A stretch of DNA of 64,000 nt from positions 256,225 through 320,224 of the forward strand of contig CBDBEG010000052.1 in the NCBI GenBank assembly GCA_965204255.1. Reading direction: 5' to 3'. The translations under genes and the position numbers were made by a program. This document shows positions 1-64,000 of this stretch, piece by piece (the first letter of the stretch is position 1; every line of letters starts with the position of its first letter). Under the pieces are notes generated by a model that was not told the origin of the DNA, did not search any database, and worked only from the letters and a program-made list of their open reading frames with translations. The stretch comes from Rubritalea sp. GTDB lineage: Bacteria; Verrucomicrobiota; Verrucomicrobiia; Verrucomicrobiales; Akkermansiaceae.

Positions 1-447
1 AATGCACGTTCACATATTTCTGCAAAATTTTGTACTTATAGCTACCAACATTATATTGCATTCACCATGGTATATTCTCCAAATTTTTTTGGGATATAGC
101 TACAATGTAACTGTGGAATATAGAGCATGTGGTATGTGCACTTGCTTCCAGCCTCACCCATTTAAAAAAATAATTTCTGTGCATATAGCTGTTCTCAGGT
201 CTCCAAAGTTTCACTTACATGAGATATCAATACATTTTCACTTAGTGCATGTGATGTTTACTGCAAATAACTGCCTAGAAGTAGTATGATTAATCACTCA
301 GAACTATACTGGTCTAACCTAAAATCAAGTATTGGAAATTGCATGATGCAATAAAAACTTACATACCCTGTGAGCATAAGACTAAAATTTGAAATTTTAA
401 CATTTTCAGCAGCTCCTGAAACACATTTTGAGAGTATTCCCATGTTA

Positions 448-454
448 GGGGGGG
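448..454 (+). repeat. Poly-G tract, G7 (U1)
   Basis: The context is catgtta-G7-ctaactcaac. Confidence 0.95.
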
Positions 455-1913
455 CTAACTCAACATTTGTGGGTTAGACCACTCTGGTTCTCAACCCTTC
501 ATATTATCTTCTGCCTTTAGAGTCTAATAACTATAAATAGTACAGTAAATCCTCTAATAACAGACCCTCTGAGAAGCGGACAACCTCTCTACAGCGGACG
601 GCTCACTTGCCCCTGATTGATTTTACCATAAAACTAATACATTTCGAACCTCCGAGAAGCGGACACCTCTCAACTCCGAACAACGGACACTGATCAGTCC
701 CCAACGTACCTTGGCCAATACAAAATTACCTCCGAAAACGGACAGTGAAGCTACACCCACATAATGCTGATGCTTAATCACTGTCATATCTTCTGCCTTT
801 AGAGTCTAAGTAGTATAGGCATGTAGCTAGTGTAATGAGTGTGTGGCATGGTTGAGTTCACACACTATAGGTATTAGGTATTGGGGTGGTACTGACTTAC
901 AGTGTATAATATAGGAGAATGTAGAATATTGCAGGGGCAAGGGGTGCTGAAGCACCTGTTGTGGGGTGAGCAATAAGGGCAATATTGCTTGGCTAGCTAA
1001 AGCTACATCAGTGCATAGTTCCAGATCTGATAGGCCATGCATATAGCTGACAGGAATTGTCATTCCTTATAGCCACAAGAATGACTGAAGCCTGTCAACT
1101 AATGAGTTATGGATTCACCAGGAAACCCTCCATTTCATTCCATAGGTATACATACTATAAAAGTGAAACAGTTTACAATGGCAAGGTATCAACACATTTT
1201 CATCATTTACATTCAGGAAGTCAACAGGCACATATCCTACTAAATATTAATTCTACTACCAAGTAAGGTTTGCATGGGTTTTTTCAGTCAAACTGGGAAG
1301 AACAACTGCTTCTTGTATATGAAGTTGAAAACAATGAAAGGGACCACATGTTTATGGACACTTGTAAGTAATTACAATAGCTGTTATATACATGATATAC
1401 ATGCACACACTTTTGCCTTTAGTATCTCTTTAATAAAGCCCTCAAGTGCAAAAGTTGCACTGGAACTGCAGGTTTGGTCACAATTGATTAAACCTGTCCA
1501 TTGGTCTCCCTCTGATTGTAGCCCATAAAGCTTTATATGTGTACAGTACCTCAAGTAGTGACTGCAGTGCTACTCAGCTTAATTTTCATTTATGTTCAAG
1601 TTAATTTTTTGGTATTTTTTCTGGTTGTCTGAGAATTAGCTAATGACTAGCTATGTTGAAAGCCTTTATACACTTGATTGATGGAATAACTGATCGACTG
1701 CCAAGTTAATATGTAAATGTTGATAAGTCATGCTTATTATTGCACATCAACAATGTGTTTATCATGATTGTCTCTATAATCTCTTCATTAGCTTCATAGT
1801 TACTGCTGGCAGCAAGTAGAGGGTGTATGTATGCATATATGCATGCTCATTAGTTGTATGCCTATATTCAATGTACTATGCCGATTAGTTGTGGCTTCAT
1901 TGACTAAAACTAG

Positions 1914-2185
1914 TCTCATGCCCAGACCGAACTCTCCCACAAGAAAACACAGTCTTGTGATCCAAGTCAATTTCCTTGGGCTGGTGTATCTTGGGGAAAA
2001 GTTCAAAACATGTTGCGACACACCCACTCAAACACTGTTTAGATACCCAACTCAAGGTGCAAAGTTCATTGCTGCAAGTAAGGAAAGAGCTACAGAACAT
2101 TTAACAATTTCATTGGCCCAAGAAATTTGACTTTGTCCAACAGAATGGTTTCTTGCCGGGAGGCACATGTGGGCTGGGCATGAGA
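1914..2185. repeat. Degenerate inverted repeat (~70-bp arms, ~130-bp spacer) upstream of gene A
   Basis: The left arm is tctcatgcccagacc...caatttccttgggc (1914-1981). The right arm is gcccaagaaatttgac...gggctgggcatgaga (2116-2185). The 12 terminal bp match perfectly and overall identity is ~75 percent by eye. It recurs at the same offset in every unit, for example 11283-11554. Confidence 0.7.
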
Positions 2186-2449
2186 CGAGAGTAAAACGTA
2201 CCAGCTGAAAATCAAATTGAAAAGGAGCAGTTCTGTTTCAAAATTCATTCATAGTGAGAAGGGTTTTGACAATCTATAGGGAACCACCTAATATTCTATA
2301 GGGAGTCCTCTGAGATGTTAATTGTTCTATTCAGCATAATGATTCACACCTAACAAACTTCATAGATGATGTGCTCTGGATTCCATCATGAATGCAAAGT
2401 GAAGTTGAATCTCATCACTTCTATAAGTTCTAGCTTGACCAGTCAAGAG

Positions 2450-2457
2450 TATATAAA
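2450..2457 (+). promoter_or_regulatory. TATA box of gene A1
   Basis: TATATAAA lies 92 bp upstream of the ATG, at the same offset in A1-A5. Confidence 0.6.
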
Positions 2458-2541
2458 CCCCAAATCTCATGGTCCTCAGCATGGATTACCTTCATTCAAG
2501 GAACTTGAAGACAAACACTCACCTGTACTGCTGATGAAAAT

Positions 2542-3228
2542 ATGATAACCAACTGCTGCAGCATTGTTCTTGGAGTGTTCTTCCTGTTTGCCTGCTCTCT
2601 GCAATGCATTAGTGGCAGCACTTCTCCGGATTCATCCCTAGGAAATGTGGTCCTCTATTCTGTGACAAGAAGTACAAACCTGAATGTCACCCAGTCCATA
2701 AGTCTTGCCAACAACATCATGCAGGGTCTGAAACAAAAGGGAATAAGTGACAATGATTGCTGTGGGTGCAAGAAACGATCGGAAGACTACCTGATTCACC
2801 GATTCAAGACCGATTCACGAAACCCTGACTGCCTGCAAGTCAAGAAGATGCTTGAAGGTAACAATGCATCAGTCTTTGCCGTAACAGCTGACATTAGTTG
2901 TGTAAGGCCTACTTATGACTCTGAGTGCTTCCCAAGCAACAGCAAAGCCTCGTGTTCGTGGAGACAAAGTTTTGAGCCCATCCAGAATGCAAACAGTGAC
3001 ATTTTCCCCAAGTACGCTGTGAATACTGTGTGCAAGGGTTGCAATGAGTATGATTTTGCGTGCATGAATCAGCACAGGCAGTGCTACACCTACAAACAGG
3101 AAGTTGGATTTTATGTCCTGCAGAGAACAAACAGGTGCAGCAGTGATGGGTATGAAGAATGGGTGAGCACCTACACTCGACGGTACCTCAATGCGGCTTG
3201 CAGTTGCCAGTTCCTCCGCCGTGATTAG
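2542..3228 (+). CDS. Secreted Cys-rich protein, paralog A copy 1; IL-17-like cystine-knot C-terminal domain (inferred)
   Basis: Complete 228-aa ORF with signal peptide MITNCCSIVLGVFFLFACSLQCISG and sequons NVT and NAS. Motifs are ASCSW...DIFPKYAVNTVCKGC...AACSCQF. TATATAAA lies 92 bp upstream. Differences from A2 in the mature region are all synonymous (tcc/tct, aaa/aag, gtg/gta, aag/aaa, cag/caa). Confidence 0.8.
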   Translation: MITNCCSIVLGVFFLFACSLQCISGSTSPDSSLGNVVLYSVTRSTNLNVTQSISLANNIMQGLKQKGISDNDCCGCKKRSEDYLIHRFKTDSRNPDCLQVKKMLEGNNASVFAVTADISCVRPTYDSECFPSNSKASCSWRQSFEPIQNANSDIFPKYAVNTVCKGCNEYDFACMNQHRQCYTYKQEVGFYVLQRTNRCSSDGYEEWVSTYTRRYLNAACSCQFLRRD

Positions 3229-4065
3229 TAAAGTAGAATATCTGACCACAATAGTCAGTCATACCTGCAGACTCTAGTCTTTAGTATCATTTATAGCATA
3301 TAATTATCATGTATATAGTTGTAGCAGGTTACAGATCTTGATTGTACACATAGCTATCGTTTAAGAATATGAAATCATTTTGTTAAACAGTGAAGAAATG
3401 TGACCAATCACTTCGAGACGGTTATATGTTCTGTGCAGCAACATGTGACACACTAACAACCACTAGTCTAGCCAAGTTCTTGGAGACAAACACCTGCACT
3501 TCATAGAAAAGACCAAATGTATTCAAAGTTGTCTGAGACACTATAGCTAAGTTCAAATAATTTGCTGCAAATCAGTGCTAAGTTATAAGGTCTACTGATT
3601 TGCTCAACTCTTCATTTCCTCATAGCTACCTTTGACCATGCATTCCAGCTTTCTACAATCTAGTTGTACACATCAACTCATTGTGTGAAGAAAAGGTTGA
3701 AGCTAAATTATAGTCAGGCTCAATGTCTATTGGTGAATATTTTACGCACAATTTACTGGTACTATATCAGTTCTTACATTATGGAAGTTTCTAACGTAGT
3801 TGCGTTAAAAAACCTAGCTACTACTTGAAGAGCTGAATGCAAACCAGGACTCCCAAAGTGGGCTGATTAGTCTTCTGAACTGTCTTCATTCACACCATAC
3901 AAACAGGTAAGTAGCTGGTAGCTTGTGAACTAAGCTGTTAACTATCCCTGCTTCATGCAGGACAAGTATTTACATGCAAGCTGACTGTTTGCAACAGACA
4001 GCAGTACATAACAGTGCAACATATGAACATTACAGAACAATATTTTCGCAGATTAAAACTTATAG

Positions 4066-4166
4066 CAGTCGCGCACGTTTCGCACGAGATCACGTGACAT
4101 GAGCGGGACGAACATGGTCCGGGCACGTGCCCGGCCAGGCCCGGCCTTCGCTACGCCTGTTGCTGT
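4066..4166. repeat. CpG-rich palindromic element (short form) immediately upstream of locus D
   Basis: It contains atcacgtgac and the 12-bp palindrome gggcacgtgccc (4121-4132). It is present in U1-U4 and U6 and absent from U5 (42050-42100). Confidence 0.6.
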
Positions 4167-4221
4167 AATCAACTACTTTCATATGCATTTGAAATCTAAC
4201 ACTCACCTGTATTGATCAAAC

Positions 4222-4983
4222 ATGTCCACCTATAGCTACTGTACTGTTGTAGCTATTCTTCTTGGAGTCGACATTCTATTTGTCTGCTTTCTGCATTGCA
4301 GTATTTTCATCCCTAGGAAATGTTGTCCTCCATCCTATGATAAACTGAAAGTCTTGATGATGACATCGACATCCTGCAGGACATCAATCACAATGACATC
4401 CTTAAGAACATCAACATCCTCAAGCACTTAGGAAATGTGGTCCTCCACTCAGGTTGGGAGCGACATAACTGGAAATCTTGCAGTGACATCCTGCAGGACA
4501 TCAAAAAAACAAGGAAATGTTTTCCCCCCACATTATTCAGGTTGGGACATAACTGAAAGTCCTGACATTAACCTCTTGCAGGACATCAACCAAAAACCCA
4601 AAATATGGTCCCCACACCATTCAGGTTGCCCGGGGACATAACTGAAAGTCTTGACAATGACATCCTCAGCTGCAGGGCATCAAACCACAATGATATCCAC
4701 ATCCTACAAGACATCAACCGAAAGGCAAGGAAATATAGTCCTCCATTCAGGTTGGGACATAACTGAAAGTCCTACAGTGACATCCCACATGCAGGATATC
4801 AACCAAAAAGCAAGGAATATGGTCTTGACGATGACATCTTGCAGGCCCAACATCAACCAAAGTGACAGGAATCACAATACAAGGTTGATAGTAAATTTTG
4901 CGTGGTGTGGTGCAAGGTACATATTGCAGTTAGGATCTAGGGGGCCTGCTTCTCCCAGTGTTTATTGCACATATAGGAGCTAA
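4222..4983 (+). pseudogene. Locus D copy 1: gene A-derived 5' end plus amplified 82-129-bp repeat, no cystine-knot domain
   Basis: The 5' UTR and signal-peptide region aligns to gene A (aacactcacctgta..ATG..ttcttggagt..ctgcaatgca..tccctaggaaatgtggtcctc). The reading frame is broken into 3 ORFs. A 1-bp deletion relative to D2 (gataaactgaaag) changes the product. AATAAA is at 5024-5029. Confidence 0.45.
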
Positions 4984-5433
4984 TGTTAAAATGAAAGGTG
5001 TCTGTGCACATAGCTACCCCTGCAATAAATAATGTCACGTCCATTGCTTCATTTCATTGCCAGTGGCTAAATCTGGCAGCCCAGTTGGAAGGCATGCTTC
5101 AGTATGTAAAACTAATACTGGTGCAGTTTAAACAAGGTGTCAACGATGAACACGATTAACATCTGCTAGACTCTCTCTCTCACTTTTCCAGATGGTGAGA
5201 GATGGACTGGCTTGACATAGGCACTGGCTTGGTGTAGGTTCTGACATAGCGACCTTCCAGCTGCAGAGCAATCTCCCCCTAACTACCAAAACAGAGATGG
5301 CCATATCTGAACTGGGACTCACAGGTAATGGTTCTGGTCTGAATCAAGAAGACTTGAGAACATTCAACCCAAAGATGTAAGAAAAAACATTGCAACCCAA
5401 AATTTTAGGGCATGGTTGTCATTTATCTTTGTA

Positions 5434-5550
5434 TGCGCATGCGCAGTTCCAAAAATGGCCGTGAAAACTTGTCCGCTACCTAAGGTCAGGGTTCGACTAG
5501 TCTCGCGTAGCAATACTCTCGCCGACGTGAGTCTGGCTACGCGAGATTAG
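5434..5550. promoter_or_regulatory. Conserved CpG-rich block: TGCGCATGCGCA palindrome, CCAAAAATGG, 15-bp-stem hairpin
   Basis: tgcgcatgcgca is at 5434-5445 and also at 14809, 23385, 32753, 43679 and 56079. ccaaaaatgg is at 5449-5458. ctagtctcgcgtagc (5497-5511) pairs with gctacgcgagattag (5536-5550). Its function is unknown. Confidence 0.3.
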
Positions 5551-6003
5551 AGTTCGACACACCATGGTTCACACAGGTCAGTTGGGTAAGAATCCTGCAT
5601 GCAGTTATATCATTGCCGTGCATTGCCATGTAAAGTCTTGCATCAAAGCGTTGACCATCTAAAACACGTAGTCTTGTTGACGCCAATTAAGTTTCGCCAT
5701 GCAGATGAGTGAATTAACGCAGGGCAATTTTATTGAGGCTATATCTGTTAGGCTACAGAACTCGCTCCCCCACCCACGCAACTCGACCTCCCGGTCTCCA
5801 CCCCAGATTGAGAACGGAAAACAGTGTTCCGCTTTGCAATTCACTCGTTCTGGCGCAATATCATTTTTCACTTTCTACGACATTATGGGAGGAAGATCTG
5901 AATTCTATGAGAATATTCCCATGCAAACCTTACCGACTTTCCGACTCTGTCAAGCACTGCACCGCTATGCATACAGTGGTTAACGCAAGTCCGAGGCTCT
6001 AGC

Positions 6004-6011
6004 TATAAATA
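6004..6011 (+). promoter_or_regulatory. TATA box of gene B1
   Basis: TATAAATA lies 117 bp upstream of the ATG and is followed by the small palindrome ctgcatgatatgcag. Confidence 0.6.
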
Positions 6012-6120
6012 TCCTATATCTGCATGATATGCAGTCAAACCAACGAGCTACTCCAATCCCACCACCAGTTGTGTCAGAGAAAGAATTACATTACCAATAC
6101 TCTAAGTATCATCAACAGCA

Positions 6121-6777
6121 ATGTATCTAAAATCGTTTATCTTTCTCAGTTTGTGCGCATATTCTCTCATTTCAGCGAATCCAGTCTCTGTCAATTTGAG
6201 CAGCGGTGACACTACGGCGGAACGGCCGACCTCAATTACTGGACTATCAGGTGATCAACCGAAGCCGACCCACACCACGCATAAGCGGCAGGCAGGCGAC
6301 AGTAGTGTAAATTCGGGCGGCGGACCGGACAACCGTCCTGCAAGCGGTACTGCATTATTCAATGCCGTCCAGCTAAACCCTCTCTATGCTCTCTCGGAGA
6401 TGGCAGAACTTAAACATGCCGATGCTATCACTCGCCGCAAACGCCAGCAGACCGGCTCCAATGTAAACGTCATTATACCAAGACAGATTTGCAGTAGTGT
6501 ACTCAGCATTCTGAATGATGACTCCATTCATGTTGCATGCCCGTCTAGCGGACACAACAATGTGTGGTATCAATGCGAATACCAAGAAAATCGAAACCCG
6601 CGTTATTTGATACAGGCTACGAGTTGTCAAACTGATCGGTCATGCGGGAGTCAGTGTCCCACAAATGGACAATGCAGGGACCATAATGCTACTGTGACCA
6701 TTGCAGAACATACCGGAGACTTTACTTGGCGAAGAGTTTCCACTCAGATCAGACTAGGCTGCCAGTGCCGACTCTAG
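6121..6777 (+). CDS. Secreted preproprotein, paralog B copy 1; IL-17-like/neurotrophin-like cystine-knot domain after an RRKR site (inferred)
   Basis: 218-aa ORF with signal peptide MYLKSFIFLSLCAYSLISA and a Pro/Gly/Ser-rich pro-region. RRKR is at residues 105-108 (nt 6433-6444). The following 110-aa domain has 9 Cys and the motifs VWYQCEYQENRNPRYLIQATSC...LGCQCRL. TATAAATA lies 117 bp upstream. Confidence 0.8.
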   Translation: MYLKSFIFLSLCAYSLISANPVSVNLSSGDTTAERPTSITGLSGDQPKPTHTTHKRQAGDSSVNSGGGPDNRPASGTALFNAVQLNPLYALSEMAELKHADAITRRKRQQTGSNVNVIIPRQICSSVLSILNDDSIHVACPSSGHNNVWYQCEYQENRNPRYLIQATSCQTDRSCGSQCPTNGQCRDHNATVTIAEHTGDFTWRRVSTQIRLGCQCRL

Positions 6778-7898
6778 TAGCCAATGAGGTATCAAGTTAG
6801 ATGCTATAGCTAGGGTAGTTTTGAATTTTTATAGCAGGAAGAGAACAGAACTATAGCTGCGGCATTCACTCACTTTTAGATCTATAATTATGCTGTATTA
6901 CTGTGATTATATATACCTTGAACTATATCACTTATGGACGATGACTTTTATGCATGTTTGAAATATTGTTTAATCCGGACAATCATACAGTGGAATCCGA
7001 CACCCCTCAACAGCGGATACCCGCGATATAACGGGCAATTTTGACAGTCTTGACTGTCGCGCGCGCGGTCCCAATTGAACGCAAACAACGCCTAACGAAC
7101 CCAATTTGGCGGACACCTGTCGACCTTTTCATGAAGACTGTCCACCATCGTTGCTGTAGATAACAACTTGACGTTAGATTAGCGCTGTTATTCGTAGTAC
7201 TATAGCCTCTGCTTAGCCTTCCCTGCCAGTGTACAGCAAAGTACAGCTCTGGAAACGCAGCCCCGCGTTGTCACGCTCAACAGCCCGATTACACATACCA
7301 CGCCTACCGCTCGCTGTAATGAACAAAATGTTGGTTCCCAATGGTGTCCGTTATTGTCACTTCCGATAAATCTGACTGCGTGCTGTATTTCCGTTTTTAC
7401 CGCATATATATAGGCAAACTCCGAGACATTTATAGCTTTTTCACAGCGGTATCCGGCCTTAGTGGTCGCGCGCCGTATGGGAATACCAAGGAAGTTCTCT
7501 TTACAAGGTAACATACTGCACCTTGCATGGCCTAACGTAGTAAACACCTTTTCCTGTTCTGATACAATTTAATTTGCACTCCAAGTGGATAGAAAAATTA
7601 TGTAGTAAGGTCTGTGCATGACATTTAGGCTGATCTCCTCCATGCACATATGTGAGTTAATTAAAATGGTGAATTATATACGCACTGACGTTTGAAATAG
7701 CTCAGGATTGTGTTCAAAGTACTTCATTTGAACTTCCTATTAAATACAAGTAGCTATATAACCAAGACAGAAATCATGCGAACTATAAAACTATCTGTAT
7801 ATTGTCACTGCTATCTAATGGCAAACTTACAAGCTAATATATGACAACAATCTATATATAGCTACACTTCTCTCAATACTCCTTTCTAATGGTTGTAG

Positions 7899-8570
7899 CT
7901 ATGATCGGCTGTAGTAACTACATCCGACCACCAGTGTCTCCGTCACTGGTTCCCACGAGTCGAATCCACTTGAATCACACTGCCTTTGCCGCTTCAGAAC
8001 TTTAGCTGTGATGGAAACTGGCGACGAACTGCATGAACATTCACTGCATGCGACATTGACTACAAATCTTGGAAACACATCCTCCCCAAGGTCTTTAATA
8101 TTGTGACTCCAAGTGCACTTTTGTGCAGTATTTTGTGAAAAGCATTGTGAATCATATCGCAAACTTCCATACTCTGTGTTAGTTGTCAGCACACAAGCTG
8201 GAGGTGAGCTGAGATGTGAGTCCGGTAGTGGAACTCTGGTGAGATTAGATCCAGAGACATTGCAGTGTTGGTAATACCGGTCTAGGATGTATGACTCGTT
8301 TCGCTTCTTGCAGTTGTGGCACGGCCCCATCCCTGCTCCTGCCAAACCTCCAGCAATCATGTTAGCCATTGCAGCAGTGTTGATGTTTCCTGTCTGTTGG
8401 ATTGAGAGCCCAGCCACTGCTTGTGCTACAACAACAGAGATGCTGTTGTTGGTGACAGATGATCCTTGTGGTGTGGGCAGTGTGTAGGCTGTGTGCAGAT
8501 GAAATGCACACAGAGCTGCAATGATTAGCAGTTGCATGCTTGCTTGTGTGGTAAACATGATGTTTTTCAC
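7899..8570 (-). CDS. Secreted Cys-rich protein, paralog C copy 1; IL-17-like (inferred), related to A
   Basis: 223-aa ORF with hydrophobic N-terminus MQLLIIAALCAFHLHTAYT and sequons NNS, NES, NVS and NLT. It shares CxxCKKRxExY and DSxCF...CxW with gene A. Motifs are KCTWSHNIKDLGEDVFPRFVVNVACSEC...VVGCSYY. A TATA box lies ~105 bp upstream on the minus strand. Confidence 0.8.
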   Translation of the reverse strand: MKNIMFTTQASMQLLIIAALCAFHLHTAYTLPTPQGSSVTNNSISVVVAQAVAGLSIQQTGNINTAAMANMIAGGLAGAGMGPCHNCKKRNESYILDRYYQHCNVSGSNLTRVPLPDSHLSSPPACVLTTNTEYGSLRYDSQCFSQNTAQKCTWSHNIKDLGEDVFPRFVVNVACSECSCSSSPVSITAKVLKRQRQCDSSGFDSWEPVTETLVVGCSYYSRS

Positions 8571-8672
8571 TCAAGATAGCTTCGAGGCAGATTTGCGATA
8601 AAAGTCTTTATCATTCACGTGCTGTCTCTTGTTGTTGCTGCTAACTGATGACAGTGGTGTTTCCATTCTCTC

Positions 8673-8680
8673 TATAAATA
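8673..8680 (-). promoter_or_regulatory. TATA box of gene C1
   Basis: The plus strand reads tataaata, which is TATTTATA on the coding strand. It lies ~105 bp upstream of the ATG at 8570. Confidence 0.55.
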
Positions 8681-9805
8681 CTGGTGCTGAAGCAGGGATA
8701 GTGTACGACCCTGGTTCAGAGGGACTTGTTCAAGCTACTCATTCGTTTCATAATTCCTAAGGTGTGAATGGATCGAGGGAGTTGAAGAGACCTTCAGCAA
8801 TCAGTGATAGTTTCTCTTTGTCTTATGTAAGGGAATTGCTTACTGAAAGATGTTTTAGGGGTCTATATATTTCATTTTTCAACTCCCAATATGAACCATG
8901 AAGAAATCTTGCAAAATTTGTCCAGTTTCTGTGCCCTGTAAGGCATTCTTTCTTGTTTGTATTCAGCTGTCATGAAATAAGGCTTCACTGAACAATACAA
9001 TGCTATGCAGCCATTAAATATTCTTTCACCACTCTAAAGTATTTGTCATAGTAAACAATGTGGTGTATTCATGCAAGATTGAACGTGAAAGAGTGTTAGT
9101 AGTGCTTGCTCTTGGGGGCAAAGACGTTAAGAAACATTGAATGTATACATTGTGATGAGGTATGGAAGGACTGACAGGGGTGCACAGTTCTTATCACTGA
9201 CTCAATTATGCACTTTATTGTAGTGGCTGCATGATACTGGGCGGAGGTGTGGACATTTCATTTGAGATCTGTATAGCTATTGGTCACACTTGCAGAGAAG
9301 TTCTGGACTTAAATTAATGTTGAGCTAATACTTTAGCAGTTGATGTATTCAGTGTATGTGTATAATGCACGTTCACATATTTCTGCAAAATTTTTGTACT
9401 TATAGTTATATTGCATTCACCATGGTATATTCTCCAAATTTTTTTTGGGATATAGCTACAATGTAACTGTGGAATATAGAGCATATATATGGTATGTACA
9501 CTTGCTTCCAGTCTCACCCATTTAAAAAACCAATTTCTGTGCATATAGCTGTTCTCAGGTCTCCAAAGTTTCACTTACATGAGATATCAATACATTTTCA
9601 GTGCATGTGATGTTCACTGCAAATCACTGCCTAGAAGTAGTATATGATTAATCACTCAGAACCATACTGGTCTAACCTAAAATCAAGTATTGGAAATTGC
9701 ATGATGCAATAAAAACTTACATACCCTATGAGCATAAGACTAAAATTTGAAATTTTAACATTTTCAGCAGCTCCTGAAACACCTTTTGAGAGTATTCCCA
9801 TGTTA

Positions 9806-9828
9806 GGGGGGGGGGGGGGGGGGGGGGG
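9806..9828 (+). repeat. Poly-G tract, G23 (U2)
   Basis: Same flanks as in U1. The length was counted directly. Confidence 0.9.
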
Positions 9829-11818
9829 CTAACTCAACATTTGTGGGTTAGACCACTCTGGTTCTCAACCCTTCATATTATCTTCTGCCTTTAGAGTCTA
9901 ATAACTATAAATAGTACAGTAAAACCTCTAATAGCTAACAGACCCTCCGAGAAGCGGACAACCTCTCTACAGTGGATGGCTCACTTGCCCCCGATTGATT
10001 TTACCATAGAACTAATACATTTCGAACCTCCGAGAAGCGGACACCTCTCAACTCCGAACAACGGACACTGATCAGTCCCCAACGTACCTTGGCCAATACA
10101 AAATTACCTCCGAAAACGGACAGTGAAGCTACACCCACATAATGCTGATGCTTAATCACTGTCATATCTTCTGCCTTTAGAGTCTAAGTAGTATAGGCAT
10201 GTAGCTAGTGTAATGAGCGTGTGGCATGGTTGAGTTCACACACTATAGGTATTAGGTATTGGGGTGGTACTGACTTACAGTGTATAATATAGGAGAATGT
10301 AGAATATTGCAGAGGCAAGGGGTGCTGAAGCACCTGTTGTGGGGCGAGCAATAAGGGCAATATTGCTTGGCTAGCTAAAGCTACATCAGTGCATAGTTCC
10401 AGATCTGATAGGCCATGCATATAGCTGACAGGAATTGTCATTCCTTATAGCCACAAGAATGACTGAAGCCTGTCAACTAATGAGTTATGGATTCACCAGG
10501 AAACCCTCCATTTCATTCCATAGCTATACATACTTTAAAAGCGAAACAGTTAACAATGGTTAGGTATCAACACATTTTCATCATTCACATTCAGGAAGTC
10601 AACAGGCACATATCCTACTAAATATTAATTCTACTACCAAGTAAGGCTTGCATGGGTATTTTCAGTCAAACTGGGAAGAACAACTGCTTCTTGTATATGA
10701 AGTTGAAAACAATGAAAGGGACCACATGTTTATGGACGCTTGTAAGTAATTACGTTATATACATGATATACATGCACACAATTTTGCCTTTAGTATCTCT
10801 TTAATAAAGCCATCAAGTGCAAAAGTTGCACTGAACTACAAGTTTGGTCACAATTGATTAAACCTGTCTGTATAGGTCTCTCTCTGATTGTAGCCCATAA
10901 AGCTTTATATGTGTACAGTACCTCAAGTAGTGACTGCAGTGCTACTCAGCTTAATTTTCATTTATGTTCAAGTTAATTTTTTGGTATTTTTTCTGGTTGT
11001 CTGAGAATTAGCTAATGACTAGCTATGTTGAAAGCCTTTATACACTTGATTGATGGAATAACTGATCGACTGCCAAGTTAACATGTAAATGATGAAAAGT
11101 CATGCTTATTGCAAATCAACAATGTGTTTATCATGATTGTCTCTATAATCTCTTCATTAGCTTCATAGTTACTGCTGGCAGCAAGTAGAGGGTGTATGTA
11201 TGCATATATGCATGCTGATTAGTTGTATGCCTATATTCAATGTACTATGCTGATTAGTTGTGGCTTCATTGACTAAAACTAGTCTCATGCCCAGACCGAA
11301 CTCTCCCACAAGAAAACACAGTCTTGTGATCCAAGTCAATTTCCCTGGGCTGGTGTAACTTGGGGAAAAGTTCAAAACATGTTGCGACACACCCACTCAA
11401 ACACTGTTTGGATACCCAACTCAAGGTGCAAAGTTCATTGCTGCAAGTAAGGAAAGAGCTACAGAACATTTAACAATTTCATTGGGCCAAGAAATTTGAC
11501 TTTGTCCAACAGAATGGTTTCTTGCCGGGAGGCACATGTGGGCTGGGCATGAGATGAGAGTAAAACATACCAGCTGAAAATCAAATTGAAAAGGAGCAGT
11601 TCTGTTTCAAAATTCATTCATAGTGAGAAGGGTTTTGACAATCTATAGGGAACCACCTAATATTCTATAGGGAGTCCTCTGAGATGTTAATTGTTCTATT
11701 CAGCATAATGATTCACACCTAACAAACTTCATAGATGATGTGCTCTGGATTCCATCATGAATGCAAAGTGAAGTTGAATCTCATCACTTCTATAAGTTCT
11801 AGCTTGACCAGTCAAGAG

Positions 11819-11826
11819 TATATAAA
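11819..11826 (+). promoter_or_regulatory. TATA box of gene A2
   Basis: TATATAAA lies 92 bp upstream of the ATG. Confidence 0.6.
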
Positions 11827-11910
11827 CCCCAAATCTCATGGTCCTCAGCATGGATTACCTTCATTCAAAGAACTTGAAGACAAACACTCATCTGTACTGC
11901 TAATGAAAAT

Positions 11911-12597
11911 ATGACAAACAACTGCTGCAGCATTGTTCTTGGAGTGTTCTTCCTGTTTGCCTGCTCTCTGCAATGCATTAGTGGCAGCACTTCTCCGGAT
12001 TCATCCCTAGGAAATGTGGTCCTCTATTCTGTGACAAGAAGTACAAACCTGAATGTCACCCAGTCTATAAGTCTTGCCAACAACATCATGCAGGGTCTGA
12101 AACAAAAGGGAATAAGTGACAATGATTGCTGTGGGTGCAAGAAGCGATCGGAAGACTACCTGATTCACCGATTCAAGACCGATTCACGAAACCCTGACTG
12201 CCTGCAAGTCAAGAAGATGCTTGAAGGTAACAATGCATCAGTCTTTGCCGTAACAGCTGACATTAGTTGTGTAAGGCCTACTTATGACTCTGAGTGCTTC
12301 CCAAGCAACAGCAAAGCCTCGTGTTCGTGGAGACAAAGTTTTGAGCCCATCCAGAATGCAAACAGTGACATTTTCCCCAAGTACGCTGTGAATACTGTAT
12401 GCAAAGGTTGCAATGAGTATGATTTTGCGTGCATGAATCAGCACAGGCAGTGCTACACCTACAAACAGGAAGTTGGATTTTATGTCCTGCAGAGAACAAA
12501 CAGGTGCAGCAGTGATGGGTATGAAGAATGGGTGAGCACCTACACTCGACGGTACCTCAATGCGGCTTGCAGTTGCCAATTCCTCCGCCGTGATTAG
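11911..12597 (+). CDS. Paralog A copy 2 (IL-17-like, inferred)
   Basis: 228-aa ORF. The mature sequence is identical to A1. The N-terminus reads MTNN rather than MITN. Confidence 0.8.
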   Translation: MTNNCCSIVLGVFFLFACSLQCISGSTSPDSSLGNVVLYSVTRSTNLNVTQSISLANNIMQGLKQKGISDNDCCGCKKRSEDYLIHRFKTDSRNPDCLQVKKMLEGNNASVFAVTADISCVRPTYDSECFPSNSKASCSWRQSFEPIQNANSDIFPKYAVNTVCKGCNEYDFACMNQHRQCYTYKQEVGFYVLQRTNRCSSDGYEEWVSTYTRRYLNAACSCQFLRRD

Positions 12598-13594
12598 TAA
12601 AGTAGAATATCTGACCACAATAGTCAGTCATACCTGCAGACTCTAGTCTTTAGTATCATTTATAGCATATAATTATCATGTATATAGTTGTAGCAGGTTA
12701 CTGATCTTGATTGTACACATAGCTATCGTTTAAGAATATGAAATCATTTTGTTAAACAGTGAAGAAATGTGACCAATCACTTCGAGACGGTTATATGTTC
12801 TGTGCAGCAACATGTGACACACTAACAACCACTAGTCTAGCCATGTTCTTGGAGACAAACACCTGCACTTCATAGAAAAGACTAAATGTATTCAAAGTTG
12901 TCTGAGACACTATAGCTAAGTTCAAATAATTTGCTGCAAATTAGTGCTAAGTTATAAGGTCTACTGATTTGCTCAACTCTTCATTTCCTCATAGCTACCT
13001 TTGACCATGCAGTCCAGCTTTCTACAATCTAGTTGTACACATCAACTCATTGTGTGAAGAAAAGGTTGAAGCTAAATTATAGTCAGGCTCAATGTCTATT
13101 GGTGAATAATTTACTCACAATTTACTGGTACTATATCAGTTCTTACATTATGGAAGTTTCTAACGTAGTTGCGTTAAAAAACCTAGCTACTACTTGAAGA
13201 GCTGAATGCAAACCAGGACTCCCAAAGTAGGCTGATTAGTCTTCTGAACTCTCTTCATTCACACCATACAAACAGATAAGTAGCTGGTAGCTTGTGAACT
13301 AAGCTGTTAACTATCCCTGCTTCATGCAGGACAAGTATTTACATGCAAGCTGACTGTTTGCAACAGACAGCAGTACATAACAGTGCAACATATGAACATT
13401 ACAGAACAATATTTTCGCAGATTAAAACTTATAGCAGTCGCGCACGTTTCGCACGAGATCACGTGACACGAGCGGGACGAACATGATCCGGGCACGTGCC
13501 CGGCCAGGCCCGGCCTTCGCTACGACTGTTGCTGTAATCAACTACTTTCATACGCATGCATTCGAAATCTAACACTCACCTGTATTGATCAAAC

Positions 13595-14351
13595 ATGTCC
13601 ACCTATAGCTACTGTACTGTTGTAGCTATTCTTCTTGGAGTCGACATTCTATTTGTCTGCTTTCTGCATTGCAGTATTTTCATCCCTAGGAAATGTTGTC
13701 CTCCATCCTATGATAAAACTGAAAGTCTTGATGATGACATCGACATCCTGCAGGACATCAATCACAATGACATCCTTAAGAACATCAACATCCTCAAGCA
13801 CTTAGGAAATGTGGTCCTCCACTCAGGTTGGGAGCGACATAACTGGAAATCTTGCAGTGACATCCTGCAGGACATCAAAAAAACAAGGAAATGTTTTCCC
13901 CCCACATCATTCAGGTTGGGACATAACTGAAAGTCCTGACATTGACCTCTTGCAGGACATCAACCAAAAACCCAAAATATGGTCCCCACACCATGCAGGT
14001 TGCCCGGGGATATAACTGAAAGTCTTGACAATGACATCCTCAGCTGCAGGGCATCAAACCACAATGATATCCACATCCTACAAGACATCAACCGAAAAGC
14101 AAGGAAATATAGTCCTCCATTCAGGTTGGGACATAACTGAAAGTCCTACAGTGACATCCCACATGCAGGATATCAACCAAAAAGCAAGGAATATGGTCTT
14201 GACGATGACATCTTGCAGGCCCAACATCAACCAAAGTGACAGGAATCACAATACAAGGTTTATAGTAAATTTTGCGTGGTGTGGTGCAAGGTACATATTG
14301 CAGTTAGGATCTAGGGGGGCCTGCTTCTCCCAGTGTTTAATGCACATATAG
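13595..14351 (+). pseudogene. Locus D copy 2
   Basis: The first ORF is 111 aa (MSTYSYCTVVAILLGVDILFVCFLHC...). Repeat units start at 13689, 13805, 13887, 13974, 14103 and 14188. Each carries ataactga, which places stops in two of the three frames. Confidence 0.45.
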
Positions 14352-15371
14352 GAGCTAATGTTAAAATTAAAGGTGTCTGTGCATATAGCTACCCCTGCAA
14401 TAAATAACGTCATGTCCATTGCTTCATTTCATTGCCAGTGGCTAAATCTGGCAGCCCAGTTGGAAGGCATGCTTCAGTATGTAAAACTAATACTGGTGCA
14501 GTTTAAACAAGGTGTCAACGATGAACACGATTAACATCTGCTAGACTCTCTCTCTCACTTTTCCAGATGTTGAGAGATGGACTGGCTTGACATAGGCACT
14601 GGCTTGGCGTAGGTTCTGACATAGCGACCTTCCAGCTGCAGAGCAATCTCCCCCTAACTACCAAAACAGAGATGGCCATATCTGAACTGGGACTCACAGG
14701 TAATGGTTCTGGTCTGAATCAAGAAGACTTGAGAACATTCAACCCAAAGATGTAAGAAAAAACATTGCAACCCAAAATTTTAGGGCATGGTTGTCATTTA
14801 TCTTTGTATGCGCATGCGCAGTTCCAAAAATGGCCGTGAAAACTTGTCCGCTACCTAAGGTCAGGGTTCGACTAGTCTCGCGTAGCCATACTCTCGCCGA
14901 CGTGAGTCTGGCTACGCGAGATTAGAGTTCGACACACCATGGTTCACACAGGTCAGTTGGGTAAGAATCCTGCATGCAGTTATATCATTGTCGTGCATTG
15001 CCATGTAAAGTCTTGCATCAAAGCGTTGACCATCTAAAACACGTAGTCTTGTTGACGCCAAGTTTCGCCCAGATGAGTGAATTAACGCAGGGCAATTTTA
15101 TTGAGGCTATATCTGTTAGGCTACAGAACTCGCTCCCCCACCCACGCAACTCGACCTCCCGGTCTCGACCCCAGACTGAGAACGGAAAACAGTGTTCCGC
15201 TTTGCAATTCACTCGTTCTGGCGCAATATCATTTTTCACTTTCTACGACATTATGGGAGGAAGATCTGAATTCTATGAGAATATTCCCATGCAAACTTTA
15301 CCGACTTTCCGACTCTGTCAAGCACTGCACCGCTATGCATACAGTGGTTAACGCAAGTCCGAGGCTCTAGC

Positions 15372-15379
15372 TATAAATA
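15372..15379 (+). promoter_or_regulatory. TATA box of gene B2
   Basis: TATAAATA lies 117 bp upstream of the ATG. Confidence 0.6.
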
Positions 15380-15488
15380 TCCTATATCTGCATGATATGC
15401 AGTCAAACCAACGAGCTACTCCATTCTCACCACCAGTTGTGTCAGAGAAAGAATTACATTACCATTACTCTAAGTATCATCAACGGCA

Positions 15489-16142
15489 ATGTATCTAAAG
15501 TCGTTTATCTTTCTTTTGTGCGCATATTCTCTCATTTCAGCGAAGCCAGTCTCTGTCAATTTGAGCAGCGTTGACACTACGGCGGAACGGCCGACCTCAA
15601 TTACTGGACTATCAGGTGATCAACCGAAGCCGACCCACACCACGCATAAGCGGCAGGCAGGCGACAGTAGTGTAAATTCGGGCGGCGGATCGGACAACCG
15701 CCCTGCAAGCGGTACTGCATTATTCAATGCCGTCCAGCAAAACCCTCTCTATGCTCTCTCGGAGATGGCAGAGCTTAAACATGCTGATGCTATCTCTCGC
15801 CGCAAACGCCAGCAGACCGGCTCCAACGCAAACGTCATTATACCAAGACAGATTTGCAGTAATGTACTCAGCATTCTGAATGATGACTCCATTCATGTTG
15901 CATGCCCGTCTAGCGGACACAACAATGTGTGGTATCAATGCGAATACCAAGAAAATCGAAACCCGCGTTATTTGATACAAGCTACGAGTTGTCAAACGGA
16001 TCGGTCATGCGGGAGTCAGTGTCCTACAAATGGACAGTGCAGAGACCGTAATGCTACAGTGACCATTGCAGAACATACCGGAGACTTTACTTGGCGAAGA
16101 GTTTCCACTCAGATCAGACTAGGCTGCCAGTGCCGACTCTAG
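15489..16142 (+). CDS. Paralog B copy 2
   Basis: 217-aa ORF. A 3-bp indel in the signal peptide gives FLLCAY instead of FLSLCAY. It differs from B1 by about 10 synonymous and 7 replacement changes. Confidence 0.8.
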   Translation: MYLKSFIFLLCAYSLISAKPVSVNLSSVDTTAERPTSITGLSGDQPKPTHTTHKRQAGDSSVNSGGGSDNRPASGTALFNAVQQNPLYALSEMAELKHADAISRRKRQQTGSNANVIIPRQICSNVLSILNDDSIHVACPSSGHNNVWYQCEYQENRNPRYLIQATSCQTDRSCGSQCPTNGQCRDRNATVTIAEHTGDFTWRRVSTQIRLGCQCRL

Positions 16143-16420
16143 TAGCCAATGAGGTATCAAGTTAGATGCTATAGCTAGGGTAGTTTTGAATTTTAATAGC
16201 AGGAAGAGAACAGAACTATAGCTGCGGCATTCACTCACTTTTAGATCTATAATTATGCTGTATTACTGTGATTATATATACCTTGAACTATATCACTTAT
16301 GAACGATGACTTTTAATTGATTATGCATGTTTGAAATATTGTTTAATCCGGACAATCATACAGTGGAATCCGACACCCCTCAACAGCGGATACCCGCGAT
16401 ATAACGGGCAATTTTGACAT

Positions 16421-17216
<796 letters not shown>

Positions 17217-17494
17217 TGTTGGATTGAGAGCCCAGCCACTGCTTGTGCTACAACAACAGAGATGCTGTTGTTGGTGACAGATGATCCTTGTGGTGTGGGC
17301 AGTGTGTAGGCTGTGTGCAGATGAAATGCACACAGAGCTGCAATGATTAGCAGTTGCATGCTTGCTTGTGAGGTAAACATGATGTTTTTCACTCAAGATA
17401 GCTTTGAGGCAGATTTGCGATAGAACTCTTTATCATTCACGTCCTGTCTCTTGTTGTTGCTGCTAACTGATGACAGTGGTGTTTCCATGCTCTC

Positions 17495-17502
17495 TATAAA
17501 TA
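17495..17502 (-). promoter_or_regulatory. TATA box retained upstream of the chimeric C2 ORF
   Basis: Same motif and offset as C1. Confidence 0.5.
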
Positions 17503-18569
17503 CTGGTGCTGAAGCAGGGATAGTGTACGACCCTGGTTCAGAGGGACTTGTTCAAGCTACTCATTCGTTTCATAATTCCTAAGGTGTGAATGGATCGAGG
17601 GAGTTGAAGAGACCTTCAGCAATCAGTGATAGTTTCTCTTTGTCTTATGTAAGGGAATTGCTTACTGAAAGATGTTTTAGGGGTCTATATATTTCATTTT
17701 TCAACTCCCAATATGAACCATGAAGAAATCTTGCAAAATTTGTCCAGTTTCTGTGCCCTGTAAAGCATTCTTTCTTGTTTGTATTCAGCTGTCATGAAAT
17801 AAGGCTTCACTGAACAATACAATGCTATGCAGGAATTAAATATTCTTTCACCACTCTAAAGTATTTGTCATAGTAAACAATGTGTTGTATTCATGCAAGA
17901 TTGAACATGAAAGAGTGTTAGTAGTGCTTGCTCTTGGGGGCAAAGACATTAAGAAACATTGAATGTATACATTGTGATGAGGTATGGAAGGACTGACAGG
18001 GGTGCACAGTTCTTATCACTGACTCAATTATGCACTTTATTGTAGTGGCTGCATGATACTGGGCGGAGGTGTGGACATTTCATTTGAGATCTATATAGCT
18101 ATTGGTCACACTTGCAGAGAAGTTCTGGACTTAAATTAATGTTGAGCTAATACTTTGTACTTATAGTTATATTGCATTCACCATGGTATATTCTCCAAAT
18201 TTTTTTGGAATATAGCTACAATGTAACTGTGGAATATAGAGCATATATATGGTATGTACACTTGCTTCCAGTCTCACCCATTTAAAAAACCAATTTCTGT
18301 ACATATAGCTGTTCTCAGGTTTCCAAAGTTTCACTTACATGAGATATCAATACATTTTCACTCAGTGCATGTGATGTTCACTGCAAATCACTGCCTAGAA
18401 GTAGTATATGATTAATCACTCAGAACCACACTGGTCTAACCTAAAATCAAGTATTGGAAATTGCATGATGCAATAAAAACTTACATACCCTATGAGCATA
18501 AGACTAAAATTTGAAATTTTAACATTTTCAGCAGCTCCTGAAACACCTTTTGAGAGTATTCCCATGTTA

Positions 18570-18592
18570 GGGGGGGGGGGGGGGGGGGGGGG
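18570..18592 (+). repeat. Poly-G tract, G23 (U3)
   Basis: Same flanks as in U1. Confidence 0.9.
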
Positions 18593-20397
18593 CTAACTCA
18601 ACATTTGTGGGTTAGACCACTCTGGTTCTCAACCCTTCATATTATCTTCTGCCTTTAGAGTCTAATAACTATAAATAGTACAGTAAAACCTCTAATAGCT
18701 AACAGACCCTCCGAGAAGCGGACAACCTCTCTACAGTGGACGGCTCACTTGCCCCCGATTGATTTTACCATAGAACTAATACATTTCGAACCTCCGAGAA
18801 GCGGACACCTCTCAACTCCGAACAACGGACACTGATCAGTCCCCAACGTACCTTGGCCAATACAAAATTACCTCCGAAAACGGACAGTGAAGCTACACCC
18901 ACATAATGCTGATGCTTAATCACTGTCATATCTTCTGCCTTTAGAGTCTAAGTAGTATAGGCATGTAGCTAGTGTAATGAGTGTGTGGCATGGTTGAGTT
19001 CACACACTATAGGTATTAGGTATTGGGGTGGTACTGACTTACAGTGTATAATATAGGAGAATGTAGAATATTGCAGAGGCAAGGGGTGCTGAAGCACCTG
19101 TTGTGGGGTGAGCAATAAGGGCAATATTGCTTGGCTAGCTAAAGCTACATCAGTGCATAGTTCCAGATCTGATAGGCCATGCATATAGCTGGCAGGAATT
19201 GTCATTCCTTATAGCCACAAGAATGACTGAAGCCTGTCAACTAATGAGTTATGGATTCGCCAGGAAACCCTCCATTTCATTCCATAGCTATACATACTTT
19301 AAAAGCGAAACAGTTAACAATGGCTAGGTATCAACACATTTTCATCATTCACATTCAGGAATTTTGCCTTTAGTATCTCTTTAATAAAGCCATCAAGTGC
19401 AAAAGTTGCACTGAACTACAAGTTTGGTCACAATTGATTAAACCTGTCTGTATAGGTCTCTCTCTGATTGTAGCCCATAAAGCTTTATATGTGTACAGTA
19501 CCTCAAGTAGTGACTGCAGTGCTACTCAGCTTAATTTTCATTTATGTTCAAGTTAATTTTTTGGTATTTTTTCTGGTTGTCTGAGAATTAGCTAATGACT
19601 AGCTATGTTGAAAGCCTTTATACACTTGATTGATGGAATAACTGATCGACTGCCAAGTTAACATGTAAATGATGAGAAGTCATGCTTATTGCAAATCAAC
19701 AATGTGTTTATCATGATTGTCTCTATAATCTCTTCATTAGCTTGATAGTTACTGATGGCAGCAAGTAGAGGGTGTATGTATGCATATATGCATGCTGATT
19801 AGTTGTATGCCTATATTCAATGTACTTTGCTGATTAGTTGTGGCTTCATTGACTAAAACTAGTCTCATGCCCAGACCGAACTCTCCCACAAGAAAACACA
19901 GTCTTGTGATCCAAGTCAATTTCCCTGGGCTGGTGTAACTTGGGGAAAGTTCAAAACATGTTGCGACACACCCACTCAAACACTGTTTGGATACCCAACT
20001 CAAGGTGCAAAGTTCATTGCTGCATGTAAGGAAAGAGCTACAGAACATTTAACAATTTCATTGGCACAAGAAATTTGACTTTGTCCAACAGAATGGTTTC
20101 TTGCCGGGAGGCACATGTGGGCTGGGCATGAGATGAGAGTAAAACGTACCAGCTGAAAATCAAATTGAAAAGGAGCAGTTCTGTTTCAAAATTCATTCAT
20201 AGTGAGAAGGGTTTTGACAATCTATAGGGAACCACCTAATATTCTATAGGGAGTCCTCTGAGATGTTAATTGTTCTATTCAGCATAATGATTCACACCTA
20301 ACAAACTTCATAGATGATGTGCTCTGGATTCAATCATGAATGCAAAGTGAAGTTGAATCTCATCACTTCTATAAGTTCTAGCTTGACCAGTCAAGAG

Positions 20398-20405
20398 TAT
20401 ATAAA
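20398..20405 (+). promoter_or_regulatory. TATA box of gene A3
   Basis: TATATAAA lies 92 bp upstream of the ATG. Confidence 0.6.
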
Positions 20406-20489
20406 CCCCAAATCTCATGGTCCTCAGCATCGATTACCTTCGTTCAAGGAACTTGAAGACAAGCACTAATCTGTACTGCTGATGAAAAT

Positions 20490-21176
20490 ATGACAAACAA
20501 CTACTGCAGCATTGTTCTTGGAGTGTTCTTCCTGTTTGCCTGCTCTCTGCAATGCATTAGTGGCAGCACTTCTCCGGATTCATCCCTAGGAAATGTGGTC
20601 CTCTATTCTGTGACAAGAAGTACAAACCTGAATGTCACCCAGTCCATAAGTCTTGCCAACAACATCATGCAGGGTCTGAAACAAAAGGGAATAAGTGACA
20701 ATGATTGCTGTGGGTGCAAGAAGCGATCGGAAGACTACCTGATTCACCGATTCAAGACCGATTCACGAAACCCTGACTGCCTGCAAGTCAAGAAGATGCT
20801 TGAAGGTAACAATGCATCAGTCTTTGCCGTAACAGCAGACATTAGTTGTGTAAGGCCTACCTATGACTCTGAGTGCTTCCCAAGCAACAGCAAAGCCTCG
20901 TGTTCGTGGAGACAAAGTTTTGAGCCCATCCAGAATGCAAACAGTGACATTTTCCCCAAGTACGCTGTGAATACTGTATGCAAAGGTTGCAATGAGTATG
21001 ATTTTGCATGCATGAATCAGCACAGGCAGTGCTACACCTACAAACACGAAGTTGGATTTTACGTCCTGCAGAGAACAAACAGGTGCAGCAGTGATGGGTA
21101 TGAAGAATGGGTGAGCACCTACACTCGACGGTACCTCAATGCGGCTTGCAGTTGCCAGTTCCTCCGCCGTGATTAG
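20490..21176 (+). CDS. Paralog A copy 3 (IL-17-like, inferred)
   Basis: 228-aa ORF. It differs from A2 by C5Y in the signal peptide and by Q to H in YTYK(Q/H)EV. Confidence 0.8.
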   Translation: MTNNYCSIVLGVFFLFACSLQCISGSTSPDSSLGNVVLYSVTRSTNLNVTQSISLANNIMQGLKQKGISDNDCCGCKKRSEDYLIHRFKTDSRNPDCLQVKKMLEGNNASVFAVTADISCVRPTYDSECFPSNSKASCSWRQSFEPIQNANSDIFPKYAVNTVCKGCNEYDFACMNQHRQCYTYKHEVGFYVLQRTNRCSSDGYEEWVSTYTRRYLNAACSCQFLRRD

Positions 21177-22170
21177 TAAAGTAGAATATCTGACCACAAT
21201 AGTCAGTCATACCTGCAGACTCTAGTCTTTAGTATCATTTATAGCATATAATTATCATGTATATAGTTGTAGCAGGTTATTGATCTTGATTGTACACATA
21301 GCTATCGTTTAAGAATATGAAATCATTTTGTTAAACAGTGAAGAAATGTGACCAATCACTTCGAGACGGTTATATGTTCTGTGCAGCAACATGTGACACA
21401 CTAACAACCACTAGTCTAGCCATGTTCTTGGAGACAAACACCTGCACTTCATAGAAAAGACCAAATGTATTCAAAGTTGTCTGAGACACTATAGCTAAGT
21501 TCAAATAATTTGCTGCAAATCAGTGCTAAGTTATAAGGTCTACTGATTTGCTCAACTCTTCATTTCCTCATAGCTACCTTTGACCATGCAGTCCAGCTTT
21601 CTACAATCTAGTTGTACACATCAACTCATTGTGTGAAGAAAAGGTTGAAGCTAAATTATAGTCAGGCTCAATGTCTATTGGTGAATAATTTACGCACAAT
21701 TTACTGGTACTATATCAGTTCTTACATTATGGAAGTTTCTAACGTAGTTGCGTTAAAAAAACTTAGCTACTACTTGAAGAGCTGAATGCAAACCAGGACT
21801 CCCAAAGTGGGCTGATTAGTCTTCTGAACTCTCTTCATTCACACCATACAAACAGATAAGTAGCTGGTAGCTTGTGAACTAAGCTGTTAACTATCCCTGC
21901 TTCATGCAGGACAAGTATTTACATGCAAGCTGACTGTTTGCAACAGACAGCAGTACATAACAGTGCAACATATGAACATTACAGAACAATATTTTCGCAG
22001 ATTAAAACTTATAGCAGTCGCGCACGTTTCGCACGAGATCACGTGACACGAGCGGGACGAACATGATCCGGGCACGTGCCCGGCCAGGCCCGGCCTTCGC
22101 TACGCCTGTTGCTGTAATCAACTACTTTCATATGCATTCGAAATCTAACACTCACCTGTATTGATCAAAC

Positions 22171-22927
22171 ATGTCCACCTATAGCTACTGTACTGTTGTA
22201 GCTATTCTTCTTGGAGTCGACATTCTATTTGTCTGCTTTCTGCATTGCAGTATTTTCATCCCTAGGAAATGTTGTCCTCCATCCTATGATAAAACTGAAA
22301 GTCTTGATGATGACATCGACATCCTGCAGGACATCAATCACAATGACATCCTTAAGAACATCAACATCCTCAAGCACTTAGGAAATGTGGTCCTCCACTC
22401 AGGTTGGGAGCGACATAACTGGAAATCTTGCAGTGACATCCTGCAGGACATCAAAAAAACAAGGAAATGTTTTCTCCCCACATCATTCAGGTTGGGACAT
22501 AACTGAAAGTCCTGACATTGACCTCTTGCAGGACATCAACCAAAAACCCAAAATATGCTCCCCACACCATTCAGGTTGCCCGGGGATATAACTGAAAGTC
22601 TTGACAATGACATCCTCAGCTGCAGGGCATCAAACCACAATGATATCCACATCCTACAAGACATCAACCGAAAAGCAAGGAAATATAGTCCTCCATTCAG
22701 GTTGGGACATAACTGAAAGTCCTACAGTGACATCCCACATGCAGGATATCAACCAAAAAGCAAGGAATGTGGTCTTGACGATGACATCTTGCAGGACCAC
22801 CGTCAACCAAAGTGACAGGAATCACAATACAAGGTTGATAGTAAATTTTGCGTGGTGTGGTGCAAGGTACATATTGCAGTTAGGATCTAGGGGGGCCTGC
22901 TTCTCCCAGTTTTTATTGCACATATAG
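22171..22927 (+). pseudogene. Locus D copy 3
   Basis: Same structure as D2. Confidence 0.45.
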
Positions 22928-23947
22928 GAGCTAATGTTAAAATTAAAGGTATCTGTGCGCACAGCTACCCCTGCAATAAATAACGTCACGTCCATTGCTT
23001 CATTTCATTGCCAGTGGCTAAATCTGGCAGCCCAGTTGGAAGGCATGCTTCAGTATGTAAAACTAATACTGGTGCAGTTTAAACAAGGTGTCAATGATGA
23101 ACACGATTAACATCTGCTAGACTCTCTCTCTCACTTTTCCAGATGGTGAGAGATGGACTGGCTTGACATAGGCACTGGCTTGGCGTAGGTTCTGACATAG
23201 CGACCTTCCAGCTGCAGAGCAATCTCCCCCTAACTACCAAAACAGAGATGGCCATATCTGAACTGGGACTCACAGGTAATGGTTCTGGTCTGAATCTAGA
23301 AGACTTGAGAACATTCAACCCAAAGATGTAAGAAAAAACATTGCAACCCAAAATTTTAGGGCATGGTTGTCATTTATCTTTGTATGCGCATGCGCAGTTC
23401 CAAAAATGGCCGTGAAAACTTGTCCGCTACCTAAGGTCAGGGTTCGACTAGTCTCGCGTAGCCATACTCTCGCCGACGTGAGTCTGGCTACGCGAGATTA
23501 GAGTTCGACACACCATGGTTCACACAGGTCAGTTGGGTAAGAATCCTGCATGCAGTTATATCATTGTCGTGCATTGCCATGTAAAGTCTTGCATCAAAGC
23601 GTTGACCATCTAAAACACGTAGTCTTGTTGACGCCAAGTTTCGCCCAGATGAGTGAATTAACGCAGGGCAATTTTATTGAGGCTATATCTGTTAGGCTAC
23701 AGAACTCGCTCCCCCACCCACGCAACTCGACCTCCCGGTCTCGACCCCAGACTGAGAACGGAAAACAGTGTTCCGCTTTGCAATTCACTCGTTCTGGCGC
23801 AATATCATTTTTCACTTTCTACGACATTATGGGAGGAAGATCTGAATTGTATGAGAATATTCCCATGCAAACCTTACCGACTTTCCGACTCTGTCAAGCA
23901 CTGCACCGCTATGCATACAGTGGTTAACGCAAGTCCGAGGCTCTAGC

Positions 23948-23955
23948 TATAAATA
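23948..23955 (+). promoter_or_regulatory. TATA box of gene B3
   Basis: TATAAATA lies 117 bp upstream of the ATG. Confidence 0.6.
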
Positions 23956-24064
23956 TCCTATATCTGCATGATATGGAGTCAAACCAACGAGCTACTCCAT
24001 TCTCACCACCAGTTGTGTCAGAGAAAGAATTACATTACCATTACTCTAAGTATCATCAACGGCA

Positions 24065-24718
24065 ATGTATCTAAAGTCGTTTATCTTTCTTTTGTGCGCA
24101 TATTCTCTTATTTCAGCGAAGCCAGTCTCTGTCAATTTGAGCAGCGGTGACACTACGGCGGAACGGCCGACCTCAATTACTGGACTATCAGGTGATCAAC
24201 CGAAGCCGACCCACACCACGCATAAGCGGCAGGCAGGCGACAGTAGTGTAAATTCGGGCGGCGGATCGGACAACCGCCCTGCAAGCGGTACTGCATTATT
24301 CAATGCCGTCCAGCAAAACCCTCTCTATGCTCTCTCGGAGATGGCAGAGCTTAAACATGCTGATGCTATCTCACGCCGCAAACGCCAGCAGACCGGCTCC
24401 AACGCAAACCTCATTATACCAAGACAGATTTGCAGTAATGTACTCAGCATTCTGAATGATGACTCCATTCATGTTGCATGCCCGTCTAGCGGACACAACA
24501 ATGTGTGGTATCAATGCGAATATCAAGAAAATCGAAACCCGCGTTATTTGATACAGGCTACGAGTTGTCAAACGGATCGGTCATGCGGGAGTCAGTGTCC
24601 TACAAATGGACAGTGCAGAGACCGTAATGCTACTGTGACCATTGCAGAACATACCGGAGACTTTACTTGGCGAAGAGTTTCCACTCAGATCAGACTAGGC
24701 TGCCAGTGCCGACTCTAG
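24065..24718 (+). CDS. Paralog B copy 3
   Basis: 217-aa ORF, near-identical to B2 (V to G in LSS(V/G)D; NANLII). Confidence 0.8.
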   Translation: MYLKSFIFLLCAYSLISAKPVSVNLSSGDTTAERPTSITGLSGDQPKPTHTTHKRQAGDSSVNSGGGSDNRPASGTALFNAVQQNPLYALSEMAELKHADAISRRKRQQTGSNANLIIPRQICSNVLSILNDDSIHVACPSSGHNNVWYQCEYQENRNPRYLIQATSCQTDRSCGSQCPTNGQCRDRNATVTIAEHTGDFTWRRVSTQIRLGCQCRL

Positions 24719-25843
24719 TAGCCAATGAGGTATCAAGTTAGATGCTATAGCTAGGGTAGTTTTGAATTTTAATAGCAGGAAGAGAACTGAACTATAGCTG
24801 CGGCATTCACTCACTTTTAGATCTATAATTATGCTGTATTACTGTGATATTATATATACCTTGAACTATATCACTTATGAACGATGACTTTTAATTGATT
24901 ATGCATGTTTGAAATATTGTTTAATCCGGACAATCATACAGTGGAATCCGACACCCCTCAACAGCGGATACCCGCGATATAACGGGCAATTTTGACATTC
25001 TTGACTGTCGCGCGGTCCCAATTGAACGCAAACAACGCCTAACGAACCCAATTTGGCGGACACCTGTCGACCTTTTCATGAAGACTGTCCACCATCGTTG
25101 CTGTAGATAACAACTTGACGTTAGATTAGCGCTGTTATTCGTAGTACTATAGCCTCTGCTTAGCCTTCCCTGCCAGTGTACAGCAAAGTACAGCTCTGGA
25201 AACGCAGCCCCGCGTTGTCACGCTCAACAGCTCGATTACACATACCACGCCTACCGCTCGCTGTAATGAACAAAATGTTGGTTCCCAATGGTGTCCGTTA
25301 TTGTCACTTCCGATAAATCTGACTGCGTGCTGTATTTCCGTTTTTACCGCATATATATAGGCAAACTCCGAGACATTTATAGCTTTTTTCATAGCGATAT
25401 CCGGCCTTAGTGGTCGCGCGCCGTATGGGAATACCAAGGAAGTTCTCTTTACAAGGTAACATACTGCACCTTGCATGGCCTAACATAGTAAACACCTTTT
25501 CCTGTTCTGATACAATTTAATTTGCACTCCAAGTGGATAGAAAATTATGTAGTAAGGTCTGTGCATGACATTTAGGCTGATCTCCTGCATGCACATATGT
25601 GAGTTAATTAAAATGGTGAATTATATACGCACTGACGTTGGAAATAGCCCAGGATTGTGTTCAAAGTTCTTCATTTTAACTTCCTATTAAATACAAGTAG
25701 CTATACAACCAAGACAGAAATCATGTGAACTATAAAACTATCTGTATATTGTCACTGCTATCTAATGGCAAACTTACAAGCTAATATATGACAACAATCT
25801 ATATATAGCTACACTTCTCAATACTCCTTTCTAATGGTTATAG

Positions 25844-26515
25844 CTATGATCGGCTGTAGTAACTACATCCAACCACCAGTGTCTCCGTCACTGGTTCCCA
25901 CGAGTCGAATCCACTTGAATCACACTGCCTTTGCCGCTTCAGAACTTTAGCTGTGATGGAAACTGGCGACGAACTGCATGAACATTCACTGCATGCGACA
26001 TTGACTACAAATCTTGGAAACACATCCTCCCCGAGGTCTTTAATATTGTGACTCCAAGTGCACTTTTGTGCAGCATTTTGTGAAAAGCATTGTGAATCAT
26101 ATCGCAAACTTCCATACTCTGTGTTAGTTGTCAGCACACAAGCTGGAGGTGAGCTGAGATGTGAGTCCGGTAGTGGAACTCTGGTGAGATTAGATCCAGA
26201 GACATTGCAGTGTTGGTAATACCGGTCTAGGATGTATGACTCGTTTCGCTTCTTGCAGTTGTGGCACGGCCCCATCCCTGCTCCTGCCAAACCTCCAGCA
26301 ATCATGTTAGCCATTGCAGCGGTGTTGATGTTTCCTGTCTGTTGGATCGAGAGCCCACCCACTGCTTGTGCTACAACAACAGAGATGCTGTTGTTGGTGA
26401 CAGATGATCCTTGTGGTGTGGGCAGTGTGTAGGCTGTGTGCAGATGAAATGCACACAGAGCTGCAATGATTAGCAGTTGCATGCTTGCTTGTGAGGTAAA
26501 CATGATGTTTTTCAC
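25844..26515 (-). CDS. Paralog C copy 3
   Basis: 223-aa intact ORF with variants AVGGLS and QNAAQKC. Confidence 0.8.
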   Translation of the reverse strand: MKNIMFTSQASMQLLIIAALCAFHLHTAYTLPTPQGSSVTNNSISVVVAQAVGGLSIQQTGNINTAAMANMIAGGLAGAGMGPCHNCKKRNESYILDRYYQHCNVSGSNLTRVPLPDSHLSSPPACVLTTNTEYGSLRYDSQCFSQNAAQKCTWSHNIKDLGEDVFPRFVVNVACSECSCSSSPVSITAKVLKRQRQCDSSGFDSWEPVTETLVVGCSYYSRS

Positions 26516-26617
26516 TCAAGATAGCTTCGAGGCAGATTTGCAATAAAAGTCTTTATCATTCACGTGCTGTCTCTTGTTGTTGCTGCTAACTGATGACAGT
26601 GGTGTTTCCATTCTCTC

Positions 26618-26625
26618 TATAAATA
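26618..26625 (-). promoter_or_regulatory. TATA box of gene C3
   Basis: Same motif and offset as C1. Confidence 0.55.
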
Positions 26626-27754
26626 CTGGTGCTGAAGCAGGGATAGTGTACGACCCTGGTTCAGAGGGACTTGTTCAAGCTACTCATTCGTTTCATAATT
26701 CATAAGGTGTGAATGGATCGAGGGAGTTGAAGAGACCTTCAGCAATCAGTGATAGTTTCTCTTTGTCTTATGTAAGGGAATTGCTTACTGAAAGATGTTT
26801 TAGGGGTCTATATTATTTCATTTTTCAACTCCCAATATGAACCATGAAGAAATCTTGCAAAATTTGTCCAGTTTCTGTGCCCAGTAGGGCATTCTTTCTT
26901 GTTTGTATTCAGCTGTCATGAAATAAGGCTTCACTGAACAATACAATGCTATGCAGCCATTAAATATTCTTTCACCACTCTAAAGTATTTGTCATAGTAA
27001 ACAATGTGTTGTATTCATGCAAGATTGAACATGAAAGAGTGTTAGTAGTGCTTGCTCTTGGGGGCAAAGACATTAAGAAACATTGAATGTATACATTGTG
27101 ATGAGGTATGAAAGGACTGACAGGGGTGCACAGTTCTTATCACTGACTCAATTATGCACTTTATTGTAGTGGCTGCATGATACTGGGCGGAGGTGTGGAC
27201 ATTTCATTTGAGATTTGTATAGCTATTGGTCACACTTGCAGAGAAGTTCTGGACTTAAATTAATGTTGAGCTAATACTTTAGCAGTTGATGTATTCAGTG
27301 TATGTGTATAATGCACGTTCACATATTTCTGCAAAAATTTTGTACTTATAGTTATATTGCATTCACCATGGTATATTCTCCAAATTTTTTTGGGATATAG
27401 CTACAATGTAACTGTGGAATATAGAGCATATATATGGTATGTACACTTGCTTCCAGTCTCACCCATTTAAAAAAACAATTTCTGTGCATATAGCTGTTCT
27501 CAGGTCTCCAAAGTTTCACTTACATGAGATATCAATACATTTTCACTCAGTGCATGTGATGTTCACTGCAAATCACTGCCTAGAAGTAGTATATGATTAA
27601 TCACTCAGAACCACACTGGTCTAACCTAAAATCAAGTATTGGAAATTGCATGATGCAATAAAAACTTACATACCCTATGAGCATAAGACTAAAATTTGAA
27701 ATTTTAACATTTTCAGCAGCTCCTGAAACACCTATTGAGAGTATTCCCATGTTA

Positions 27755-27777
27755 GGGGGGGGGGGGGGGGGGGGGGG
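27755..27777 (+). repeat. Poly-G tract, G23 (U4)
   Basis: Same flanks as in U1. Confidence 0.9.
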
Positions 27778-29767
27778 CTAACTCAACATTTGTGGGTTAG
27801 ACCACTCTGGTTCTCAACCCTTCATATTATCTTCTGCCTTTAGAGTCTAATAACTATAAATAGTACAGTAAAACCTCTAATAGCTAACAGACCCTCAGAG
27901 AAGCGGACAACCTCTCTACAGTGGACGGCTCACTTGCCCCCGATTGATTTTACCATAGAACTAATACATTTCGAACCTCCGAGAAGCGGACACCTCTCAA
28001 CTCCGAACAACGGACACTGATCAGTCCCCAACGTACCTTGGCCAATACAAAATTACCTCCGAAAACGGACAGTGAAGCTACACCCACATAATGCTGATGC
28101 TTAATCACTGTCATATCTTCTGCCTTTAGAGTCTAAGTAGTATAGGCATGTAGCTAGTGTAATGAGTGTGTGGCATGGTTGAGTTCACACACTATAGGTA
28201 TTAGATATTGGGGTGGTACTGACATACAGTGTATAATATAGGAGAATGTAGAATATTGCAGAGGCAAGGGGTGCTGAAGCACCTGTTGTGGGGTGAGCAA
28301 TAACAGCAATATTGCTTGGCTAGCTAAAGCTACATCAGTGCATAGTTCCAGATCTGATAGGCCATGCATATAGCTGGCAGGAATTGTCATTCCTTATAGC
28401 CACAAGAATGACTGAAGCCTGTCAACTAATGAGTTATGGATTCACCAGGAAACCCTCCATTTCATTCCATAGCTATACATACTTTAAAAGCGAAACAGTT
28501 AACAATGGTTAGGTATCAACACATTTTCATCATTCACATTCAGGAAGTCAACAGGCACATATCCTACTAAATATTAATTCTACTACCAAGTAAGGCTTGC
28601 ATGGGTATTTTCAGTCAAACTGGGAAGAACAACTGCTTCTTGTATATGAAGTTGAAAACAATGAAAGGGACCACATGTTTATGGACGCTTGTAAGTAATT
28701 ACGTTATATACATGATATACATGCACACAATTTTGCCTTTAGTATCTCTTTAAAAAAGCCATCAAGTGCAAAAGTTGCACTGAACTACAAGTTTGGTCAC
28801 AATTGATTAAACCTGTCTGTATAGGTCTCTCTCTGATTGTAGCCCATAAAGCTTTATATGTGTACAGTACCTCAAGTAGTGACTGCAGTGCTACTCAGCT
28901 TAATTTTCATTTATGTTCAAGTTAATTTTTTGGTATTTTTTCTGGTTGTCTGAGAATTAGCTAATGACTAGCTATGTTGAAAGCCTTTATACACTTGATT
29001 GATGGAATAACTGATCGACTGCCAAGTTAACATGTAAATGATGAGAAGTCATGCTTATTGCAAATCAACAATGTGTTTATCATGATTGTCTCTATAATCT
29101 CTTCATTAGCTTCATAGTTACTGCTGGCAGCAAGTAGAGGGTGTATGTATGCATATATGCATGCTGATTAGTTGTATGCCTATATTCAATGTACTATGCT
29201 GATTAGTTGTGGCTTCATTGACTAAAACTAGTCTCATGCCCAGACCGAACTCTCCCACAAGAAAACACAGTCTTGTGATCCAAGTCAATTTCCCTGGGCT
29301 GGTGTAACTTGGGGAAAAGTTCAAAACATGTTGCGACACACCCACTCAAACACTGTTTGGATACCCAACTCAAGATGCAAAGTTCATTGCTGCAAGTAAG
29401 GAAAGAGCTACAGAACATTTAACAATTTCATTGGGCCAAGAAATTTGACTTTGTCCAACAGAATGGTTTCTTGCTGGGAGGCACATGTGGGCTGGGCATG
29501 AGATGAGAGTAAAACGTACCAGCTGAAAATCAAATTGAAAAGGAGCAGTTCTGTTTCAAAATTCATTCATAGTGAGAAGGGTTTTGACAATCTATAGGGA
29601 ACCACCTAATATTCTATAGGGAGTCCTCTGAGATGTTAATTGTTCTATTCAGCATAATGATTCACACCTAACAAACTTCATAGATGATGTGCTCTGGATT
29701 CCATCATGAATGCAAAGTGAAGTTGAATCTCATCACTTCTATAAGTTCTAGCTTGACCAGTCAAGAG

Positions 29768-29775
29768 TATATAAA
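29768..29775 (+). promoter_or_regulatory. TATA box of gene A4
   Basis: TATATAAA lies 92 bp upstream of the ATG. Confidence 0.6.
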
Positions 29776-29859
29776 CCCCAAATCTCATGGTCCTCAGCAT
29801 GGATTACCTTCATTCAAAGAACTTGAAGACAAACACTCATCTGTACTGCCAATGAAAAT

Positions 29860-30546
29860 ATGACAAACAACTGCTGCAGCATTGTTCTTGGAGTGTTCTT
29901 CCTGTTTGCCTGCTCTCTGCAATGCATTAGTGGCAGCACTTCTCCAGATTCATCCCTAGGAAATGTGGTCCTCTATTCTGTGACAAGAAGTACAAACCTG
30001 AATGTCACCCAGTCTATAAGTCTTGCCAACAACATCATGCAGGGTCTGAAACAAAAGGGAATAAGTGACAATGATTGCTGTGGGTGCAAGAAACGATCGG
30101 AAGACTACCTGATTCACCGATTCAAGACCGATTCACGAAACCCTGACTGCCTGCAAGTCAAGAAGATGCTTGAAGGTAACAATGCATCAGTCTTTGCCGT
30201 AACAGCTGACATTAGTTGTGTAAGGCCTACTTATGACTCTGAGTGCTTCCCAAGCAACAGCAAAGCCTCGTGTTCGTGGAGACAAAGTTTTGAGCCCATC
30301 CAGAATGCAAACAGTGACATTTTCCCCAAGTACGCTGTGAATACTGTGTGCAAAGGTTGCAATGAGTATGATTTTGTGTGCATGAATCAGCACAGGCAGT
30401 GCTACACCTACAAACACGAAGTTGGATTTTATGTCCTGCAGAGAACAAACAGGTGCAGCAGTGATGGGTATGAAGAATGGGTGAGCACCTACACTCGACG
30501 GTACCTCAATGCGGCTTGCAGTTGCCAATTCCTCCGCCGTGATTAG
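29860..30546 (+). CDS. Paralog A copy 4 (IL-17-like, inferred)
   Basis: 228-aa ORF with variants NEYDFV and YTYKHEV. Confidence 0.8.
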   Translation: MTNNCCSIVLGVFFLFACSLQCISGSTSPDSSLGNVVLYSVTRSTNLNVTQSISLANNIMQGLKQKGISDNDCCGCKKRSEDYLIHRFKTDSRNPDCLQVKKMLEGNNASVFAVTADISCVRPTYDSECFPSNSKASCSWRQSFEPIQNANSDIFPKYAVNTVCKGCNEYDFVCMNQHRQCYTYKHEVGFYVLQRTNRCSSDGYEEWVSTYTRRYLNAACSCQFLRRD

Positions 30547-31539
30547 TAAAGTAGAATATCTGACCACAATAGTCAGTCATACCTGCAGACTCTAGTCTTT
30601 AGTATCATTTATAGCATATAATTATCATGTATATAGTTGTAGCAGGTTACTGATCTTGATTGTAAACATAGCTATCGTTTAAGAATATGAAATCATTTTG
30701 TTAAACAGTGAAGAAATGTGACCAATCACTTCGAGACGGTTATATGTTCTGTGCAGCAACATGTGACACACTAACAACCACTAGTCTAGCCATGTTCTTG
30801 GAGACAAACACCTGCACTTCATAGAAAAGACTAAATGTATTCAAAGTTGTCTGAGACACTATAGCTAAGTTCAAATAATTTGCTGCAAATCAGTGCTAAG
30901 TTATAAGGTCTACTGATTTGCTCAACTCTTCATTTCCTCATAGCTACCTTTGACCATGCAGTCCAGCTTTCTACAATCTAGTTGTACACATCAACTCATT
31001 GTGTGAAGAAAAGGTTGAAGCTAAATTATAGTCAGGCTCAATGTCTATTGGTGAATAATTTACGCACAATTTACTGGTACTATATCAGTTCTTACATTAT
31101 GGAAGTTTCTAACATAGTTGCGTTAAAAAACCTAGCTACTACTTGAAGAGCTGAATGCAAACCAGGACTCCCAAAGTGGGCTGATTAGTCTTCTGAACTC
31201 TCTTCATTCACACCATACAAACAGATAAGTAGCTGGTAGCTTGTGAACTAAGCTGTTAACTATCCCTGCTTCATGCAGGACAAGTATTTACATGCAAGCT
31301 GACTGTTTGCAACAGACAGCAGTACATAACAGTGCAACATATGAACATTACAGAACAATATTTTCGCAGATTAAAACTTATAGCAGTCGCGCACGTTTCG
31401 CACGAGATCACGTGATACGAGCGGGACGAACATGATCCGGGCACGTGCCCGGCCAGGCCCGGCCTTCGCTACGCCTGTTGCTGTAATCAACTACTTTCAT
31501 ATGCATTCGAAATCTAACACTCACCTGTATTGATCAAAA

Positions 31540-32284
31540 ATGTCCACCTATAGCTACTGTACTGTTGTAGCTATTCTTCTTGGAGTCGACATTCTATTTG
31601 TCTGCTTTCTGCATTGCAGTATTTTCTTCCCTAGGAAATGTTGTCCTCCATCCTATGATAAAACTGAAAGTCTTGATGATGACATCGACATCCTGCAGGA
31701 CATCAATCACAATGACATCCTTAAGAACATCAATATCCTCAAGCACTTAGGAAATGTGGTCCTCCACTCAGGTTGGGAGCGACATAACTGAAAATCTTGC
31801 AGTGACATCCTGCAGGACATCAAAAAAACAAGGAAATGTTTTCCCCCCACATCATTCAGGTTGGGACATAACTGAAAGTCCTGACATTGACCTCTTGCAG
31901 GACATCAACCAAAAACCCAGAATATGGTCCCCACACCATTCAGGTTGCCCGGGGATATAACTGAAAGTCTTGACAATGACATCCTCAGCTGCAGGGCATC
32001 AAACCACAATGATATCCACATCCTACAAGACATCAACCGAAAAGCAAGGAAATATAGTCCTCCATTCAGGTTGGGACATAACTGAAAGTCCTACAGTGAC
32101 ATCCCACATGCAGGATATCAACCAAAAAGCAAGGAATATGGTCTTGATGATGACATCTTGCAGGCCCAACATCAACCAAAGTGACAGGAATCACAATACA
32201 AGGTTTATAGTAAATTTTGCGTGGTGTGGTGCAAGGTACATATTGCAGTTAGGATCTAGGGGGCCTGCTTCTCCCAGTGTTTAA
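31540..32284 (+). pseudogene. Locus D copy 4
   Basis: Same structure as D2, but the first ORF stops at 83 aa because of one substitution (ataactgaaaatc). Confidence 0.45.
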
Positions 32285-33315
32285 TGCACATATAGGAGCT
32301 AACGTTAAAATTAAAGGTGTCTGTGCATATAGCTACCCCTGCAATAAATAACGTCACGTCCATTGCTTCATTTCATTGCCAGTGGCTTAATCTGGCAGCC
32401 CAGTTGGAAGGCATGCTTCAGTATGTAAAACTAATACTGGTGCAGTTTAAACAAGGTGTCAATGATGAACACGATTAACATCTGCTAGACTCTCTCTCTC
32501 ACTTTTCCAGATGTTGAGAGATGGACTGGCTTGACATAGGCACTGGCTTGGCGTAGGTTCTGACATAGCGACCTTCCAGCTGCAGAGCAATCTCCCCCTA
32601 ACTACCAAAACAGAGATGGCCATATCTGAACTGGGACTCACAGGTAATGGTTCTGGTCTGAATCTAGAAGACTTGAGAACATTCAACCCAAAGATGTAAG
32701 AAAAAACATTGCAACCCAAAATTTTAGGGCATGGTTGTCATTTATCTTTGTATGCGCATGCGCAGTTCCAAAAATGGCCGTGAAAACTTGTCCGCTACCT
32801 AAGGTCAGGGTTCGACTAGTCTCGCGTAGCCATACTCTCGCCGACGTGAGTCTGGCTACGCGAGATTAGAGTTCGACACACCATGGTTCACACAGGTCAG
32901 TTGGGTAAGAATCCTGCATGCAGTTATATCATTGTCGTGCATTGCCATGTAAAGTCTTGCATCAAAGCGTTGACCATCTAAAACACGTAGTCTTGTTGAC
33001 GCCAAGTTTCGCCCAGATGAGTGAATTAACGCAGGGCAATTTTATTGAGGCTATATCTGTTAGGCTACAGAACTCGCTCCCCCACCCACGCAACTCGACC
33101 TCCCGGTCTCGACCCCAGACTGAGAACGGAAAACAGTGTTCCGCTTTGCAATTCACTCGTTCTGGCGCAATATCATTTTTCACTTTCTACGACATTATGG
33201 GAGGAAGATCTGAATTGTATGAGAATATTCCCATGCAAACCTTACCGACTTTCCGACTCTGTCAAGCACTGCACCGCTATGCATACAGTGGTTAACGCAA
33301 GTCCGAGGCTCTAGC

Positions 33316-33323
33316 TATAAATA
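33316..33323 (+). promoter_or_regulatory. TATA box of gene B4
   Basis: TATAAATA lies 117 bp upstream of the ATG. Confidence 0.6.
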
Positions 33324-33432
33324 TCCTATATCTGCATGATATGCAGTCAAACCAACGAGCTACTCCATTCTCACCACCAGTTGTGTCAGAGAAAGAATTA
33401 CATTACCATTACTCTAAGTATCATCAACGGCA

Positions 33433-34089
33433 ATGTATCTAAAGTCGTTTATCTTTCTCAGTTTGTGCGCATATTCTCTCATTTCAGCGAAGCCAGTCTC
33501 TGTCAATTTGAGCAGCGGTGACACTACGGCGGAACGGCCGACCTCAATTACTGGACTATCAGGTGATCAACCGAAGCCGACCCACACCACGCATAAGCGG
33601 CAGGCAGGCGACAGTAGTGTAAATTCGGGCGGCGGATCGGACAACCGCCCTGCAAGCGGTACTGCATTATTCAATGCCGTCCAGCAAAACCCTCTCTATG
33701 CTCTCTCGGAGATGGCAGAGCTTAAACATGCTGATGCTATCTCTCGCCGCAAACGCCAGCAGACCGGCTCCAACGCAAACGTCATTATACCAAGACAGAT
33801 TTGCAGTAATGTACTCAGCATTCTGAATGATGACTCCATTCATGTTGCATGCCCGTCTAGCGGACACAACAATGTGTGGTATCAATGCGAATACCAAGAA
33901 AATCGAAACCCGCGTTATTTGATACAAGCTACGAGTTGTCAAACGGATCGGTCATGCGGGAGTCAGTGTCCTACAAATGGACAGTGCAGAGACCGTAATG
34001 CTACAGTGACCATTGCAGAACATACCGGAGACTTTACTTGGCGAAGAGTTTCCACTCAGATCAGACTAGGCTGCCAGTGCCGACTCTAG
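33433..34089 (+). CDS. Paralog B copy 4
   Basis: 218-aa ORF. It has the B2-type mature region with the B1-type signal-peptide length. Confidence 0.8.
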   Translation: MYLKSFIFLSLCAYSLISAKPVSVNLSSGDTTAERPTSITGLSGDQPKPTHTTHKRQAGDSSVNSGGGSDNRPASGTALFNAVQQNPLYALSEMAELKHADAISRRKRQQTGSNANVIIPRQICSNVLSILNDDSIHVACPSSGHNNVWYQCEYQENRNPRYLIQATSCQTDRSCGSQCPTNGQCRDRNATVTIAEHTGDFTWRRVSTQIRLGCQCRL

Positions 34090-34898
34090 TAGCCAATGAG
34101 GTATCAAGTTAGATGCTATAGCTAGGGCAGTTTTGAATTTTAATAGCAGGAAGAGAACAGAACTATAGCTGCGGCATTCAGTCACTTTTAGATCTATAAT
34201 TATGCTGTATTACTGTGATATTATATATACCTTGAACTATATCACTTATGAACGATGACTTTTAATTGATTATGCACGTTTGAAATATTGTTTAATCCGG
34301 ACAATCATACAGTGGAATCCGACACCCCTCAACAGCGGATACCCGCGATATAACGGCCAATTTTGACATTCTTGACTGTCGCGCGGTCCCAATTGAACGC
34401 AAACAACGCCTAACGAACCCAATTTGGCGGACACCTGTCGACCTTTCCATGAAGACTGTCCACCATCGTTGCTGTAGATAACAACTTGACGTTAGATTAG
34501 CGCTGTTATTCGTAGTACTATAGCCTCTGCTTAGCCTTCCCTGCCAGCGTACAGCAAAGTACAGCTCTGGAAACGCAGCCCCGCGTTGTCACGCTCAACA
34601 GCCCGATTACACATACCACGCCTACCGCTCGCTGTAATGAACAAAATGTTGGTTCCCAATGGTGTTCGTTATATAGAGGTGTTCCAATATATTGCCACTT
34701 CCGATACATCTGACTGCGTGCTGTATTTCCGTTTTTACCGCATATACATGTATATAGGCAAACTCCGAGACATTTATAGCTTTTTCATAGCGATATCCGA
34801 CCTTAGTGGTCGCGCGCCGTGTGGGAATACCAAGGAAGTTCTCTTTACAAGGTAACATACTGCACCTTGCATGGCCTAACGTAGTAAGCACCTTTTCC

Positions 34899-37258
34899 TT
34901 TTTTTTTTTTTAACAACCAAATTTGAGGAATACAAGGAGTAGCATAATAAAGCTAATAAGGGTCTTGCATCCTATATAAAGACACGACAATTACTAGCAT
35001 AGAAAACAGCACACTACAATAACAAAATGAACAGCAATAAGTAATGAATAAGGTGCTATACAGTTTAGCTGACGATGCTCTCAGACATGTATCTTAATAA
35101 CTGTCTCTTGAAAGCCTGCAAGGTTTCACACTCGGTTATTTCATGTGGGAGAGAGTTTCAATAATGGATAGCTGATGGGTAGAATGAGTTGAAAAATAAC
35201 TCGGTTCTTGCAAATGGTTGCACTAATGATGAGTCCACAACAGACCACGTTCTCACAGAAGCTGGAGCTGCAACTCTTCGAGTTGTTGGAGGGGAGACAC
35301 AAAAGGAGATACCATTGAGCATACTAAATAATTGACATTGCTTGAGGTATTGCCTTCTGCTAGCAAGAGATTGTAGCTCTGCTCTCTCCAGCAACTCACT
35401 GTAGCCAGTATTTGGAGACCACTGTTTTAGGCAGATTTTCAAGGCAAAACTTTGGACTCTTTCAAGCTTATCGATATCTCTTTTGAGGTGTGGGTCCCAT
35501 ACACTACAGGCATACTCAAGGTGAGGACGTACTAACATTTTGTAGAGATAAAGTAGAGTATCTGAGGACGTACTAACATTTTGTAGAGATAAAGTAGAGT
35601 ATCTGAGTGTGAGCCCTGAGAAAATCTCCTGTAAAGTAGACCAAGCACCTTTCTCGCATTCTGACAGACAATGGTAATGTGAGCTGACCATGAGCCATCA
35701 TATGAGAAAGTTACTCCAAGGTATTTAAATGATGTCACTCTCTGTAAAGCCTGATCTTGGATCAAGAGCTGAGTGTTTGGTTGACACGGTTGGGATTTCT
35801 TTGAAAATAATACATAGCAGCATTTACTAGCATTTAGCTTTAAATTGTTGTCCTCAGTCCAAAGACAGATGGTATTAATGTCATCTTGTATCGATTGATA
35901 GTCGAGAGGAGATTGAATTACTTTATACAATGCAATGTCATCAGCATAGATTGACACTTGGCCATCAATGTTGGCACATGTGATCCCGTTGATGTATATG
36001 AGGAAGAGCAAAGGGCCTAAAACAGACCCTTGTGGTACACCAGAAGATACCCTAACTTGAGTTGACTGGGAACCATTGACTACCACAAACTGATTTCTCT
36101 CAGTGAGGTAGCTGTAGATAAGGTTGAATAAATACAGATTAACATTGATGTCTATCAGCTTTTGCAGGAGAAGTGCATGTGGGACAGAGTCAAAGGCCTT
36201 GCTGAGGTTGAAGAACACAGAGACGACTTCGACGCCCTGGTCTAGGGATTGTAGTATTCCATTAGAAAGAGCAAGTAGAGCAGAAGTAGTTGACTTTCCT
36301 GACGAGAAACCAAACTGGTAAGGTGAGATAGGTGAGTGAACTTTGAGATGGTCAGAGACCAATGTGTATATGATCCTTTTGAAAACCTTACTCAATATAG
36401 GAAGTATTGAAACAGGTCTGTAATTTCCAGGGTTTGTATTGCTTCCTTTTTTGGGAATAGGTACAATCCGGGCAGTCTTCCAACAGTCAGGAAACGATCC
36501 AGTCCGAATAGACATATTAAACAATCTTGTAAGTGTAGGTGTAGTAATATCAGCAGTAGCCTTGAGCATTCTCGCTGAGACATCATCAGTACCTGAAGAT
36601 TTGTGTATATCAAGATTTACAATAAGGTCATAAACCATGTGGTCAGTACAAAGAAAGTTGGTGGGACAGTTCTCTGGGTCCGTGGTAAACCAAGATTTAA
36701 CAACTGTCGACAGGTGCTTGGCATGGTTAAAGTTATTGTAGAACTCATTATTCAGTACTTCTGCTTTAGAAACATCATCAGTAACTTGCACATCATTGTG
36801 AATTAGAGTAGGAATTGTGGAGCGATTATTAGCCAGACGTTTAATCATTTTCCAGAAAGACTTTTTATCAGCTGTGTGTAGTTTCTGAAAATATTTGACT
36901 TTTGACACTCTTATCGCTGACACAATTGCATTTCTTGTATACTTGTATTCTGCAAGCTTATATTCATTCCCAGATTTCTTGTAAGCAGCAAACAGCCGAT
37001 TCCTTCAACGAATGGCTTTCATGATGTCATCAGAAATCCAAGGAGGGCGATTGTCAATAATGATTCTTTTCTTGGGAATGCATTCAGACATAGTATGAGT
37101 GAAATGATTGTACCAATTCATCCAAGAAGTGTCTACTCCATGCTGGTCATTTACAAGAGAGTCCCAGTGTAATTGAGACAGGAAGTTATTTGCCTTCACA
37201 AAGTCGGCTTCCTGATAGCACCAAACTGTTTTACTGACACAATTTAACAAGTGCCAAG
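34899..37258 (-). mobile_element. 5'-truncated non-LTR retrotransposon (RT domain, CR1/L2/Jockey-like)
   Basis: T13 at 34899-34911 marks the tail. The 463-aa ORF has FFNLSKAFDSVPH, YADDIALY, FKYLGV and LVRPHLEYACSVWDP. No endonuclease domain is present. It is private to U4, and the flanks rejoin the unit sequence (caccttttcc / gttctgatac). Confidence 0.9.
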
Positions 37259-37577
37259 GTTCTGATACTTTAATTTTCACTCCAAGTGGATAGAAAAATT
37301 ATGTAGTAAGGTCTGTGCATGACATTTAGGCTGATCTCCTCCATGCACATATGTGAGTTAACGCACTGACGTTTGAAATAGCCCAGGATTGTGTTCAAAG
37401 TTCTTCATTTCAACTTCCTATTAAATACAAGTAGCTATATAACCAAGACAGAAATCATGGGAACTATAAAACTATCTGTATATTGTCACTGCTATCTAAT
37501 GGCAAACTTACAAGCTAATATATGACAACAATCTATATATAGCTACACTTCTCAATACTCCTTTCTAATGGTTGTAG

Positions 37578-38249
37578 CTATGATCGGCTGTAGTAACTAC
37601 ATCCGACCACCAGTGTCTCCGTCACTGGTTCCCACGAGTCGAATCCACTTGAATCACACTGCCTTTGCCGCTTCAGAACTTTAGCTGTGATGGAAACTGG
37701 CGACGAACTGCATGAACATCCACTGCATGCGACATTGACTACAAATCTTGGAAACACATCCTCCCCGAGGTCTTTAATATTGTGACTCCAAGTGCACTTT
37801 TGTGCAGCATTTTGTGAAAAGCATTGTGAATCATATCGCAAACTTCCATACTCTGTGTTAGTTGTCAGCACACAAGCTGGAGGTGAGCTGAGATGTGAGT
37901 CTGGTAGTGGAACTCTGGTGAGATTAGATCCAGAGACATTGCAGTGTTGGTAATACCGGTCTAGGATGTATGACTCGTTTCGCTTCTTGCAGTTGTGGCA
38001 CGGCCCCATCCCTGCTCCTGCCAAACCTCCAGCAATCATGTTAGCCATTGCAGCAGTGTTGATGTTTCCTGTCTGTTGGATTGAGAGCCCACCCACTGCT
38101 TGTGCTACAACAACAGAGATGCTGTTGTTGGTGACAGATGATCCTTGTGGTGTGGGCAGTGTGTAGGCTGTGTGCAGATGAAATGCACACAGAGCTGCAA
38201 TGATTAGCAGTTGCATGCTTGCTTGTGAGGTAAACATGATGTTTTTCAC
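37578..38249 (-). CDS. Paralog C copy 4
   Basis: 223-aa intact ORF of the C3 type, with ACSGCSC in place of ACSECSC. Confidence 0.8.
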   Translation of the reverse strand: MKNIMFTSQASMQLLIIAALCAFHLHTAYTLPTPQGSSVTNNSISVVVAQAVGGLSIQQTGNINTAAMANMIAGGLAGAGMGPCHNCKKRNESYILDRYYQHCNVSGSNLTRVPLPDSHLSSPPACVLTTNTEYGSLRYDSQCFSQNAAQKCTWSHNIKDLGEDVFPRFVVNVACSGCSCSSSPVSITAKVLKRQRQCDSSGFDSWEPVTETLVVGCSYYSRS

Positions 38250-38351
38250 TCAAGATAGCTTTGAGGCAAATTTGCGGTAAAACTCTTTATCATTCACGTC
38301 CTGTCTCTTGCTGTTGCTGCTAACTGATGACAGTGGTGTTTCCATTCTCTC

Positions 38352-38359
38352 TATAAATA
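38352..38359 (-). promoter_or_regulatory. TATA box of gene C4
   Basis: Same motif and offset as C1. Confidence 0.55.
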
Positions 38360-40662
38360 CTGGTGCTGAAGCAGGGATAGTGTACGACCCTGTTTCAGAG
38401 GGACTTGTTCAAGCTACTCATTCGTTTCATAATTCCTAAGGTGTGAATGGATCGAGGGAGTTGAAGAGACCTTCAGCAATCAGTGATAGTTTCTCTTTGT
38501 CTTATGTAAGGGAATTACTTACTGAAAGATGTTTTAGGGGTCTATATAGAATTTGTGTATTTCATTTTTCAACTCCCAATATGAACCATGAAGAAATCTT
38601 GCAAAATTTGTCCAGTTTCTGTGCCCTGTAAGGCATGCATTCTTTCTTGTTTGTATTCAGCTGTCATGCATGAAATAAGGCTTCACTGAACAATAGAATG
38701 CTATGCAGCCATTAAATATTGTTCCACCATGCACTCTAAAGTATTTGTCATAGTAAACAATGTGCTGTATTCATGCAGTATTGAACATGAAAGAGTGTTA
38801 GTAGTGCTTGCCATTGGGGGCAAAGAGATTAAGAAACATTGCATTGTAATGAAGTATGAAAGGACTGACAGGGGTGCCAGTTATGCACTTTATTGTCTAT
38901 ATTAGCTATATAAGAACAGTGGCTCATACTGGGCGGAGTTGTGGACATTTCATTTGAGATCTAGCTATTGGTTACATTTGCAGACAAGTTCTGGACTTAA
39001 AATTGAGCTAATACTTTAGCATCTAATTGAAGTGTATAGGCATGTAGCTAGCTAGTGTAATGAGTGTGTGGCATGGTTGATATTACACACTATAGGTATT
39101 GGGATGGTGCTGACTTACATATGTGTATAATTTAGGAGAATGTAGAATATTGCAGGGGCAAGGGGTGCTTAAGCACCCGTTGTGGGGTGAGCAATAACAG
39201 CAATATTGCTTGGCTAGCTAAAGCTACATCAGTGCATAGTTCCAGATCTGATAGGCCATGCATATAACTGGCAGGAATTGTCATTCCTTATAGCCACAAG
39301 AATGACTGAAGCCTGTCAACTAATGAGTTATGGATTCACCAGGAAACCCTCCATTTCATTCCCTAGGTATACATACTATAAAAGTGAAACAGTTGACAAT
39401 GGATAGGTATCAATGCATTTTCATCATTTACATTCAGGAATTCAACAGGCACATATCCTACTAAATATTAATTGTACTACCAATTAAGGTTTGCATGGGT
39501 ATTTTCAGTCAAACTGGGAAGAACAACTGCTTATTGTATATGAAGTTGAAAACAATGAAAGGGACCACATGTTTATGGACACTTGTAAGTAATTATGTTG
39601 TATACATGATATACATGCGCACACTTTTGCCTTTAGTATCTCTTTAATAAAGCCATCAAGTGCAAAAGTTGCACTGAACTACAAGTTTGGTCACAATTGA
39701 TTAAACCAGCTGTCCGTTGGTCTCTCTCTGATTGTAGCCCATAAAGCTTTATATATATATATACAGAATCTCAAGTAGTGATTGTAGCGCAACTCAGAGT
39801 TTCGTTCATGTTCAAGTATTTTTTCTGGTTCTTTGAGAACTAATAACTAGCTATGTTGAAAGCCTTTATACACTTGATTGATGGAATAACTGATCGACTG
39901 CCAAATTAACATGTAAATGATGAGAAGTCATGCTTACTATTGCAGCCACTTGAAACTATATTCTAAAATCAACAATATGTATATCATGATTGACTCAGAT
40001 GCTCCAGAAAACTGCATTAATTAACTCAATAGTTACTGCTGGCAGCAAGTAGAGGGTGTATGTATGCATATATGCATGCTGATTAGTTGTGACTTCATTG
40101 AGTAAAACTATAGTCTTATGCCCAGACCCAACTCTGCCGTGAGAAAATACAGTCTTGTGATCCAAGTCAACTTCCTTGGGCTAGTGTGTAGCTATAGTGT
40201 AACCTGGAAAAGTTCCAACCTCTTTGCACACCACACCCACTCAAACACCGTTTGGATACCCAACTTGAGATGCAAAGTTCATTGCTGCATGTAAGGAAGG
40301 ACTTAATAATTTCTCAAATCCAATGGCCCAAGGAATCCAACAGAATGGTTTCTTGCTGGGAGGCACATGTGGGCTGGGCATGAGACGAGGTAAAACGTAC
40401 CAGCTGAAAATCAAATTGAAAAGTCAAGATAGTCTCTGAGCAGTTCTGTTTCAAAATTCATTCATAGTGAGAAGGGTTTTGATAATCTATAGGGAACCAC
40501 CTAATATTCTATAGGGAGTCCTCTGAGATGTTAATTGTTCTATTCAGCATAATGATTCACACCTAACAAACTTCATAAATGATGTGCTCTGGATTCCATC
40601 TTGAATGCAAAGTGAAGTTGAATCTTAACACTTCTATAAGTTCTAGCTTGATCAGTCAAGAG

Positions 40663-40670
40663 TATATAAA
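40663..40670 (+). promoter_or_regulatory. TATA box of gene A5
   Basis: TATATAAA lies 92 bp upstream of the ATG. Confidence 0.6.
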
Positions 40671-40754
40671 CCCCAAACCTCATGGTCCTCAGCATGGATT
40701 ACCTTCATTCAAGGAACTTGAAGACAAACACTCATCTGTACTGCTGATGAAAAT

Positions 40755-41444
40755 ATGACAAACAACTGCTGCAGCACTGTTCTTGTAGCGTTCTTCCTGT
40801 TTGCCTGCTTTCTGCAATGCATTAGTGGCAGCACTTCTCCGGATTCATCCCTAGGAAATGTGGTCCTCTATTCTGTGACAAGAAGTACAAACCTGAATGT
40901 CACCCAGTCTATAAGTCTTGCCAACAACATCATGCAGGGTCTGAAACAAAAGGGAATAAGTGACAATGATTGCTGTGGGTGCAAGAAACGATCGGAAGAC
41001 TACCTGATTCACCGATTCAAGACTGACTCACGAAACCCTGACTGCCTGCAAGTCAAGAAGATGCTTGAAGGTAACAATGCATCAGTCTTTGCTGTAACAG
41101 CAGACATTAGTTGTGTAAGACCTACTTATGACTCTGAGTGCTTCCCAAGCAACAGCAAAGCCTCGTGTTCGTGGAGTCAAAATTTTGAGCCCATCCAGAA
41201 TGCAAACAGTGACATTTTCCCCAAGTATGCTGTCAATATTGTGTGCAAAGGTTGCCGTGACTATAGTGATAGTACGTGCATGAATCAGCACAGGCAGTGC
41301 TACACTAATCCATTTGAAGTTGGCTTTTACGTCCTGCAAAGAACAAACAGGTGCAGCAGTGATGGTTATGAAGTGTGGGTGAGTTCCTACACTCGACGGT
41401 ACCTCAACGCGGCTTGCAGTTGCCAGTTCCTCCGCCGTGATTAG
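40755..41444 (+). CDS. Paralog A copy 5 (IL-17-like, inferred; type II C-terminal loop)
   Basis: 229-aa ORF. Residues 25-139 are identical to A1-A4. After CSW the sequence diverges (KGCRDYSDSTC, YTNPFEV, EVW). Confidence 0.8.
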   Translation: MTNNCCSTVLVAFFLFACFLQCISGSTSPDSSLGNVVLYSVTRSTNLNVTQSISLANNIMQGLKQKGISDNDCCGCKKRSEDYLIHRFKTDSRNPDCLQVKKMLEGNNASVFAVTADISCVRPTYDSECFPSNSKASCSWSQNFEPIQNANSDIFPKYAVNIVCKGCRDYSDSTCMNQHRQCYTNPFEVGFYVLQRTNRCSSDGYEVWVSSYTRRYLNAACSCQFLRRD

Positions 41445-42145
41445 TAAAGTAGAATATATTCGTACATCTGACCACAATGGCCAGTCATACCTGCAGACTC
41501 TAGTTTTTAGTATCATTTATAGCATATAATTATAATTGTCATGTATATATCTAGTTGTAGCACGTTACTGACCTTGATTGTACACGTATCATTTAAAAAT
41601 ATGAAATCATTTTGTCAAACAGTGAAGAAATCTGACCAATCACTTCGAGACGGTTATATGTTCTGTGCAGCAACATGTGACACACTAACAACCACTAGTC
41701 TAGCCATGTTCTTGGAGACAAGCATCTGCACTTCATAGAAAAGACCAAATGTAATCAAAATTGTCTGAGACACTATAAGTTCAAATAATTGGCTGCAAAT
41801 TGCTGAGTTATAAGAGGTCTATCTGCTCAATACTTCATTTCCTCACACCTTTGAGCATGCAGTCCAACTTTCTACAATCTAGTTCTCTGAACTCTCTACC
41901 GTACAATCAGATAAGTAGCTGGTAGCTTATGAACTAAGCTGTTCACTATCCCTGTTTCATGCAGGACAAGTATTTACATGCAAGCACTGTTTGCAACAGG
42001 CATCAATACATATACAGTGCAACACATGAACATTACAGTACAATATTTTCCCAGATTACATACTTATAGAGTCTGTAGCTCTGATCAACTAGCTACCTTC
42101 ATATGCATGCATTCGAAATCTAACACTCACCTGTACTGATCAAAC

Positions 42146-42901
42146 ATGTCCACCTACTGTGCTGTTGTAGCTATTCTTCTTGGAGTCGACATTCTGTTTG
42201 TCTGCTTTCTGCAATGTAGTAGTTTTCATCTCTAGGAAATGTGGTCCTCCATCCTATGACAAAACTGAAAGTCTTGACAGTGGCATCGACATCCTGCAGG
42301 ACATCAATCACAATGACATCAACATCCTTAAGAACATCATCCTCAAGCAAGGAAATGTGGTCCTCCACTCGGGTTGGGAGCTAGCAACATAACTGAAAAT
42401 CTTGCAGTGACATCCTGCAGGACATCAAAAAAACAAGGAAATGTTTTCCCCCCACATCATTCAGGTTGGGACATAACTGAAAGTCCTGACATTGACCTCT
42501 TGCAGGACATCAACCAAAAACCCAAAATATGGTCCCCACACCATTCAGGTTGCCCGGGGATATAACTGAAAGTCTTGACAATGACATCCTCAGCTGCAGG
42601 GCATCAAACCACAATGATATCCACATCCTCCAATACATCAACCGAAAGGCAAGGAAATATAGTCCTCCATTCAGGTTGGGACATAACTGAATGTCCTACA
42701 GTGACATCCCACATGCAGGATATCAACCAAAAAGCAAGAAATATGGTCTTGACGATGACATCTTGCAGGACCAACGTCAACCAAAGTGACAGGACTCACA
42801 ATACAAGGTTGATAGTAAATTTTGCGTGGTGTGGTGCAAGGTACATATTGCAGTTAGGATCTAGGGGGGCCTGCTTCTCCCAGTGTTTATTGCACATATA
42901 G
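42146..42901 (+). pseudogene. Locus D copy 5
   Basis: The ATG at 42146 is followed by a stop after ~29 codons (catctctag). The downstream repeats are retained. Confidence 0.45.
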
Positions 42902-43142
42902 GAGCTAATGTTAAAATGAAAGGTGTCTGTGCACACAGCTACCCCTGCAATAAATAACGTCACGTCCATTGCTTCATTTCATTGCCAGTGGCTAAATCTG
43001 GCAGCCCAGTTGGAAGGCATGCTTCAGTATGTAAAACTAATACTGGTGCAGTTTAAACAAGGCGTCAACTATGAACACTATTAACATCTGCTAGACCCTC
43101 TCTCTCACTTTTCTGGATGGTGAGAGATGGACTGGCTTGATA

Positions 43143-43513
43143 CAGAGGAGGTAGGACATAAAAAATCTAACTTTGGGGCTGGTCAACAAAACCTTGCTGG
43201 TAGCTAGTTTTGCCATGGCACGCAGAAGCTGATCCCAGCCTGATCCCCGAGCGAAACTTAACAGCATGGCAGAAAACACTGGTTTTAGTGTGCTTAATTG
43301 GCTCAGGAATGTAATCTAATGCGCACTTATTACATTCCTGAGTCAATTAAGCACACTAAACTGGTGTTTACTGCTGTCCTGTTGAGTTTTGGAGGGGGAT
43401 CAGTCTGGGATCAGCTTCTGTATGTTATAACAGAACTACCAACAAGCTTTCTTAGGCCATTTCAAAGATTTGATCCCTTATGTATGGGAGCATGCAATGT
43501 CCAACCTCCTGTG
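43143..43513. mobile_element. Foldback MITE, hAT-like (371 bp) with target-site duplication
   Basis: Termini are cagaggaggtaggacat and atgtccaacctcctgtg, matching 15 of 17 as inverted repeats. Arms of ~180 bp pair around 43316-43328. It is flanked by ggcttgata at 43134-43142 and 43514-43522. U6 has the empty site ggactggcttgatagactagc at about 55910. Confidence 0.8.
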
Positions 43514-44253
43514 GGCTTGATAGACTGGCTATGGCAAGGCACGAGCACAAGTTACAGCTTGGTTCAGCTGCGCAAGTGCAAAAAGTGAGTTAAAGTTGTC
43601 AAGTAGGTGCACAGTATGGTGTAAGAAAAAACATTGCAACCCAAAATTTTAGGGCATGGTTTTCATTTTGGTTTTGTCTGCGCATGCGCAGTTCCAAAAA
43701 TGGTCGTGAAAACTGGTAAGCTACCTAAGGTCAGGGTTCGACTAGTCTCGCGTACCCATACTCTCGCCGACGTGAGTCTGGCTACGCGAGACTAGGGTTC
43801 GACACACCATGGTTCACACAGGTCAGTTGGATAAGAATCCTGCATGCAGTTATATCATTGTCGTGCATGGCCATGTAAAGTCTTGCATCAAAACGTTGAT
43901 CTAAAACACGTACATGTAGTCTAGTTGACGCCAATTAAGTTTCGCCCAGATGAGTAAATTAACGCAGGGCAATTTTATTGAGGCTATATCTGTTAGGCTA
44001 CAGAACTCGCTCCCCCCACCCACGCAACTCGACCTCCCGGTCTCCACCCCAGATTGAGAACGGAAAACAGTGTTCCGCTTTGCAATTCACTCGTTCTGGC
44101 GCAATATCATTTTTCACTTTCTACGACATTATGGGAGGAAGATCTGAATTCTATGAGAATATTCCCATGCAAACCTTACCGACTTTCCGACTCTGTCAAG
44201 CACTGCATCGCTATGCATACAGTGGTTAACGCAAGTCCGAGGCTCTAGCTATA

Positions 44254-44280
44254 TCAATCAAATCAATCAATCAATCAATC
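44254..44280 (-). repeat. (GATT)n microsatellite tail of the U5 LINE
   Basis: The plus strand reads (tcaa)-type repeats directly at the insertion junction. Confidence 0.8.
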
Positions 44281-44570
44281 TTTAATGTCACTTGCAGACG
44301 CAACCAGCCTTAACAGGCTTATGAGACAATAGCTATATGATGTATACAAAAAAGGGGTTCGGTGGTAATTCTTATGTATAACACAAAATGTAGGAGGATG
44401 GTTTATATAACTATAAATACAGCCAAGAAGAAAATGTGGATGGGCTTTTGTTATATGGTGTGCTATGTTAATAAAATAAAAGGTGAAGAGGTGAAAACTG
44501 TACTGGAGGATCAAAATTAACGACTATCTTGTGTCAGGGTCCCAGAAGACAACAAAACACTTGGTGGTAA

Positions 44571-46052
44571 AAGACAGACGGAACAAGTCTTCCCCTGGTG
44601 ACCCTCTCGGGACAACCAGAGGGCAGACTACAAGAAAGACAGACAAGTCTTCCCCTGGCAACCCTCTCGGGATAACCAGAGGACAGACTACAAGAATGAC
44701 AGACAAGTCTTCCCCTGGCAACCCTCTCGGGATAACCAGAGGACAGACTACAAGAAGGACAGACAAGTCTTCCTCTGGCAACCCTTTCGGGATAGCCAGA
44801 GGACAGACTACAAAAAGGACAGACAAGTCTTCCTCTGGCAACCCTTTCGGGATAACCAGAGGACAGACTACAAAAAGGACAGACAAGTCTTCCTCTGGCA
44901 ACCCTTTCGGGATAACCAGAGGACAGACTACAAGAAAGACAGACAAGTCTTCCTCTGGCAACCCTTTCAGGATAGCCAGAGGACAGACTACAAAAAGGAC
45001 AGACAAGTCTTCCTCTGGCAACCCTTTCGGGATAACCAGAGGACAGACTACATAAAGGACAGACAAGTCTTCCTCTGGCAACCCTTTTGGGATAACCAGA
45101 GGACAGACTACAAGAAAGACAGACAAGTCTTCCTCTGGCAACCCTTTCGGGATAACCAGAGGACAGACTACAAGAAAGACAGACAAGTCTTCCTCTGGCA
45201 ACCCTCTCGGGACAACCAGAGGACAGACTACATAAAGGACAGACAAGTCTTCCCCTGGCAACCCTCTCGGGATAACCAGAGGACAGACTACATAAAGGAC
45301 AGACAAGTCTTCCTCTGGCAACCCTCTCGGGAAAACCAGAGGACAGACTACATAAAGGACAGACAAGTCTTCCCCTGGCAACCCTCTCGGGAAAACCAGA
45401 GGACAGACTACATAAAGGACAGACAAGTCTTCCCCCGGCAACCCTCTCGGGACAACCAGAGGACAGACTACATAAAGGACAGACAAGTCTTCCTCTGGCA
45501 ACCCTCTCGGGAAAACCAGAGGACAGACTACATAAAGGACAGACAAGTCTTCCCCTGGCAACCCTCTCGGGACAACCAGAGGACAGACTACAAAAAGGAC
45601 AGACAAGTCTTCCCCTGGCAACCCTTTCGGGATAGCCAAAGGACAGACTACATAAAGGACAGACAAGTCTTCCTCTGGCAACCCTCTCGGGATAACCAGA
45701 GGACAGACTACAAGAAGGACAGACAAGTCTTCCTCTGGCAACCCTCTCGGGATAACCAGAGGACAGACTACAAGAAGGACAGACAAGTCTTCCTCTGGCA
45801 ACCTTCTTGGGATAACCAGAGGACAGACTACAAAAAAGGACAGACTACAAAAAGGACAGACAAGTCTTCCTCTGGCAACCCTCTCGGGATAACCAGAGGA
45901 CAGACTACAAGAAGGACAGACAAGTCTTCCTCTGGCAACCCTCTCGGGATAACCAGAGGACAGACTACAAAAAGGACAGACTACAAAAAGGACAGACAAG
46001 TCTTCCTCTGGCAACCCTCTTGGGATAACCAGAGGACAGACTACAAGAAGGA
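44571..46052. repeat. 60-bp minisatellite, about 25 copies
   Basis: Sequence lines 44641-45781 all begin agacaagtcttcc, giving an exact 60-bp register. The unit is ggacagacaagtcttcctctggcaaccctctcgggataaccagaggacagactacaagaa. The register shifts near 45830 and 45960. Confidence 0.95.
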
Positions 46053-46805
46053 CAGGGAGGTAGTACTGGAGACCCATATAAGAATATTGATACTACTTTA
46101 AAAGGAGCGAACGTCTTTTGGAGTACATGGAAAAAACAAGTTTACAAATTTGCCTTGGTTGTTGGGCCAATTTCAAAATCAAGAGGACTTTTGTAGTTGC
46201 ATTTAAGCATAGGAACTTGTTTCCCTCTGTCTTGCACATAGCATTGAATAGGTCCTTTCTTTCCTCTTTTAAGGCATGACAGTGTAGTAGAAAGTGTTCT
46301 TCATTCTCTACATCAGTGGAGCATAGCTTGCATACTCTTTGCTGGAGAGGTCGCGCAGCACATCCAAATCGGCCGGTTTCTACCTCCAAAGGCAGGCAGC
46401 CCATCCTCAGAGCAGCCATTACTCTTCTCCAGTCTGCTGGGATAGGGCCCGTAACGAATGCTTCGGCCATGGGTAGGGGCTTGATCTCTCTATAGAGCCT
46501 GAGTCTGCCTGTTGTCTCGGAGCCTCTGGGGAAGGTCCATAGGGATCTTTTCCATTCTTGTAATTCACTATCAGTCAAAGCGTCCCATGCAGAATCCAGG
46601 AAGTCCTTCCGGTTGAATAACATCAGGTCAGGATTGAACTGTGTCTCCTTGAGTAGGTCCTGGGCATCTGCTGCCCAGTTATGTACTCCCCTGTCAGCCA
46701 AGTTGCAGCTCCACCTGAATATATCTCCAGTCAGCCTCCCATCAGGTAGAGTGCAGAGCCTGTGCCAAAGTCTTAAAACAGCAAGTCTGATATGTACTCT
46801 CATTG

Positions 46806-46813
46806 TATAAATA
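46806..46813 (+). promoter_or_regulatory. TATA box of gene B5 (regenerated at the LINE junction)
   Basis: TATAAATA lies 117 bp upstream of the ATG. Everything upstream of it is LINE sequence. Confidence 0.5.
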
Positions 46814-46922
46814 TCCTATATCTGCATGATATGCAGTCAAACCAACGAGCTACTCCAATCCCACCACCAGTTGTGTCAGAGAAAGAATTACATTACCATT
46901 ACTCTAAGTATCATCAACGGCA

Positions 46923-47576
46923 ATGTATCTAAAGTCGTTTATCTTTCTTTTGTGCGCATATTCTCTCATTTCAGCGAATCCAGTCTCTGTCAATTTGAGC
47001 AGCGGTGACACTACGGCGGAACGGCCGACCTCAATTACTGGACTATCAGGTGATCAACCGAAGCCGACCCACACCACGCATAAGCGGCAGGCAGGCGACA
47101 GTAGTGTAAATTCGGGCGGCGGATCGGACAACCGCCCTGCAAGCGGTACTGCATTATTCAATGCCGTCCAGCAAAACCCTCTCTATGCTCTCTCGGAGAT
47201 GGCAGAGCTTAAACATGCTGATGCTATCTCTCGCCGCAAACGCCAGCAGACCGGCTCCAACGCAAACGTCATTATACCAAGACAGATTTGCAGTAATGTA
47301 CTCAGCATTCTGAATGATGACTCCATTCATGTTGCATGCCCGTCTAGCGGACACAACAATGTGTGGTATCAATGCGAATACCAAGAAAATCGAAACCCGC
47401 GTTATTTGATACAAGCTACGAGTTGTCAAACGGATCGGTCATGCGGGAGTCAGTGTCCTACAAATGGACAGTGCAGAGACCGTAATGCTACAGTGACCAT
47501 TGCAGAACATACCGGAGACTTTACTTGGCGAAGAGTTTCCACTCAGATCAGACTAGGCTGCCAGTGCCGACTCTAG
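46923..47576 (+). CDS. Paralog B copy 5
   Basis: 217-aa intact ORF. A 2.55-kb LINE/minisatellite insertion sits in its TATA box, and the box is regenerated at 46806. Confidence 0.75.
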   Translation: MYLKSFIFLLCAYSLISANPVSVNLSSGDTTAERPTSITGLSGDQPKPTHTTHKRQAGDSSVNSGGGSDNRPASGTALFNAVQQNPLYALSEMAELKHADAISRRKRQQTGSNANVIIPRQICSNVLSILNDDSIHVACPSSGHNNVWYQCEYQENRNPRYLIQATSCQTDRSCGSQCPTNGQCRDRNATVTIAEHTGDFTWRRVSTQIRLGCQCRL

Positions 47577-48705
47577 TAGCCAATGAGGTATCAAGTTAGA
47601 TGCTATAGCTAGGGTAGTTTTGAATTTTAATAGCAGGAAGAGAACAGAACTATAGCTGCGGCATTCACTCACTTTTAGATCTATAATTATGCTGTATTAC
47701 TGTGATATTATATATACCTTGAACTATATCACTTATGAACGATGACTTTTAATTGATTATGCATGTTTGAAATATTGTTTAATCCGGACAATCATACAGT
47801 GGAATCCGACACCCCTCAACAGCGGATACCCGCGATATAACGGGCAATTTTGACATTCTTGACTGTCGCGCGGTCCCAATTGAACGCAAACAACGCCTAA
47901 CGAACCCAATTTGGCGGACACCTGTCGACCTTTTCATGAAGACTGTCCACCATCGTTGCTGTAGATAACAACTTGACGTTAGATTAGCGCTGTTATTCGT
48001 AGTACTATAGCCTCTGCTTAGCCTTCCCTGCCAGTGTACAGCAAAGTACAGCTCTGGAAACGCAGCCCCGCGTTGTCACGCTCAACAGCCCGATTACACA
48101 TACCACGCCTACCGCTCGCTGTAATGAACAAAATGTTGGTTCCCAATGGTGTCAGTTATTGTCACTTCCGATAAATCTGACTGCGTGCTGTATTTCCGTT
48201 TTTACCGCATATATATAGGCAAACTCCGAGACATTTATAGCTTTTTCATAGCGGTAACCGGCCTTAGTGGTCGCGCGCCGTATGGGAATACCAAGGAAGT
48301 TCTCTTTACAAGGTAACATACTGCACCTTGCATGGCCTAACGTAGTAAACACCTTTTCCTGTTCTGATACAATTTAATTTGCACTCCAAGCGGATAGAAA
48401 AATTATGTAGTAAGGTCTGTGCATGACATTTAGGCTGATCTCCTCCATGCACATATGTGAGTTAATTAAAATGGTGAATTATATACGCACTGACGTTGGA
48501 AATAGCCCAGGATTGTGTTCAAAGTTCTTCATTTCAACTTCCTATTAAATACAAGTAGCTATATAACCAAGACAGAAATCATGCGAACTATAAAACTATC
48601 TGTATATATTGTCACTGCTATCTAATGGCAAACTTACAAGCTAATATATGACAACAATCTATATATAGCTACACTTCTCTCAATACTCCTTTCTAATGCT
48701 TATAG

Positions 48706-49377
48706 CTATGATCGGCTGTAGTAACTACATCCGACCACCAGTGTCTCCGTCACTGGTTCCCACGAGTCGAATCCACTTGAATCACACTGCCTTTGCCGCT
48801 TCAGAACTTTAGCTGTGATGGAAACTGGTGACGAACTGCATGAACATTCACTGCATGCGACATTGACTACAAATCTTGGAAACACATCCTCCCCGAGGTC
48901 TTTAATATTGTGACTCCAAGTGCACTTTTGTGCAGTATTTTGTGAAAAGCATTGTGAATCATATCGCAAACTTCCATACTCTGTGTTAGTTGTCAGCACA
49001 CAAGCTGGAGGTGAGCTGAGATGTGAGTCCGGTAGTGGAACTCTGGTGAGATTAGATCCAGAGACATTGCAGTGTTGGTAATACCGGTCTAGGATGTATG
49101 ACTCGTTTCGCTTCTTGCAGTTGTGGCACGGCCCCATCCCTGCTCCTGCCAAACCTCCAGCAATCATGTTAGCCATTGCAGCGGTGTTGATGTTTCCTGT
49201 CTGTTGGATTGAGAGCCCAGCCACTGCTTGTGCTACAACAACAGAGATGCTGTTGTTGGTGACAGATGATCCTTGTGGTGTGGGCAGTGTGTAGGCTGTG
49301 TGCAGATGAAATGCACACAGAGCTGCAATGATTAGCAGTTGCATGCTTGCTTGTGAGGTAAACATGATGTTTTTCAC
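48706..49377 (-). CDS. Paralog C copy 5
   Basis: 223-aa intact ORF carrying the C1-type variants AVAGLS and QNTAQKC. Confidence 0.8.
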   Translation of the reverse strand: MKNIMFTSQASMQLLIIAALCAFHLHTAYTLPTPQGSSVTNNSISVVVAQAVAGLSIQQTGNINTAAMANMIAGGLAGAGMGPCHNCKKRNESYILDRYYQHCNVSGSNLTRVPLPDSHLSSPPACVLTTNTEYGSLRYDSQCFSQNTAQKCTWSHNIKDLGEDVFPRFVVNVACSECSCSSSPVSITAKVLKRQRQCDSSGFDSWEPVTETLVVGCSYYSRS

Positions 49378-49479
49378 TCAAGATAGCTTTGAGGCAGATT
49401 TGCGATAAAAGTCTTTATCATTCACGTGCTGTCTCTTGTTGTTGCTGCTAACTGATGACAGTGGTGTTTCCATTCTCTC

Positions 49480-49487
49480 TATAAATA
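49480..49487 (-). promoter_or_regulatory. TATA box of gene C5
   Basis: Same motif and offset as C1. Confidence 0.55.
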
Positions 49488-52092
49488 CTGCTACTGAAGC
49501 AGGGATAGTGTACGACCCTGGTTCAGAGGGACTTGTTCAAGCTACTCATTCGTTTCATAATTCCTAAGGTGTGAATGGATCGAGGGAGTTGAAGAGACCT
49601 TCAGCAATCAGTGATAGTTTCTCTTTGTCTTATGTAAGGGAATTAGTTACTGAAAGATGTTTTAGGGGTCTATATATTTCATTTTTCAACTCCCAATATG
49701 AACCATGAAGAAATCTTGCAAAATTTGTCCAGTTTCTGTGCCCTGTAGGGCATTCTTTCTTGTTTGTATTCAGCTGTCATGAAATAAGGCTTCACTGAAC
49801 AATACAATGCTATGCAGGAATTAAATATTCTTTCACCACTCTAAAGTATTTGTCATAGTAAACAATGTGTTGTATTCATGCAAGATTGAACATGAAAGAG
49901 TGTTAGTAGTGCTTGCTCTTGGGGGCAAAGAGATTAAGAAATATTGAATGTGATGAGGTATGGAAGGACTGACAGGGGTGCACAGTTGTTATCACTGACT
50001 CAGTTCTGCACTTTATTGGTGGCTGCATGATACTGGGCAGAGGTGTGGACATTTCATTTGAGATCTGTATAGCTATTGGTCACACTTGCAGAGAAGGTCT
50101 GGATTTAAATTAATATTGACCTAATACTTTAGCAATTGATGTATTCAGTGTATGTGCATAATGCACGTTCACATATTTGAGCAAAATTGTACAAAACTTA
50201 TACCTACCAACATTATATTGTGGTATATTCTCCAAATTTTTTTGGTATATAGCTACAATGTAACTGCGCAATATAGAGCATATGGTATGTACACTTGCTT
50301 CCAGTCTCACCCATTTTTACAAATTTCTATGCATATAGCAGTTCTCAGGTGTCCAAAGGTTTACTAGCATGAGAGATCAATATATATTATATTGACTGCA
50401 AATCACTGCCTAGAAGTAGTATATGATTAATAGTGTCATATCTTCTGCCTTTAGAGTCTAAGTAGTATAGGCATGTAGCTAGTGTAATGAGTGTGTGGCA
50501 TGGTTGAGTTTACACACTATAGGTATTAGGTATTGGGGTGGTACTGACTTACAGTGTATAATATAGGAGAATGTAGAATATTGCAGGGGAAAGGGGTGCT
50601 GAAGCACCCGTTGTGGGGTGAGCAATAAGAGCAATATTGCATGGCTAGCTAAAGCTATATACATCAGTGCATAGTTCCAGATCTGGCAGGAATTGTCATT
50701 CCTTATAGCCACAAGAATGACTGAAGCCTGTCAACTAATGAATGAGTTATGGATTCACCAGGAATCACTCCATTTCATTCCATAGCTATACATACTATAA
50801 AAGTGAAACAGCTAGGTATCAATGCATTTTCATCATTCACATTCAGGAATTCAACAGGTACATACCTATCCTACTAAATATTAATTCTACTACCAAGTAA
50901 GGTTTGGCATATGGGTATTTTCAGTCAAACTGGGAACAGTGGGAAGAAGAACTGCTTCTTGTATATGAAGTTGAAAACAATGAAAGGGACCACATGTTTA
51001 TGGACACTTGTAAGTAATTACGTTATATACATGATATACATGTGCGCACTTTTGCCTTTAGTATCTCTTTAATAAAGTCATCAAGATTAGTGCAAAAGTT
51101 GCACTGGAACTGCAGGTTTGGTCACAATTGATTAAACCTGTCCGTTGATCTCTCTCTGATTGTAGCCCATAAAGCTTTATATGTGTACAAAACCTCAAGT
51201 AGTGATTGCAGCACAACTCAGCTTTTCGTTCACGTTCAAATTAATTTTGGTTCTTTGATAACTAATAGCTAGCTATGTTGAAAGCTTTTATACACTTGAT
51301 TGATGGAATAACTGATTGACTGCCAAATTAACATGTATAAATGATGAGAAGTCATGATTGCAGCCATTTCAAACTATATTTAGCTAAATCAACAATATGT
51401 ATATCATGATTGTCTCTGATGCTTGAGAAAACTGCATTAGATTCATAGTTACTACTGGCAGCAAATAGAGGGCATATGTATGCCTATATGTTCATTGAGT
51501 AAACTAGTTCATGCCCAGACCCAACTCTCCCGTGAGGAAAAACAGTCTTGTCACTTTTGTGAGATCCAAGTCAACTTCCTTGGGCTAGTGTGTGGCTATA
51601 GTGTAACCTGGAAAAGTCCAAACCTCTTTGCACCACACCCACTCAAACACTGTTTGGATACCCAACTTTAGGTGCAAAGTTCATTGCTGCATGTAAGGAA
51701 AGAGCTACAGCAGATAATTTCACAAATCCAATGTCCCAAGAAATTTGACTTTGTCCAACAGAATGGTTTCTTGGCGGGAGGCACATGTGGGCTGGGCATG
51801 AGACAAGAGTAAAATGTACCAGCTGAAAAAACCAACTGAATATCAAATTGAAAAGTCAAGATACTCTGATCAGTTCTGTTTCAAAATTCATTCATAGTGA
51901 GAAGGGTTTTGACAATCTATAGGGAACCACCTAATATTCTATAGAGAGTCCTCTGAAATGTTAATTGTTCTATTCAGCATAATGATTCAAACCTAACAAA
52001 CTTCATAAATGATGTGCTCTGGATTCCATCATGAATGCAAAGTGAAGTTGAATCTCAGCACTTCTATAAGTTCTAGCTTGATCAGTCAAGAG

Positions 52093-52100
52093 TATATAAA
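52093..52100 (+). promoter_or_regulatory. TATA box of gene A6
   Basis: TATATAAA lies 93 bp upstream of the ATG. Confidence 0.6.
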
Positions 52101-52185
52101 CACCAAATCTCATGGTCCTCAGCATGGATTGCCTTCATTCTAGGAACTTGAAGACAAACACTCACCCTGTACTGCTGATGAAAAT

Positions 52186-52875
52186 ATGATAACCAACTGC
52201 TGCAGCATTGTTCTTGGAGCGTTCTTCCTGTTTGCCTGCTCTCTGCAATGCATTAGTGGCAGCACTTCTCCGGATTCATCTCTAGGAACTGTTGTCCTCT
52301 ATTCTGTGGCAAAAAATACAAACCTGAATGTCACCCAGTCCATAAGTCTTGCCAACAACATCATGCAGGGTCTGGACCAAAAGGGAATAAGTGACAATGA
52401 TTGCTGTGGGTGCAAGAAGCGATCGGAAGACTATCTGATTCACCGATTCAAAACCGATTCACGAAACCGTGACTGCCTGCAAGTCAAGAAGATGCTTGAA
52501 GGTAACAATGCATCAGTCTTTGCCGTAACAGCAGACATTAGTTGTATAAGCCCTACTTATGACTCTGAGTGCTTCCAAAGCAACAGCAAAGCCTCGTGTT
52601 CATGGAGTCAAAGTTTTGAGCCCATCCAGAATGCAAACAGTGACATTTTTCCCAAGTATGCTGTCAATATTATGTGCAAAGGTTGCCGTGACTATAGTGA
52701 TAGTACGTGCATGAATCAGCACAGGCAGTGCTACACTTATCCACACCATGTTAGCTTTTACGCCCTGCAAAGAACAAACAGGTGCAGCAGTGATGGATAT
52801 GAAGTGTGGGTGAGTTCCTCTACTCGACGGTACCTCAATGCGGCTTGCAGTTGCCAATTCCTCCACCGTGATTAG
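52186..52875 (+). CDS. Paralog A copy 6 (IL-17-like, inferred; type II C-terminal loop)
   Basis: 229-aa ORF. It shares RDYSDST with A5 and has scattered replacements elsewhere. All Cys residues are retained. Confidence 0.8.
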   Translation: MITNCCSIVLGAFFLFACSLQCISGSTSPDSSLGTVVLYSVAKNTNLNVTQSISLANNIMQGLDQKGISDNDCCGCKKRSEDYLIHRFKTDSRNRDCLQVKKMLEGNNASVFAVTADISCISPTYDSECFQSNSKASCSWSQSFEPIQNANSDIFPKYAVNIMCKGCRDYSDSTCMNQHRQCYTYPHHVSFYALQRTNRCSSDGYEVWVSSSTRRYLNAACSCQFLHRD

Positions 52876-53882
52876 TAAAGTAGAATATATTTGTACATCT
52901 GACCACAATGGTTAGTCATACCTGCAGACTCTAGTCTTTAGTATCATTTATAGCATATAATTATCATGTATATAGCCAGTTGTAGCAGGTTACCGATCTT
53001 GATTGTACACATATATTTAAGAATATGAAATCATTTTGTCAAACAGTGAAGAAATCTGACCAATCACCATGCGACTATGCTATATGTTCTGTGCAGCAAC
53101 ATGTGACACACTAGCAACCACCAGTCTAGCCATATTGTTCTTGGAGACAAACATCTGCACTTCATAGAAAAGACCAAATGTATTCAAAATTGTCTGAGAC
53201 ACTATAAGTTCAAATAATTGGGTGCAAATTGCTGAGTAATAAGAGGTCTATTTGCTCAACTCTTCATTTCCTCATACCTTTGACCATGCAGTCCAACTTT
53301 CTACTGAATCTAGTTGTACACATCAACTCATTGTGTGAAAAAAGGTCTTAAATTATAGTCATGATCAATGTCTACTGGTGAATAATTTGCACACAATTTA
53401 CTGGTACTAGCTATATCAGTTCTTACACTCTGATTGAAGTTTCTAACGTAGTTGCGTTTAAAAAAAAACTATACTATTTGAAGAGCTGAATGCAAACCAG
53501 GACTCCCAAAGTGGGCTGGTTAATTGTAGATAGTCTTCTGAACTCTCTTCATTCACACCATGCAAACAGATAAGTAGGTGGTAGCTTGTGAACTAAGCTG
53601 TTCAATATATCCCTGCTTAAGGACCAGTATTTACATGCAAGCTGACTGTTTGCAACAGACAGCAGTACATAACAGTGCAACACATGAACATTACAGTACA
53701 ATATTTTTGCAGATTAAAACTTATAGCAGTCGCGCGCGTTTTGCACGAGATCACGTGACATGAGGGGGACGAACATGGTCCGGGCATGTGCCCGGCCAGG
53801 CCCGGCCTTCGCTACGCCTGTTGCTGTAATCAACTACCTTCATATGCATTCGAAATCAAACACTCACCTGTATTGATCAAAC

Positions 53883-54610
53883 ATGTCCACCTATAGCTAC
53901 TGTACTGTTTTAGCTATTCTTCTTGGAGTTGACATTCTATTTGTCTGCTTTCTGCATTGCAGTATTTTCATCCCTAGGAAATGTGGTCCTCCATCCTATG
54001 ATAAAACTGAAAGTCTTGGTGATGACATCGACATCCTGCAGGACATCAATCACAATGATATCCTTAAGAATATCAACATCCTCAAGCACTTAGGAAATGT
54101 GGTCCTCCACTCAGGTTGGGAGCGACATAACTGAAAATCTTGCAGTGACATCCTGCAGGACATCAAAAAAACAAGGAAATGTTTTCCCCCCACATCATTC
54201 AGGTTCGGACATAACTGAAAGTCCTGATATTGACCTCTTGCAGGACATCAACCAAAAACCCAAAATATGGTCCCCACACCATTCAGGTTACATGCCCGGG
54301 GACATAACTGAAAGTCTTGACAATGACATCCTCAGCTGCAGGGCATCAAACCACAATGATATCTACATCCTGCAAGACATCAACCGAAAAGCAAGGAAAT
54401 ATGGTCCTTCACTCAGGTTGGGACATAACTGAAAGTCCTACAGTGACATCCCACATGCAGGATATCAACCAAAAAGCAAGGAATATGGTCTTGACAATGA
54501 CATCTTGCAGGCCCGACATCAACCAAAGTGACAGGAATCACAATACAAGGTTGATAGTAAATTTGCATGCATGGTGTGGTGCAAGTCTACATATTGCAGT
54601 TAGGATCTAG
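53883..54610 (+). pseudogene. Locus D copy 6a
   Basis: Its N-terminus is of the U1-U4 type (MSTYSYCTVLAILLG...). It is the first member of an intra-unit duplication. Confidence 0.45.
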
Positions 54611-54733
54611 GGGAGCCTGCTTCTCCCATGCAGTGTTTAATGCACGTATAGGAGCTAATGTTAAAATTAAAGGTGTCTGTGCATATAGCTACCCCTGCAA
54701 TAAATAACGTCATGTCCTTTGCTTTAATTATAG

Positions 54734-54903
54734 CAGTGGCGTAGCCAGGTCATTGGTATTGGCCGGGCACCTGCTGTACGCTAGCCGCTCACGTGCGTTT
54801 CGCACGAGATCACGTGACATGAGCGGGACGAATAACATCGAACATGATGCTTTTGACCAGGCACGTGCCCGGCCAGGCCCGGCCTTCGCTACACCTGATG
54901 CTG
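54734..54903. repeat. CpG-rich palindromic element (long form, MITE-like)
   Basis: The 5' end cagtggcgtagccagg...ggccgggcac pairs imperfectly with the 3' end gtgcccggcc...ccttcgctacacctgatgctg. The short forms lack ~70 bp of the 5' part. Confidence 0.5.
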
Positions 54904-54960
54904 TAATCAACTACCTTCATATTGCATTTGAAATCTAACACTCACCTGTACTGATCAAAC

Positions 54961-55677
54961 ATGTCCACCTACTGTTCTGTTGTAGCTACTCTTCTTGGAG
55001 TCGACATTCTGTTTGTCTGCTCAGTTTCTGCACTGTGTACTTTGGAAATGTGGTCCTCCATCCTATGACAAAACTGAAAGTCTTGATTATGACATCGACA
55101 TCCCGCAGAACATCAATCACAATGACATCAACAACACCCTTAAGAACATCAACATCCTCAAGAACTTAGGAAATGTGGTCCTCCACTCAGGTTGGGAGCG
55201 ACATAACTGAAAATCTTGCAGTGACATCCTGCAGGACATCAAAACAAACAAGGAAATGTTTCCCCCACATCATTCAGGTTCGGACATAACTGAAAGTCCT
55301 GACATTGGCCTCTTGCAGGACATCAACCAAAAACCAAAAATATGGTCCCCACACCATTCAGGTTGCCCGGGGACATAACTGAAACCACAATGATATCCAC
55401 ATCCTGCAAGACATCAACCAAAAAGCAAGGAAATATGGTCCTCCATTCAGGTTGGGACATAACTGAAAGTCCTACAGTGACATCCCACATGCAGGATATC
55501 AACCAAAAAGCAAGGAATATGGTCTTGACGATGACATCTTGCAGGCCCGACATCAACCAAAGTGACAGGAATCACAATACAAGGTTGATAGTAAATTTTG
55601 CGTGGTGTGGTGCAAGGTACATATTGCAGTTAGGATCTAGGGGGGCCTGCTTCTCCCAGTGTTTAATGCACATATAG
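54961..55677 (+). pseudogene. Locus D copy 6b
   Basis: Its N-terminus is of the U5 type (atgtccacctactgt...). It is the second member of the ~1-kb duplication in U6. Confidence 0.45.
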
Positions 55678-56309
55678 GAGCTAATGTTAAAATTAAAGGT
55701 GTCTGTGCATATAGCTACCCCTGCAATAAATAACGTCACGTCCATTGCTTCATTTCATTGCCAGTGGCTAAATCTGGCAGCCCAGTTGGAAGGCATGCTT
55801 CAGTATGTAAAACTAATACTGGTGCAGTTTAAACAAGGTGTCAACTATGAATACTATTAACATCTGCTAGACCCTCTCTCACTTTTCTGGATGGTGAGAG
55901 ATGGACTGGCTTGATAGACTAGCTATGGCAAGGCACGAGCACAAGTTACAGCTCGGTTCAGCTGCGCAAGTGCAAAAAGTGCGTTAATCATTGTCATGTA
56001 GGGGCGCATGCACAGTATGGTGTAAGAAAAAACATTGCAACCCAAAATTTTAGGGCATGGTTGTCATTTTTTTTTGTCTGCGCATGCGCAGTTCCAAAAA
56101 TGACCGGTCCGCTACCTAAGGTCAGGGTTCGACTAATGTCGCGTAGCCATACTCTCGCCGTGAGTCTGGCTACGCGAGACTATAGGGTTCGACATGGTTC
56201 ATACAGGTCAGTTGGGTAAGAATCCTGCATGGCATCTGCATGCAGTAATAGTCATTGTCGTGCATGGCCATGTAAAGTCAAAGCGTTGACCATCTAAAAC
56301 ACGTAGTCT

Positions 56310-56763
56310 AGTCGATCTATGACTGTAGCTATAGCGATGCCGGACGTTCAAAACTTCTTTCATAAAGCGCTAGCTGTGATCTTTGCAAAAGTTCAATATC
56401 TATACTTCAAAAGAAGTTTCGGTGAGCTCTATCGAGTGATACCACTTTCCAGTTGCGCATGCAATGTATGCGGAATCGTTTTAATTTTTTCCCATACAAA
56501 CTTCCATTGAACAAAAATGTAAATGCGCTCCGCTTGTACTGCACCGATTTCTATTTGTAAGACACAAATATCTGCGTGAACACCAGTCAATGGGACAAAC
56601 TGTGGTATAACTTTCCAGTAGTTATGCGAAGTCATTCTGGAGAACGAGCTGTTTCTTTCAAAAAGGTCTATGACCAAAGTCAGAACGTTTTCACGGCATA
56701 GGATCGCTAAAATTAAGCTGGGAGTCACTGTTATAGCGATTTCGCTATGGCCGCAATACGCGT
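56310..56763. other. U6-private ~450-bp insertion of unknown nature
   Basis: It interrupts the conserved sequence aaacacgtagtct / acgccaagtttcgccc. I recognise no domain in its 123-aa minus-strand ORF. Confidence 0.5.
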
Positions 56764-57075
56764 ACGCCAAGTTTCGCCCAGATGAGTGAACGCAGGGCAA
56801 TTTTAATGAGGCTATATCTGTTGGCTACAGAACTCGCTTCCTCTCCCACGCAACTCGACCTCCCAGTCTCGACCCCAGATTGAGAACGGAAAACAGCGTT
56901 ACGCTTTGCAATTCACTCGTTCTGGCGCAATATCATTTTTCACTTTATACGACATCATGGGAAGAAGATCTTAATTCTATGAGAATATTCCCATGTAAAC
57001 CTTACCGACTTTCCGACTCTGTCCAACACTGCAACGCTATACATACAGTGGTTAACACAAGTCCGAGGCTCTTGC

Positions 57076-57083
57076 TATAAATG
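57076..57083 (+). promoter_or_regulatory. TATA box of gene B6
   Basis: TATAAATG lies 110 bp upstream of the ATG. Confidence 0.5.
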
Positions 57084-57185
57084 TCCTACCTGCATTAGAT
57101 GCAGTCAAACCAGCGAGCTACTACAATCGCACCACCAGTTGTGTCAGAGAAAAAATTACCAATACTCTAAGTATCATCAACAGCA

Positions 57186-57839
57186 ATGTATCTAAAGTCG
57201 ATTATCGTTCTTTTGTGCGCATATTCTCTCATTTCAGCGAAGCCAGTCTCTGTCAATTTGAGCAGGGGTGACACTACGGCGGAACGGCCGACCTCAATTA
57301 TTGGACTATCAGGTGATCAACCGAAGCCGACCCACACCACGCATAAGCGGCAGGCAGGCGACAGTAGTGTAAATTCGGGCGGCGGATCGGACAACCGTCC
57401 TGCAAGCGGTACTGCATTATTCAATGCCGTCCAGCTAAACCCTCTCTATGCTCTCTCGGAGATGGCAGAACTTAAACATGCCGATGCTATCTCTCGCCGC
57501 AAACGCCAGCAGACCGGCTCCAATGCAAACGTGGTCATACCAAGACAGATTTGCAGTAGTGTACTTAGCACTTTGAATGATGACTCCATTCATGTTGCAT
57601 GCCCGTCTAGCGGACACAACAATGTGTGGTATCAATGCGAATACCAAGAAAATCGAAACCCGCGTTATTTGATACAGGCTACGAATTGTCAAACGGATCG
57701 GTCATGCGGGAGTCAGTGTCCCACAAATGGACAGTGCAGAGACCATAATGCTACAGTGACCATTGCAGAACATACCGGGGACTTTACTTGGCGAAGAGTT
57801 TCCACTCAGATCAGACTAGGCTGCCAGTGCCGACTCTAG
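57186..57839 (+). CDS. Paralog B copy 6
   Basis: 217-aa ORF. It shares B1-type variants (AVQLNP, SSVLS, DHNATV) and has private changes. Confidence 0.8.
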   Translation: MYLKSIIVLLCAYSLISAKPVSVNLSRGDTTAERPTSIIGLSGDQPKPTHTTHKRQAGDSSVNSGGGSDNRPASGTALFNAVQLNPLYALSEMAELKHADAISRRKRQQTGSNANVVIPRQICSSVLSTLNDDSIHVACPSSGHNNVWYQCEYQENRNPRYLIQATNCQTDRSCGSQCPTNGQCRDHNATVTIAEHTGDFTWRRVSTQIRLGCQCRL

Positions 57840-58704
57840 TAGCCAATGAGATATCAGATGCTATAGCTATGGTAGTTTTGAATTGTTATAGCAGGAAGAG
57901 AACAGAACTATAGCTGCGGCATTCAGTCACTTTTAGATCTATATGCTGTATTACTGTGATTATATATACCTTGAACTATATCACTGGCTTATGGACGATG
58001 GCTTTTAATTCATTATGCATGTTTGTAATATTGTTTAATCCGGACAATCATACAGTGGAATCCGACACTCCTCAACAGCGAATACCCGCGATATAACAGA
58101 CAATTTTGACAGTCTTGACTGTCCGCGGTCCCAATTGAACGCAAACAACGCCTAACGAACCCAATTTGGCGGACACCCGTCGACCTTTTCATGAAGACTG
58201 TCCACCATTGTTGCTGTAGATAACAACTTGACATTAGATTAGCGCTGTTATTCGTAGTACTATAGCTTCTGCTTAGCCTTCCCTGACAACGTACAGCAAA
58301 GTACAGCTCTGGAAACGCAGCCCCGCGTTGTCACGCTTAACAGCCCGATTGCACATACCACGCCTTCCGCTCGCTGTAATGGACAAAATGTTGGTTCCCA
58401 ATGGTGTCCGTTATATAGAGGTGTTCCAATATATTGCCACTTCCCATAAATCTGACTGCGTGCTGTATTTCCGTATTTACCGCATATATAGGCAAACTCC
58501 GCGACATTTATAGCTTTTTCATAGCGATATCCGGCCTTAGTAGTCGCGCGCCGTTATGGGAATGAATACCAAAGAAGTTCTCTTTACAAGGTAAAACATA
58601 ATGTACCTTGCATGGCCTAACGTAGTAAGTACCTTTTCCTGTTCTGATACTTTAATTTGCCCTCCAAGTGGAATGAAAAATTATGTAGTAAGGTCTGTGC
58701 ATGA

Positions 58705-58871
58705 ACAATCAACGAACCACACCTCCCTTATAAAACAGGCCTAGATGTTATGCAAAGTCACCCACTGCGCAGGACGCGTTTCGGCCAATACCAGGCCTCA
58801 TCAGCTGCGCTGGGGTGACCGGGAGATGGGGACTGCTATAATATCATGCGTAGAATGCAGTCAGGTGGCTG
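58705..58871. mobile_element. U6-private 167-bp insertion with candidate 6-bp TSD (possible SINE/MITE)
   Basis: The host sequence gtgcatga|catttagg is interrupted. gcatga occurs on both sides (58699-58704 and 58872-58877). An internal hairpin pairs gtcacccactgcgcag (58757-58772) with ctgcgctggggtgac (58805-58819). Confidence 0.45.
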
Positions 58872-59158
58872 GCATGACATTTACTGATCTCCTCCATGCA
58901 CACATGTGAGGTAATTAAAATGGTGAATTAGCTATATACGCACTGACGTTTGAAATAGCCCAGGATTGTGTTCAAAGTTCTTCATTTCAACTTCCTATTA
59001 AACTAGTACATGTAGCTATACAACTAAGACAGAAATCATGCGAACTATAAAACTATCTGTATATTGTCACTGCTATCTAATGGCAAACTTACAAGCTAAT
59101 ATATGACAACAATCTATATATAGCTACACTTCTCAATACTGCTTTCTAATGGTTATAG

Positions 59159-59390
59159 CTATGATCGGCTGTAGTAACTACATCCGACCACCAGTGTCTC
59201 CCTCACTGGTTCCCACGAGTCGAATCCACTTGAATCACACTGCCTTTGTCGCTTCAGAACCTTAGCCCTGATGGAAACTGGCGACAAACTGCATGAACAT
59301 TCACTGCATGCGACATTGACTGCAAATCTTGGAAACACATCCTCCCCGAGGTCTTTAATATTCTGACTCCAAGTGCACTTTTGTGCAGCA
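59159..59390 (-). pseudogene. Gene C copy 6, 5'-truncated remnant (C-terminal ~76 codons)
   Basis: Homology to gene C ends at ...cacttttgtgcagca (59390). It is joined directly to agattgaacatgaaag, which lies ~0.5 kb upstream of the gene C ATG in other units. The start codon, signal peptide and TATA box are deleted. Confidence 0.85.
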
Positions 59391-59670
59391 AGATTGAACA
59401 TGAAAGGGTGTATAATGCTTGCTCTTGGGGGCAAAGAGATTAAGAAACATTCAGAATGTATATGGGAGGACTGACAGGGGTGCACAGTTCTTATCATTGA
59501 CTCAATTATGCACTTTATTGTTTATATTAGTGGCTGCATGATACTGGGCGGAGGTGTGGACATTTCATTTGAGATCTGTATAGCTATTGGTCACACTTGC
59601 AGAGAAGTTTTGGACTTAAATTAATATTGAGCTAATACTTTAGCAATTGATGTATTCAGTGTATGTGCAT

Positions 59671-62600
59671 AATGCACATTCATATATTTGAGCAAAATTA
59701 TACAAACTTATAGCTACCAACATTATATTGTGGGTATATTCTCCAAATTTTTTTGGTATATAGCTACAATGTAACTGCACAATATAGAGCGTATGGTATG
59801 TACACTTGCTTCCAGTCTCACCCATTTTTAAAAATTTCTGTGCATATAGCTGTTCTCAGGTGTCCAAAGTTTCACTAGCATGAGAGATCAATATATATTG
59901 ACTGCAAATCACTGCCTAGAAGTAGTATATGATTAATTAGTGTCATATCTTCTGCCTTTAGAGTCTAATAACTATAAGTAGTATAGGCATGTAGCTAGTG
60001 TAATGAGTGTGTGGCATGGTTGAGTTTACACACTATAGGTATTAGGTATTGGGGTGGTACTGACTTACAGTGTATAATATAGGAGAATGTAGAATATTGC
60101 AGGGGAAAGGGGTGCTGAAGCACCCGTTGTGGGGTGAGCAATAACAGCAATATTGCATGGCTAGCTAAAGCTACATCAGTGCATAGTTCCAGATCTGATA
60201 GGCCATGCATATAGCTGGCAGGAATTGTCATTCCTTATGGCCACAAGAATGACTGAAGCCTGTCAACTAATGAATGAGTTATGGATTCACCAGGAATCAC
60301 TCCATTTCATTCCATAGCTATACATACTATAAAAGTGAAACAGCTAGGTATCAATGCATTTTCATCATTCACATTCAGGAATTCAACAGGTACATACCTA
60401 TCCTACTAAATATTAATTCTACTACCAAGTAAGGTTTGCATATGGGTATTTTCAGTCAAACTGGGAACAGTGGGAAGAAGAACTGCTTCTTGTATATGAA
60501 GTTGAAAACAATGAAAGGGACCACATGTTTATGGACACTTGTAAGTAATTACGTTTTTCTTTTTTTTTTTTTCTATAAAAATTCTTGCATTAGTTGCAAA
60601 GGGTACACAATATAGCTGTACAATAGCTAATTTTGCATGTATGCCCAAAGGTTAGATTTAAAGGATGATACAGAAGTAGGTAAAGGTACATGTGCAGTAA
60701 ACTTATTCCAATTATGAATGGTACGGGGTACAAAGGAATTATTAAAGCTACTTGTATGTGCATGTGGACAAACAAAGAGATGGTGAGACTGTGACCTTGT
60801 GACTCTGGGAGTTTGCTCTACAAAAATGCCAGTGGGAAAGTGAAAGAGCCCTTGTACTATTTTAAACATGGTACATAAGTACAGGTATAATCTGCATTGC
60901 TGTAGTGTTGGTAGAAAGCACAACTGCAGTAGATCATTATAACTGCTGTTCCACTGCTTTGTACACATTCTTAAAGCAAATTTTTGCACACCCTCCAGGG
61001 AATTTATTTCTCCAGTCTTGTAGGTGTTCCAGACTTGACTTGCGTACTCAAGATGGGGATGAACAAGTGAGATGTACATCTGGAGTAGGCTCTCCGGGCT
61101 AGAACACTGATAGAAACGACGGTAAATCAGGCCTGTTAGCTTTCTTGCCTTACCACAGATTGATTGTATATGCTGTGACCATGATAGGTCTGATGACAAG
61201 AGGATCCCAAGATATTTGTAGGAGTTCACCTCTTGCAGTGGCTCACGACAGAGGTACAATGTTGGTGGGCAGACACCAGTTCGTTTTCTAGTCACCCGCA
61301 TGAAATTACACTTTTGAATGTTAAATTGTAAGTAATTAGCATCAACCCACTCTGATATCTTGTTGATATCTTCTTGCAAATGGGCATAGTCAGCACTGTT
61401 AGAAATGGGTCGGTAGAGCAGCATGTCATCCGCATATAAAGTTAGGTGACTGTTAGATGAGAGGGTAATAGATGTAATCCCATCGATGTATAACAGAAAT
61501 AACAGTGGCCCGAACACTGATCCTTGTGGGACGCCAGACAACACAGGGAGAGTGTTTGACGAACTGCCACCCACTACCACCTGCTGCTTCCTGTCAGAAA
61601 GGTAACTGTAAATCCATTTTACAAGTAACTGGTTGACTTGCAAATCCTCTAGCTTTCCTATCAGGGCACGGTGAGGAACTGAGTCGAATGCCTTCTTAAA
61701 GTCGAAAAACACTGCACCAACTTCACTTCCTGTTTCAAGTATTTCAAACCAATTATGAGTGGTGTCCAGTAGGGCAGTGATTGTGGACTTTCCACTCTGG
61801 AATCCCCACTGTGAAGCAAAAATTGGTTGTGTCACCATCAGATGTTGTAATACTAGGTTAGCGATGTGTTTCTCCAGAAGTTTGCTCAACACTGGCAATA
61901 GCGAAATTGGCCTGTAGTTAGTGGGATTTCCTTTGTCGCCAGATTTGGGAATGGGTACAATGTTGGATTGTTTCCACATTGTTGGGAAGCAGCCAGTGGA
62001 GATTGATTTGTTGAAGAGTTTAGTGACCGGGGTAACAATGCTTGTTGCAGTGGCTTTTAACATCCTACCAGAGATTTGATCCTGGCCGCTAGCTTTAGAA
62101 ACGTCAATATTTTGAAGAAGATCCAAAACATCATCCTCTGTGCATAAGAGATGTTCTTGGCTTCCCTCCAGCAAATGCAGGTGTTCTGCAGACTCATAGG
62201 GGCCAGACAAAGGAGGCAGTGATGTGTTGAAACAATTAGAGAAATGATTATTCAACATGTTTGCTTTGTCCAAGTCATTGTCAGCACATCTGTCACCTAA
62301 CTGCAGTGTGGGAATTGTTGATTGTTCTTTCCTGAGATACTTCATTGTCTTCCAAAATTGCTTTTTGTTTCCACTATTGATGTTTCTTGCAAAGAATGAC
62401 TGTTTGGAGTTTTTCAATATAGATGTAACTTTATTTCGCATTCTTTTGTATTTTCTCCACAGCTCAGTTGACCCTGATGACCTTGCTCTTCTGAATAAGC
62501 TGTTCCATTTTTGCATTGCATGTTTTAAGTTTTTTGATAACCATGGAAGATTTTTAATTATGTCTTGGTAGAGTGCACTTTGGGATACACTCATCCATGA

Positions 62601-64000
62601 TAGTCATGAAAGTGTCATCCCAGTTTTGTAGAGCTTGGTTTACATCAGGGCAGTCCAGCAGTTGATCCCAGTCGGCCTCGGCCAGTAATTCATTAGCTTT
62701 GTCAAAAGTCAGCATGGGAGTATTTCCATATTGTCCGTGCAGTTTGTTTGGTGGAGTTGGGTGGAAGCTTCCAGTTCCATTTAAGGAGAAGACCGTTATG
62801 GTCGGAGTTAGCAATGGGTGGTATAATTGAGCATTCCTTTAACTGTGCGGGGGTGGATAACAGTGCAATGTCAATTAAAGATTTCCTGCCACTGCTGGAG
62901 CTGTGTGTAGTACCTTGCACGACCTGCGTTAAGGAAAATAGTTGCATGAGGCTGGTGAGTATTCCTTTATATACACGACATACATGCACACACTTTTGCC
63001 TTTAGTATCTCTTTAATAAAGCCATCAAGTGCAAAAGTTGCACTGGAACTGCAGGTTTGGTCACAATTGATTAAACCTGTCCGTTGCATGGTCTCCCTCT
63101 GATTGTAGCCCATAAAGCTTTATATGTGTACAGTACCTCAAGTAGTGATTGCAGTGCAACTCAGCTTTTCATTCATGTTCAAATTAATTTTTTGGTATTT
63201 TTTCTGGTTGTCTGAGAATCAGCTAATAACTGTATAGCTATGATGAAAGCCTTTATACACTTGATTGATGAAATAACTGATCGACTGCCAAGTTAACATG
63301 TAAATGATGAGAAGTCATGCTTATTAGTACAAATCAACAATGTGTTTATTATGATTGTCTCTGATACTTCATAATCTCTTCATTAGCTTCATAGGTACTG
63401 CTGGCAGCAAGTAGAGGGTGTATGTATGCATATATGCATGCTGATTAGTTGCAACTTCATTGAGTAAAACTAGTCTTATGCCCAGACTCAACTCTCCCGT
63501 GAGGAAAAACAGTCTTGTGATCCAAGTCAACTTCCTTGGGCTAGTGTGTAGCTATAGTGTAACCTGGAAAAGTCCAAACCTCTTTGCACCACACTCACTC
63601 AAACACTGTTTGGATACCCAACTTGAGATGCAAAGCTCATTGCTGCATGTAAGGAAAGAGCTACAGAACATTTAATAATTTCTCAAATCCAATGGCCCAA
63701 GAAATTTGACTTTGTCCAGCAGATTGGTTTCTTGCTGGGAGGCACATGTGGGCTGGGCATGAGACGAGAGTAAAACGTACCAGCTGAAAAAACCAACTGA
63801 ATATCAAATTGAAAAGTCAAGATACTCTCTGAACAGTTCTGTTTCAAAATTCATTCATAGTGAGAAGGGTTTTGACAATCTATAGGGAACCACCTAATAT
63901 TCTATAGAGAGTCCTCTGAAATGTTAATTGTTCTATTCAGCATAATGATTCACACCTAACAAACTTCATAAATGATGTGCTCTGGATTCCATCATGAATG
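59671..64000. repeat. Partial tandem unit U7 (upstream part only, with LINE insertion)
   Basis: Collinear with 50160-52030 of U6 apart from the LINE at 60556-62966. The window ends before the gene A TATA box. Confidence 0.85.
60556..62966 (-). mobile_element. 5'-truncated non-LTR retrotransposon (end of APE endonuclease plus RT, CR1/L2/Jockey-like)
   Basis: A T-rich tail lies at 60554-60572. The 655-aa ORF has FFDFKKAFDSVPH, LYADDMLLY, YKYLGI and LVHPHLEYASQVWN. An upstream frame has ANSDHNGL, an endonuclease C-terminal SDH motif. It is private to U7 and inserted between attacgtt and atatacacga. Confidence 0.9.

Follow-up and report, generated by a model that had tools for sequence, protein, structure and literature searches.

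The window, the whole stretch of 64,000 nucleotides analyzed here, lies in an array of at least eight head-to-tail copies of a cassette of about 9.4 kb with genes A (+), B (+), and C (−). With a probability of roughly three in four, these genes encode three secreted cystine-knot ligands of about 220 amino acids, related to IL-17, Noggin-like, and PTTH/Trunk-like proteins and nearest to IL-17. The window lies within a cluster of nuclear genes in an animal genome, and the animal is most likely a non-chordate invertebrate sequenced as the host in a long-read "metagenome". A eukaryotic host was indicated because the CpG observed/expected ratio was 0.48 and the LINEs were poly(A)-tailed.

Structure of the Tandem Array

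The window was compared with itself by BLAST. Parallel diagonals were seen at about 9.4 kb, with plus-strand HSPs of 5.6–15 kb at offsets of 9363, 9369, 8580, 17951, and 27309 (96.9–98.8% identity, E = 0). Large inverted matches were absent from the window in the same search. Unit 4 (20490–29859, +; 9370 bp; A, B, and C intact) was used as the reference unit, and the whole window could be tiled with it by BLAST. These results bore out the earlier note on this DNA, which had described about 6.8 head-to-tail copies of a gene-bearing unit of about 9.3 kb and had proposed a dot plot as the check.

The first base of the window was position 6821 of the reference unit. Partial unit 1 (1–2541, +) was the tail of the C-to-A spacer (reference-unit 6821–9370; 95.8% identity). 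Unit 2 (2542–11910, +; 9369 bp) had A, B, and C intact and was 98.3% identical to unit 4. Unit 3 (11911–20489, +; 8579 bp) had intact A and B, and its C was truncated by a LINE fragment. In unit 5 (29860–40754, +; 10895 bp), all three genes were intact, and a 2.36-kb LINE insertion and a spacer deletion of about 850 bp were present. Unit 6 (40755–52185, +; 11431 bp) was a mosaic: compared with unit 4, its A half was 87–94% identical and its B–C block 98.4–99.3%. Unit 7 (52186–64000, +) ran past the end of the window, with A and B intact, C truncated, and a LINE insertion. The first base of the window recurred at 9364, 27310, about 50150, and about 59670 in the self-BLAST and reference-unit BLAST, as had been noticed before; units 3 and 5 are missing from this series because that base is deleted there.

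Units 2–5 were 96.8–98.8% identical by self-BLAST, and identity in units 6–7 fell to 79–94% in places. A simple split into near-identical units 2–4 and diverged units 5–7, as first seen by eye, did not hold, because the divergence was mosaic along the units. The array had also been thought to run off both ends of the window. On the right, it did continue for at least one further unit, but its homogeneous part extended only about 1.7 kb beyond the left edge of the window.

Departures from the spacing of about 9.37 kb were accounted for by private indels and TE insertions, as suggested from the first reading; LINEs, a minisatellite-bearing insertion, and several deletions were located. The three LINE insertions were independent, 5′-truncated, and poly(A)-tailed. 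The fragment in unit 3 (16425–17216, −), with poly-T at its left edge, replaced 1.3 kb of the unit and shared 46% amino acid identity with the LINE of unit 7. Unit 8, which lies beyond the window, had the same insertion as the LINE of unit 5 (RVT_1; 34900–37258, −). The LINE of unit 7 (RVT_1; 60556–62947, −) contained a 655-aa ORF. An insertion of 2.55 kb was private to unit 6 (44254–46805), with a 60-bp minisatellite of about 24 copies (44583–46055) and a 236-aa ORF (46093–46803, −) inside.

Because the locus is rich in repeats, the assembly could have created the repeat structure, or at least the copy number, as an artefact. Contig ctg22188 was 99.9% identical to the window where the two aligned, yet differed from it by about one unit (9.9 kb). 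Exactly four units also made up a "circular" contig of 37,448 bp with "0x" coverage from one sample, as assemblers typically produce when they cycle through tandem repeats. However, the units could be told apart, since each carried its own SNPs and indels and the LINE insertions were three different ones. The array was also recovered independently: one sample yielded it in two haplotype contigs (32x and 37x), and further samples and related taxa had it as well. An assembly duplication, named in the earlier note as what would overturn the array, is therefore highly improbable.

Gene Content of the Cassette

Genes A, B, and C were intronless ORFs of 217–229 aa with hydrophobic N-termini (putative signal peptides). 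Gene A, a predicted secreted IL-17-like cystine-knot protein, had 228 aa in unit 2 (2542–3228), unit 3 (11911–12597), unit 4 (20490–21176), and unit 5 (29860–30546), all on the plus strand. Units 6 (40755–41444, +) and 7 (52186–52875, +) carried a 229-aa type-II variant with 92% and 87% amino acid identity to the A of unit 4, respectively. Outside the window, the A copy of unit 8 was frameshifted. Gene B, a predicted secreted proprotein with a Cys-rich C-terminal domain, had 218 aa in units 2 (6121–6777) and 5 (33433–34089), and 217 aa in units 3 (15489–16142), 4 (24065–24718), 6 (46923–47576), and 7 (57186–57839), also on the plus strand. An invariant RRKR sequence (putative furin/proprotein-convertase site) was located about 110 aa from its C-terminus. 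Every previously reported start of A and B was correct according to the ORF list and tblastn, and the gene A spacings of 9369, 8579, 9370, 10895, and 11431 follow from these starts.

Only two genes per unit had been recognized; A and B stood, and a third gene, C, had been overlooked on the minus strand, as had the identity of the genes. C was intact in four units and truncated in two, and the truncated copies had gone unnoticed as well. The intact copies of 219 aa were at 7899–8558 in unit 2 (counted from the ATG; 26% identity to A), 25844–26503 in unit 4, 37578–38237 in unit 5, and 48706–49365 in unit 6, all on the minus strand by the ORF list and tblastn. The remnant in unit 3 (17156–17380, −) was the N-terminal part only and read into the LINE fragment as an ORF at 16529–17392; the counterpart of this unit on ctg22188 had an intact C. 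The remnant in unit 7 (59162–59389, −) was limited to the last 76 codons. C was a paralogue of A (E = 6e-12).

The pN/pS among array copies was 0.05–0.47. Between orthologues, dN/dS was 0.27–0.43 for A, 0.20 for B, and 0.57–0.72 for C. A and B were under clear purifying selection, and C evolved faster than both by this measure. Two cysteines kept in the orthologues were missing from C here: the last one (GCSYY vs. GCGCY) and one loop cysteine.

The TATA promoters of A and B were conserved across three taxa, and the distance of the TATA box from the ATG was fixed in all units. The proximal promoter and 5′UTR of A is exemplified by 20325–20489 (+) in unit 4, where TATATAAA at 20398–20405 was found at −92, its position in every unit. 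These 165 bp were near-invariant across the three taxa, with 89% column identity vs. about 83% for the coding sequence. Every unit kept the TATA box of B (23948–23953, +, in unit 4; −117 from the ATG), as did the two related taxa and an old flanking B paralogue. A search for an NF-κB consensus site found none, and the 800 bp downstream of A and of B held neither AATAAA nor ATTAAA.

Family Assignment of the Encoded Proteins

A, B, and C matched neither IL17 nor any other Pfam family even at E ≤ 1, and they had no match among PDB sequences. One B homologue reached E = 0.13 at best with Pfam IL17 (PF06083; gathering cut-off 24 bits). Of 70 relatives from the profile search, 17 matched Pfam IL17, with up to 57 bits. 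The relative P0047 formed a bridge, with E = 3e-29 for the A/C profile and 28.1 bits, above the cut-off, for Pfam IL17. The core A/C profile was aligned with five verified IL-17s, which had 38–57 bits on Pfam IL17 and were chosen among the A/C-profile matches (hhalign 98.5%, E = 2.4e-15, 133 columns). Human IL-17A and the superfamily profile aligned in register at every hallmark motif.

The IL-17 pattern of (C/S)-x-W, (F/Y)P...C-x(2-4)-C, an internal Cys, and a terminal C-x-C was present in A as C138-S-W, FPKY..C164-x2-C167, C181, and C220-x-C222, in register with human IL-17A and invertebrate IL-17s. B fitted this pattern only partly. The N-terminal motif C-x-x-RS-(E/D)-DYL was common to A/C and the verified IL-17s. 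The KKR of A and C was inside a conserved Cys-flanked motif also found in mature IL-17s.

The AlphaFold model of A had an all-beta C-terminal domain (pLDDT 85–93). Foldseek with this model gave IL-17F/A at the top (probability 0.93–0.97), with PDGF, Noggin, AMH, and Spatzle interleaved or next; the E values were only 3e-3 to 1e-1 and the TM scores 0.40–0.48. Every match of significant probability was a cystine-knot ligand. As modeled, the C-terminal domain of A is a predicted member of the cystine-knot cytokine/growth-factor superfamily. Its sequence would place C in the same superfamily as a paralogue of A. B may also belong there by hhalign only (89%, E = 2.3e-6 with the superfamily profile), and its link to the IL-17s was weak (57%, E = 1e-4). 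The model of B was poor (pLDDT 49), and its fold search was uninformative.

PTTH and Trunk signal via the receptor tyrosine kinase Torso. A proprotein-convertase site, such as the conserved RRKR of B, is typical of them and not of IL-17. A, B, and C might be Noggin-like or PTTH/Trunk developmental or neuroendocrine ligands amplified here, rather than IL-17-type cytokines. The core A/C profile best matched Noggin-scoring relatives (hhalign 99.3%, E = 4.9e-20), and the broad profile matched the Bombyx PTTH structure 5aoq (E = 3.7e-5). The broad profile and PTTH had DLGE..(F/V)PRF, then vLKR, and a terminal C-x-C in common. A knot block of the form W..DLG..(F/V)PR(F/Y)v...C ... vLKR ... C-x-C resembled PTTH/Trunk and Noggin (5aoq; PF05806), and the B prodomain with its putative dibasic cleavage site resembled PTTH/Trunk. 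The relative P0099 was above the Pfam Noggin (PF05806) cut-off, with 28 bits vs. 24.1. However, it alone passed among the relatives, and A, B, and C did not match Pfam Noggin. The Noggin matches covered only the C-terminal knot part, i.e., the C-terminal third (model 129–205 of 211), and came from peripheral relatives only, whereas core relatives matched IL17 only. The core-only profile missed PTTH, and in Foldseek Noggin was ninth and PTTH outside the top 50, behind IL-17F/A. The shared N-terminal motif also pointed to IL-17. Genes for developmental ligands usually exist in few copies and not in polymorphic arrays of eight or more. Such an identity is unlikely. Since the core A/C profile was slightly closer to the Noggin/PTTH-like group than to the verified IL-17s, the label "IL-17" may nevertheless be too narrow.

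The genes could also encode other secreted effectors (toxin, antimicrobial, adhesive, or reproductive/pheromone proteins) on a cystine-knot scaffold, with the array serving bulk production. Small Cys-rich predicted secreted proteins in amplified, fast-turnover arrays are consistent with this, as are the relaxed constraint and altered cysteines of C. However, homology to ligand families (IL-17, Noggin-like, PTTH) extended over 130–140 columns including non-cysteine motifs, and the purifying selection on A and B also argues against effectors, which are very unlikely. The preferred reading is that of cystine-knot ligands nearest to IL-17, for which we infer secretion and a dimeric ligand function. 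By analogy, the chance that A, B, and C act as immune cytokines is about even.

Probable Homogenization and Turnover of the Array

Two related taxa also had an array of triplets in this order and orientation, A(+)-B(+)-C(−), with an orthologue dS of 0.18–0.36. In NJ trees of the three taxa, all copies clustered by genome. Identity along the unit was mosaic, for example in unit 6, where the contrast between the A half and the B–C block needs sequence exchange between units. The LINE insertion common to units 5 and 8 is a further sign of turnover. The pS within one array was 0.007 to 0.14, and the number of type-I units varied among haplotype contigs (about 2, 4, and 5). The tandem array has the marks of concerted evolution, with head-to-tail order, clustering by genome, exchange tracts, and copy-number variation.

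The array had earlier been called either young or actively homogenized. It could be simply young if a single cassette was recently amplified here, and independently in the related taxa, without ongoing homogenization. Units 2–5 were only 1–3% apart, and clustering by genome would also result if each lineage had recently re-amplified its copies on its own. However, multi-unit triplet arrays in three taxa, the wide range of pS inside one array, and the different unit numbers of haplotypes make simple youth rather improbable. The shared triplet, the clustering by genome, and the mosaic identity favor homogenization or turnover. The favored reading is that of an old array being homogenized or turned over, probably by recombination through unequal crossover and gene conversion. 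The triplet predates the split from the two related taxa, and on this reading the cassette is older than the species itself. When units misalign, unequal crossing-over and gene conversion would add, delete, and homogenize copies, and LINE insertions, deletions, and frameshifts would kill single copies, as expected of birth-and-death plus concerted evolution.

Sea-urchin early histone repeats and rDNA have several genes per unit, head to tail, with variable copy number, and are homogenized by unequal exchange. Similarity within a genome is higher than that between species, as in this array. Histone and rDNA arrays are made of hundreds of housekeeping copies, whereas this array has about 8–10 copies of predicted secreted ligand genes and, unlike them, shows birth-and-death in the frameshifted A of unit 8 and the truncated C copies.

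Comparison with Known Cytokine Arrays

Cytokine gene arrays are already known in marine invertebrates, and the window is a clear rather than a revolutionary example. In the sea urchin, a stretch of 59.8 kb contains eight SpIL17-1 genes, and the gut epithelium is the site of induction by Vibrio (Buckley et al. 2017, PMC5457136). SpIL17-1 is a head-to-tail cluster of secreted IL-17-family genes and a lineage-specific expansion, with about 7.5 kb per gene (PMC5457136); the array here, with its predicted secreted IL-17-like products, shares these features and is similar in scale. The SpIL17-1 unit has one gene type with two exons and is Pfam IL17-positive (PMC5457136); the unit in the window combines three paralogues encoded on both strands, with intronless coding sequences and no Pfam match. 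Unlike SpIL17-1, the units here were 97–99% identical with mosaic exchange. The induction of SpIL17-1 in the gut epithelium on infection is acute (PMC5457136).

Tandem IL-17 expansions of marine invertebrates (PMC8353272), in molluscs, echinoderms, hemichordates, and corals, were also compared (Saco et al. 2021, PMC8353272; Huang et al. 2015, PMC4517768). Exon number varies among these IL-17s and can include zero introns (PMC8353272; PMC4517768), as in A, B, and C. Non-chordate IL-17s retain the third knot disulfide (PMC4517768). Its cysteine at the C-P-W position of invertebrate IL-17s (PMC8353272; PMC4517768) was found in A as C-S-W and in C as C-T-W. The described repertoires consist for the most part of diverged genes in dispersed tandem duplicates, whereas the window is a near-identical higher-order cassette array. 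A, B, and C were far more divergent, with at most 25–30% identity to verified IL-17s.

The likely gain from such an array would be a high, quickly inducible dosage and some diversity of secreted signaling ligands. By analogy with the sea-urchin and mollusc IL-17 arrays, these ligands may act in epithelia or innate immunity. All three pairwise profile links among A/C, the IL-17s, and the Noggin/PTTH-like group were significant. A more speculative and rather doubtful proposal is that A, B, and C form an unrecognized ancient cystine-knot branch bridging IL-17 with the Noggin-like and PTTH/Trunk proteins, possibly in a lineage without described IL-17-type cytokines (e.g., a sponge or other holobiont host). 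The genes might then be co-amplified to act together, as heteromeric ligands or as ligand and antagonist. If this were true, the cassette would be a cytokine module of tunable dosage whose copies concerted evolution keeps uniform.

Structure and Gene Content of the Array

The window was compared with itself by BLAST. Long matches occurred on the plus strand only, with offsets at multiples of ~9.4 kb, for example 15,040 bp (98.4%, offset 17,951), 7,095 bp (97.3%, offset 9,363), 6,174 bp (98.2%, offset 9,369), and 5,648 bp (98.8%, offset 8,580). The entire window was tiled by one reference unit of 9,370 bp, delimited by the gene A starts at 20490 and 29860. This confirmed the repeat array described in the earlier note, in which all 12 gene A and gene B starts and the listed spacings were correct. 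The irregular spacing had been ascribed to private indels and transposable elements, and three LINE insertions, an insertion in unit 6, and several deletions were indeed found. Each unit contained three intronless ORFs, not two: A (plus strand, 228–229 aa), B (plus strand, 217–218 aa), and C (minus strand, 219 aa counted from ATG). Intact copies in the window numbered six for A, six for B, and four for C.

The base composition was 41.9% G+C, with a CpG o/e of 0.48 and an excess of TpG/CpA; tRNA and Rfam scans of the window found nothing. Judged by these sequence features and the LINE reverse-transcriptase ORFs, the window is part of a methylated eukaryotic nuclear genome.

An 84-bp tandem repeat was observed in the A–B spacer of every unit (22412–22616, 31781–31985, 42387–42590, and 55200–55524), with 2.4 copies, or 3.8 in unit 7. 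The repeat region could be aligned to related taxa at ~72–75%. Spacer ORFs at 13595–14351 and 14974–15370 were considered as additional genes and rejected as spurious, since they overlapped this repeat, had no family matches, and showed neutral-level conservation across taxa (~72–75%).

Array Ends and Copy Number

The window was 99.9% identical, not fully identical, to contig ctg22188_37x_l (2.3 Mb) of ENA assembly ERZ25068400. Between shared anchors, this contig had ~9.9 kb more than the window, equal to one extra unit. In unit 3, C was truncated by a LINE in the window (16425–17392) and intact in ctg22188 (14515–16022 of its stretch L001). The two sequences are either different alleles, or different assemblies, of a single locus, or they differ through uncertainty in the assembly. 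Contig ctg21881_32x_l of the same sample had an array with only two type-I units (those with a 228-aa A), followed by A229 and A231 types. Given this contig and the extra unit of ctg22188, the unit number differs between assembled haplotypes (~2, 4, and 5 type-I units).

In another sample, contig ctg335641_0x_c of ERZ25766727 (37,448 bp) was flagged circular and was exactly four ~9.36-kb units long. The circle most likely formed when the assembler cycled through the array; an origin as extrachromosomal circular DNA from the array is less likely.

The array had been reported to leave the window at both ends. On the right, unit 8 follows; on the left, the homogeneous array stopped ~1.7 kb outside the window, followed by ~3.7 kb of unrelated DNA and an older B paralogue. 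In unit 8, B8 and C8 were intact, and A8 was a pseudogene, frameshifted after ~123 codons (reverse complement of contig stretch L005 1–8594; window-equivalent 64148–64678). Unit 8 also carried the LINE insertion of unit 5, which indicates that blocks were duplicated after that insertion. The older B-type paralogue (1227–1937 of contig stretch L006, ~5.5–6.2 kb left of window base 1) encoded 236 aa and lay beyond the homogeneous array. It showed 76% nucleotide identity, the same TATA box, and a 'GQEVG..CNLGNY' insert as in related taxa.

LINEs and Other Insertions

The three LINE insertions (16425–17216, 34900–37258, and 60556–62947) all lay in minus orientation, had lost their 5' ends, and carried poly(A) tails. 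They were separate events from three families, with 41–46% protein identity to each other. In the unit-5 LINE, a perfect 41-bp tandem duplication at 35522–35607 split the ORF into 35158–35691 and 35532–36923. The unit-8 copy had a single continuous ORF of 548 aa, so the 41-bp duplication is younger than the block duplication.

A 2.55-kb insertion private to unit 6 contained a 60-bp minisatellite (44583–46055, ~24 copies, 95% match). Long ORFs over the minisatellite (44524–46077; both strands, 517 aa on minus) were discarded as spurious repeat artefacts. An adjoining 236-aa minus-strand ORF (46093–46803) had a C-x2-C...H-x3-C motif and no Pfam match, and is possibly the end of an unclassified retroelement.

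Selection and Truncated Gene Copies

The A, B, and C proteins all had a hydrophobic, signal-peptide-like N-terminal segment and a Cys-rich domain at the end. A and C were paralogues (26% identity, E 6e-12). In B, an RRKR site ~110 residues before the C-terminus was invariant. The pN/pS was 0.05–0.47 across all informative pairs of copies. The dN/dS against orthologues of a related taxon was 0.27–0.43 for A and 0.57–0.72 for C; that of B4 (gene B of unit 4) against the old flanking paralogue was 0.20. These ratios indicated that the A, B, and C genes are under purifying selection.

Two copies of C were truncated: in unit 3 the 5' part alone survived, fused to a LINE fragment, and in unit 7 only the last 76 codons were left. 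All C copies here (7899–8558, 25844–26503, 37578–38237, and 48706–49365) ended in 'VGCSYYSRS' and had an 8-residue knot-loop deletion. C in this genome thus lacks two cysteines, which were kept by orthologues in related taxa ('VGCGCY', 'CSGCKPTDHSCNC'). The changes may represent a re-wired disulfide pattern or early functional decay.

Promoters and Transcript Ends

TATA boxes were found at a fixed distance in every unit, at −92 for A and −117 for B, and the B box was also invariant. The 165 bp upstream of A were nearly invariant over three taxa, with 89% column identity, whereas that of the coding sequence was lower (~83%). This block (20325–20489 and its equivalents in each unit) contained, ahead of the TATA box, the elements GGATTCC, AAAGTGAAGT, and TCAGTCA. 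The elements loosely resembled Rel, IRF, and AP-1 half-sites, and none matched a strict consensus. Regulation by NF-kB was unsupported, as the consensus GGGRNWYYCC had 0 sites against 2.4 expected. AATAAA/ATTAAA was absent within 800 bp downstream of every A and B stop (e.g., 21177–21976 and 24719–25518) and present ~300–330 nt beyond the C stop. The A and B transcripts may have unusual 3' ends or a variant signal.

Probable Homogenisation of the Array

In the earlier note, the array was read as either young or under active homogenisation. Two related taxa (ERZ19489113 and ERZ26050812) also had the A(+)-B(+)-C(−) triplet, which recurred there at intervals of ~10.5–11 kb, and dS between orthologues was 0.18–0.36. 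When all coding sequences of A, B, and C were placed in neighbor-joining trees, the copies grouped by genome. Unit 6 was a mosaic: compared with unit 4, its A half was 87–94% identical and its B–C block 98.4–99.3%. The shared ancestral array, the clustering by genome, the mosaic tracts, and the copy-number differences indicate that unequal crossing-over and gene conversion are probably ongoing, with birth-and-death. That each lineage re-amplified the cassette independently is a residual possibility; homogenisation is the reading favored by the triplet in related taxa, the grouping by genome, and the mosaic unit.

Family Assignment

When A, B, C, and the spacer ORFs were scanned directly against Pfam, nothing matched. 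The PDB was searched by sequence with A, B, and C and with two profiles, that of B and that of the A/C core; no match was meaningful. Homologues in a 5.8-billion-protein database were few and unnamed, nearly all in ENA long-read assemblies; an exhaustive profile search gave 74 representative clusters. No relatives turned up in bacterial and archaeal genome contigs, which were scanned for contaminating host DNA. The structure of A was modeled with AlphaFold, with a pLDDT of 85–93 across the C-terminal beta-rich domain. The top PDB structural matches were IL-17F and IL-17A (probability 0.93–0.97, E 3e-3 upward), followed by PDGF, Noggin, AMH, and Spatzle, all cystine-knot ligands.

A Pfam scan of 70 relatives matched IL17 in 17 (best E 3e-15) and Noggin in 16 (best E 2.4e-6). 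Core relatives matched IL17 only, with 28.1 bits for P0047, 21 for P0056, and 18.9 for P0036 (all from the profile search) at a cut-off of 24 bits. The peripheral relatives included strong IL-17s (54–57 bits) and also a group that matched the Noggin model over its C-terminal third. In profile–profile comparison, the core A/C profile was linked to verified IL-17s (98.5%, E 2.4e-15) and to the Noggin-scoring group (99.3%, E 4.9e-20), and these two to each other (94.9%, E 4.4e-8); both sets were drawn from the A/C profile's own matches and are biased towards finding links. A broad profile matched insect PTTH (5aoq) with E 3.7e-5, and the core A/C profile gave no match to PTTH.

The broad profile also matched human IL-17A (sequence checked against PDB) with E 3.5e-4, with S-x-W, (F/Y)P..C..GC, vL(k/r)R..C, and the terminal C-x-C in register. 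The third knot disulfide of invertebrate type was retained in gene A, whose motif is C-S-W; the chordate motif is S-P-W (PMC4517768). This argues for a non-chordate source organism. The results place A and C in an unannotated cystine-knot ligand family between IL-17 and a Noggin-like/PTTH-Trunk-like group, and the most fitting single name for it is IL-17.

B matched the broad profile (89%, E 2.3e-6) and the IL-17s (57%, E 1e-4), and thereby joins the superfamily weakly. Alignment of B to human IL-17A by hhalign gave no signal; its structure was modeled poorly (pLDDT 49), and all fold-search matches were non-significant. B is predicted to be a more distant, furin-processed member of the ligand family. 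An immune-cytokine role of the three proteins is suggested by analogy.

Comparison with Known IL-17 Arrays

Tandem IL-17 genes are well documented in marine invertebrates (PMC5457136, PMC8353272). In sea urchin, eight SpIL17-1 genes lie in 59.8 kb and are acutely induced by Vibrio in gut epithelium (PMC5457136). Mussel, scallop, octopus, sea urchin, and acorn worm have tandem duplicates, either of one isoform or of different ones; 11 IL-17 genes were found in one coral and none in the sponge Amphimedon (PMC8353272). Unlike those arrays, this locus is an array of a near-identical three-paralogue cassette, its coding sequences are intronless, and its proteins have diverged beyond the reach of Pfam.

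IL-17 tandem expansions are thought to underlie rapid, strong mucosal immunity in marine invertebrates. Here, the unit of amplification is the cassette, not a single gene, the proteins are invisible to Pfam, and the sequence itself gives a direct reading of concerted evolution, birth-and-death, and haplotype copy-number variation. The locus would be of greater interest if the host is an early-branching animal. In profile comparisons, the family ties IL-17 to Noggin-like and PTTH/Trunk-like ligands. This link is relevant to how IL-17 cytokines arose, and it means that such genes are probably undercounted by current surveys.

Follow-up and report, generated by a model that had tools for sequence, protein, structure and literature searches.

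Tandem expansions of IL-17 genes are known from sea urchin, bivalves, octopus and acorn worm (PMC5457136, PMC8353272), and the repeats seen in mussel, scallop, octopus, sea urchin and acorn worm consist of the same or of different IL-17 isoforms (PMC8353272). Invertebrate IL-17s carry CPW instead of SPW together with a full six-cysteine knot, and the insect prothoracicotropic hormone (PTTH) and the crustacean female sex hormone (CFSH) group with IL-17 (PMC11087794, PMC8353272, PMC5457136). This six-cysteine invertebrate pattern is the 'T1A' of Chen et al. 2024 (PMC11087794), and CFSH is an IL-17-domain hormone that binds IL-17 receptors (PMC11087794).

We here describe a 64,000-nucleotide stretch of DNA (the window) that lies inside a long tandem array. 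The animal genome that carries it is probably that of a sponge and, by inference, looks like that of a Caribbean sponge. We consider it fairly probable that its three genes, A, B and C, belong as divergent members to the IL-17/PTTH/Trunk clade of ligands and are carried by a single-exon cassette that has been amplified in tandem. The first-pass annotation had called this organisation unusual for an immune-ligand locus, which does not hold, since tandem IL-17 arrays of mixed make-up have been described before from marine invertebrates (PMC8353272).

A tandem array of three-gene cassettes

The cassette spans about 9.4 kb, contains three intronless genes and is tandemly reiterated at least 6 times across the window, with A and B on the plus strand and C convergent on the minus strand of each unit. 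Self-BLASTN of unit 1 (~9.37 kb), the reference for all unit identities, against the window placed the following repeat starts at 11370, 19949, 29319, 40232, 51628 and 63584. Units 2-4 are 97.5-98.2% identical to unit 1, and units 5-7 match it block by block at 84-97%. Both window ends are crossed by the array, which continues outside. The units and their insertions, listed without strand, are:

2001-11369: repeat unit 1, reference, with A1, B1 and C1 (self-BLASTN)
11370-19948: repeat unit 2, A and B intact, C disrupted (98.1% identity to unit 1)
19949-29318: repeat unit 3, complete A, B and C (98.2% identity over 9388 bp)
29319-40231: repeat unit 4, A, B and C intact (self-BLASTN)
about 34900-37258: retroelement insertion of 2.36 kb in unit 4, with an RVT_1 ORF inside at 35532-36923
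40232-51627: repeat unit 5, A, B and C intact (self-BLASTN)
about 44254-46805: insertion of 2.55 kb in unit 5, with a 60-bp minisatellite
51628-63583: repeat unit 6, A and B intact, C a remnant, LINE RT ORF inserted

The genes and TATA-like elements are:

2450-2455, plus: TATA-like element of gene A copy 1, 92 nt upstream of the start codon
2542-3228, plus: gene A copy 1, 228 aa (ORF; profile, model and motif evidence)
11911-12597, plus: gene A copy 2 (ORF)
20490-21176, plus: gene A copy 3 (ORF)
29860-30546, plus: gene A copy 4 (ORF)
40755-41444, plus: gene A copy 5, 229 aa (about 92% amino acid identity to copy 1)
52186-52875, plus: gene A copy 6, 229 aa (about 88% amino acid identity to copy 1)
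6004-6009, plus: TATA-like element of gene B copy 1, 117 nt upstream of the start codon
6121-6777, plus: gene B copy 1, 218 aa (ORF; motif and hhalign evidence)
15489-16142, plus: gene B copy 2 (ORF)
24065-24718, plus: gene B copy 3 (ORF)
33433-34089, plus: gene B copy 4 (ORF)
46923-47576, plus: gene B copy 5 (ORF)
57186-57839, plus: gene B copy 6 (ORF)
7899-8558, minus: gene C copy 1, 219 aa from the ATG at 8558 (ORF; paralog of A, convergent with B)
16529-17392, minus: disrupted C of unit 2, a pseudogene (translation and breakpoints)
25844-26503, minus: gene C of unit 3 (ORF)
37578-38237, minus: gene C of unit 4 (ORF)
48706-49365, minus: gene C of unit 5 (ORF)
about 59159-59386, minus: C remnant of unit 6, C-terminal 76 codons only (L009 11974-12201 plus 47185)

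Open reading frames are intact in 16 of the 18 gene copies (A 6/6, B 6/6, C 4/6). The A-B-C triad, previously described as fixed, does recur in the same order in each unit, but it is not strict: besides the remnant in unit 6, the C of unit 2 is broken, with foreign sequence in place of unit-1 positions 7051-8395 (self-BLASTN) and the N-terminal 58 codons joined in frame to a retroelement-derived ORF. The listed ORF of C copy 1 (7899-8570) opens at a GTG (8570); the true start is most likely the ATG at 8558 (MFTTQ...), the kind of start at which homologues elsewhere are called.

Each of the six A copies has the TATA-like element at -92 or -93; in B it sits at -117, except in copy 6 (-110). At a minimum, A and B are therefore each predicted to have their own TATA-type promoter. 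The triad order is kept in a related genome (locus L001), and at a further locus (L002) an A/C-type gene adjoins a B-type gene. Since linkage of the two types recurs in differently built arrays, it suggests that A/C-type and B-type ligands are co-regulated or cooperate.

Genes A and C belong to one family with IL-17 and PTTH relatives

Signal peptides, N-glycosylation sequons and a Cys-rich C-terminal half had been reported for all three proteins, and all were recovered here: the maximal Kyte-Doolittle 12-mer is 2.3-2.7 across A, B and C, a hydrophobic N-terminus typical of a signal peptide, and there are 2, 2 and 4 N-x-S/T sequons, respectively. The motifs quoted for each protein were also found. 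Of the three supposed paralogs, A and C are indeed related (BLASTP E 5e-12), but B has no pairwise similarity to either. In A copy 1 the signal peptide is followed by an N-terminal helical segment (CxxCKKRSEDYLI) and by a six-Cys IL-17/PTTH-type knot with the motifs CSW ... FPKY ... VCKGC ... QCY ... ACSC, in this order. Gene C ends in ...VVGCSYY in the present genome and in GCSCY in related sequences, so that its C-x-C motif lacks the last (sixth knot) cysteine. Because of this missing residue and the two dead copies out of six, C may be decaying.

A joint A+C HMMER profile gave 67 matches among 1.84e9 proteins; at 50% identity, the members of the A/C subfamily in public data form about 60 clusters. 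The profile recovered two proteins, P0205 and P0207 (library-wide E 1.4e-4 and 3.6e-4), that are Pfam IL17 members at 56.6 and 54.1 bits (cutoff 24); a 60-member family profile built without them scored them at 48.6 and 44.6 bits. In hhalign the family matched IL-17 with 95-98.2% probability, the alignments at 97-98.2% covering 141-150 columns including the N-terminal helix, as compared to at most 3.7% for neurotrophin, PDGF and Spaetzle controls and at most 2.9% for column-shuffled controls. Judged from sequence, A/C appears to be a lineage-restricted subfamily that combines the N-terminal helical segment with the complete six-cysteine knot of the 'T1A' pattern.

Two checks proposed in the first-pass annotation came out negative: none of A, B and C reached the Pfam IL17 gathering score (best A/C family members E 0.002-0.02) or the threshold of any other Pfam family, and a fold search against IL-17 gave no Foldseek match at E <= 0.001. 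Vertebrate IL-17 chains in the PDB were matched by no profile at E <= 10. The AF2 model of gene A (pLDDT 77.5) has a cystine-knot fold, for which Foldseek ranked IL-17F first among PDB structures (prob 0.97; IL-17A 0.90), with a best E of 0.016 that is not significant and similar scores for PDGF, Noggin, AMH and Spaetzle. Among PDB sequences, the sole significant match of the A/C family profile was Bombyx PTTH (5aoq_L; E 7.5e-4 over 91 residues), which scored 88.9% in hhalign and 24.3 bits on the family profile; in these sequence comparisons PTTH stood for the PTTH/Trunk side.

The proposal that these are IL-17-family cytokines is thus partly supported. A, B and C are predicted secreted cystine-knot ligands with IL-17-type proteins as their best-supported relatives by profile and hhalign, but they remain sub-threshold in Pfam. 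Because the kinship of A/C to PTTH is about equally clear and Noggin comes near its threshold, we place A/C in the broader IL-17/PTTH/Trunk clade and not among canonical IL-17s.

Gene B is a predicted second ligand type

The product of gene B starts with a signal peptide and a pro-region, followed by a furin-type site (RRKR, residues 105-108) and an IL-17-like knot of ~110 aa (ACP..VWYQCEYQENRNPRYLIQATSC ... GCQCRL). Cleavage at this site would free the knot, with its IL-17B/D-like motif R(Y/N)PRYLxxAxxC, from the pro-protein. In hhalign B matched the IL-17 profile at 93% (E 3.3e-7, 77 columns), versus 0.3-6% for neurotrophins, PDGF, Spaetzle, Noggin and PTTH (PTTH 1.4%) and at most 17% for column-shuffled controls. 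IL-17D and IL-17F were its top HMMER reference scores, and its best E against Pfam IL17 was 0.13, below threshold. Since the structure model of B is unreliable (pLDDT 41), this placement is drawn from profile comparison alone; it points to a putative IL-17-like protein that is different from, and more canonical-looking than, A/C.

Alternative explanations

A and C could instead be Trunk/PTTH-type neurotrophic or developmental hormones acting via a Torso-like receptor tyrosine kinase, with at most B being IL-17-like. We regard this as unlikely, yet as the most serious of the alternatives: PTTH is the only significant PDB sequence match, shares the motif I(K/E)DLGE(D/N)x(F/V)PRF ... (I/V)LKR ... 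ACxC and shows the same sub-threshold Noggin match as A/C family members, and cystine-knot neurotrophins and FN3 kinases are reported to be older than the IL-17 pathway and present in sponges (PMC11087794). However, the family profile gives the two IL-17-domain proteins roughly double the score of PTTH, and their alignments include the N-terminal helix, which lies outside the PTTH alignment. Multi-copy arrays of near-identical genes are moreover typical of IL-17 expansions, whereas Trunk is treated as one conserved ancient ligand with no reported expansions (PMC11087794). A role of A and C as secreted BMP antagonists of the Noggin kind is very improbable. Pfam Noggin (PF05806) scores gene C at 13.6 bits, and 14 of 62 A/C family members match with up to 23.8 bits (cutoff 24.1), so that none passes the threshold; human Noggin reaches 16-35% in hhalign through the motif WSQ(S/T)F.P(I/V)...DLG..FWPRYV..C, over 28-29 columns only; and chain 1m4u_A is third in Foldseek for the gene A model (prob 0.91). 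No alignment reaches the long N-terminal region of Noggin, which takes up positions 1-85 in a model of 211 positions, and the whole-domain IL-17 alignments have a much higher probability.

The scaffold might also serve a non-signalling role, for instance in a toxin used for defence, in an antimicrobial or in an effector aimed at symbionts; the array would then reflect an arms race and not cytokine dosage. The many copies, the lineage-restricted and fast-diverging family and a probable sponge host with dense microbial symbionts (PMC9723761) would fit this, but pN/pS is below 1 throughout, the near-identical copies have no diversifying pattern and the conserved residues are those of ligand families; we therefore hold it to be improbable. 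Least credible of all, to the point of being nearly dismissible, is that the array is non-functional amplified DNA, made of pseudogenes or transposable-element cargo. Retroelement insertions in units 2, 4, 5 and 6, the two dead C copies and the lack of a canonical polyadenylation signal in the 600 nt that follow A and B speak for it. Against it stand the 16 intact ORFs, the retention of genes and gene order in another genome at about 80% protein identity, identical proteins from several independent samples, and a pN/pS of 0.05-0.47 for all pairs except one C pair (0.62, six substitutions); the copies are under purifying selection and are therefore real genes.

Proposed function and comparison with known systems

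Under the preferred reading, as IL-17/PTTH/Trunk-clade ligands, the mature A, B and C proteins would dimerise as other cystine-knot cytokines do and might signal via receptors with paired FN3 ectodomains, either IL-17R-like SEFIR receptors or Torso-like kinases. Amplification of the whole cassette of single-exon genes would raise the dosage of the three ligands jointly. A parallel would be the IL17-1 genes of sea urchin, near-identical tandem copies that are induced within hours after contact with bacteria. Sponges are reported to lack IL-17; if the sponge host is true, the IL-17-like genes described here fall in a group reported to be without them.

Noggin shares with A/C the cystine-knot C-terminus and the local motif WSQxFxP...DLGxxFWPRYVxxxxC, but the match is limited to about 30-130 knot residues. 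In the case of PTTH the whole knot is matched by the A/C family, with DLGE..(F/V)PRF, LKR and AC-x-C in common; PTTH is however described as insect-specific, with no reported tandem expansion (PMC11087794). In A and C, moreover, no cleavage site is conserved, and nothing in the PTTH alignment corresponds to their N-terminal segment. Gene B and PTTH are both pro-proteins with cleavage (predicted for B), but B shows no similarity to PTTH (1.4%). The layout of B resembles, by description, that of CFSH (signal peptide, pro-peptide, dibasic site, IL-17-like knot); CFSH, set against B on the same descriptive basis, differs in being an arthropod neurohormone that is not known to be arrayed.

From the invertebrate IL-17s (PF06083), A, B and C differ in staying below the Pfam threshold, A and C also by extra cysteines and an inserted loop, and B by its long pro-region and furin-type site; the probable sponge host belongs to a group with IL-17 reported absent, and the amplified unit is a three-gene cassette and not a single gene. 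The invertebrate IL-17s share with the present proteins secretion, a size of roughly 200-250 aa, a C-terminal cystine knot with C where vertebrates have Ser, and the motif order C-x-W, (R/F)P(R/K)(Y/F), a hydrophobic stretch with C and a terminal C-x-C. The N-terminal helix CK...(D/E)(Y/F)L of A/C is common to P0205 and P0207, and the arrangement in near-identical tandem copies, with isoforms sometimes mixed, is likewise that of invertebrate IL-17 arrays.

Organisation of the array

The ORF listing places three ORFs of 218-228 codons inside 2542-8570, and the same three recur across the window, in part disrupted:

Genes, disrupted copies and insertions in the array
2542-3228, + strand, gene A
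6121-6777, + strand, gene B
7899-8570, - strand, gene C (true start probably the ATG at 8558)
16529-17392, - strand, disrupted C of unit 2, with the first 58 codons of C fused to a retroelement-derived ORF
35532-36923, - strand, LINE fragment with an RVT_1 ORF (fragment span 35158-36923), inserted in unit 4
44583-45845, minisatellite of 60 bp in 21 copies (95% matches), within a 2.55-kb insert of unit 5
about 59159-59386, C remnant of unit 6, C-terminal 76 codons only
60627-62594, - strand, RVT_1 ORF of a non-LTR retroelement, inserted in unit 6

Self-comparison of unit 1 (2001-11369) showed that the cassette has been amplified, with array units beginning at 2001, 11370, 19949, 29319, 40232, 51628 and 63584, and that the array runs on past both ends of the window. 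Identity to unit 1 is 97.5-98.2% for units 2-4 and, block by block, 84-97% for units 5-7. The units differ in length because of insertions; those of retroelements differ from unit to unit and are therefore later than the amplification. The first-pass annotation had described a fixed A-B-C triad. The order does recur, and each of the six full units has an intact A and B, but C is intact only in units 1, 3, 4 and 5 and broken in units 2 and 6.

The retroelement C-terminal fragment fused to the start of C in unit 2 is related to the RVT_1 fragments of units 4 and 6. The minisatellite of unit 5 reads as a 517-codon ORF (44524-46077, - strand) of 20-residue repeats (VVCPLVIPRGLPEEDLSVL...), and the 236-codon ORF adjoining it (46093-46803) has no Pfam match. 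No RNA genes turned up in the window with Rfam and tRNA scans.

A hydrophobic N-terminal segment, N-glycosylation sequons and a cysteine-rich C-terminal half were indeed present in each of A, B and C, as originally noted. TATA-like elements lie 92-93 nt upstream of the A start codon in all six copies, and upstream of the B start codon at 117 nt in five copies and 110 nt in the sixth. The copies differ from one another more at synonymous than at non-synonymous sites, with pN/pS of 0.05-0.47 in all pairs but one (a C pair, 0.62 on six substitutions), and are therefore under purifying selection. From the secreted-protein features, the TATA-like elements and pN/pS, we mark A, B and C as real genes. 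No AATAAA or ATTAAA was found within 600 nt downstream of the stop codon of any A or B copy; C has such a polyadenylation-type signal at about +304 to +328.

Relationship between the three genes

All three genes had been described as paralogs. This was borne out for A and C, which can be aligned from end to end with invariant cysteines (BLASTP 25% identity, E 5e-12) and have in common the motifs CxxCKK..YL, YDSxCF, C(S/T)W, D(I/V)FP(K/R)(Y/F), VL(K/Q)R and G.(E/D)xW. Gene B, however, had no pairwise or small-profile similarity to A or C (hhalign 0.6% with the small profile) and only a weak match, with register kept, to the larger profile of the A/C family (hhalign 26%), and we therefore do not call it a paralog. 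Its layout consists of a signal peptide, a low-complexity pro-region, a basic R-x-K-R site and then a knot of about 110 residues. The R-x-K-R precedes the knot in all B relatives (RRKR in 9 of 11, RGKR in the other two), and B may be processed there by furin. The KKR of A and C comes after invariant cysteines and is not conserved in the wider family, whose consensus is CKP.

The expectation that the knot cysteines and motif order of IL-17 would be found in all three proteins was largely, but not fully, borne out. In register-preserving alignments A has all six knot cysteines, and the B motifs CP..VWY, RNPRYLIQATSC and GCQC are aligned, but C is without the sixth cysteine. All intact C copies of this genome end in ...VVGCSYY rather than C-x-C. 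Homologues in related genomes end in GCSCY or GCGCY, so that C has lost a knot cysteine here. Since two of the six C copies are also dead, gene C may be degenerating in this genome.

Profile homology to IL-17

Word-indexed searches retrieved only close relatives in metagenome-derived assemblies. A HMMER profile of the mature region of A and C, run against 1.84 billion representative proteins, gave 67 matches at E ≤ 0.001, most of them proteins of 190-290 residues aligned over the whole domain. Among these matches are two bona fide IL-17-domain proteins, P0205 (E 1.4e-4) and P0207 (E 3.6e-4), with Pfam IL17 scores of 56.6 and 54.1 bits and scores of 53 and 46 bits against a profile of the six human IL-17s. 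These two carry ICPWR...DRFPRY..EAKCTC..C...GCMP...VPVL...ACIC and have in common with A and C an N-terminal C(K/R)..(E/D)(Y/F)L helix and an EC..DG(Y/F)..W motif. A 60-member family profile from which both were left out still scores them at 48.6 and 44.6 bits. Profile-profile comparison gave the following matches:

hhalign comparisons with IL-17 (probability, E-value, aligned columns)
A/C family against IL-17 (six human and two invertebrate): 97%, E 9e-11, 141 columns
A/C family against the two invertebrate IL-17s alone: 98.2%, E 2.8e-14, 150 columns
A+C only against the same two target sets: 95.4% and 97.6%, E 1.9e-8 and 4.6e-12, 137 and 144 columns
B knot against IL-17 (six human and two invertebrate): 93%, E 3.3e-7, 77 columns
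B knot against human IL-17s alone: 52-54%, E about 1.4e-4, 68 columns

The alignments are in knot register and pair C(S/P)W, (R/F)P(K/R)(Y/F), the first knot cysteine pair, the cysteine at the vertebrate serine and the terminal C-x-C. With the same A/C and B profiles, control families (provisional reference sequences) reached 0.3-0.7% for neurotrophins, 0.3-2.4% for PDGF/VEGF and 0.1-3.7% for Spaetzle. Sixty column-shuffled alignments gave maxima of 17% for B and 2.9% for A+C, and reversed sequences gave 0.1-0.2%. The human IL-17, Noggin and PTTH references were confirmed against Pfam or the PDB. A scan of JGI metagenome contigs for more B relatives returned a single 21-residue match, probably spurious.

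Direct domain, PDB and structure tests

The simplest test of the IL-17 reading, the Pfam IL17 model (PF06083), went against it: A and B had no match at E ≤ 10, and C matched only Noggin (E 0.062, 13.6 bits). None of A, B and C is thus an IL-17 by the Pfam threshold (gathering score 24 bits for IL17, 24.1 bits for Noggin). Individual scans of relatives gave sub-threshold IL17 matches in 3 of 19 A/C-type proteins (best E 0.02) and 1 of 11 B-type proteins; among relatives overall the best E-values were 0.002-0.02 for the A/C type and 0.13 for the B type. PDB sequence searches with B alone, the B alignment, the trimmed B knot and the A/C alignment returned no knot protein. Immunoglobulin light-chain matches of B (E 0.03-0.6) were judged to be due to chance.

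An AlphaFold2 model of A, built from a 19-sequence alignment, reached pLDDT 77.5 and pTM 0.64. When it was compared to the PDB by Foldseek, the top of the list held almost only cystine-knot cytokines, the first match being IL-17F (6hg9_A, E 0.016, probability 0.97), followed by PDGF-B, Noggin (0.91), IL-17F again, AMH, Spaetzle and IL-17A (0.90). The predicted fold of A is therefore probably of the cystine-knot class, but not of a clear sub-family: IL-17F comes first and IL-17A near the top, yet no match reaches E ≤ 0.001 and PDGF, Noggin and AMH score alike. The model of B has four long strands in its C-terminal domain, at an unreliable pLDDT of 41; it is too poor to use, and we regard its Foldseek list as noise.

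Placement among cystine-knot ligands

The only significant PDB match of the 60-member profile was Bombyx PTTH from its complex with Torso (5aoq_L, E 7.5e-4, 91 residues), and hhalign paired the A/C family with PTTH at 88.9%; B showed no similarity to PTTH (1.4%). Pfam Noggin matches lay just under threshold in 14 of 62 family members (the best at 23.8 and 23.2 bits), some members match both IL17 and Noggin, and Bombyx PTTH itself has a sub-threshold Noggin match. No family member matched positions 1-85 of the Noggin model, and the hhalign match to human Noggin, at 6-35%, was confined to a motif of 28-29 columns.

According to Chen et al. 2024 (PMC11087794), IL-17s are extremely divergent and group with PTTH and CFSH, the closest outgroup being Trunk. 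Because similarity to IL-17, PTTH and Noggin-like sequences fits this picture, we place A and C, on profile similarity, as putative members of the IL-17/PTTH/Trunk clade, probably nearest to invertebrate IL-17-domain proteins, with Trunk and CFSH taken from the published scheme. Gene B we place as a probable divergent IL-17-like pro-protein. The IL-17-like reading was thus substantially correct in terms of homology, though it failed the simple HMM test and needs widening to IL-17/PTTH/Trunk. We regard A, B and C as additional, unannotated members of an already described kind.

Source of the array

Cytokines of the IL-17 type have a central part in mucosal immunity. Their origin is a matter of debate, and surveys to date set it at the base of eumetazoans, with none in sponges. 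The contig that holds the window is 2.3 Mb long, at 37x, in an ENA metagenome assembly. A 2.5-kb scaffold, PANK22-1_SAMN12291266_METAG, is 98.3% identical to the window over coding and non-coding DNA, and five more PANK22-1 samples contain an identical copy of one B-type protein. This label presumably stands for Pankey et al. 2022, a sponge holobiont study. The same group has deposited 57 Caribbean sponge metagenomes (Agelas, Amphimedon, Aplysina, Niphates, Xestospongia; PRJNA555077; PMC9723761).

The DNA could come from the host sponge or from an animal associated with it. The host is favoured by high coverage, contigs of megabase length and recurrence across samples, and we consider it the likelier source by a reasonable margin. 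A bolder reading is that this is a demosponge genome and that sponges own and have massively amplified IL-17/PTTH/Trunk ligands, including a B type with the canonical IL-17B/D motif RYPRYL; this we hold to be possible but rather doubtful. If true, IL-17-type ligands would have originated before the sponge-eumetazoan split, in conflict with Chen et al. (PMC11087794) and Saco et al. (PMC8353272), who report no IL-17 system in Porifera. Cystine-knot neurotrophins have been traced back to Porifera by Chen et al. (PMC11087794).

Discussion

As A, B and C show, standard domain models overlook whole, highly amplified subfamilies, which here link IL-17, PTTH and Noggin-like sequences. Should a sponge host be confirmed, the locus would provide candidates for an ancestral IL-17/Trunk-like system in an animal with dense microbial symbioses.

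The three proteins might act as dimeric ligands on receptors with FN3 ectodomains, and amplification of the cassette might raise dosage for rapid, strong co-expression. The three-gene cassette is a natural case for studying co-regulation or heteromers of different knot ligands. Linkage of A/C-type with B-type genes recurs in separate loci, and ligands of the two types could cooperate. It is also conceivable that the co-amplified ligands work jointly, either in heteromeric form or secreted as a set, in signalling between host and symbionts or in immunity, where a role is plausible only by analogy.

Related loci are variously built. In another assembly, at about 80% protein identity, the order is A(+), B(+), C(-) and A(+) again, with a period of about 10.5 kb (L001), and the unit just upstream of the window encodes a 236-residue B variant of 77% identity (L007, 1227-1931). 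A more distant contig has an A/C-type gene and then a B-type gene, 52% identical to B (L002, 2582-5258). Elsewhere A and C alternate with no B (L010, 1789-11842), a C-like and an A-like gene lie head to head (L011, 8590-10639), or two B types adjoin (L012, 221-4205). The triad therefore belongs to this array and its close relatives and not to the whole family. The head-to-head pair is on a contig of 365 kb from another assembly, and about 6 kb from it lies a single-ORF TRIM-like gene of 721 residues (L011, 678-2843) with RING, B-box, Filamin and faint NHL domains. Bordering the L001 array is a 192-codon ORF of low complexity, (ERKK)n (312-890), which gene calling probably produced from a microsatellite by error.

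Invertebrate IL-17s mostly have the complete six-cysteine knot (T1A) or are T1C derivatives without cysteines 3 and 6 (PMC11087794). A fits the T1A pattern, and the sixth cysteine is absent, as in T1C, from gene C of this genome (GCSYY) and from divergent B-type proteins (GCQHK). The A-B-C module had been thought an unusual organisation for an immune-ligand locus; it is instead a variant of tandem IL-17 arrays, of same or different isoforms, already known from mussel, scallop, octopus, sea urchin and acorn worm (PMC8353272). In the sea urchin the IL17-1 subfamily comprises 11 nearly identical genes, and exposure to bacteria induces them within 2 h (PMC5457136).

Follow-up and report, generated by a model that had tools for sequence, protein, structure and literature searches.

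IL-17-type cystine-knot genes with a putative furin-type cleavage site, tandemly arrayed in DNA attributed to an Agelas sponge

Background

Few cytokine families can be traced across animals; IL-17 is among them, and its origin is actively debated. The published view places this origin 'after poriferans but before cnidarians'. Chen et al. 2024 (PMC11087794) report the IL-17 pathway, the IL-17 receptor and CIKS to be absent in Porifera, and derive the IL-17 pathway from a Trunk-Torso-like 'neurotrophin' pathway after the sponge split. Along the same line, the survey of Saco 2021 (PMC8353272) found no IL-17 gene in the single sponge examined. SEFIR-domain genes, however, are present in one sponge, Dysidea avara.

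Several described systems are relevant to the genes reported here. A complete three-disulfide knot, instead of the vertebrate arrangement in which one cysteine pair is replaced by serine, has already been published for invertebrate IL-17s (PMC4517768, PMC8353272), and it corresponds to type T1A in the classification of PMC11087794. In the sea urchin, Buckley et al. 2017 (PMC5457136) described 11 SpIL17-1 genes with a mean identity of 94.9% and one to three exons. Several SpIL17 subfamilies share one scaffold, the proteins carry eight conserved cysteines including a 'Ser-to-Cys' pair, and the genes are induced by infection (PMC5457136). Finally, the knot ligands CFSH, PTTH and Trunk are placed beside or within IL-17 (Chen et al. 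2024, PMC11087794). CFSH and PTTH bind IL-17 receptors. The precursors of CFSH, PTTH and Trunk are built of a signal peptide, a precursor-related peptide, a dibasic or furin-type site, and then the mature knot domain; PTTH has an odd number of cysteines and forms a disulfide-linked dimer.

As for IL-17 itself, a search of one literature collection found no relevant report of a furin site or a prodomain. The terms 'cleav-', 'furin' and 'prodomain' are absent from the texts of Huang 2015 (PMC4517768) and Chen 2024 (PMC11087794). 'Furin' is likewise absent from Buckley 2017 (PMC5457136), where the sole mention of 'cleavage' refers to the signal peptide; in Saco 2021 (PMC8353272), 'propeptide' does not occur, and a passage on 'cleavage' also concerns the signal peptide.

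Here we analyse a gene, called gene B, that is present in six copies in a stretch of 64,000 nucleotides (the window), together with its neighbours A and C.

Results

Anatomy of gene B

Translation of gene B copy 1 (Table 1) confirms the layout given in the original prediction: an open reading frame with a pro-region of about 85 residues that includes HKRQ, then the tetrabasic RRKR, and a 110-aa tail with nine cysteines (residues 124, 140, 152, 169, 175, 179, 185, 214 and 216). The N-terminus, MYLKSFIFLSLCAYSLISA|NP, has by inspection the n/h/c arrangement of signal peptides. Residues M1 to I7 are unchanged across 11 homologs, and homologs that begin with MYLKSFIF and are equal in length to gene B are found in other Agelas species. 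As far as can be judged from sequence, the prepro architecture that had been proposed (signal peptide, pro-region, positionally conserved tetrabasic site and knot domain of about 110 aa) is borne out. Upstream of the gene, the putative TATAAA box is found at -117 in copies 1 to 5 and at -110 in copy 6. No canonical polyadenylation signal (AATAAA or ATTAAA) is present within 700 nt downstream of gene B.

Table 1. Coordinates of gene B, of its predicted parts and of the neighbouring genes in the window
Feature	Position	Strand	Remarks or basis
TATAAA box	6004..6009	+	117 nt 5' of gene B copy 1 ATG; putative, sequence match
Gene B copy 1	6121..6777	+	single exon, 218 aa plus stop; translates without interruption
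Predicted signal peptide, residues 1-19 (MYLKSFIFLSLCAYSLISA)	6121..6177	+	by inspection
Pro-region, residues 20-104, S/T/A/G/P/N-rich, fast-evolving	6178..6432	+	composition, dN/dS
HKRQ, residues 54-57	6280..6291	+	dibasic K55-R56
Pro-region motif QLNPLYALSEMAELKHA, residues 84-100	6370..6420	+	conservation among homologs
RRKR, residues 105-108, CGCCGCAAACGC, then Gln109	6433..6444	+	furin/proprotein-convertase consensus R-X-K/R-R
Predicted mature ligand, residues 109-218	6445..6774	+	AlphaFold2, Foldseek
IL-17 domain proper, Cys140 to C-terminus	6538..6774	+	profile alignment to IL-17F, family alignment
Gene B copy 2, 217 aa	15489..16142	+	
Gene B copy 3, 217 aa	24065..24718	+	
Gene B copy 4, 218 aa	33433..34089	+	
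Gene B copy 5, 217 aa	46923..47576	+	
Gene B copy 6, 217 aa	57186..57839	+	
Gene A copy 1, 228 aa	2542..3228	+	upstream partner of gene B
Gene A, other copies	11911, 20490, 29860, 40755, 52186		
Gene C copy 1, 223 aa from GTG start	7899..8570	-	paralog of A
Gene C, other intact copies	25844, 37578, 48706		

Pro-region and basic site

In the pro-region, 49 of the 85 residues are S, T, A, G, P or N. The K55-R56 pair of HKRQ is invariant in 11 close homologs and is not kept in distant family members; it could represent a second, candidate processing site. The motif QLNPLYALSEMAELKHA shows little or no variation among close homologs, and can be recognised in most of the distant members, even when these have no basic site. 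It falls within helices (residues 77-85 and 87-108) only in the full-length AlphaFold2 model, which was built from 11 sequences and is of such low confidence (pLDDT 38) as to be uninformative.

The string RRKR alone is weak evidence of processing, because R-x-[KR]-R appears by chance in 7.7% of shuffles of the gene B protein, and it is the conservation of its position that counts. The original prediction had stressed that RRKR is conserved in all six copies. This is true (6/6) but uninformative, since the copies are 96.2 to 99.8% identical at the DNA level and most of their non-coding flanks are equally similar; for the same reason, only divergent homologs can be used to assess conservation. 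Among these, with identities going down to 50%, all 11 homologs retain R105, K107 and R108 amid a variable pro-region, so that the R-X-K/R-R pattern expected of a furin substrate is conserved at residues 105-108. In the wider family, R-x-[KR]-R occupies the same alignment column, following a conserved NPLYAFSxMAEL motif, in 15 of 25 members, some of which are just 25 to 30% identical. It is also found in two of three further tandem paralogs from another host, the third having KQKR. The other 10 of the 25 family members have no furin consensus at that column and nevertheless keep the upstream motif; removal of the N-terminal region is thus not necessarily universal.

Purifying selection is stronger on the mature part of the protein: dN/dS amounts to 0.21-0.28 for the mature domain, versus 0.59-0.83 for the pro-region. 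When comparisons within the array and with a related locus (L001) are taken together, the mature domain gives 0.11-0.28. In light of these alignments RRKR looks like a real furin-type site, at which the gene B product would most likely be cut from its precursor.

Relationship to IL-17

When gene B was compared with Pfam-A using hmmscan, no family was matched at E<=10, so that IL17 (PF06083) was not recognised directly; neurotrophin (PF00243), Spaetzle and coagulogen gave no Pfam match either. A PDB sequence search with gene B alone returned nothing useful, and its matches to antibody light chains (E ~0.03) were rejected as chance.

Profiles proved informative. All 10 relatives found with a profile of B match Pfam IL17 PF06083, 7 of them above the curated cut-off (best 7.8e-12). 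The family profile including B, compared with all PDB sequences, identified human IL-17F (9e-10) and IL-17A (~2e-3), and no other significant family. Aligned to IL-17F with hhalign, the family profile scored 96.3% (E 1.8e-9). In hmmsearch, the B-family profile gave 21 to 43 bits for 13 taxon-labelled IL-17s of nematode, annelid, mollusc, echinoderm, crustacean and vertebrate origin, IL-17F itself reaching 40.8 bits. Only one extra fragment came from a word-indexed search that used the family alignment.

The structure of residues 109-218 was predicted with AlphaFold2 (pLDDT 83.8, pTM 0.72). The model consists of an N-terminal helix (residues 120-131, bearing Cys124) followed by an IL-17-type cystine-knot core. 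Its top 50 PDB matches in Foldseek are all IL-17A, IL-17F or IL-25 (probability 1.00, best E 3e-3, TM 0.45-0.6), and the predicted fold is that of IL-17. The IL-17-like core that had been noticed in the sequence thus reflects homology beyond a motif. By profile and transitive evidence, and by a predicted fold of TM ~0.5, gene B belongs to the IL-17 family as a divergent member, and its C-terminal domain is a genuine cystine knot of that family.

Cysteines and knot pairing

Residue numbers of the knot were read from the family alignment, and types are named after PMC11087794. In the profile alignment, the conserved cysteine columns of the family fall on IL-17F S50, C72, C77, S90, C122 and C124. 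The four cysteines of IL-17F (C72, C77, C122 and C124) have their counterparts in C169, C175 or C179, C214 and C216, respectively. C140 and C185, which are present in 25/25 family members, align with Ser50 and Ser90 of IL-17F, as expected for type T1A. The first conserved pair is spaced by 5 to 9 residues in gene B, versus the 4 expected for IL-17, and the Trp of CPW is shifted by a 6-residue insert (CPSSGHNNVW). The knot pairs would then be C140-C185 (1/4), C169-C214 (2/5), and C175 or C179 with C216 (3/6). Such a cysteine pattern equals the published ancestral T1A type (PMC11087794), and in a paralogous subfamily of Agelas dispar Cys 3 and Cys 6 are lost together, which is the published T1C type.

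The odd number of cysteines had been taken as compatible with a disulfide-linked dimer. The nine cysteines are real, but the odd count is, judging from the family alignment, lineage-specific: at position 201, where 17 of 25 family members have Cys, gene B has Phe, which would be expected to leave one cysteine free, and a total of 10 cysteines is the most frequent pattern in the family.

The tandem array and its host

All six gene B copies are intact, and the differences between them are evenly spread, without a mutation hot spot. Gene A comes from another, more divergent family of knot proteins, homologous to the B family (hhalign of A/C-type versus B-type profiles, 95.9%, E 6e-9), and gene C resembles A with an E value of 5e-12. 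The true start of gene C copy 1 is probably the ATG at MFTTQ. When the A/C-family profiles were compared with the PDB, IL-17F, PTTH and the B family, the only significant link was to the B-family profile: no PDB match was significant, and neither IL-17F nor PTTH could be linked directly. Other hosts, too, have an A-type gene directly 5' of a B-type gene, in the same orientation, and the gene order is also present on a second contig, of 3.2 Mb, with 77 to 84% DNA identity. Retroelements are inserted within the array, and one C copy is disrupted. An Rfam scan of the whole window found no RNA family.

According to sample metadata, the close homologs that were looked up come from Agelas tissue metagenomes only, and their divergence tracks the host, with 98% identity for A. 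tubulata, 81% for A. clathrodes, 74% for A. sventres and 50% for A. dispar. The 98% identity of the A. tubulata contig applies to protein and DNA alike, non-coding sequence included. Four A. dispar specimens from two localities and one 'Agelas sp.' yielded one and the same protein sequence. Intact gene B orthologs are found in at least four other Agelas species, and distant family members come from Xestospongia and Halichondria. The contig from which the window is taken is 2.3 Mb long and has '37x' in its name. The metadata of the homolog contigs thus point, indirectly, to a demosponge genome, that of Agelas tubulata or of a sibling species, as the carrier of the array. A candidate cnidarian member of the family (P0045) was not counted: the Tara 'Millepora' sample from which it comes also yields a Poribacteria genome, and its host is ambiguous.

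Discussion

By profile and predicted fold, gene B has the same domain as the invertebrate 'CPW'/T1A IL-17s (PMC11087794, PMC4517768, PMC8353272). Both have the six knot cysteines, including the pair replaced by Ser in vertebrates, as well as the (N)RYPRY...A.C and GC.C motifs; both are about 200 aa long, occur in tandem arrays and are secreted (for gene B, by prediction). Gene B differs in that it lies below Pfam detection, has a displaced CPW Trp, contains a conserved motif within a long pro-region as well as a furin-type site, and has a probable poriferan host. With sea urchin SpIL17 it shares the organisation of many near-identical IL-17 genes in head-to-tail arrays, whereas neither pro-region nor furin site is described for SpIL17 (PMC5457136). 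Unlike SpIL17, moreover, the gene B array unit also bears the knot paralogs A and C. The prepro design itself is already known in the nearest relatives of IL-17, namely Trunk, PTTH and CFSH; these, however, are arthropod and bilaterian hormones, whereas gene B is attributed to a sponge.

We consider it probable that the product of gene B is a secreted IL-17-family cytokine, made in pre-pro form by an Agelas demosponge, and that its pro-region is removed at RRKR. The signal peptide (residues 1-19) would direct the protein into the secretory pathway and be cleaved off. A furin-type proprotein convertase would then cut after RRKR108, removing the fast-evolving residues 20-108, among which the conserved motif at the end of the pro-region probably serves as a folding aid or keeps the ligand latent. 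The released ligand of 110 aa, Gln109-Leu218, would fold as an invertebrate-type IL-17 knot with three knot disulfides (T1A), dimerise like other IL-17s, and act as an extracellular signal on a receptor with a fibronectin-III ectodomain. The six-fold tandem amplification, with the linked paralogs A and C, recalls the IL-17 arrays of sea urchin and mollusc, which give a fast, high-dose response.

With some hesitation, we lean towards a broader proposal, that Agelas, Xestospongia and Halichondria encode genuine IL-17-family ligands, produced as furin-activated proproteins, in a conserved pair with the sister A/C knot family. If this is true, sponges diverged after the IL-17-type ligand had arisen with its prohormone-like architecture and had split from a Trunk/PTTH/Noggin-like sister, in contradiction with the published post-poriferan origin of IL-17. 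Tandemly amplified, Pfam-linked IL-17 ligands in sponges would shift the origin of the ligand to the animal base, and would raise a testable question on the receptor, in an animal reported to be without IL-17R and CIKS. The conserved A/C linkage provides a concrete locus for testing the divergence of the two knot families, and the gene B family supplies candidate cytokines for research on sponge-microbe symbiosis.

Other explanations of the locus have to be considered. RRKR may not be a cleavage site at all, if the N-terminal region is retained in the mature protein and the basic patch is used, for instance, for glycosaminoglycan binding. Such retention would fit with the family members that have the upstream motif without a furin consensus, and with this motif being better conserved than anything else in the N-terminal half, a sign that it has its own function. 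However, it is the exact consensus (P4 Arg, P2 Lys, P1 Arg), beyond mere charge, that is invariant in close homologs, and the rate of evolution upstream of the site is about three times that of the knot domain, as is usual for a discarded propeptide; we therefore regard retention as unlikely. A far smaller probability is given to the possibility that the segment is non-functional and recently amplified, its open reading frames surviving only through the youth of the copies. The near-identity of copies and flanks, the retroelement insertions and the disrupted C copy agree with such a history, but it does not account well for six intact gene B copies out of six, for the low dN/dS of the mature domain in the array and against L001, for the intact orthologs in other Agelas species, or for a gene order kept on the 3.2-Mb contig at a much lower DNA identity.

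The remaining alternatives concern the family to which the ligand belongs. Because of its design, gene B had been proposed as an evolutionary intermediate, or a convergent form, between IL-17 and the NGF/Spaetzle/coagulogen families. All of these are members of the cystine-knot superfamily, with a prepro design and a basic release site (predicted in the case of gene B) ahead of the knot domain, which in gene B is about 110 aa long. In addition, three knot disulfides would be present as in NGF, and hhalign aligns the last strand and C-x-C with NGF. Nevertheless, no specific sequence relationship with neurotrophins, Spaetzle or coagulogen was detected: NGF reaches 4.7% in hhalign and 12.7 bits in hmmsearch, versus the 96.3% and 40.8 bits of IL-17F and the 21 to 43 bits of labelled IL-17s (the NGF and PTTH sequences used for comparison were entered by hand). 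The family profile found no PDB chain of neurotrophin, NGF, Spaetzle or coagulogen at E<=10, and the structural comparison came out IL-17-like, with no NGF-like fold in the Foldseek top 50, so that an intermediate between the two superfamilies finds no NGF-side affinity in sequence or in these fold matches. The third disulfide is already known in invertebrate IL-17s (PMC4517768, PMC11087794). Nor do the local strings help: 'FTWRRVSTQIRLGCQCRL versus AAWRFIRIDTACVCVL' corresponds to the last strand and C-x-C that cystine knots share in general, IL-17F included (VLVTVGCTCV). The string quoted as ICSNVLSIL does read so in copies 2 to 5, but is ICSSVLSIL in copy 1, and the segment is predicted to be helical by AlphaFold2, whereas the NGF segment compared with it is a beta-strand. 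The dimer geometry and the receptors (Trk/p75, Toll) of neurotrophins, Spaetzle and coagulogen also differ from those of IL-17. Since Trunk, PTTH and CFSH are made as prohormone-type precursors, a prepro layout is in keeping with the IL-17/Trunk group and can be explained without NGF; the bridge to NGF is close to refuted, and we consider it very improbable. Gene B might instead be a Trunk/PTTH-like prohormone, that is, a knot ligand signalling via a Torso-like receptor tyrosine kinase with an FN3 ectodomain, such a receptor being proposed because sponges are reported to be without IL-17R and CIKS. Trunk and PTTH are cleaved at basic sites, and the only PDB knot match of the linked A/C family is Bombyx prepro-PTTH, at a non-significant E of 0.11. 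Moreover, Porifera are described as having FN3-containing receptor kinases and knot 'neurotrophins' without an IL-17 pathway, and Trunk is named by Chen et al. as the closest relative of IL-17 (PMC11087794). In sequence, however, the B family resembles PTTH only weakly (hhalign 23%, 14.6 bits) and lies much nearer to IL-17 (96%, 21 to 43 bits), and the SEFIR-domain genes of D. avara also speak against a prohormone of this kind, which we find doubtful. Within this group the comparison covered PTTH and, on the CFSH side, only the Daphnia IL-17 homolog (26.6 bits). One relative, P0031, scores above the cut-off of two models, Noggin (25.7 bits) and IL17 (24.7 bits).

An IL-17 family member with a predicted signal peptide and a basic site

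Gene B copy 1 has the layout originally described: a signal-peptide-like N-terminus (residues 1-19), an 85-aa region rich in S, T, A, G, P and N with HKRQ at 54-57, and RRKR at residues 105-108 (nt 6433-6444), followed by a 110-aa tail with nine cysteines. The likeness to IL-17 proposed for this C-terminal domain can be strengthened to real family membership, given Pfam-positive relatives, profile searches and the predicted fold. Among about 5.8 billion proteins searched there were no more than ten homologs, all unnamed and 98 to 50% identical to gene B. Exhaustive searching with a profile, across 1.84 billion cluster representatives, gave 24 proteins, among which P0041 (571 aa, repetitive, without a knot) looks unrelated, P0035 matches the pro-region only and P0026 was left out. 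The distant members share a signal peptide, a variable region, the motif NPLYA(F/L)SxMAELxHA and often a tetrabasic site, followed by a cystine-knot part, C-x(15-25)-CPWxYxCxY-x2-NRYPRYxIxAxC ... GCxC. Pfam IL17 (PF06083) was undetected in gene B itself; it matched all ten relatives scanned, seven of them above the curated cut-off (best 7.8e-12).

Against all PDB sequences, the profile of B and its relatives found IL-17F (9e-10), IL-17A (about 2e-3) and IL-25 (E=1); the sole other knot protein was PDGF-B, at a non-significant 0.48, and no NGF, Spaetzle, coagulogen, Noggin or PTTH chain was among the matches. With hhalign, the profile of the mature domain (residues 109-218) gave 96.3% for IL-17F, against 23% for PTTH of Bombyx and 4.7% for NGF; its alignment to IL-17F is consistent with the PDB-derived one. 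The same profile scored 21 to 43 bits on thirteen taxon-labelled IL-17s (PMC4517768 supplement), 14.6 on PTTH and 12.7 on NGF. On these grounds we reject the link to NGF and Spaetzle that had been suggested.

AlphaFold2 was uninformative on the full-length protein (pLDDT 38). For residues 109-218, supplied with the 25-sequence alignment, it predicted an N-terminal helix (120-131) and two long beta-hairpins (pLDDT 83.8, pTM 0.72). The top 50 Foldseek matches in the PDB were solely IL-17A, IL-17F and IL-25 chains (probability 1.00, TM 0.45-0.6), so that a comparison set beforehand, between an IL-17-like fold and one that is neither IL-17- nor NGF-like, came out as IL-17-like.

Cysteine pattern

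A profile alignment to IL-17F, read with the family alignment (25 members), places C140 and C185 of gene B on S50 (the serine of 'SPW') and S90, and C169, C175 or C179, C214 and C216 on C72, C77, C122 and C124. Together the gene B cysteines would make up the complete three-disulfide knot of invertebrate IL-17s (PMC4517768, PMC8353272), whose third disulfide is already published (PMC4517768) and which PMC11087794 assigns to the ancestral type T1A. In P0006-P0010, the 50%-identical subfamily of Agelas dispar and relatives, the CGSQC insert and C216 (CQC to CQH) are lost together relative to residues 170-216, a coupled loss of one predicted knot disulfide that matches a change from T1A to the published T1C type.

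The odd cysteine count had been read as compatible with a disulfide-linked dimer. Nine cysteines are indeed present, but position 201, a Phe in this species, is Cys in 17 of the 25 family members and the commonest count in the alignment is ten; the odd number therefore reflects a recent loss and not a design feature. Position 201 aligns with IL-17F C107, the interchain cysteine; a Phe at this position may leave Cys124 free.

Pro-region and basic site

RRKR is kept in all six gene B copies, all intact. As these copies are 96 to 99.8% identical, and most of their flanks equally similar, this conservation is no evidence of constraint; since an R-x-[KR]-R string also arises in 7.7% of shuffles of the gene B protein, evidence must come from divergent relatives. 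In the alignment of gene B with its ten close homologs (98-50% identity), R105, K107 and R108 are invariant, as is the NPLYA motif just upstream; elsewhere the pro-region is variable. R-x-[KR]-R occupies the same column in 15 of the 25 members (8/8 close relatives, 7/17 distant ones), and one more distant member has QKKR. Two of three tandem Pfam-positive paralogs in a second host carry RRKR, the third KQKR. The furin-type prepro architecture that had been proposed is well supported by the positional conservation of the basic site, whereas cleavage itself is a prediction.

Comparison of the window with L001, a related locus, gives a dN/dS of 0.21-0.28 for the mature domain and 0.59-0.83 for the pro-region (residues 20-104), which looks like a discarded spacer beside a constrained ligand. 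A simple spacer, however, is hard to reconcile with the motif preceding the site, which is the best-conserved stretch of the N-terminal half and persists in members without a basic site. This motif probably serves some purpose itself, for example as a folding aid or in latency, or else some paralogs may keep it. Upstream of it, column 285 of the family alignment holds Cys in 18 of 25 members (C-[NDE]-P, in some CEPC); neither the window's gene B nor the homologs nearest to it have the segment carrying this Cys.

Trunk, PTTH and CFSH are made as precursors and cleaved at dibasic or furin-type sites; a prepro design is therefore ordinary for IL-17's nearest relatives, and no NGF connection is needed. 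That these three are close to IL-17 is already published (PMC11087794). For IL-17 proper, we found no mention in PMC4517768, PMC11087794, PMC8353272 and PMC5457136 of a propeptide that is conserved and carries a furin-type site: the first two texts contain neither 'furin' nor 'prodomain' nor 'cleav-', PMC8353272 lacks 'propeptide' and has a 'cleavage' passage that concerns the signal peptide, as does the single 'cleavage' of PMC5457136, where 'furin' is absent. Isolated RRKR or RTKR strings do precede the knot in one Capitella and one Pinctada IL-17, and in Xenopus IL-17C the string RRKRKRR precedes the IL-17 domain.

A probable sponge host

The homolog contigs are named by Reef Microbiomics Database sample codes, which the sample table (PMC13083261 supplement) resolves to sponges. 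Homologs 98% (P0001), 81% (P0004) and 74% (P0005) identical to gene B come from Agelas tubulata (Grand Cayman), A. clathrodes (St Croix) and A. sventres (Belize); one 50%-identical protein (P0007) recurs unchanged in four A. dispar specimens from two localities and one 'Agelas sp.'. The best Pfam match (P0030) lies on a 20-kb scaffold of Xestospongia muta with ubiquitin and TIR genes, and a distant member (P0044) is from Halichondria panicea. Over 2.3 kb that take in non-coding DNA, the A. tubulata contig and the window share 97.9-98.4% identity, a similarity equal to that among the window's own repeats. The contig that holds the window measures 2.3 Mb and bears '37x' as part of its name; L001, a 3.2-Mb contig of another sample, keeps the C-A-B order at 77-84% DNA identity. 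Divergence tracks host species, which argues for a host gene and against a shared epibiont. From the homolog samples and the DNA identity we conclude that the window most likely derives from A. tubulata or a sibling species (Porifera, Demospongiae, Agelasida).

This probable sponge origin, the most interesting outcome, was not part of the original prediction. No IL-17 ligand was found in Amphimedon (PMC8353272), the pathway is stated to be missing in poriferans and to have originated after their split (PMC11087794), and our literature search found no sponge IL-17 ligand. Should both the assignment to a sponge host and the placement in IL-17 prove right, IL-17-type ligands would be older than the sponge-eumetazoan split.

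A Tara Pacific sample labelled Millepora, 'fire coral' (SAMEA6027428), yielded a family member, P0045, at locus L016, together with a Poribacteria genome. Poribacteria are typical sponge symbionts, so sponge tissue may be present in this sample, which leaves P0045 with an ambiguous host.

Array layout and linkage with a second family

Tandem IL-17 arrays are already published (PMC5457136, PMC8353272). The window (GC 42%) holds a eukaryotic tandem array of six repeats, with a unit of about 8.6-11.4 kb carrying three kinds of intronless ORF.

Features of the array and A/C-type genes directly upstream of B-type genes on the same strand
Feature	Position	Strand	Size	Remark
Gene A	2542-3228; repeats 11911, 20490, 29860, 40755, 52186	+	228-229 aa	
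Gene B	6121-6777 (copy 1)	+	217-218 aa	about 2.9 kb downstream of gene A
Gene C	7899-8570; repeats 25844, 37578, 48706	-	223 aa	intact in four units
Unit 2 gene C copy	16529-17392	-		chimeric ORF; residues 1-58 match gene C, remainder retroelement-like
Insertion ORFs	35532-36923, 60627-62594, 44524-46803	-	ORF pair 517 and 236 aa	two RVT_1 ORFs and the ORF pair
ORFs between A and B	13595-13930, 14025-14351; equivalents in other units	+		degenerate, internally repeated fragments
A/C-B pair	window 2542-6777			
A/C-B pair	L007:7877-10514			Xestospongia muta
A/C-B pair	L017:8643-10717, L018:7090-9038			second long-read assembly, different host
A/C-B pair	L016:543-4310			Tara sample

The chimeric ORF of unit 2 is a gene C copy disrupted by an insertion. 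Reverse-transcriptase ORFs mark later insertions in the array; these and the ORF pair inserted into units 4-6, whose zinc-finger matches are faint, account for the greater length of some units and for the divergence of the flank upstream of gene B copy 5. Fragments in the ORFs lying between A and B look like the 5' end of gene A (LGNVVLHSGW against LGNVVLYSV, for instance) and are probably its decayed partial duplicates. All six gene B copies have a TATAAA box 110-117 nt 5' of the ATG, and none has an AATAAA or ATTAAA polyadenylation signal in the 700 nt downstream (6778-7477 and equivalents).

Genes A and C, mutual paralogs (E 5e-12), make up a second family of secreted, Cys-rich proteins. 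Its members have a knot-like C-terminal half, and their C-x-C-K-K-R-[S/N] (residues 73-80 in gene A), which is invariant, may serve as a dibasic processing site. When A/C-type proteins of several hosts were combined in a profile, it matched Pfam IL17 or Noggin weakly and PTTH non-significantly; with the B-family profile it gave 95.9% (E 6e-9). In the L017/L018 assembly, three Pfam-positive IL-17 genes follow the A/C-type gene in tandem. Recurrence of the A/C-B pair in several hosts points to an ancient linkage of these putative knot-ligand genes.
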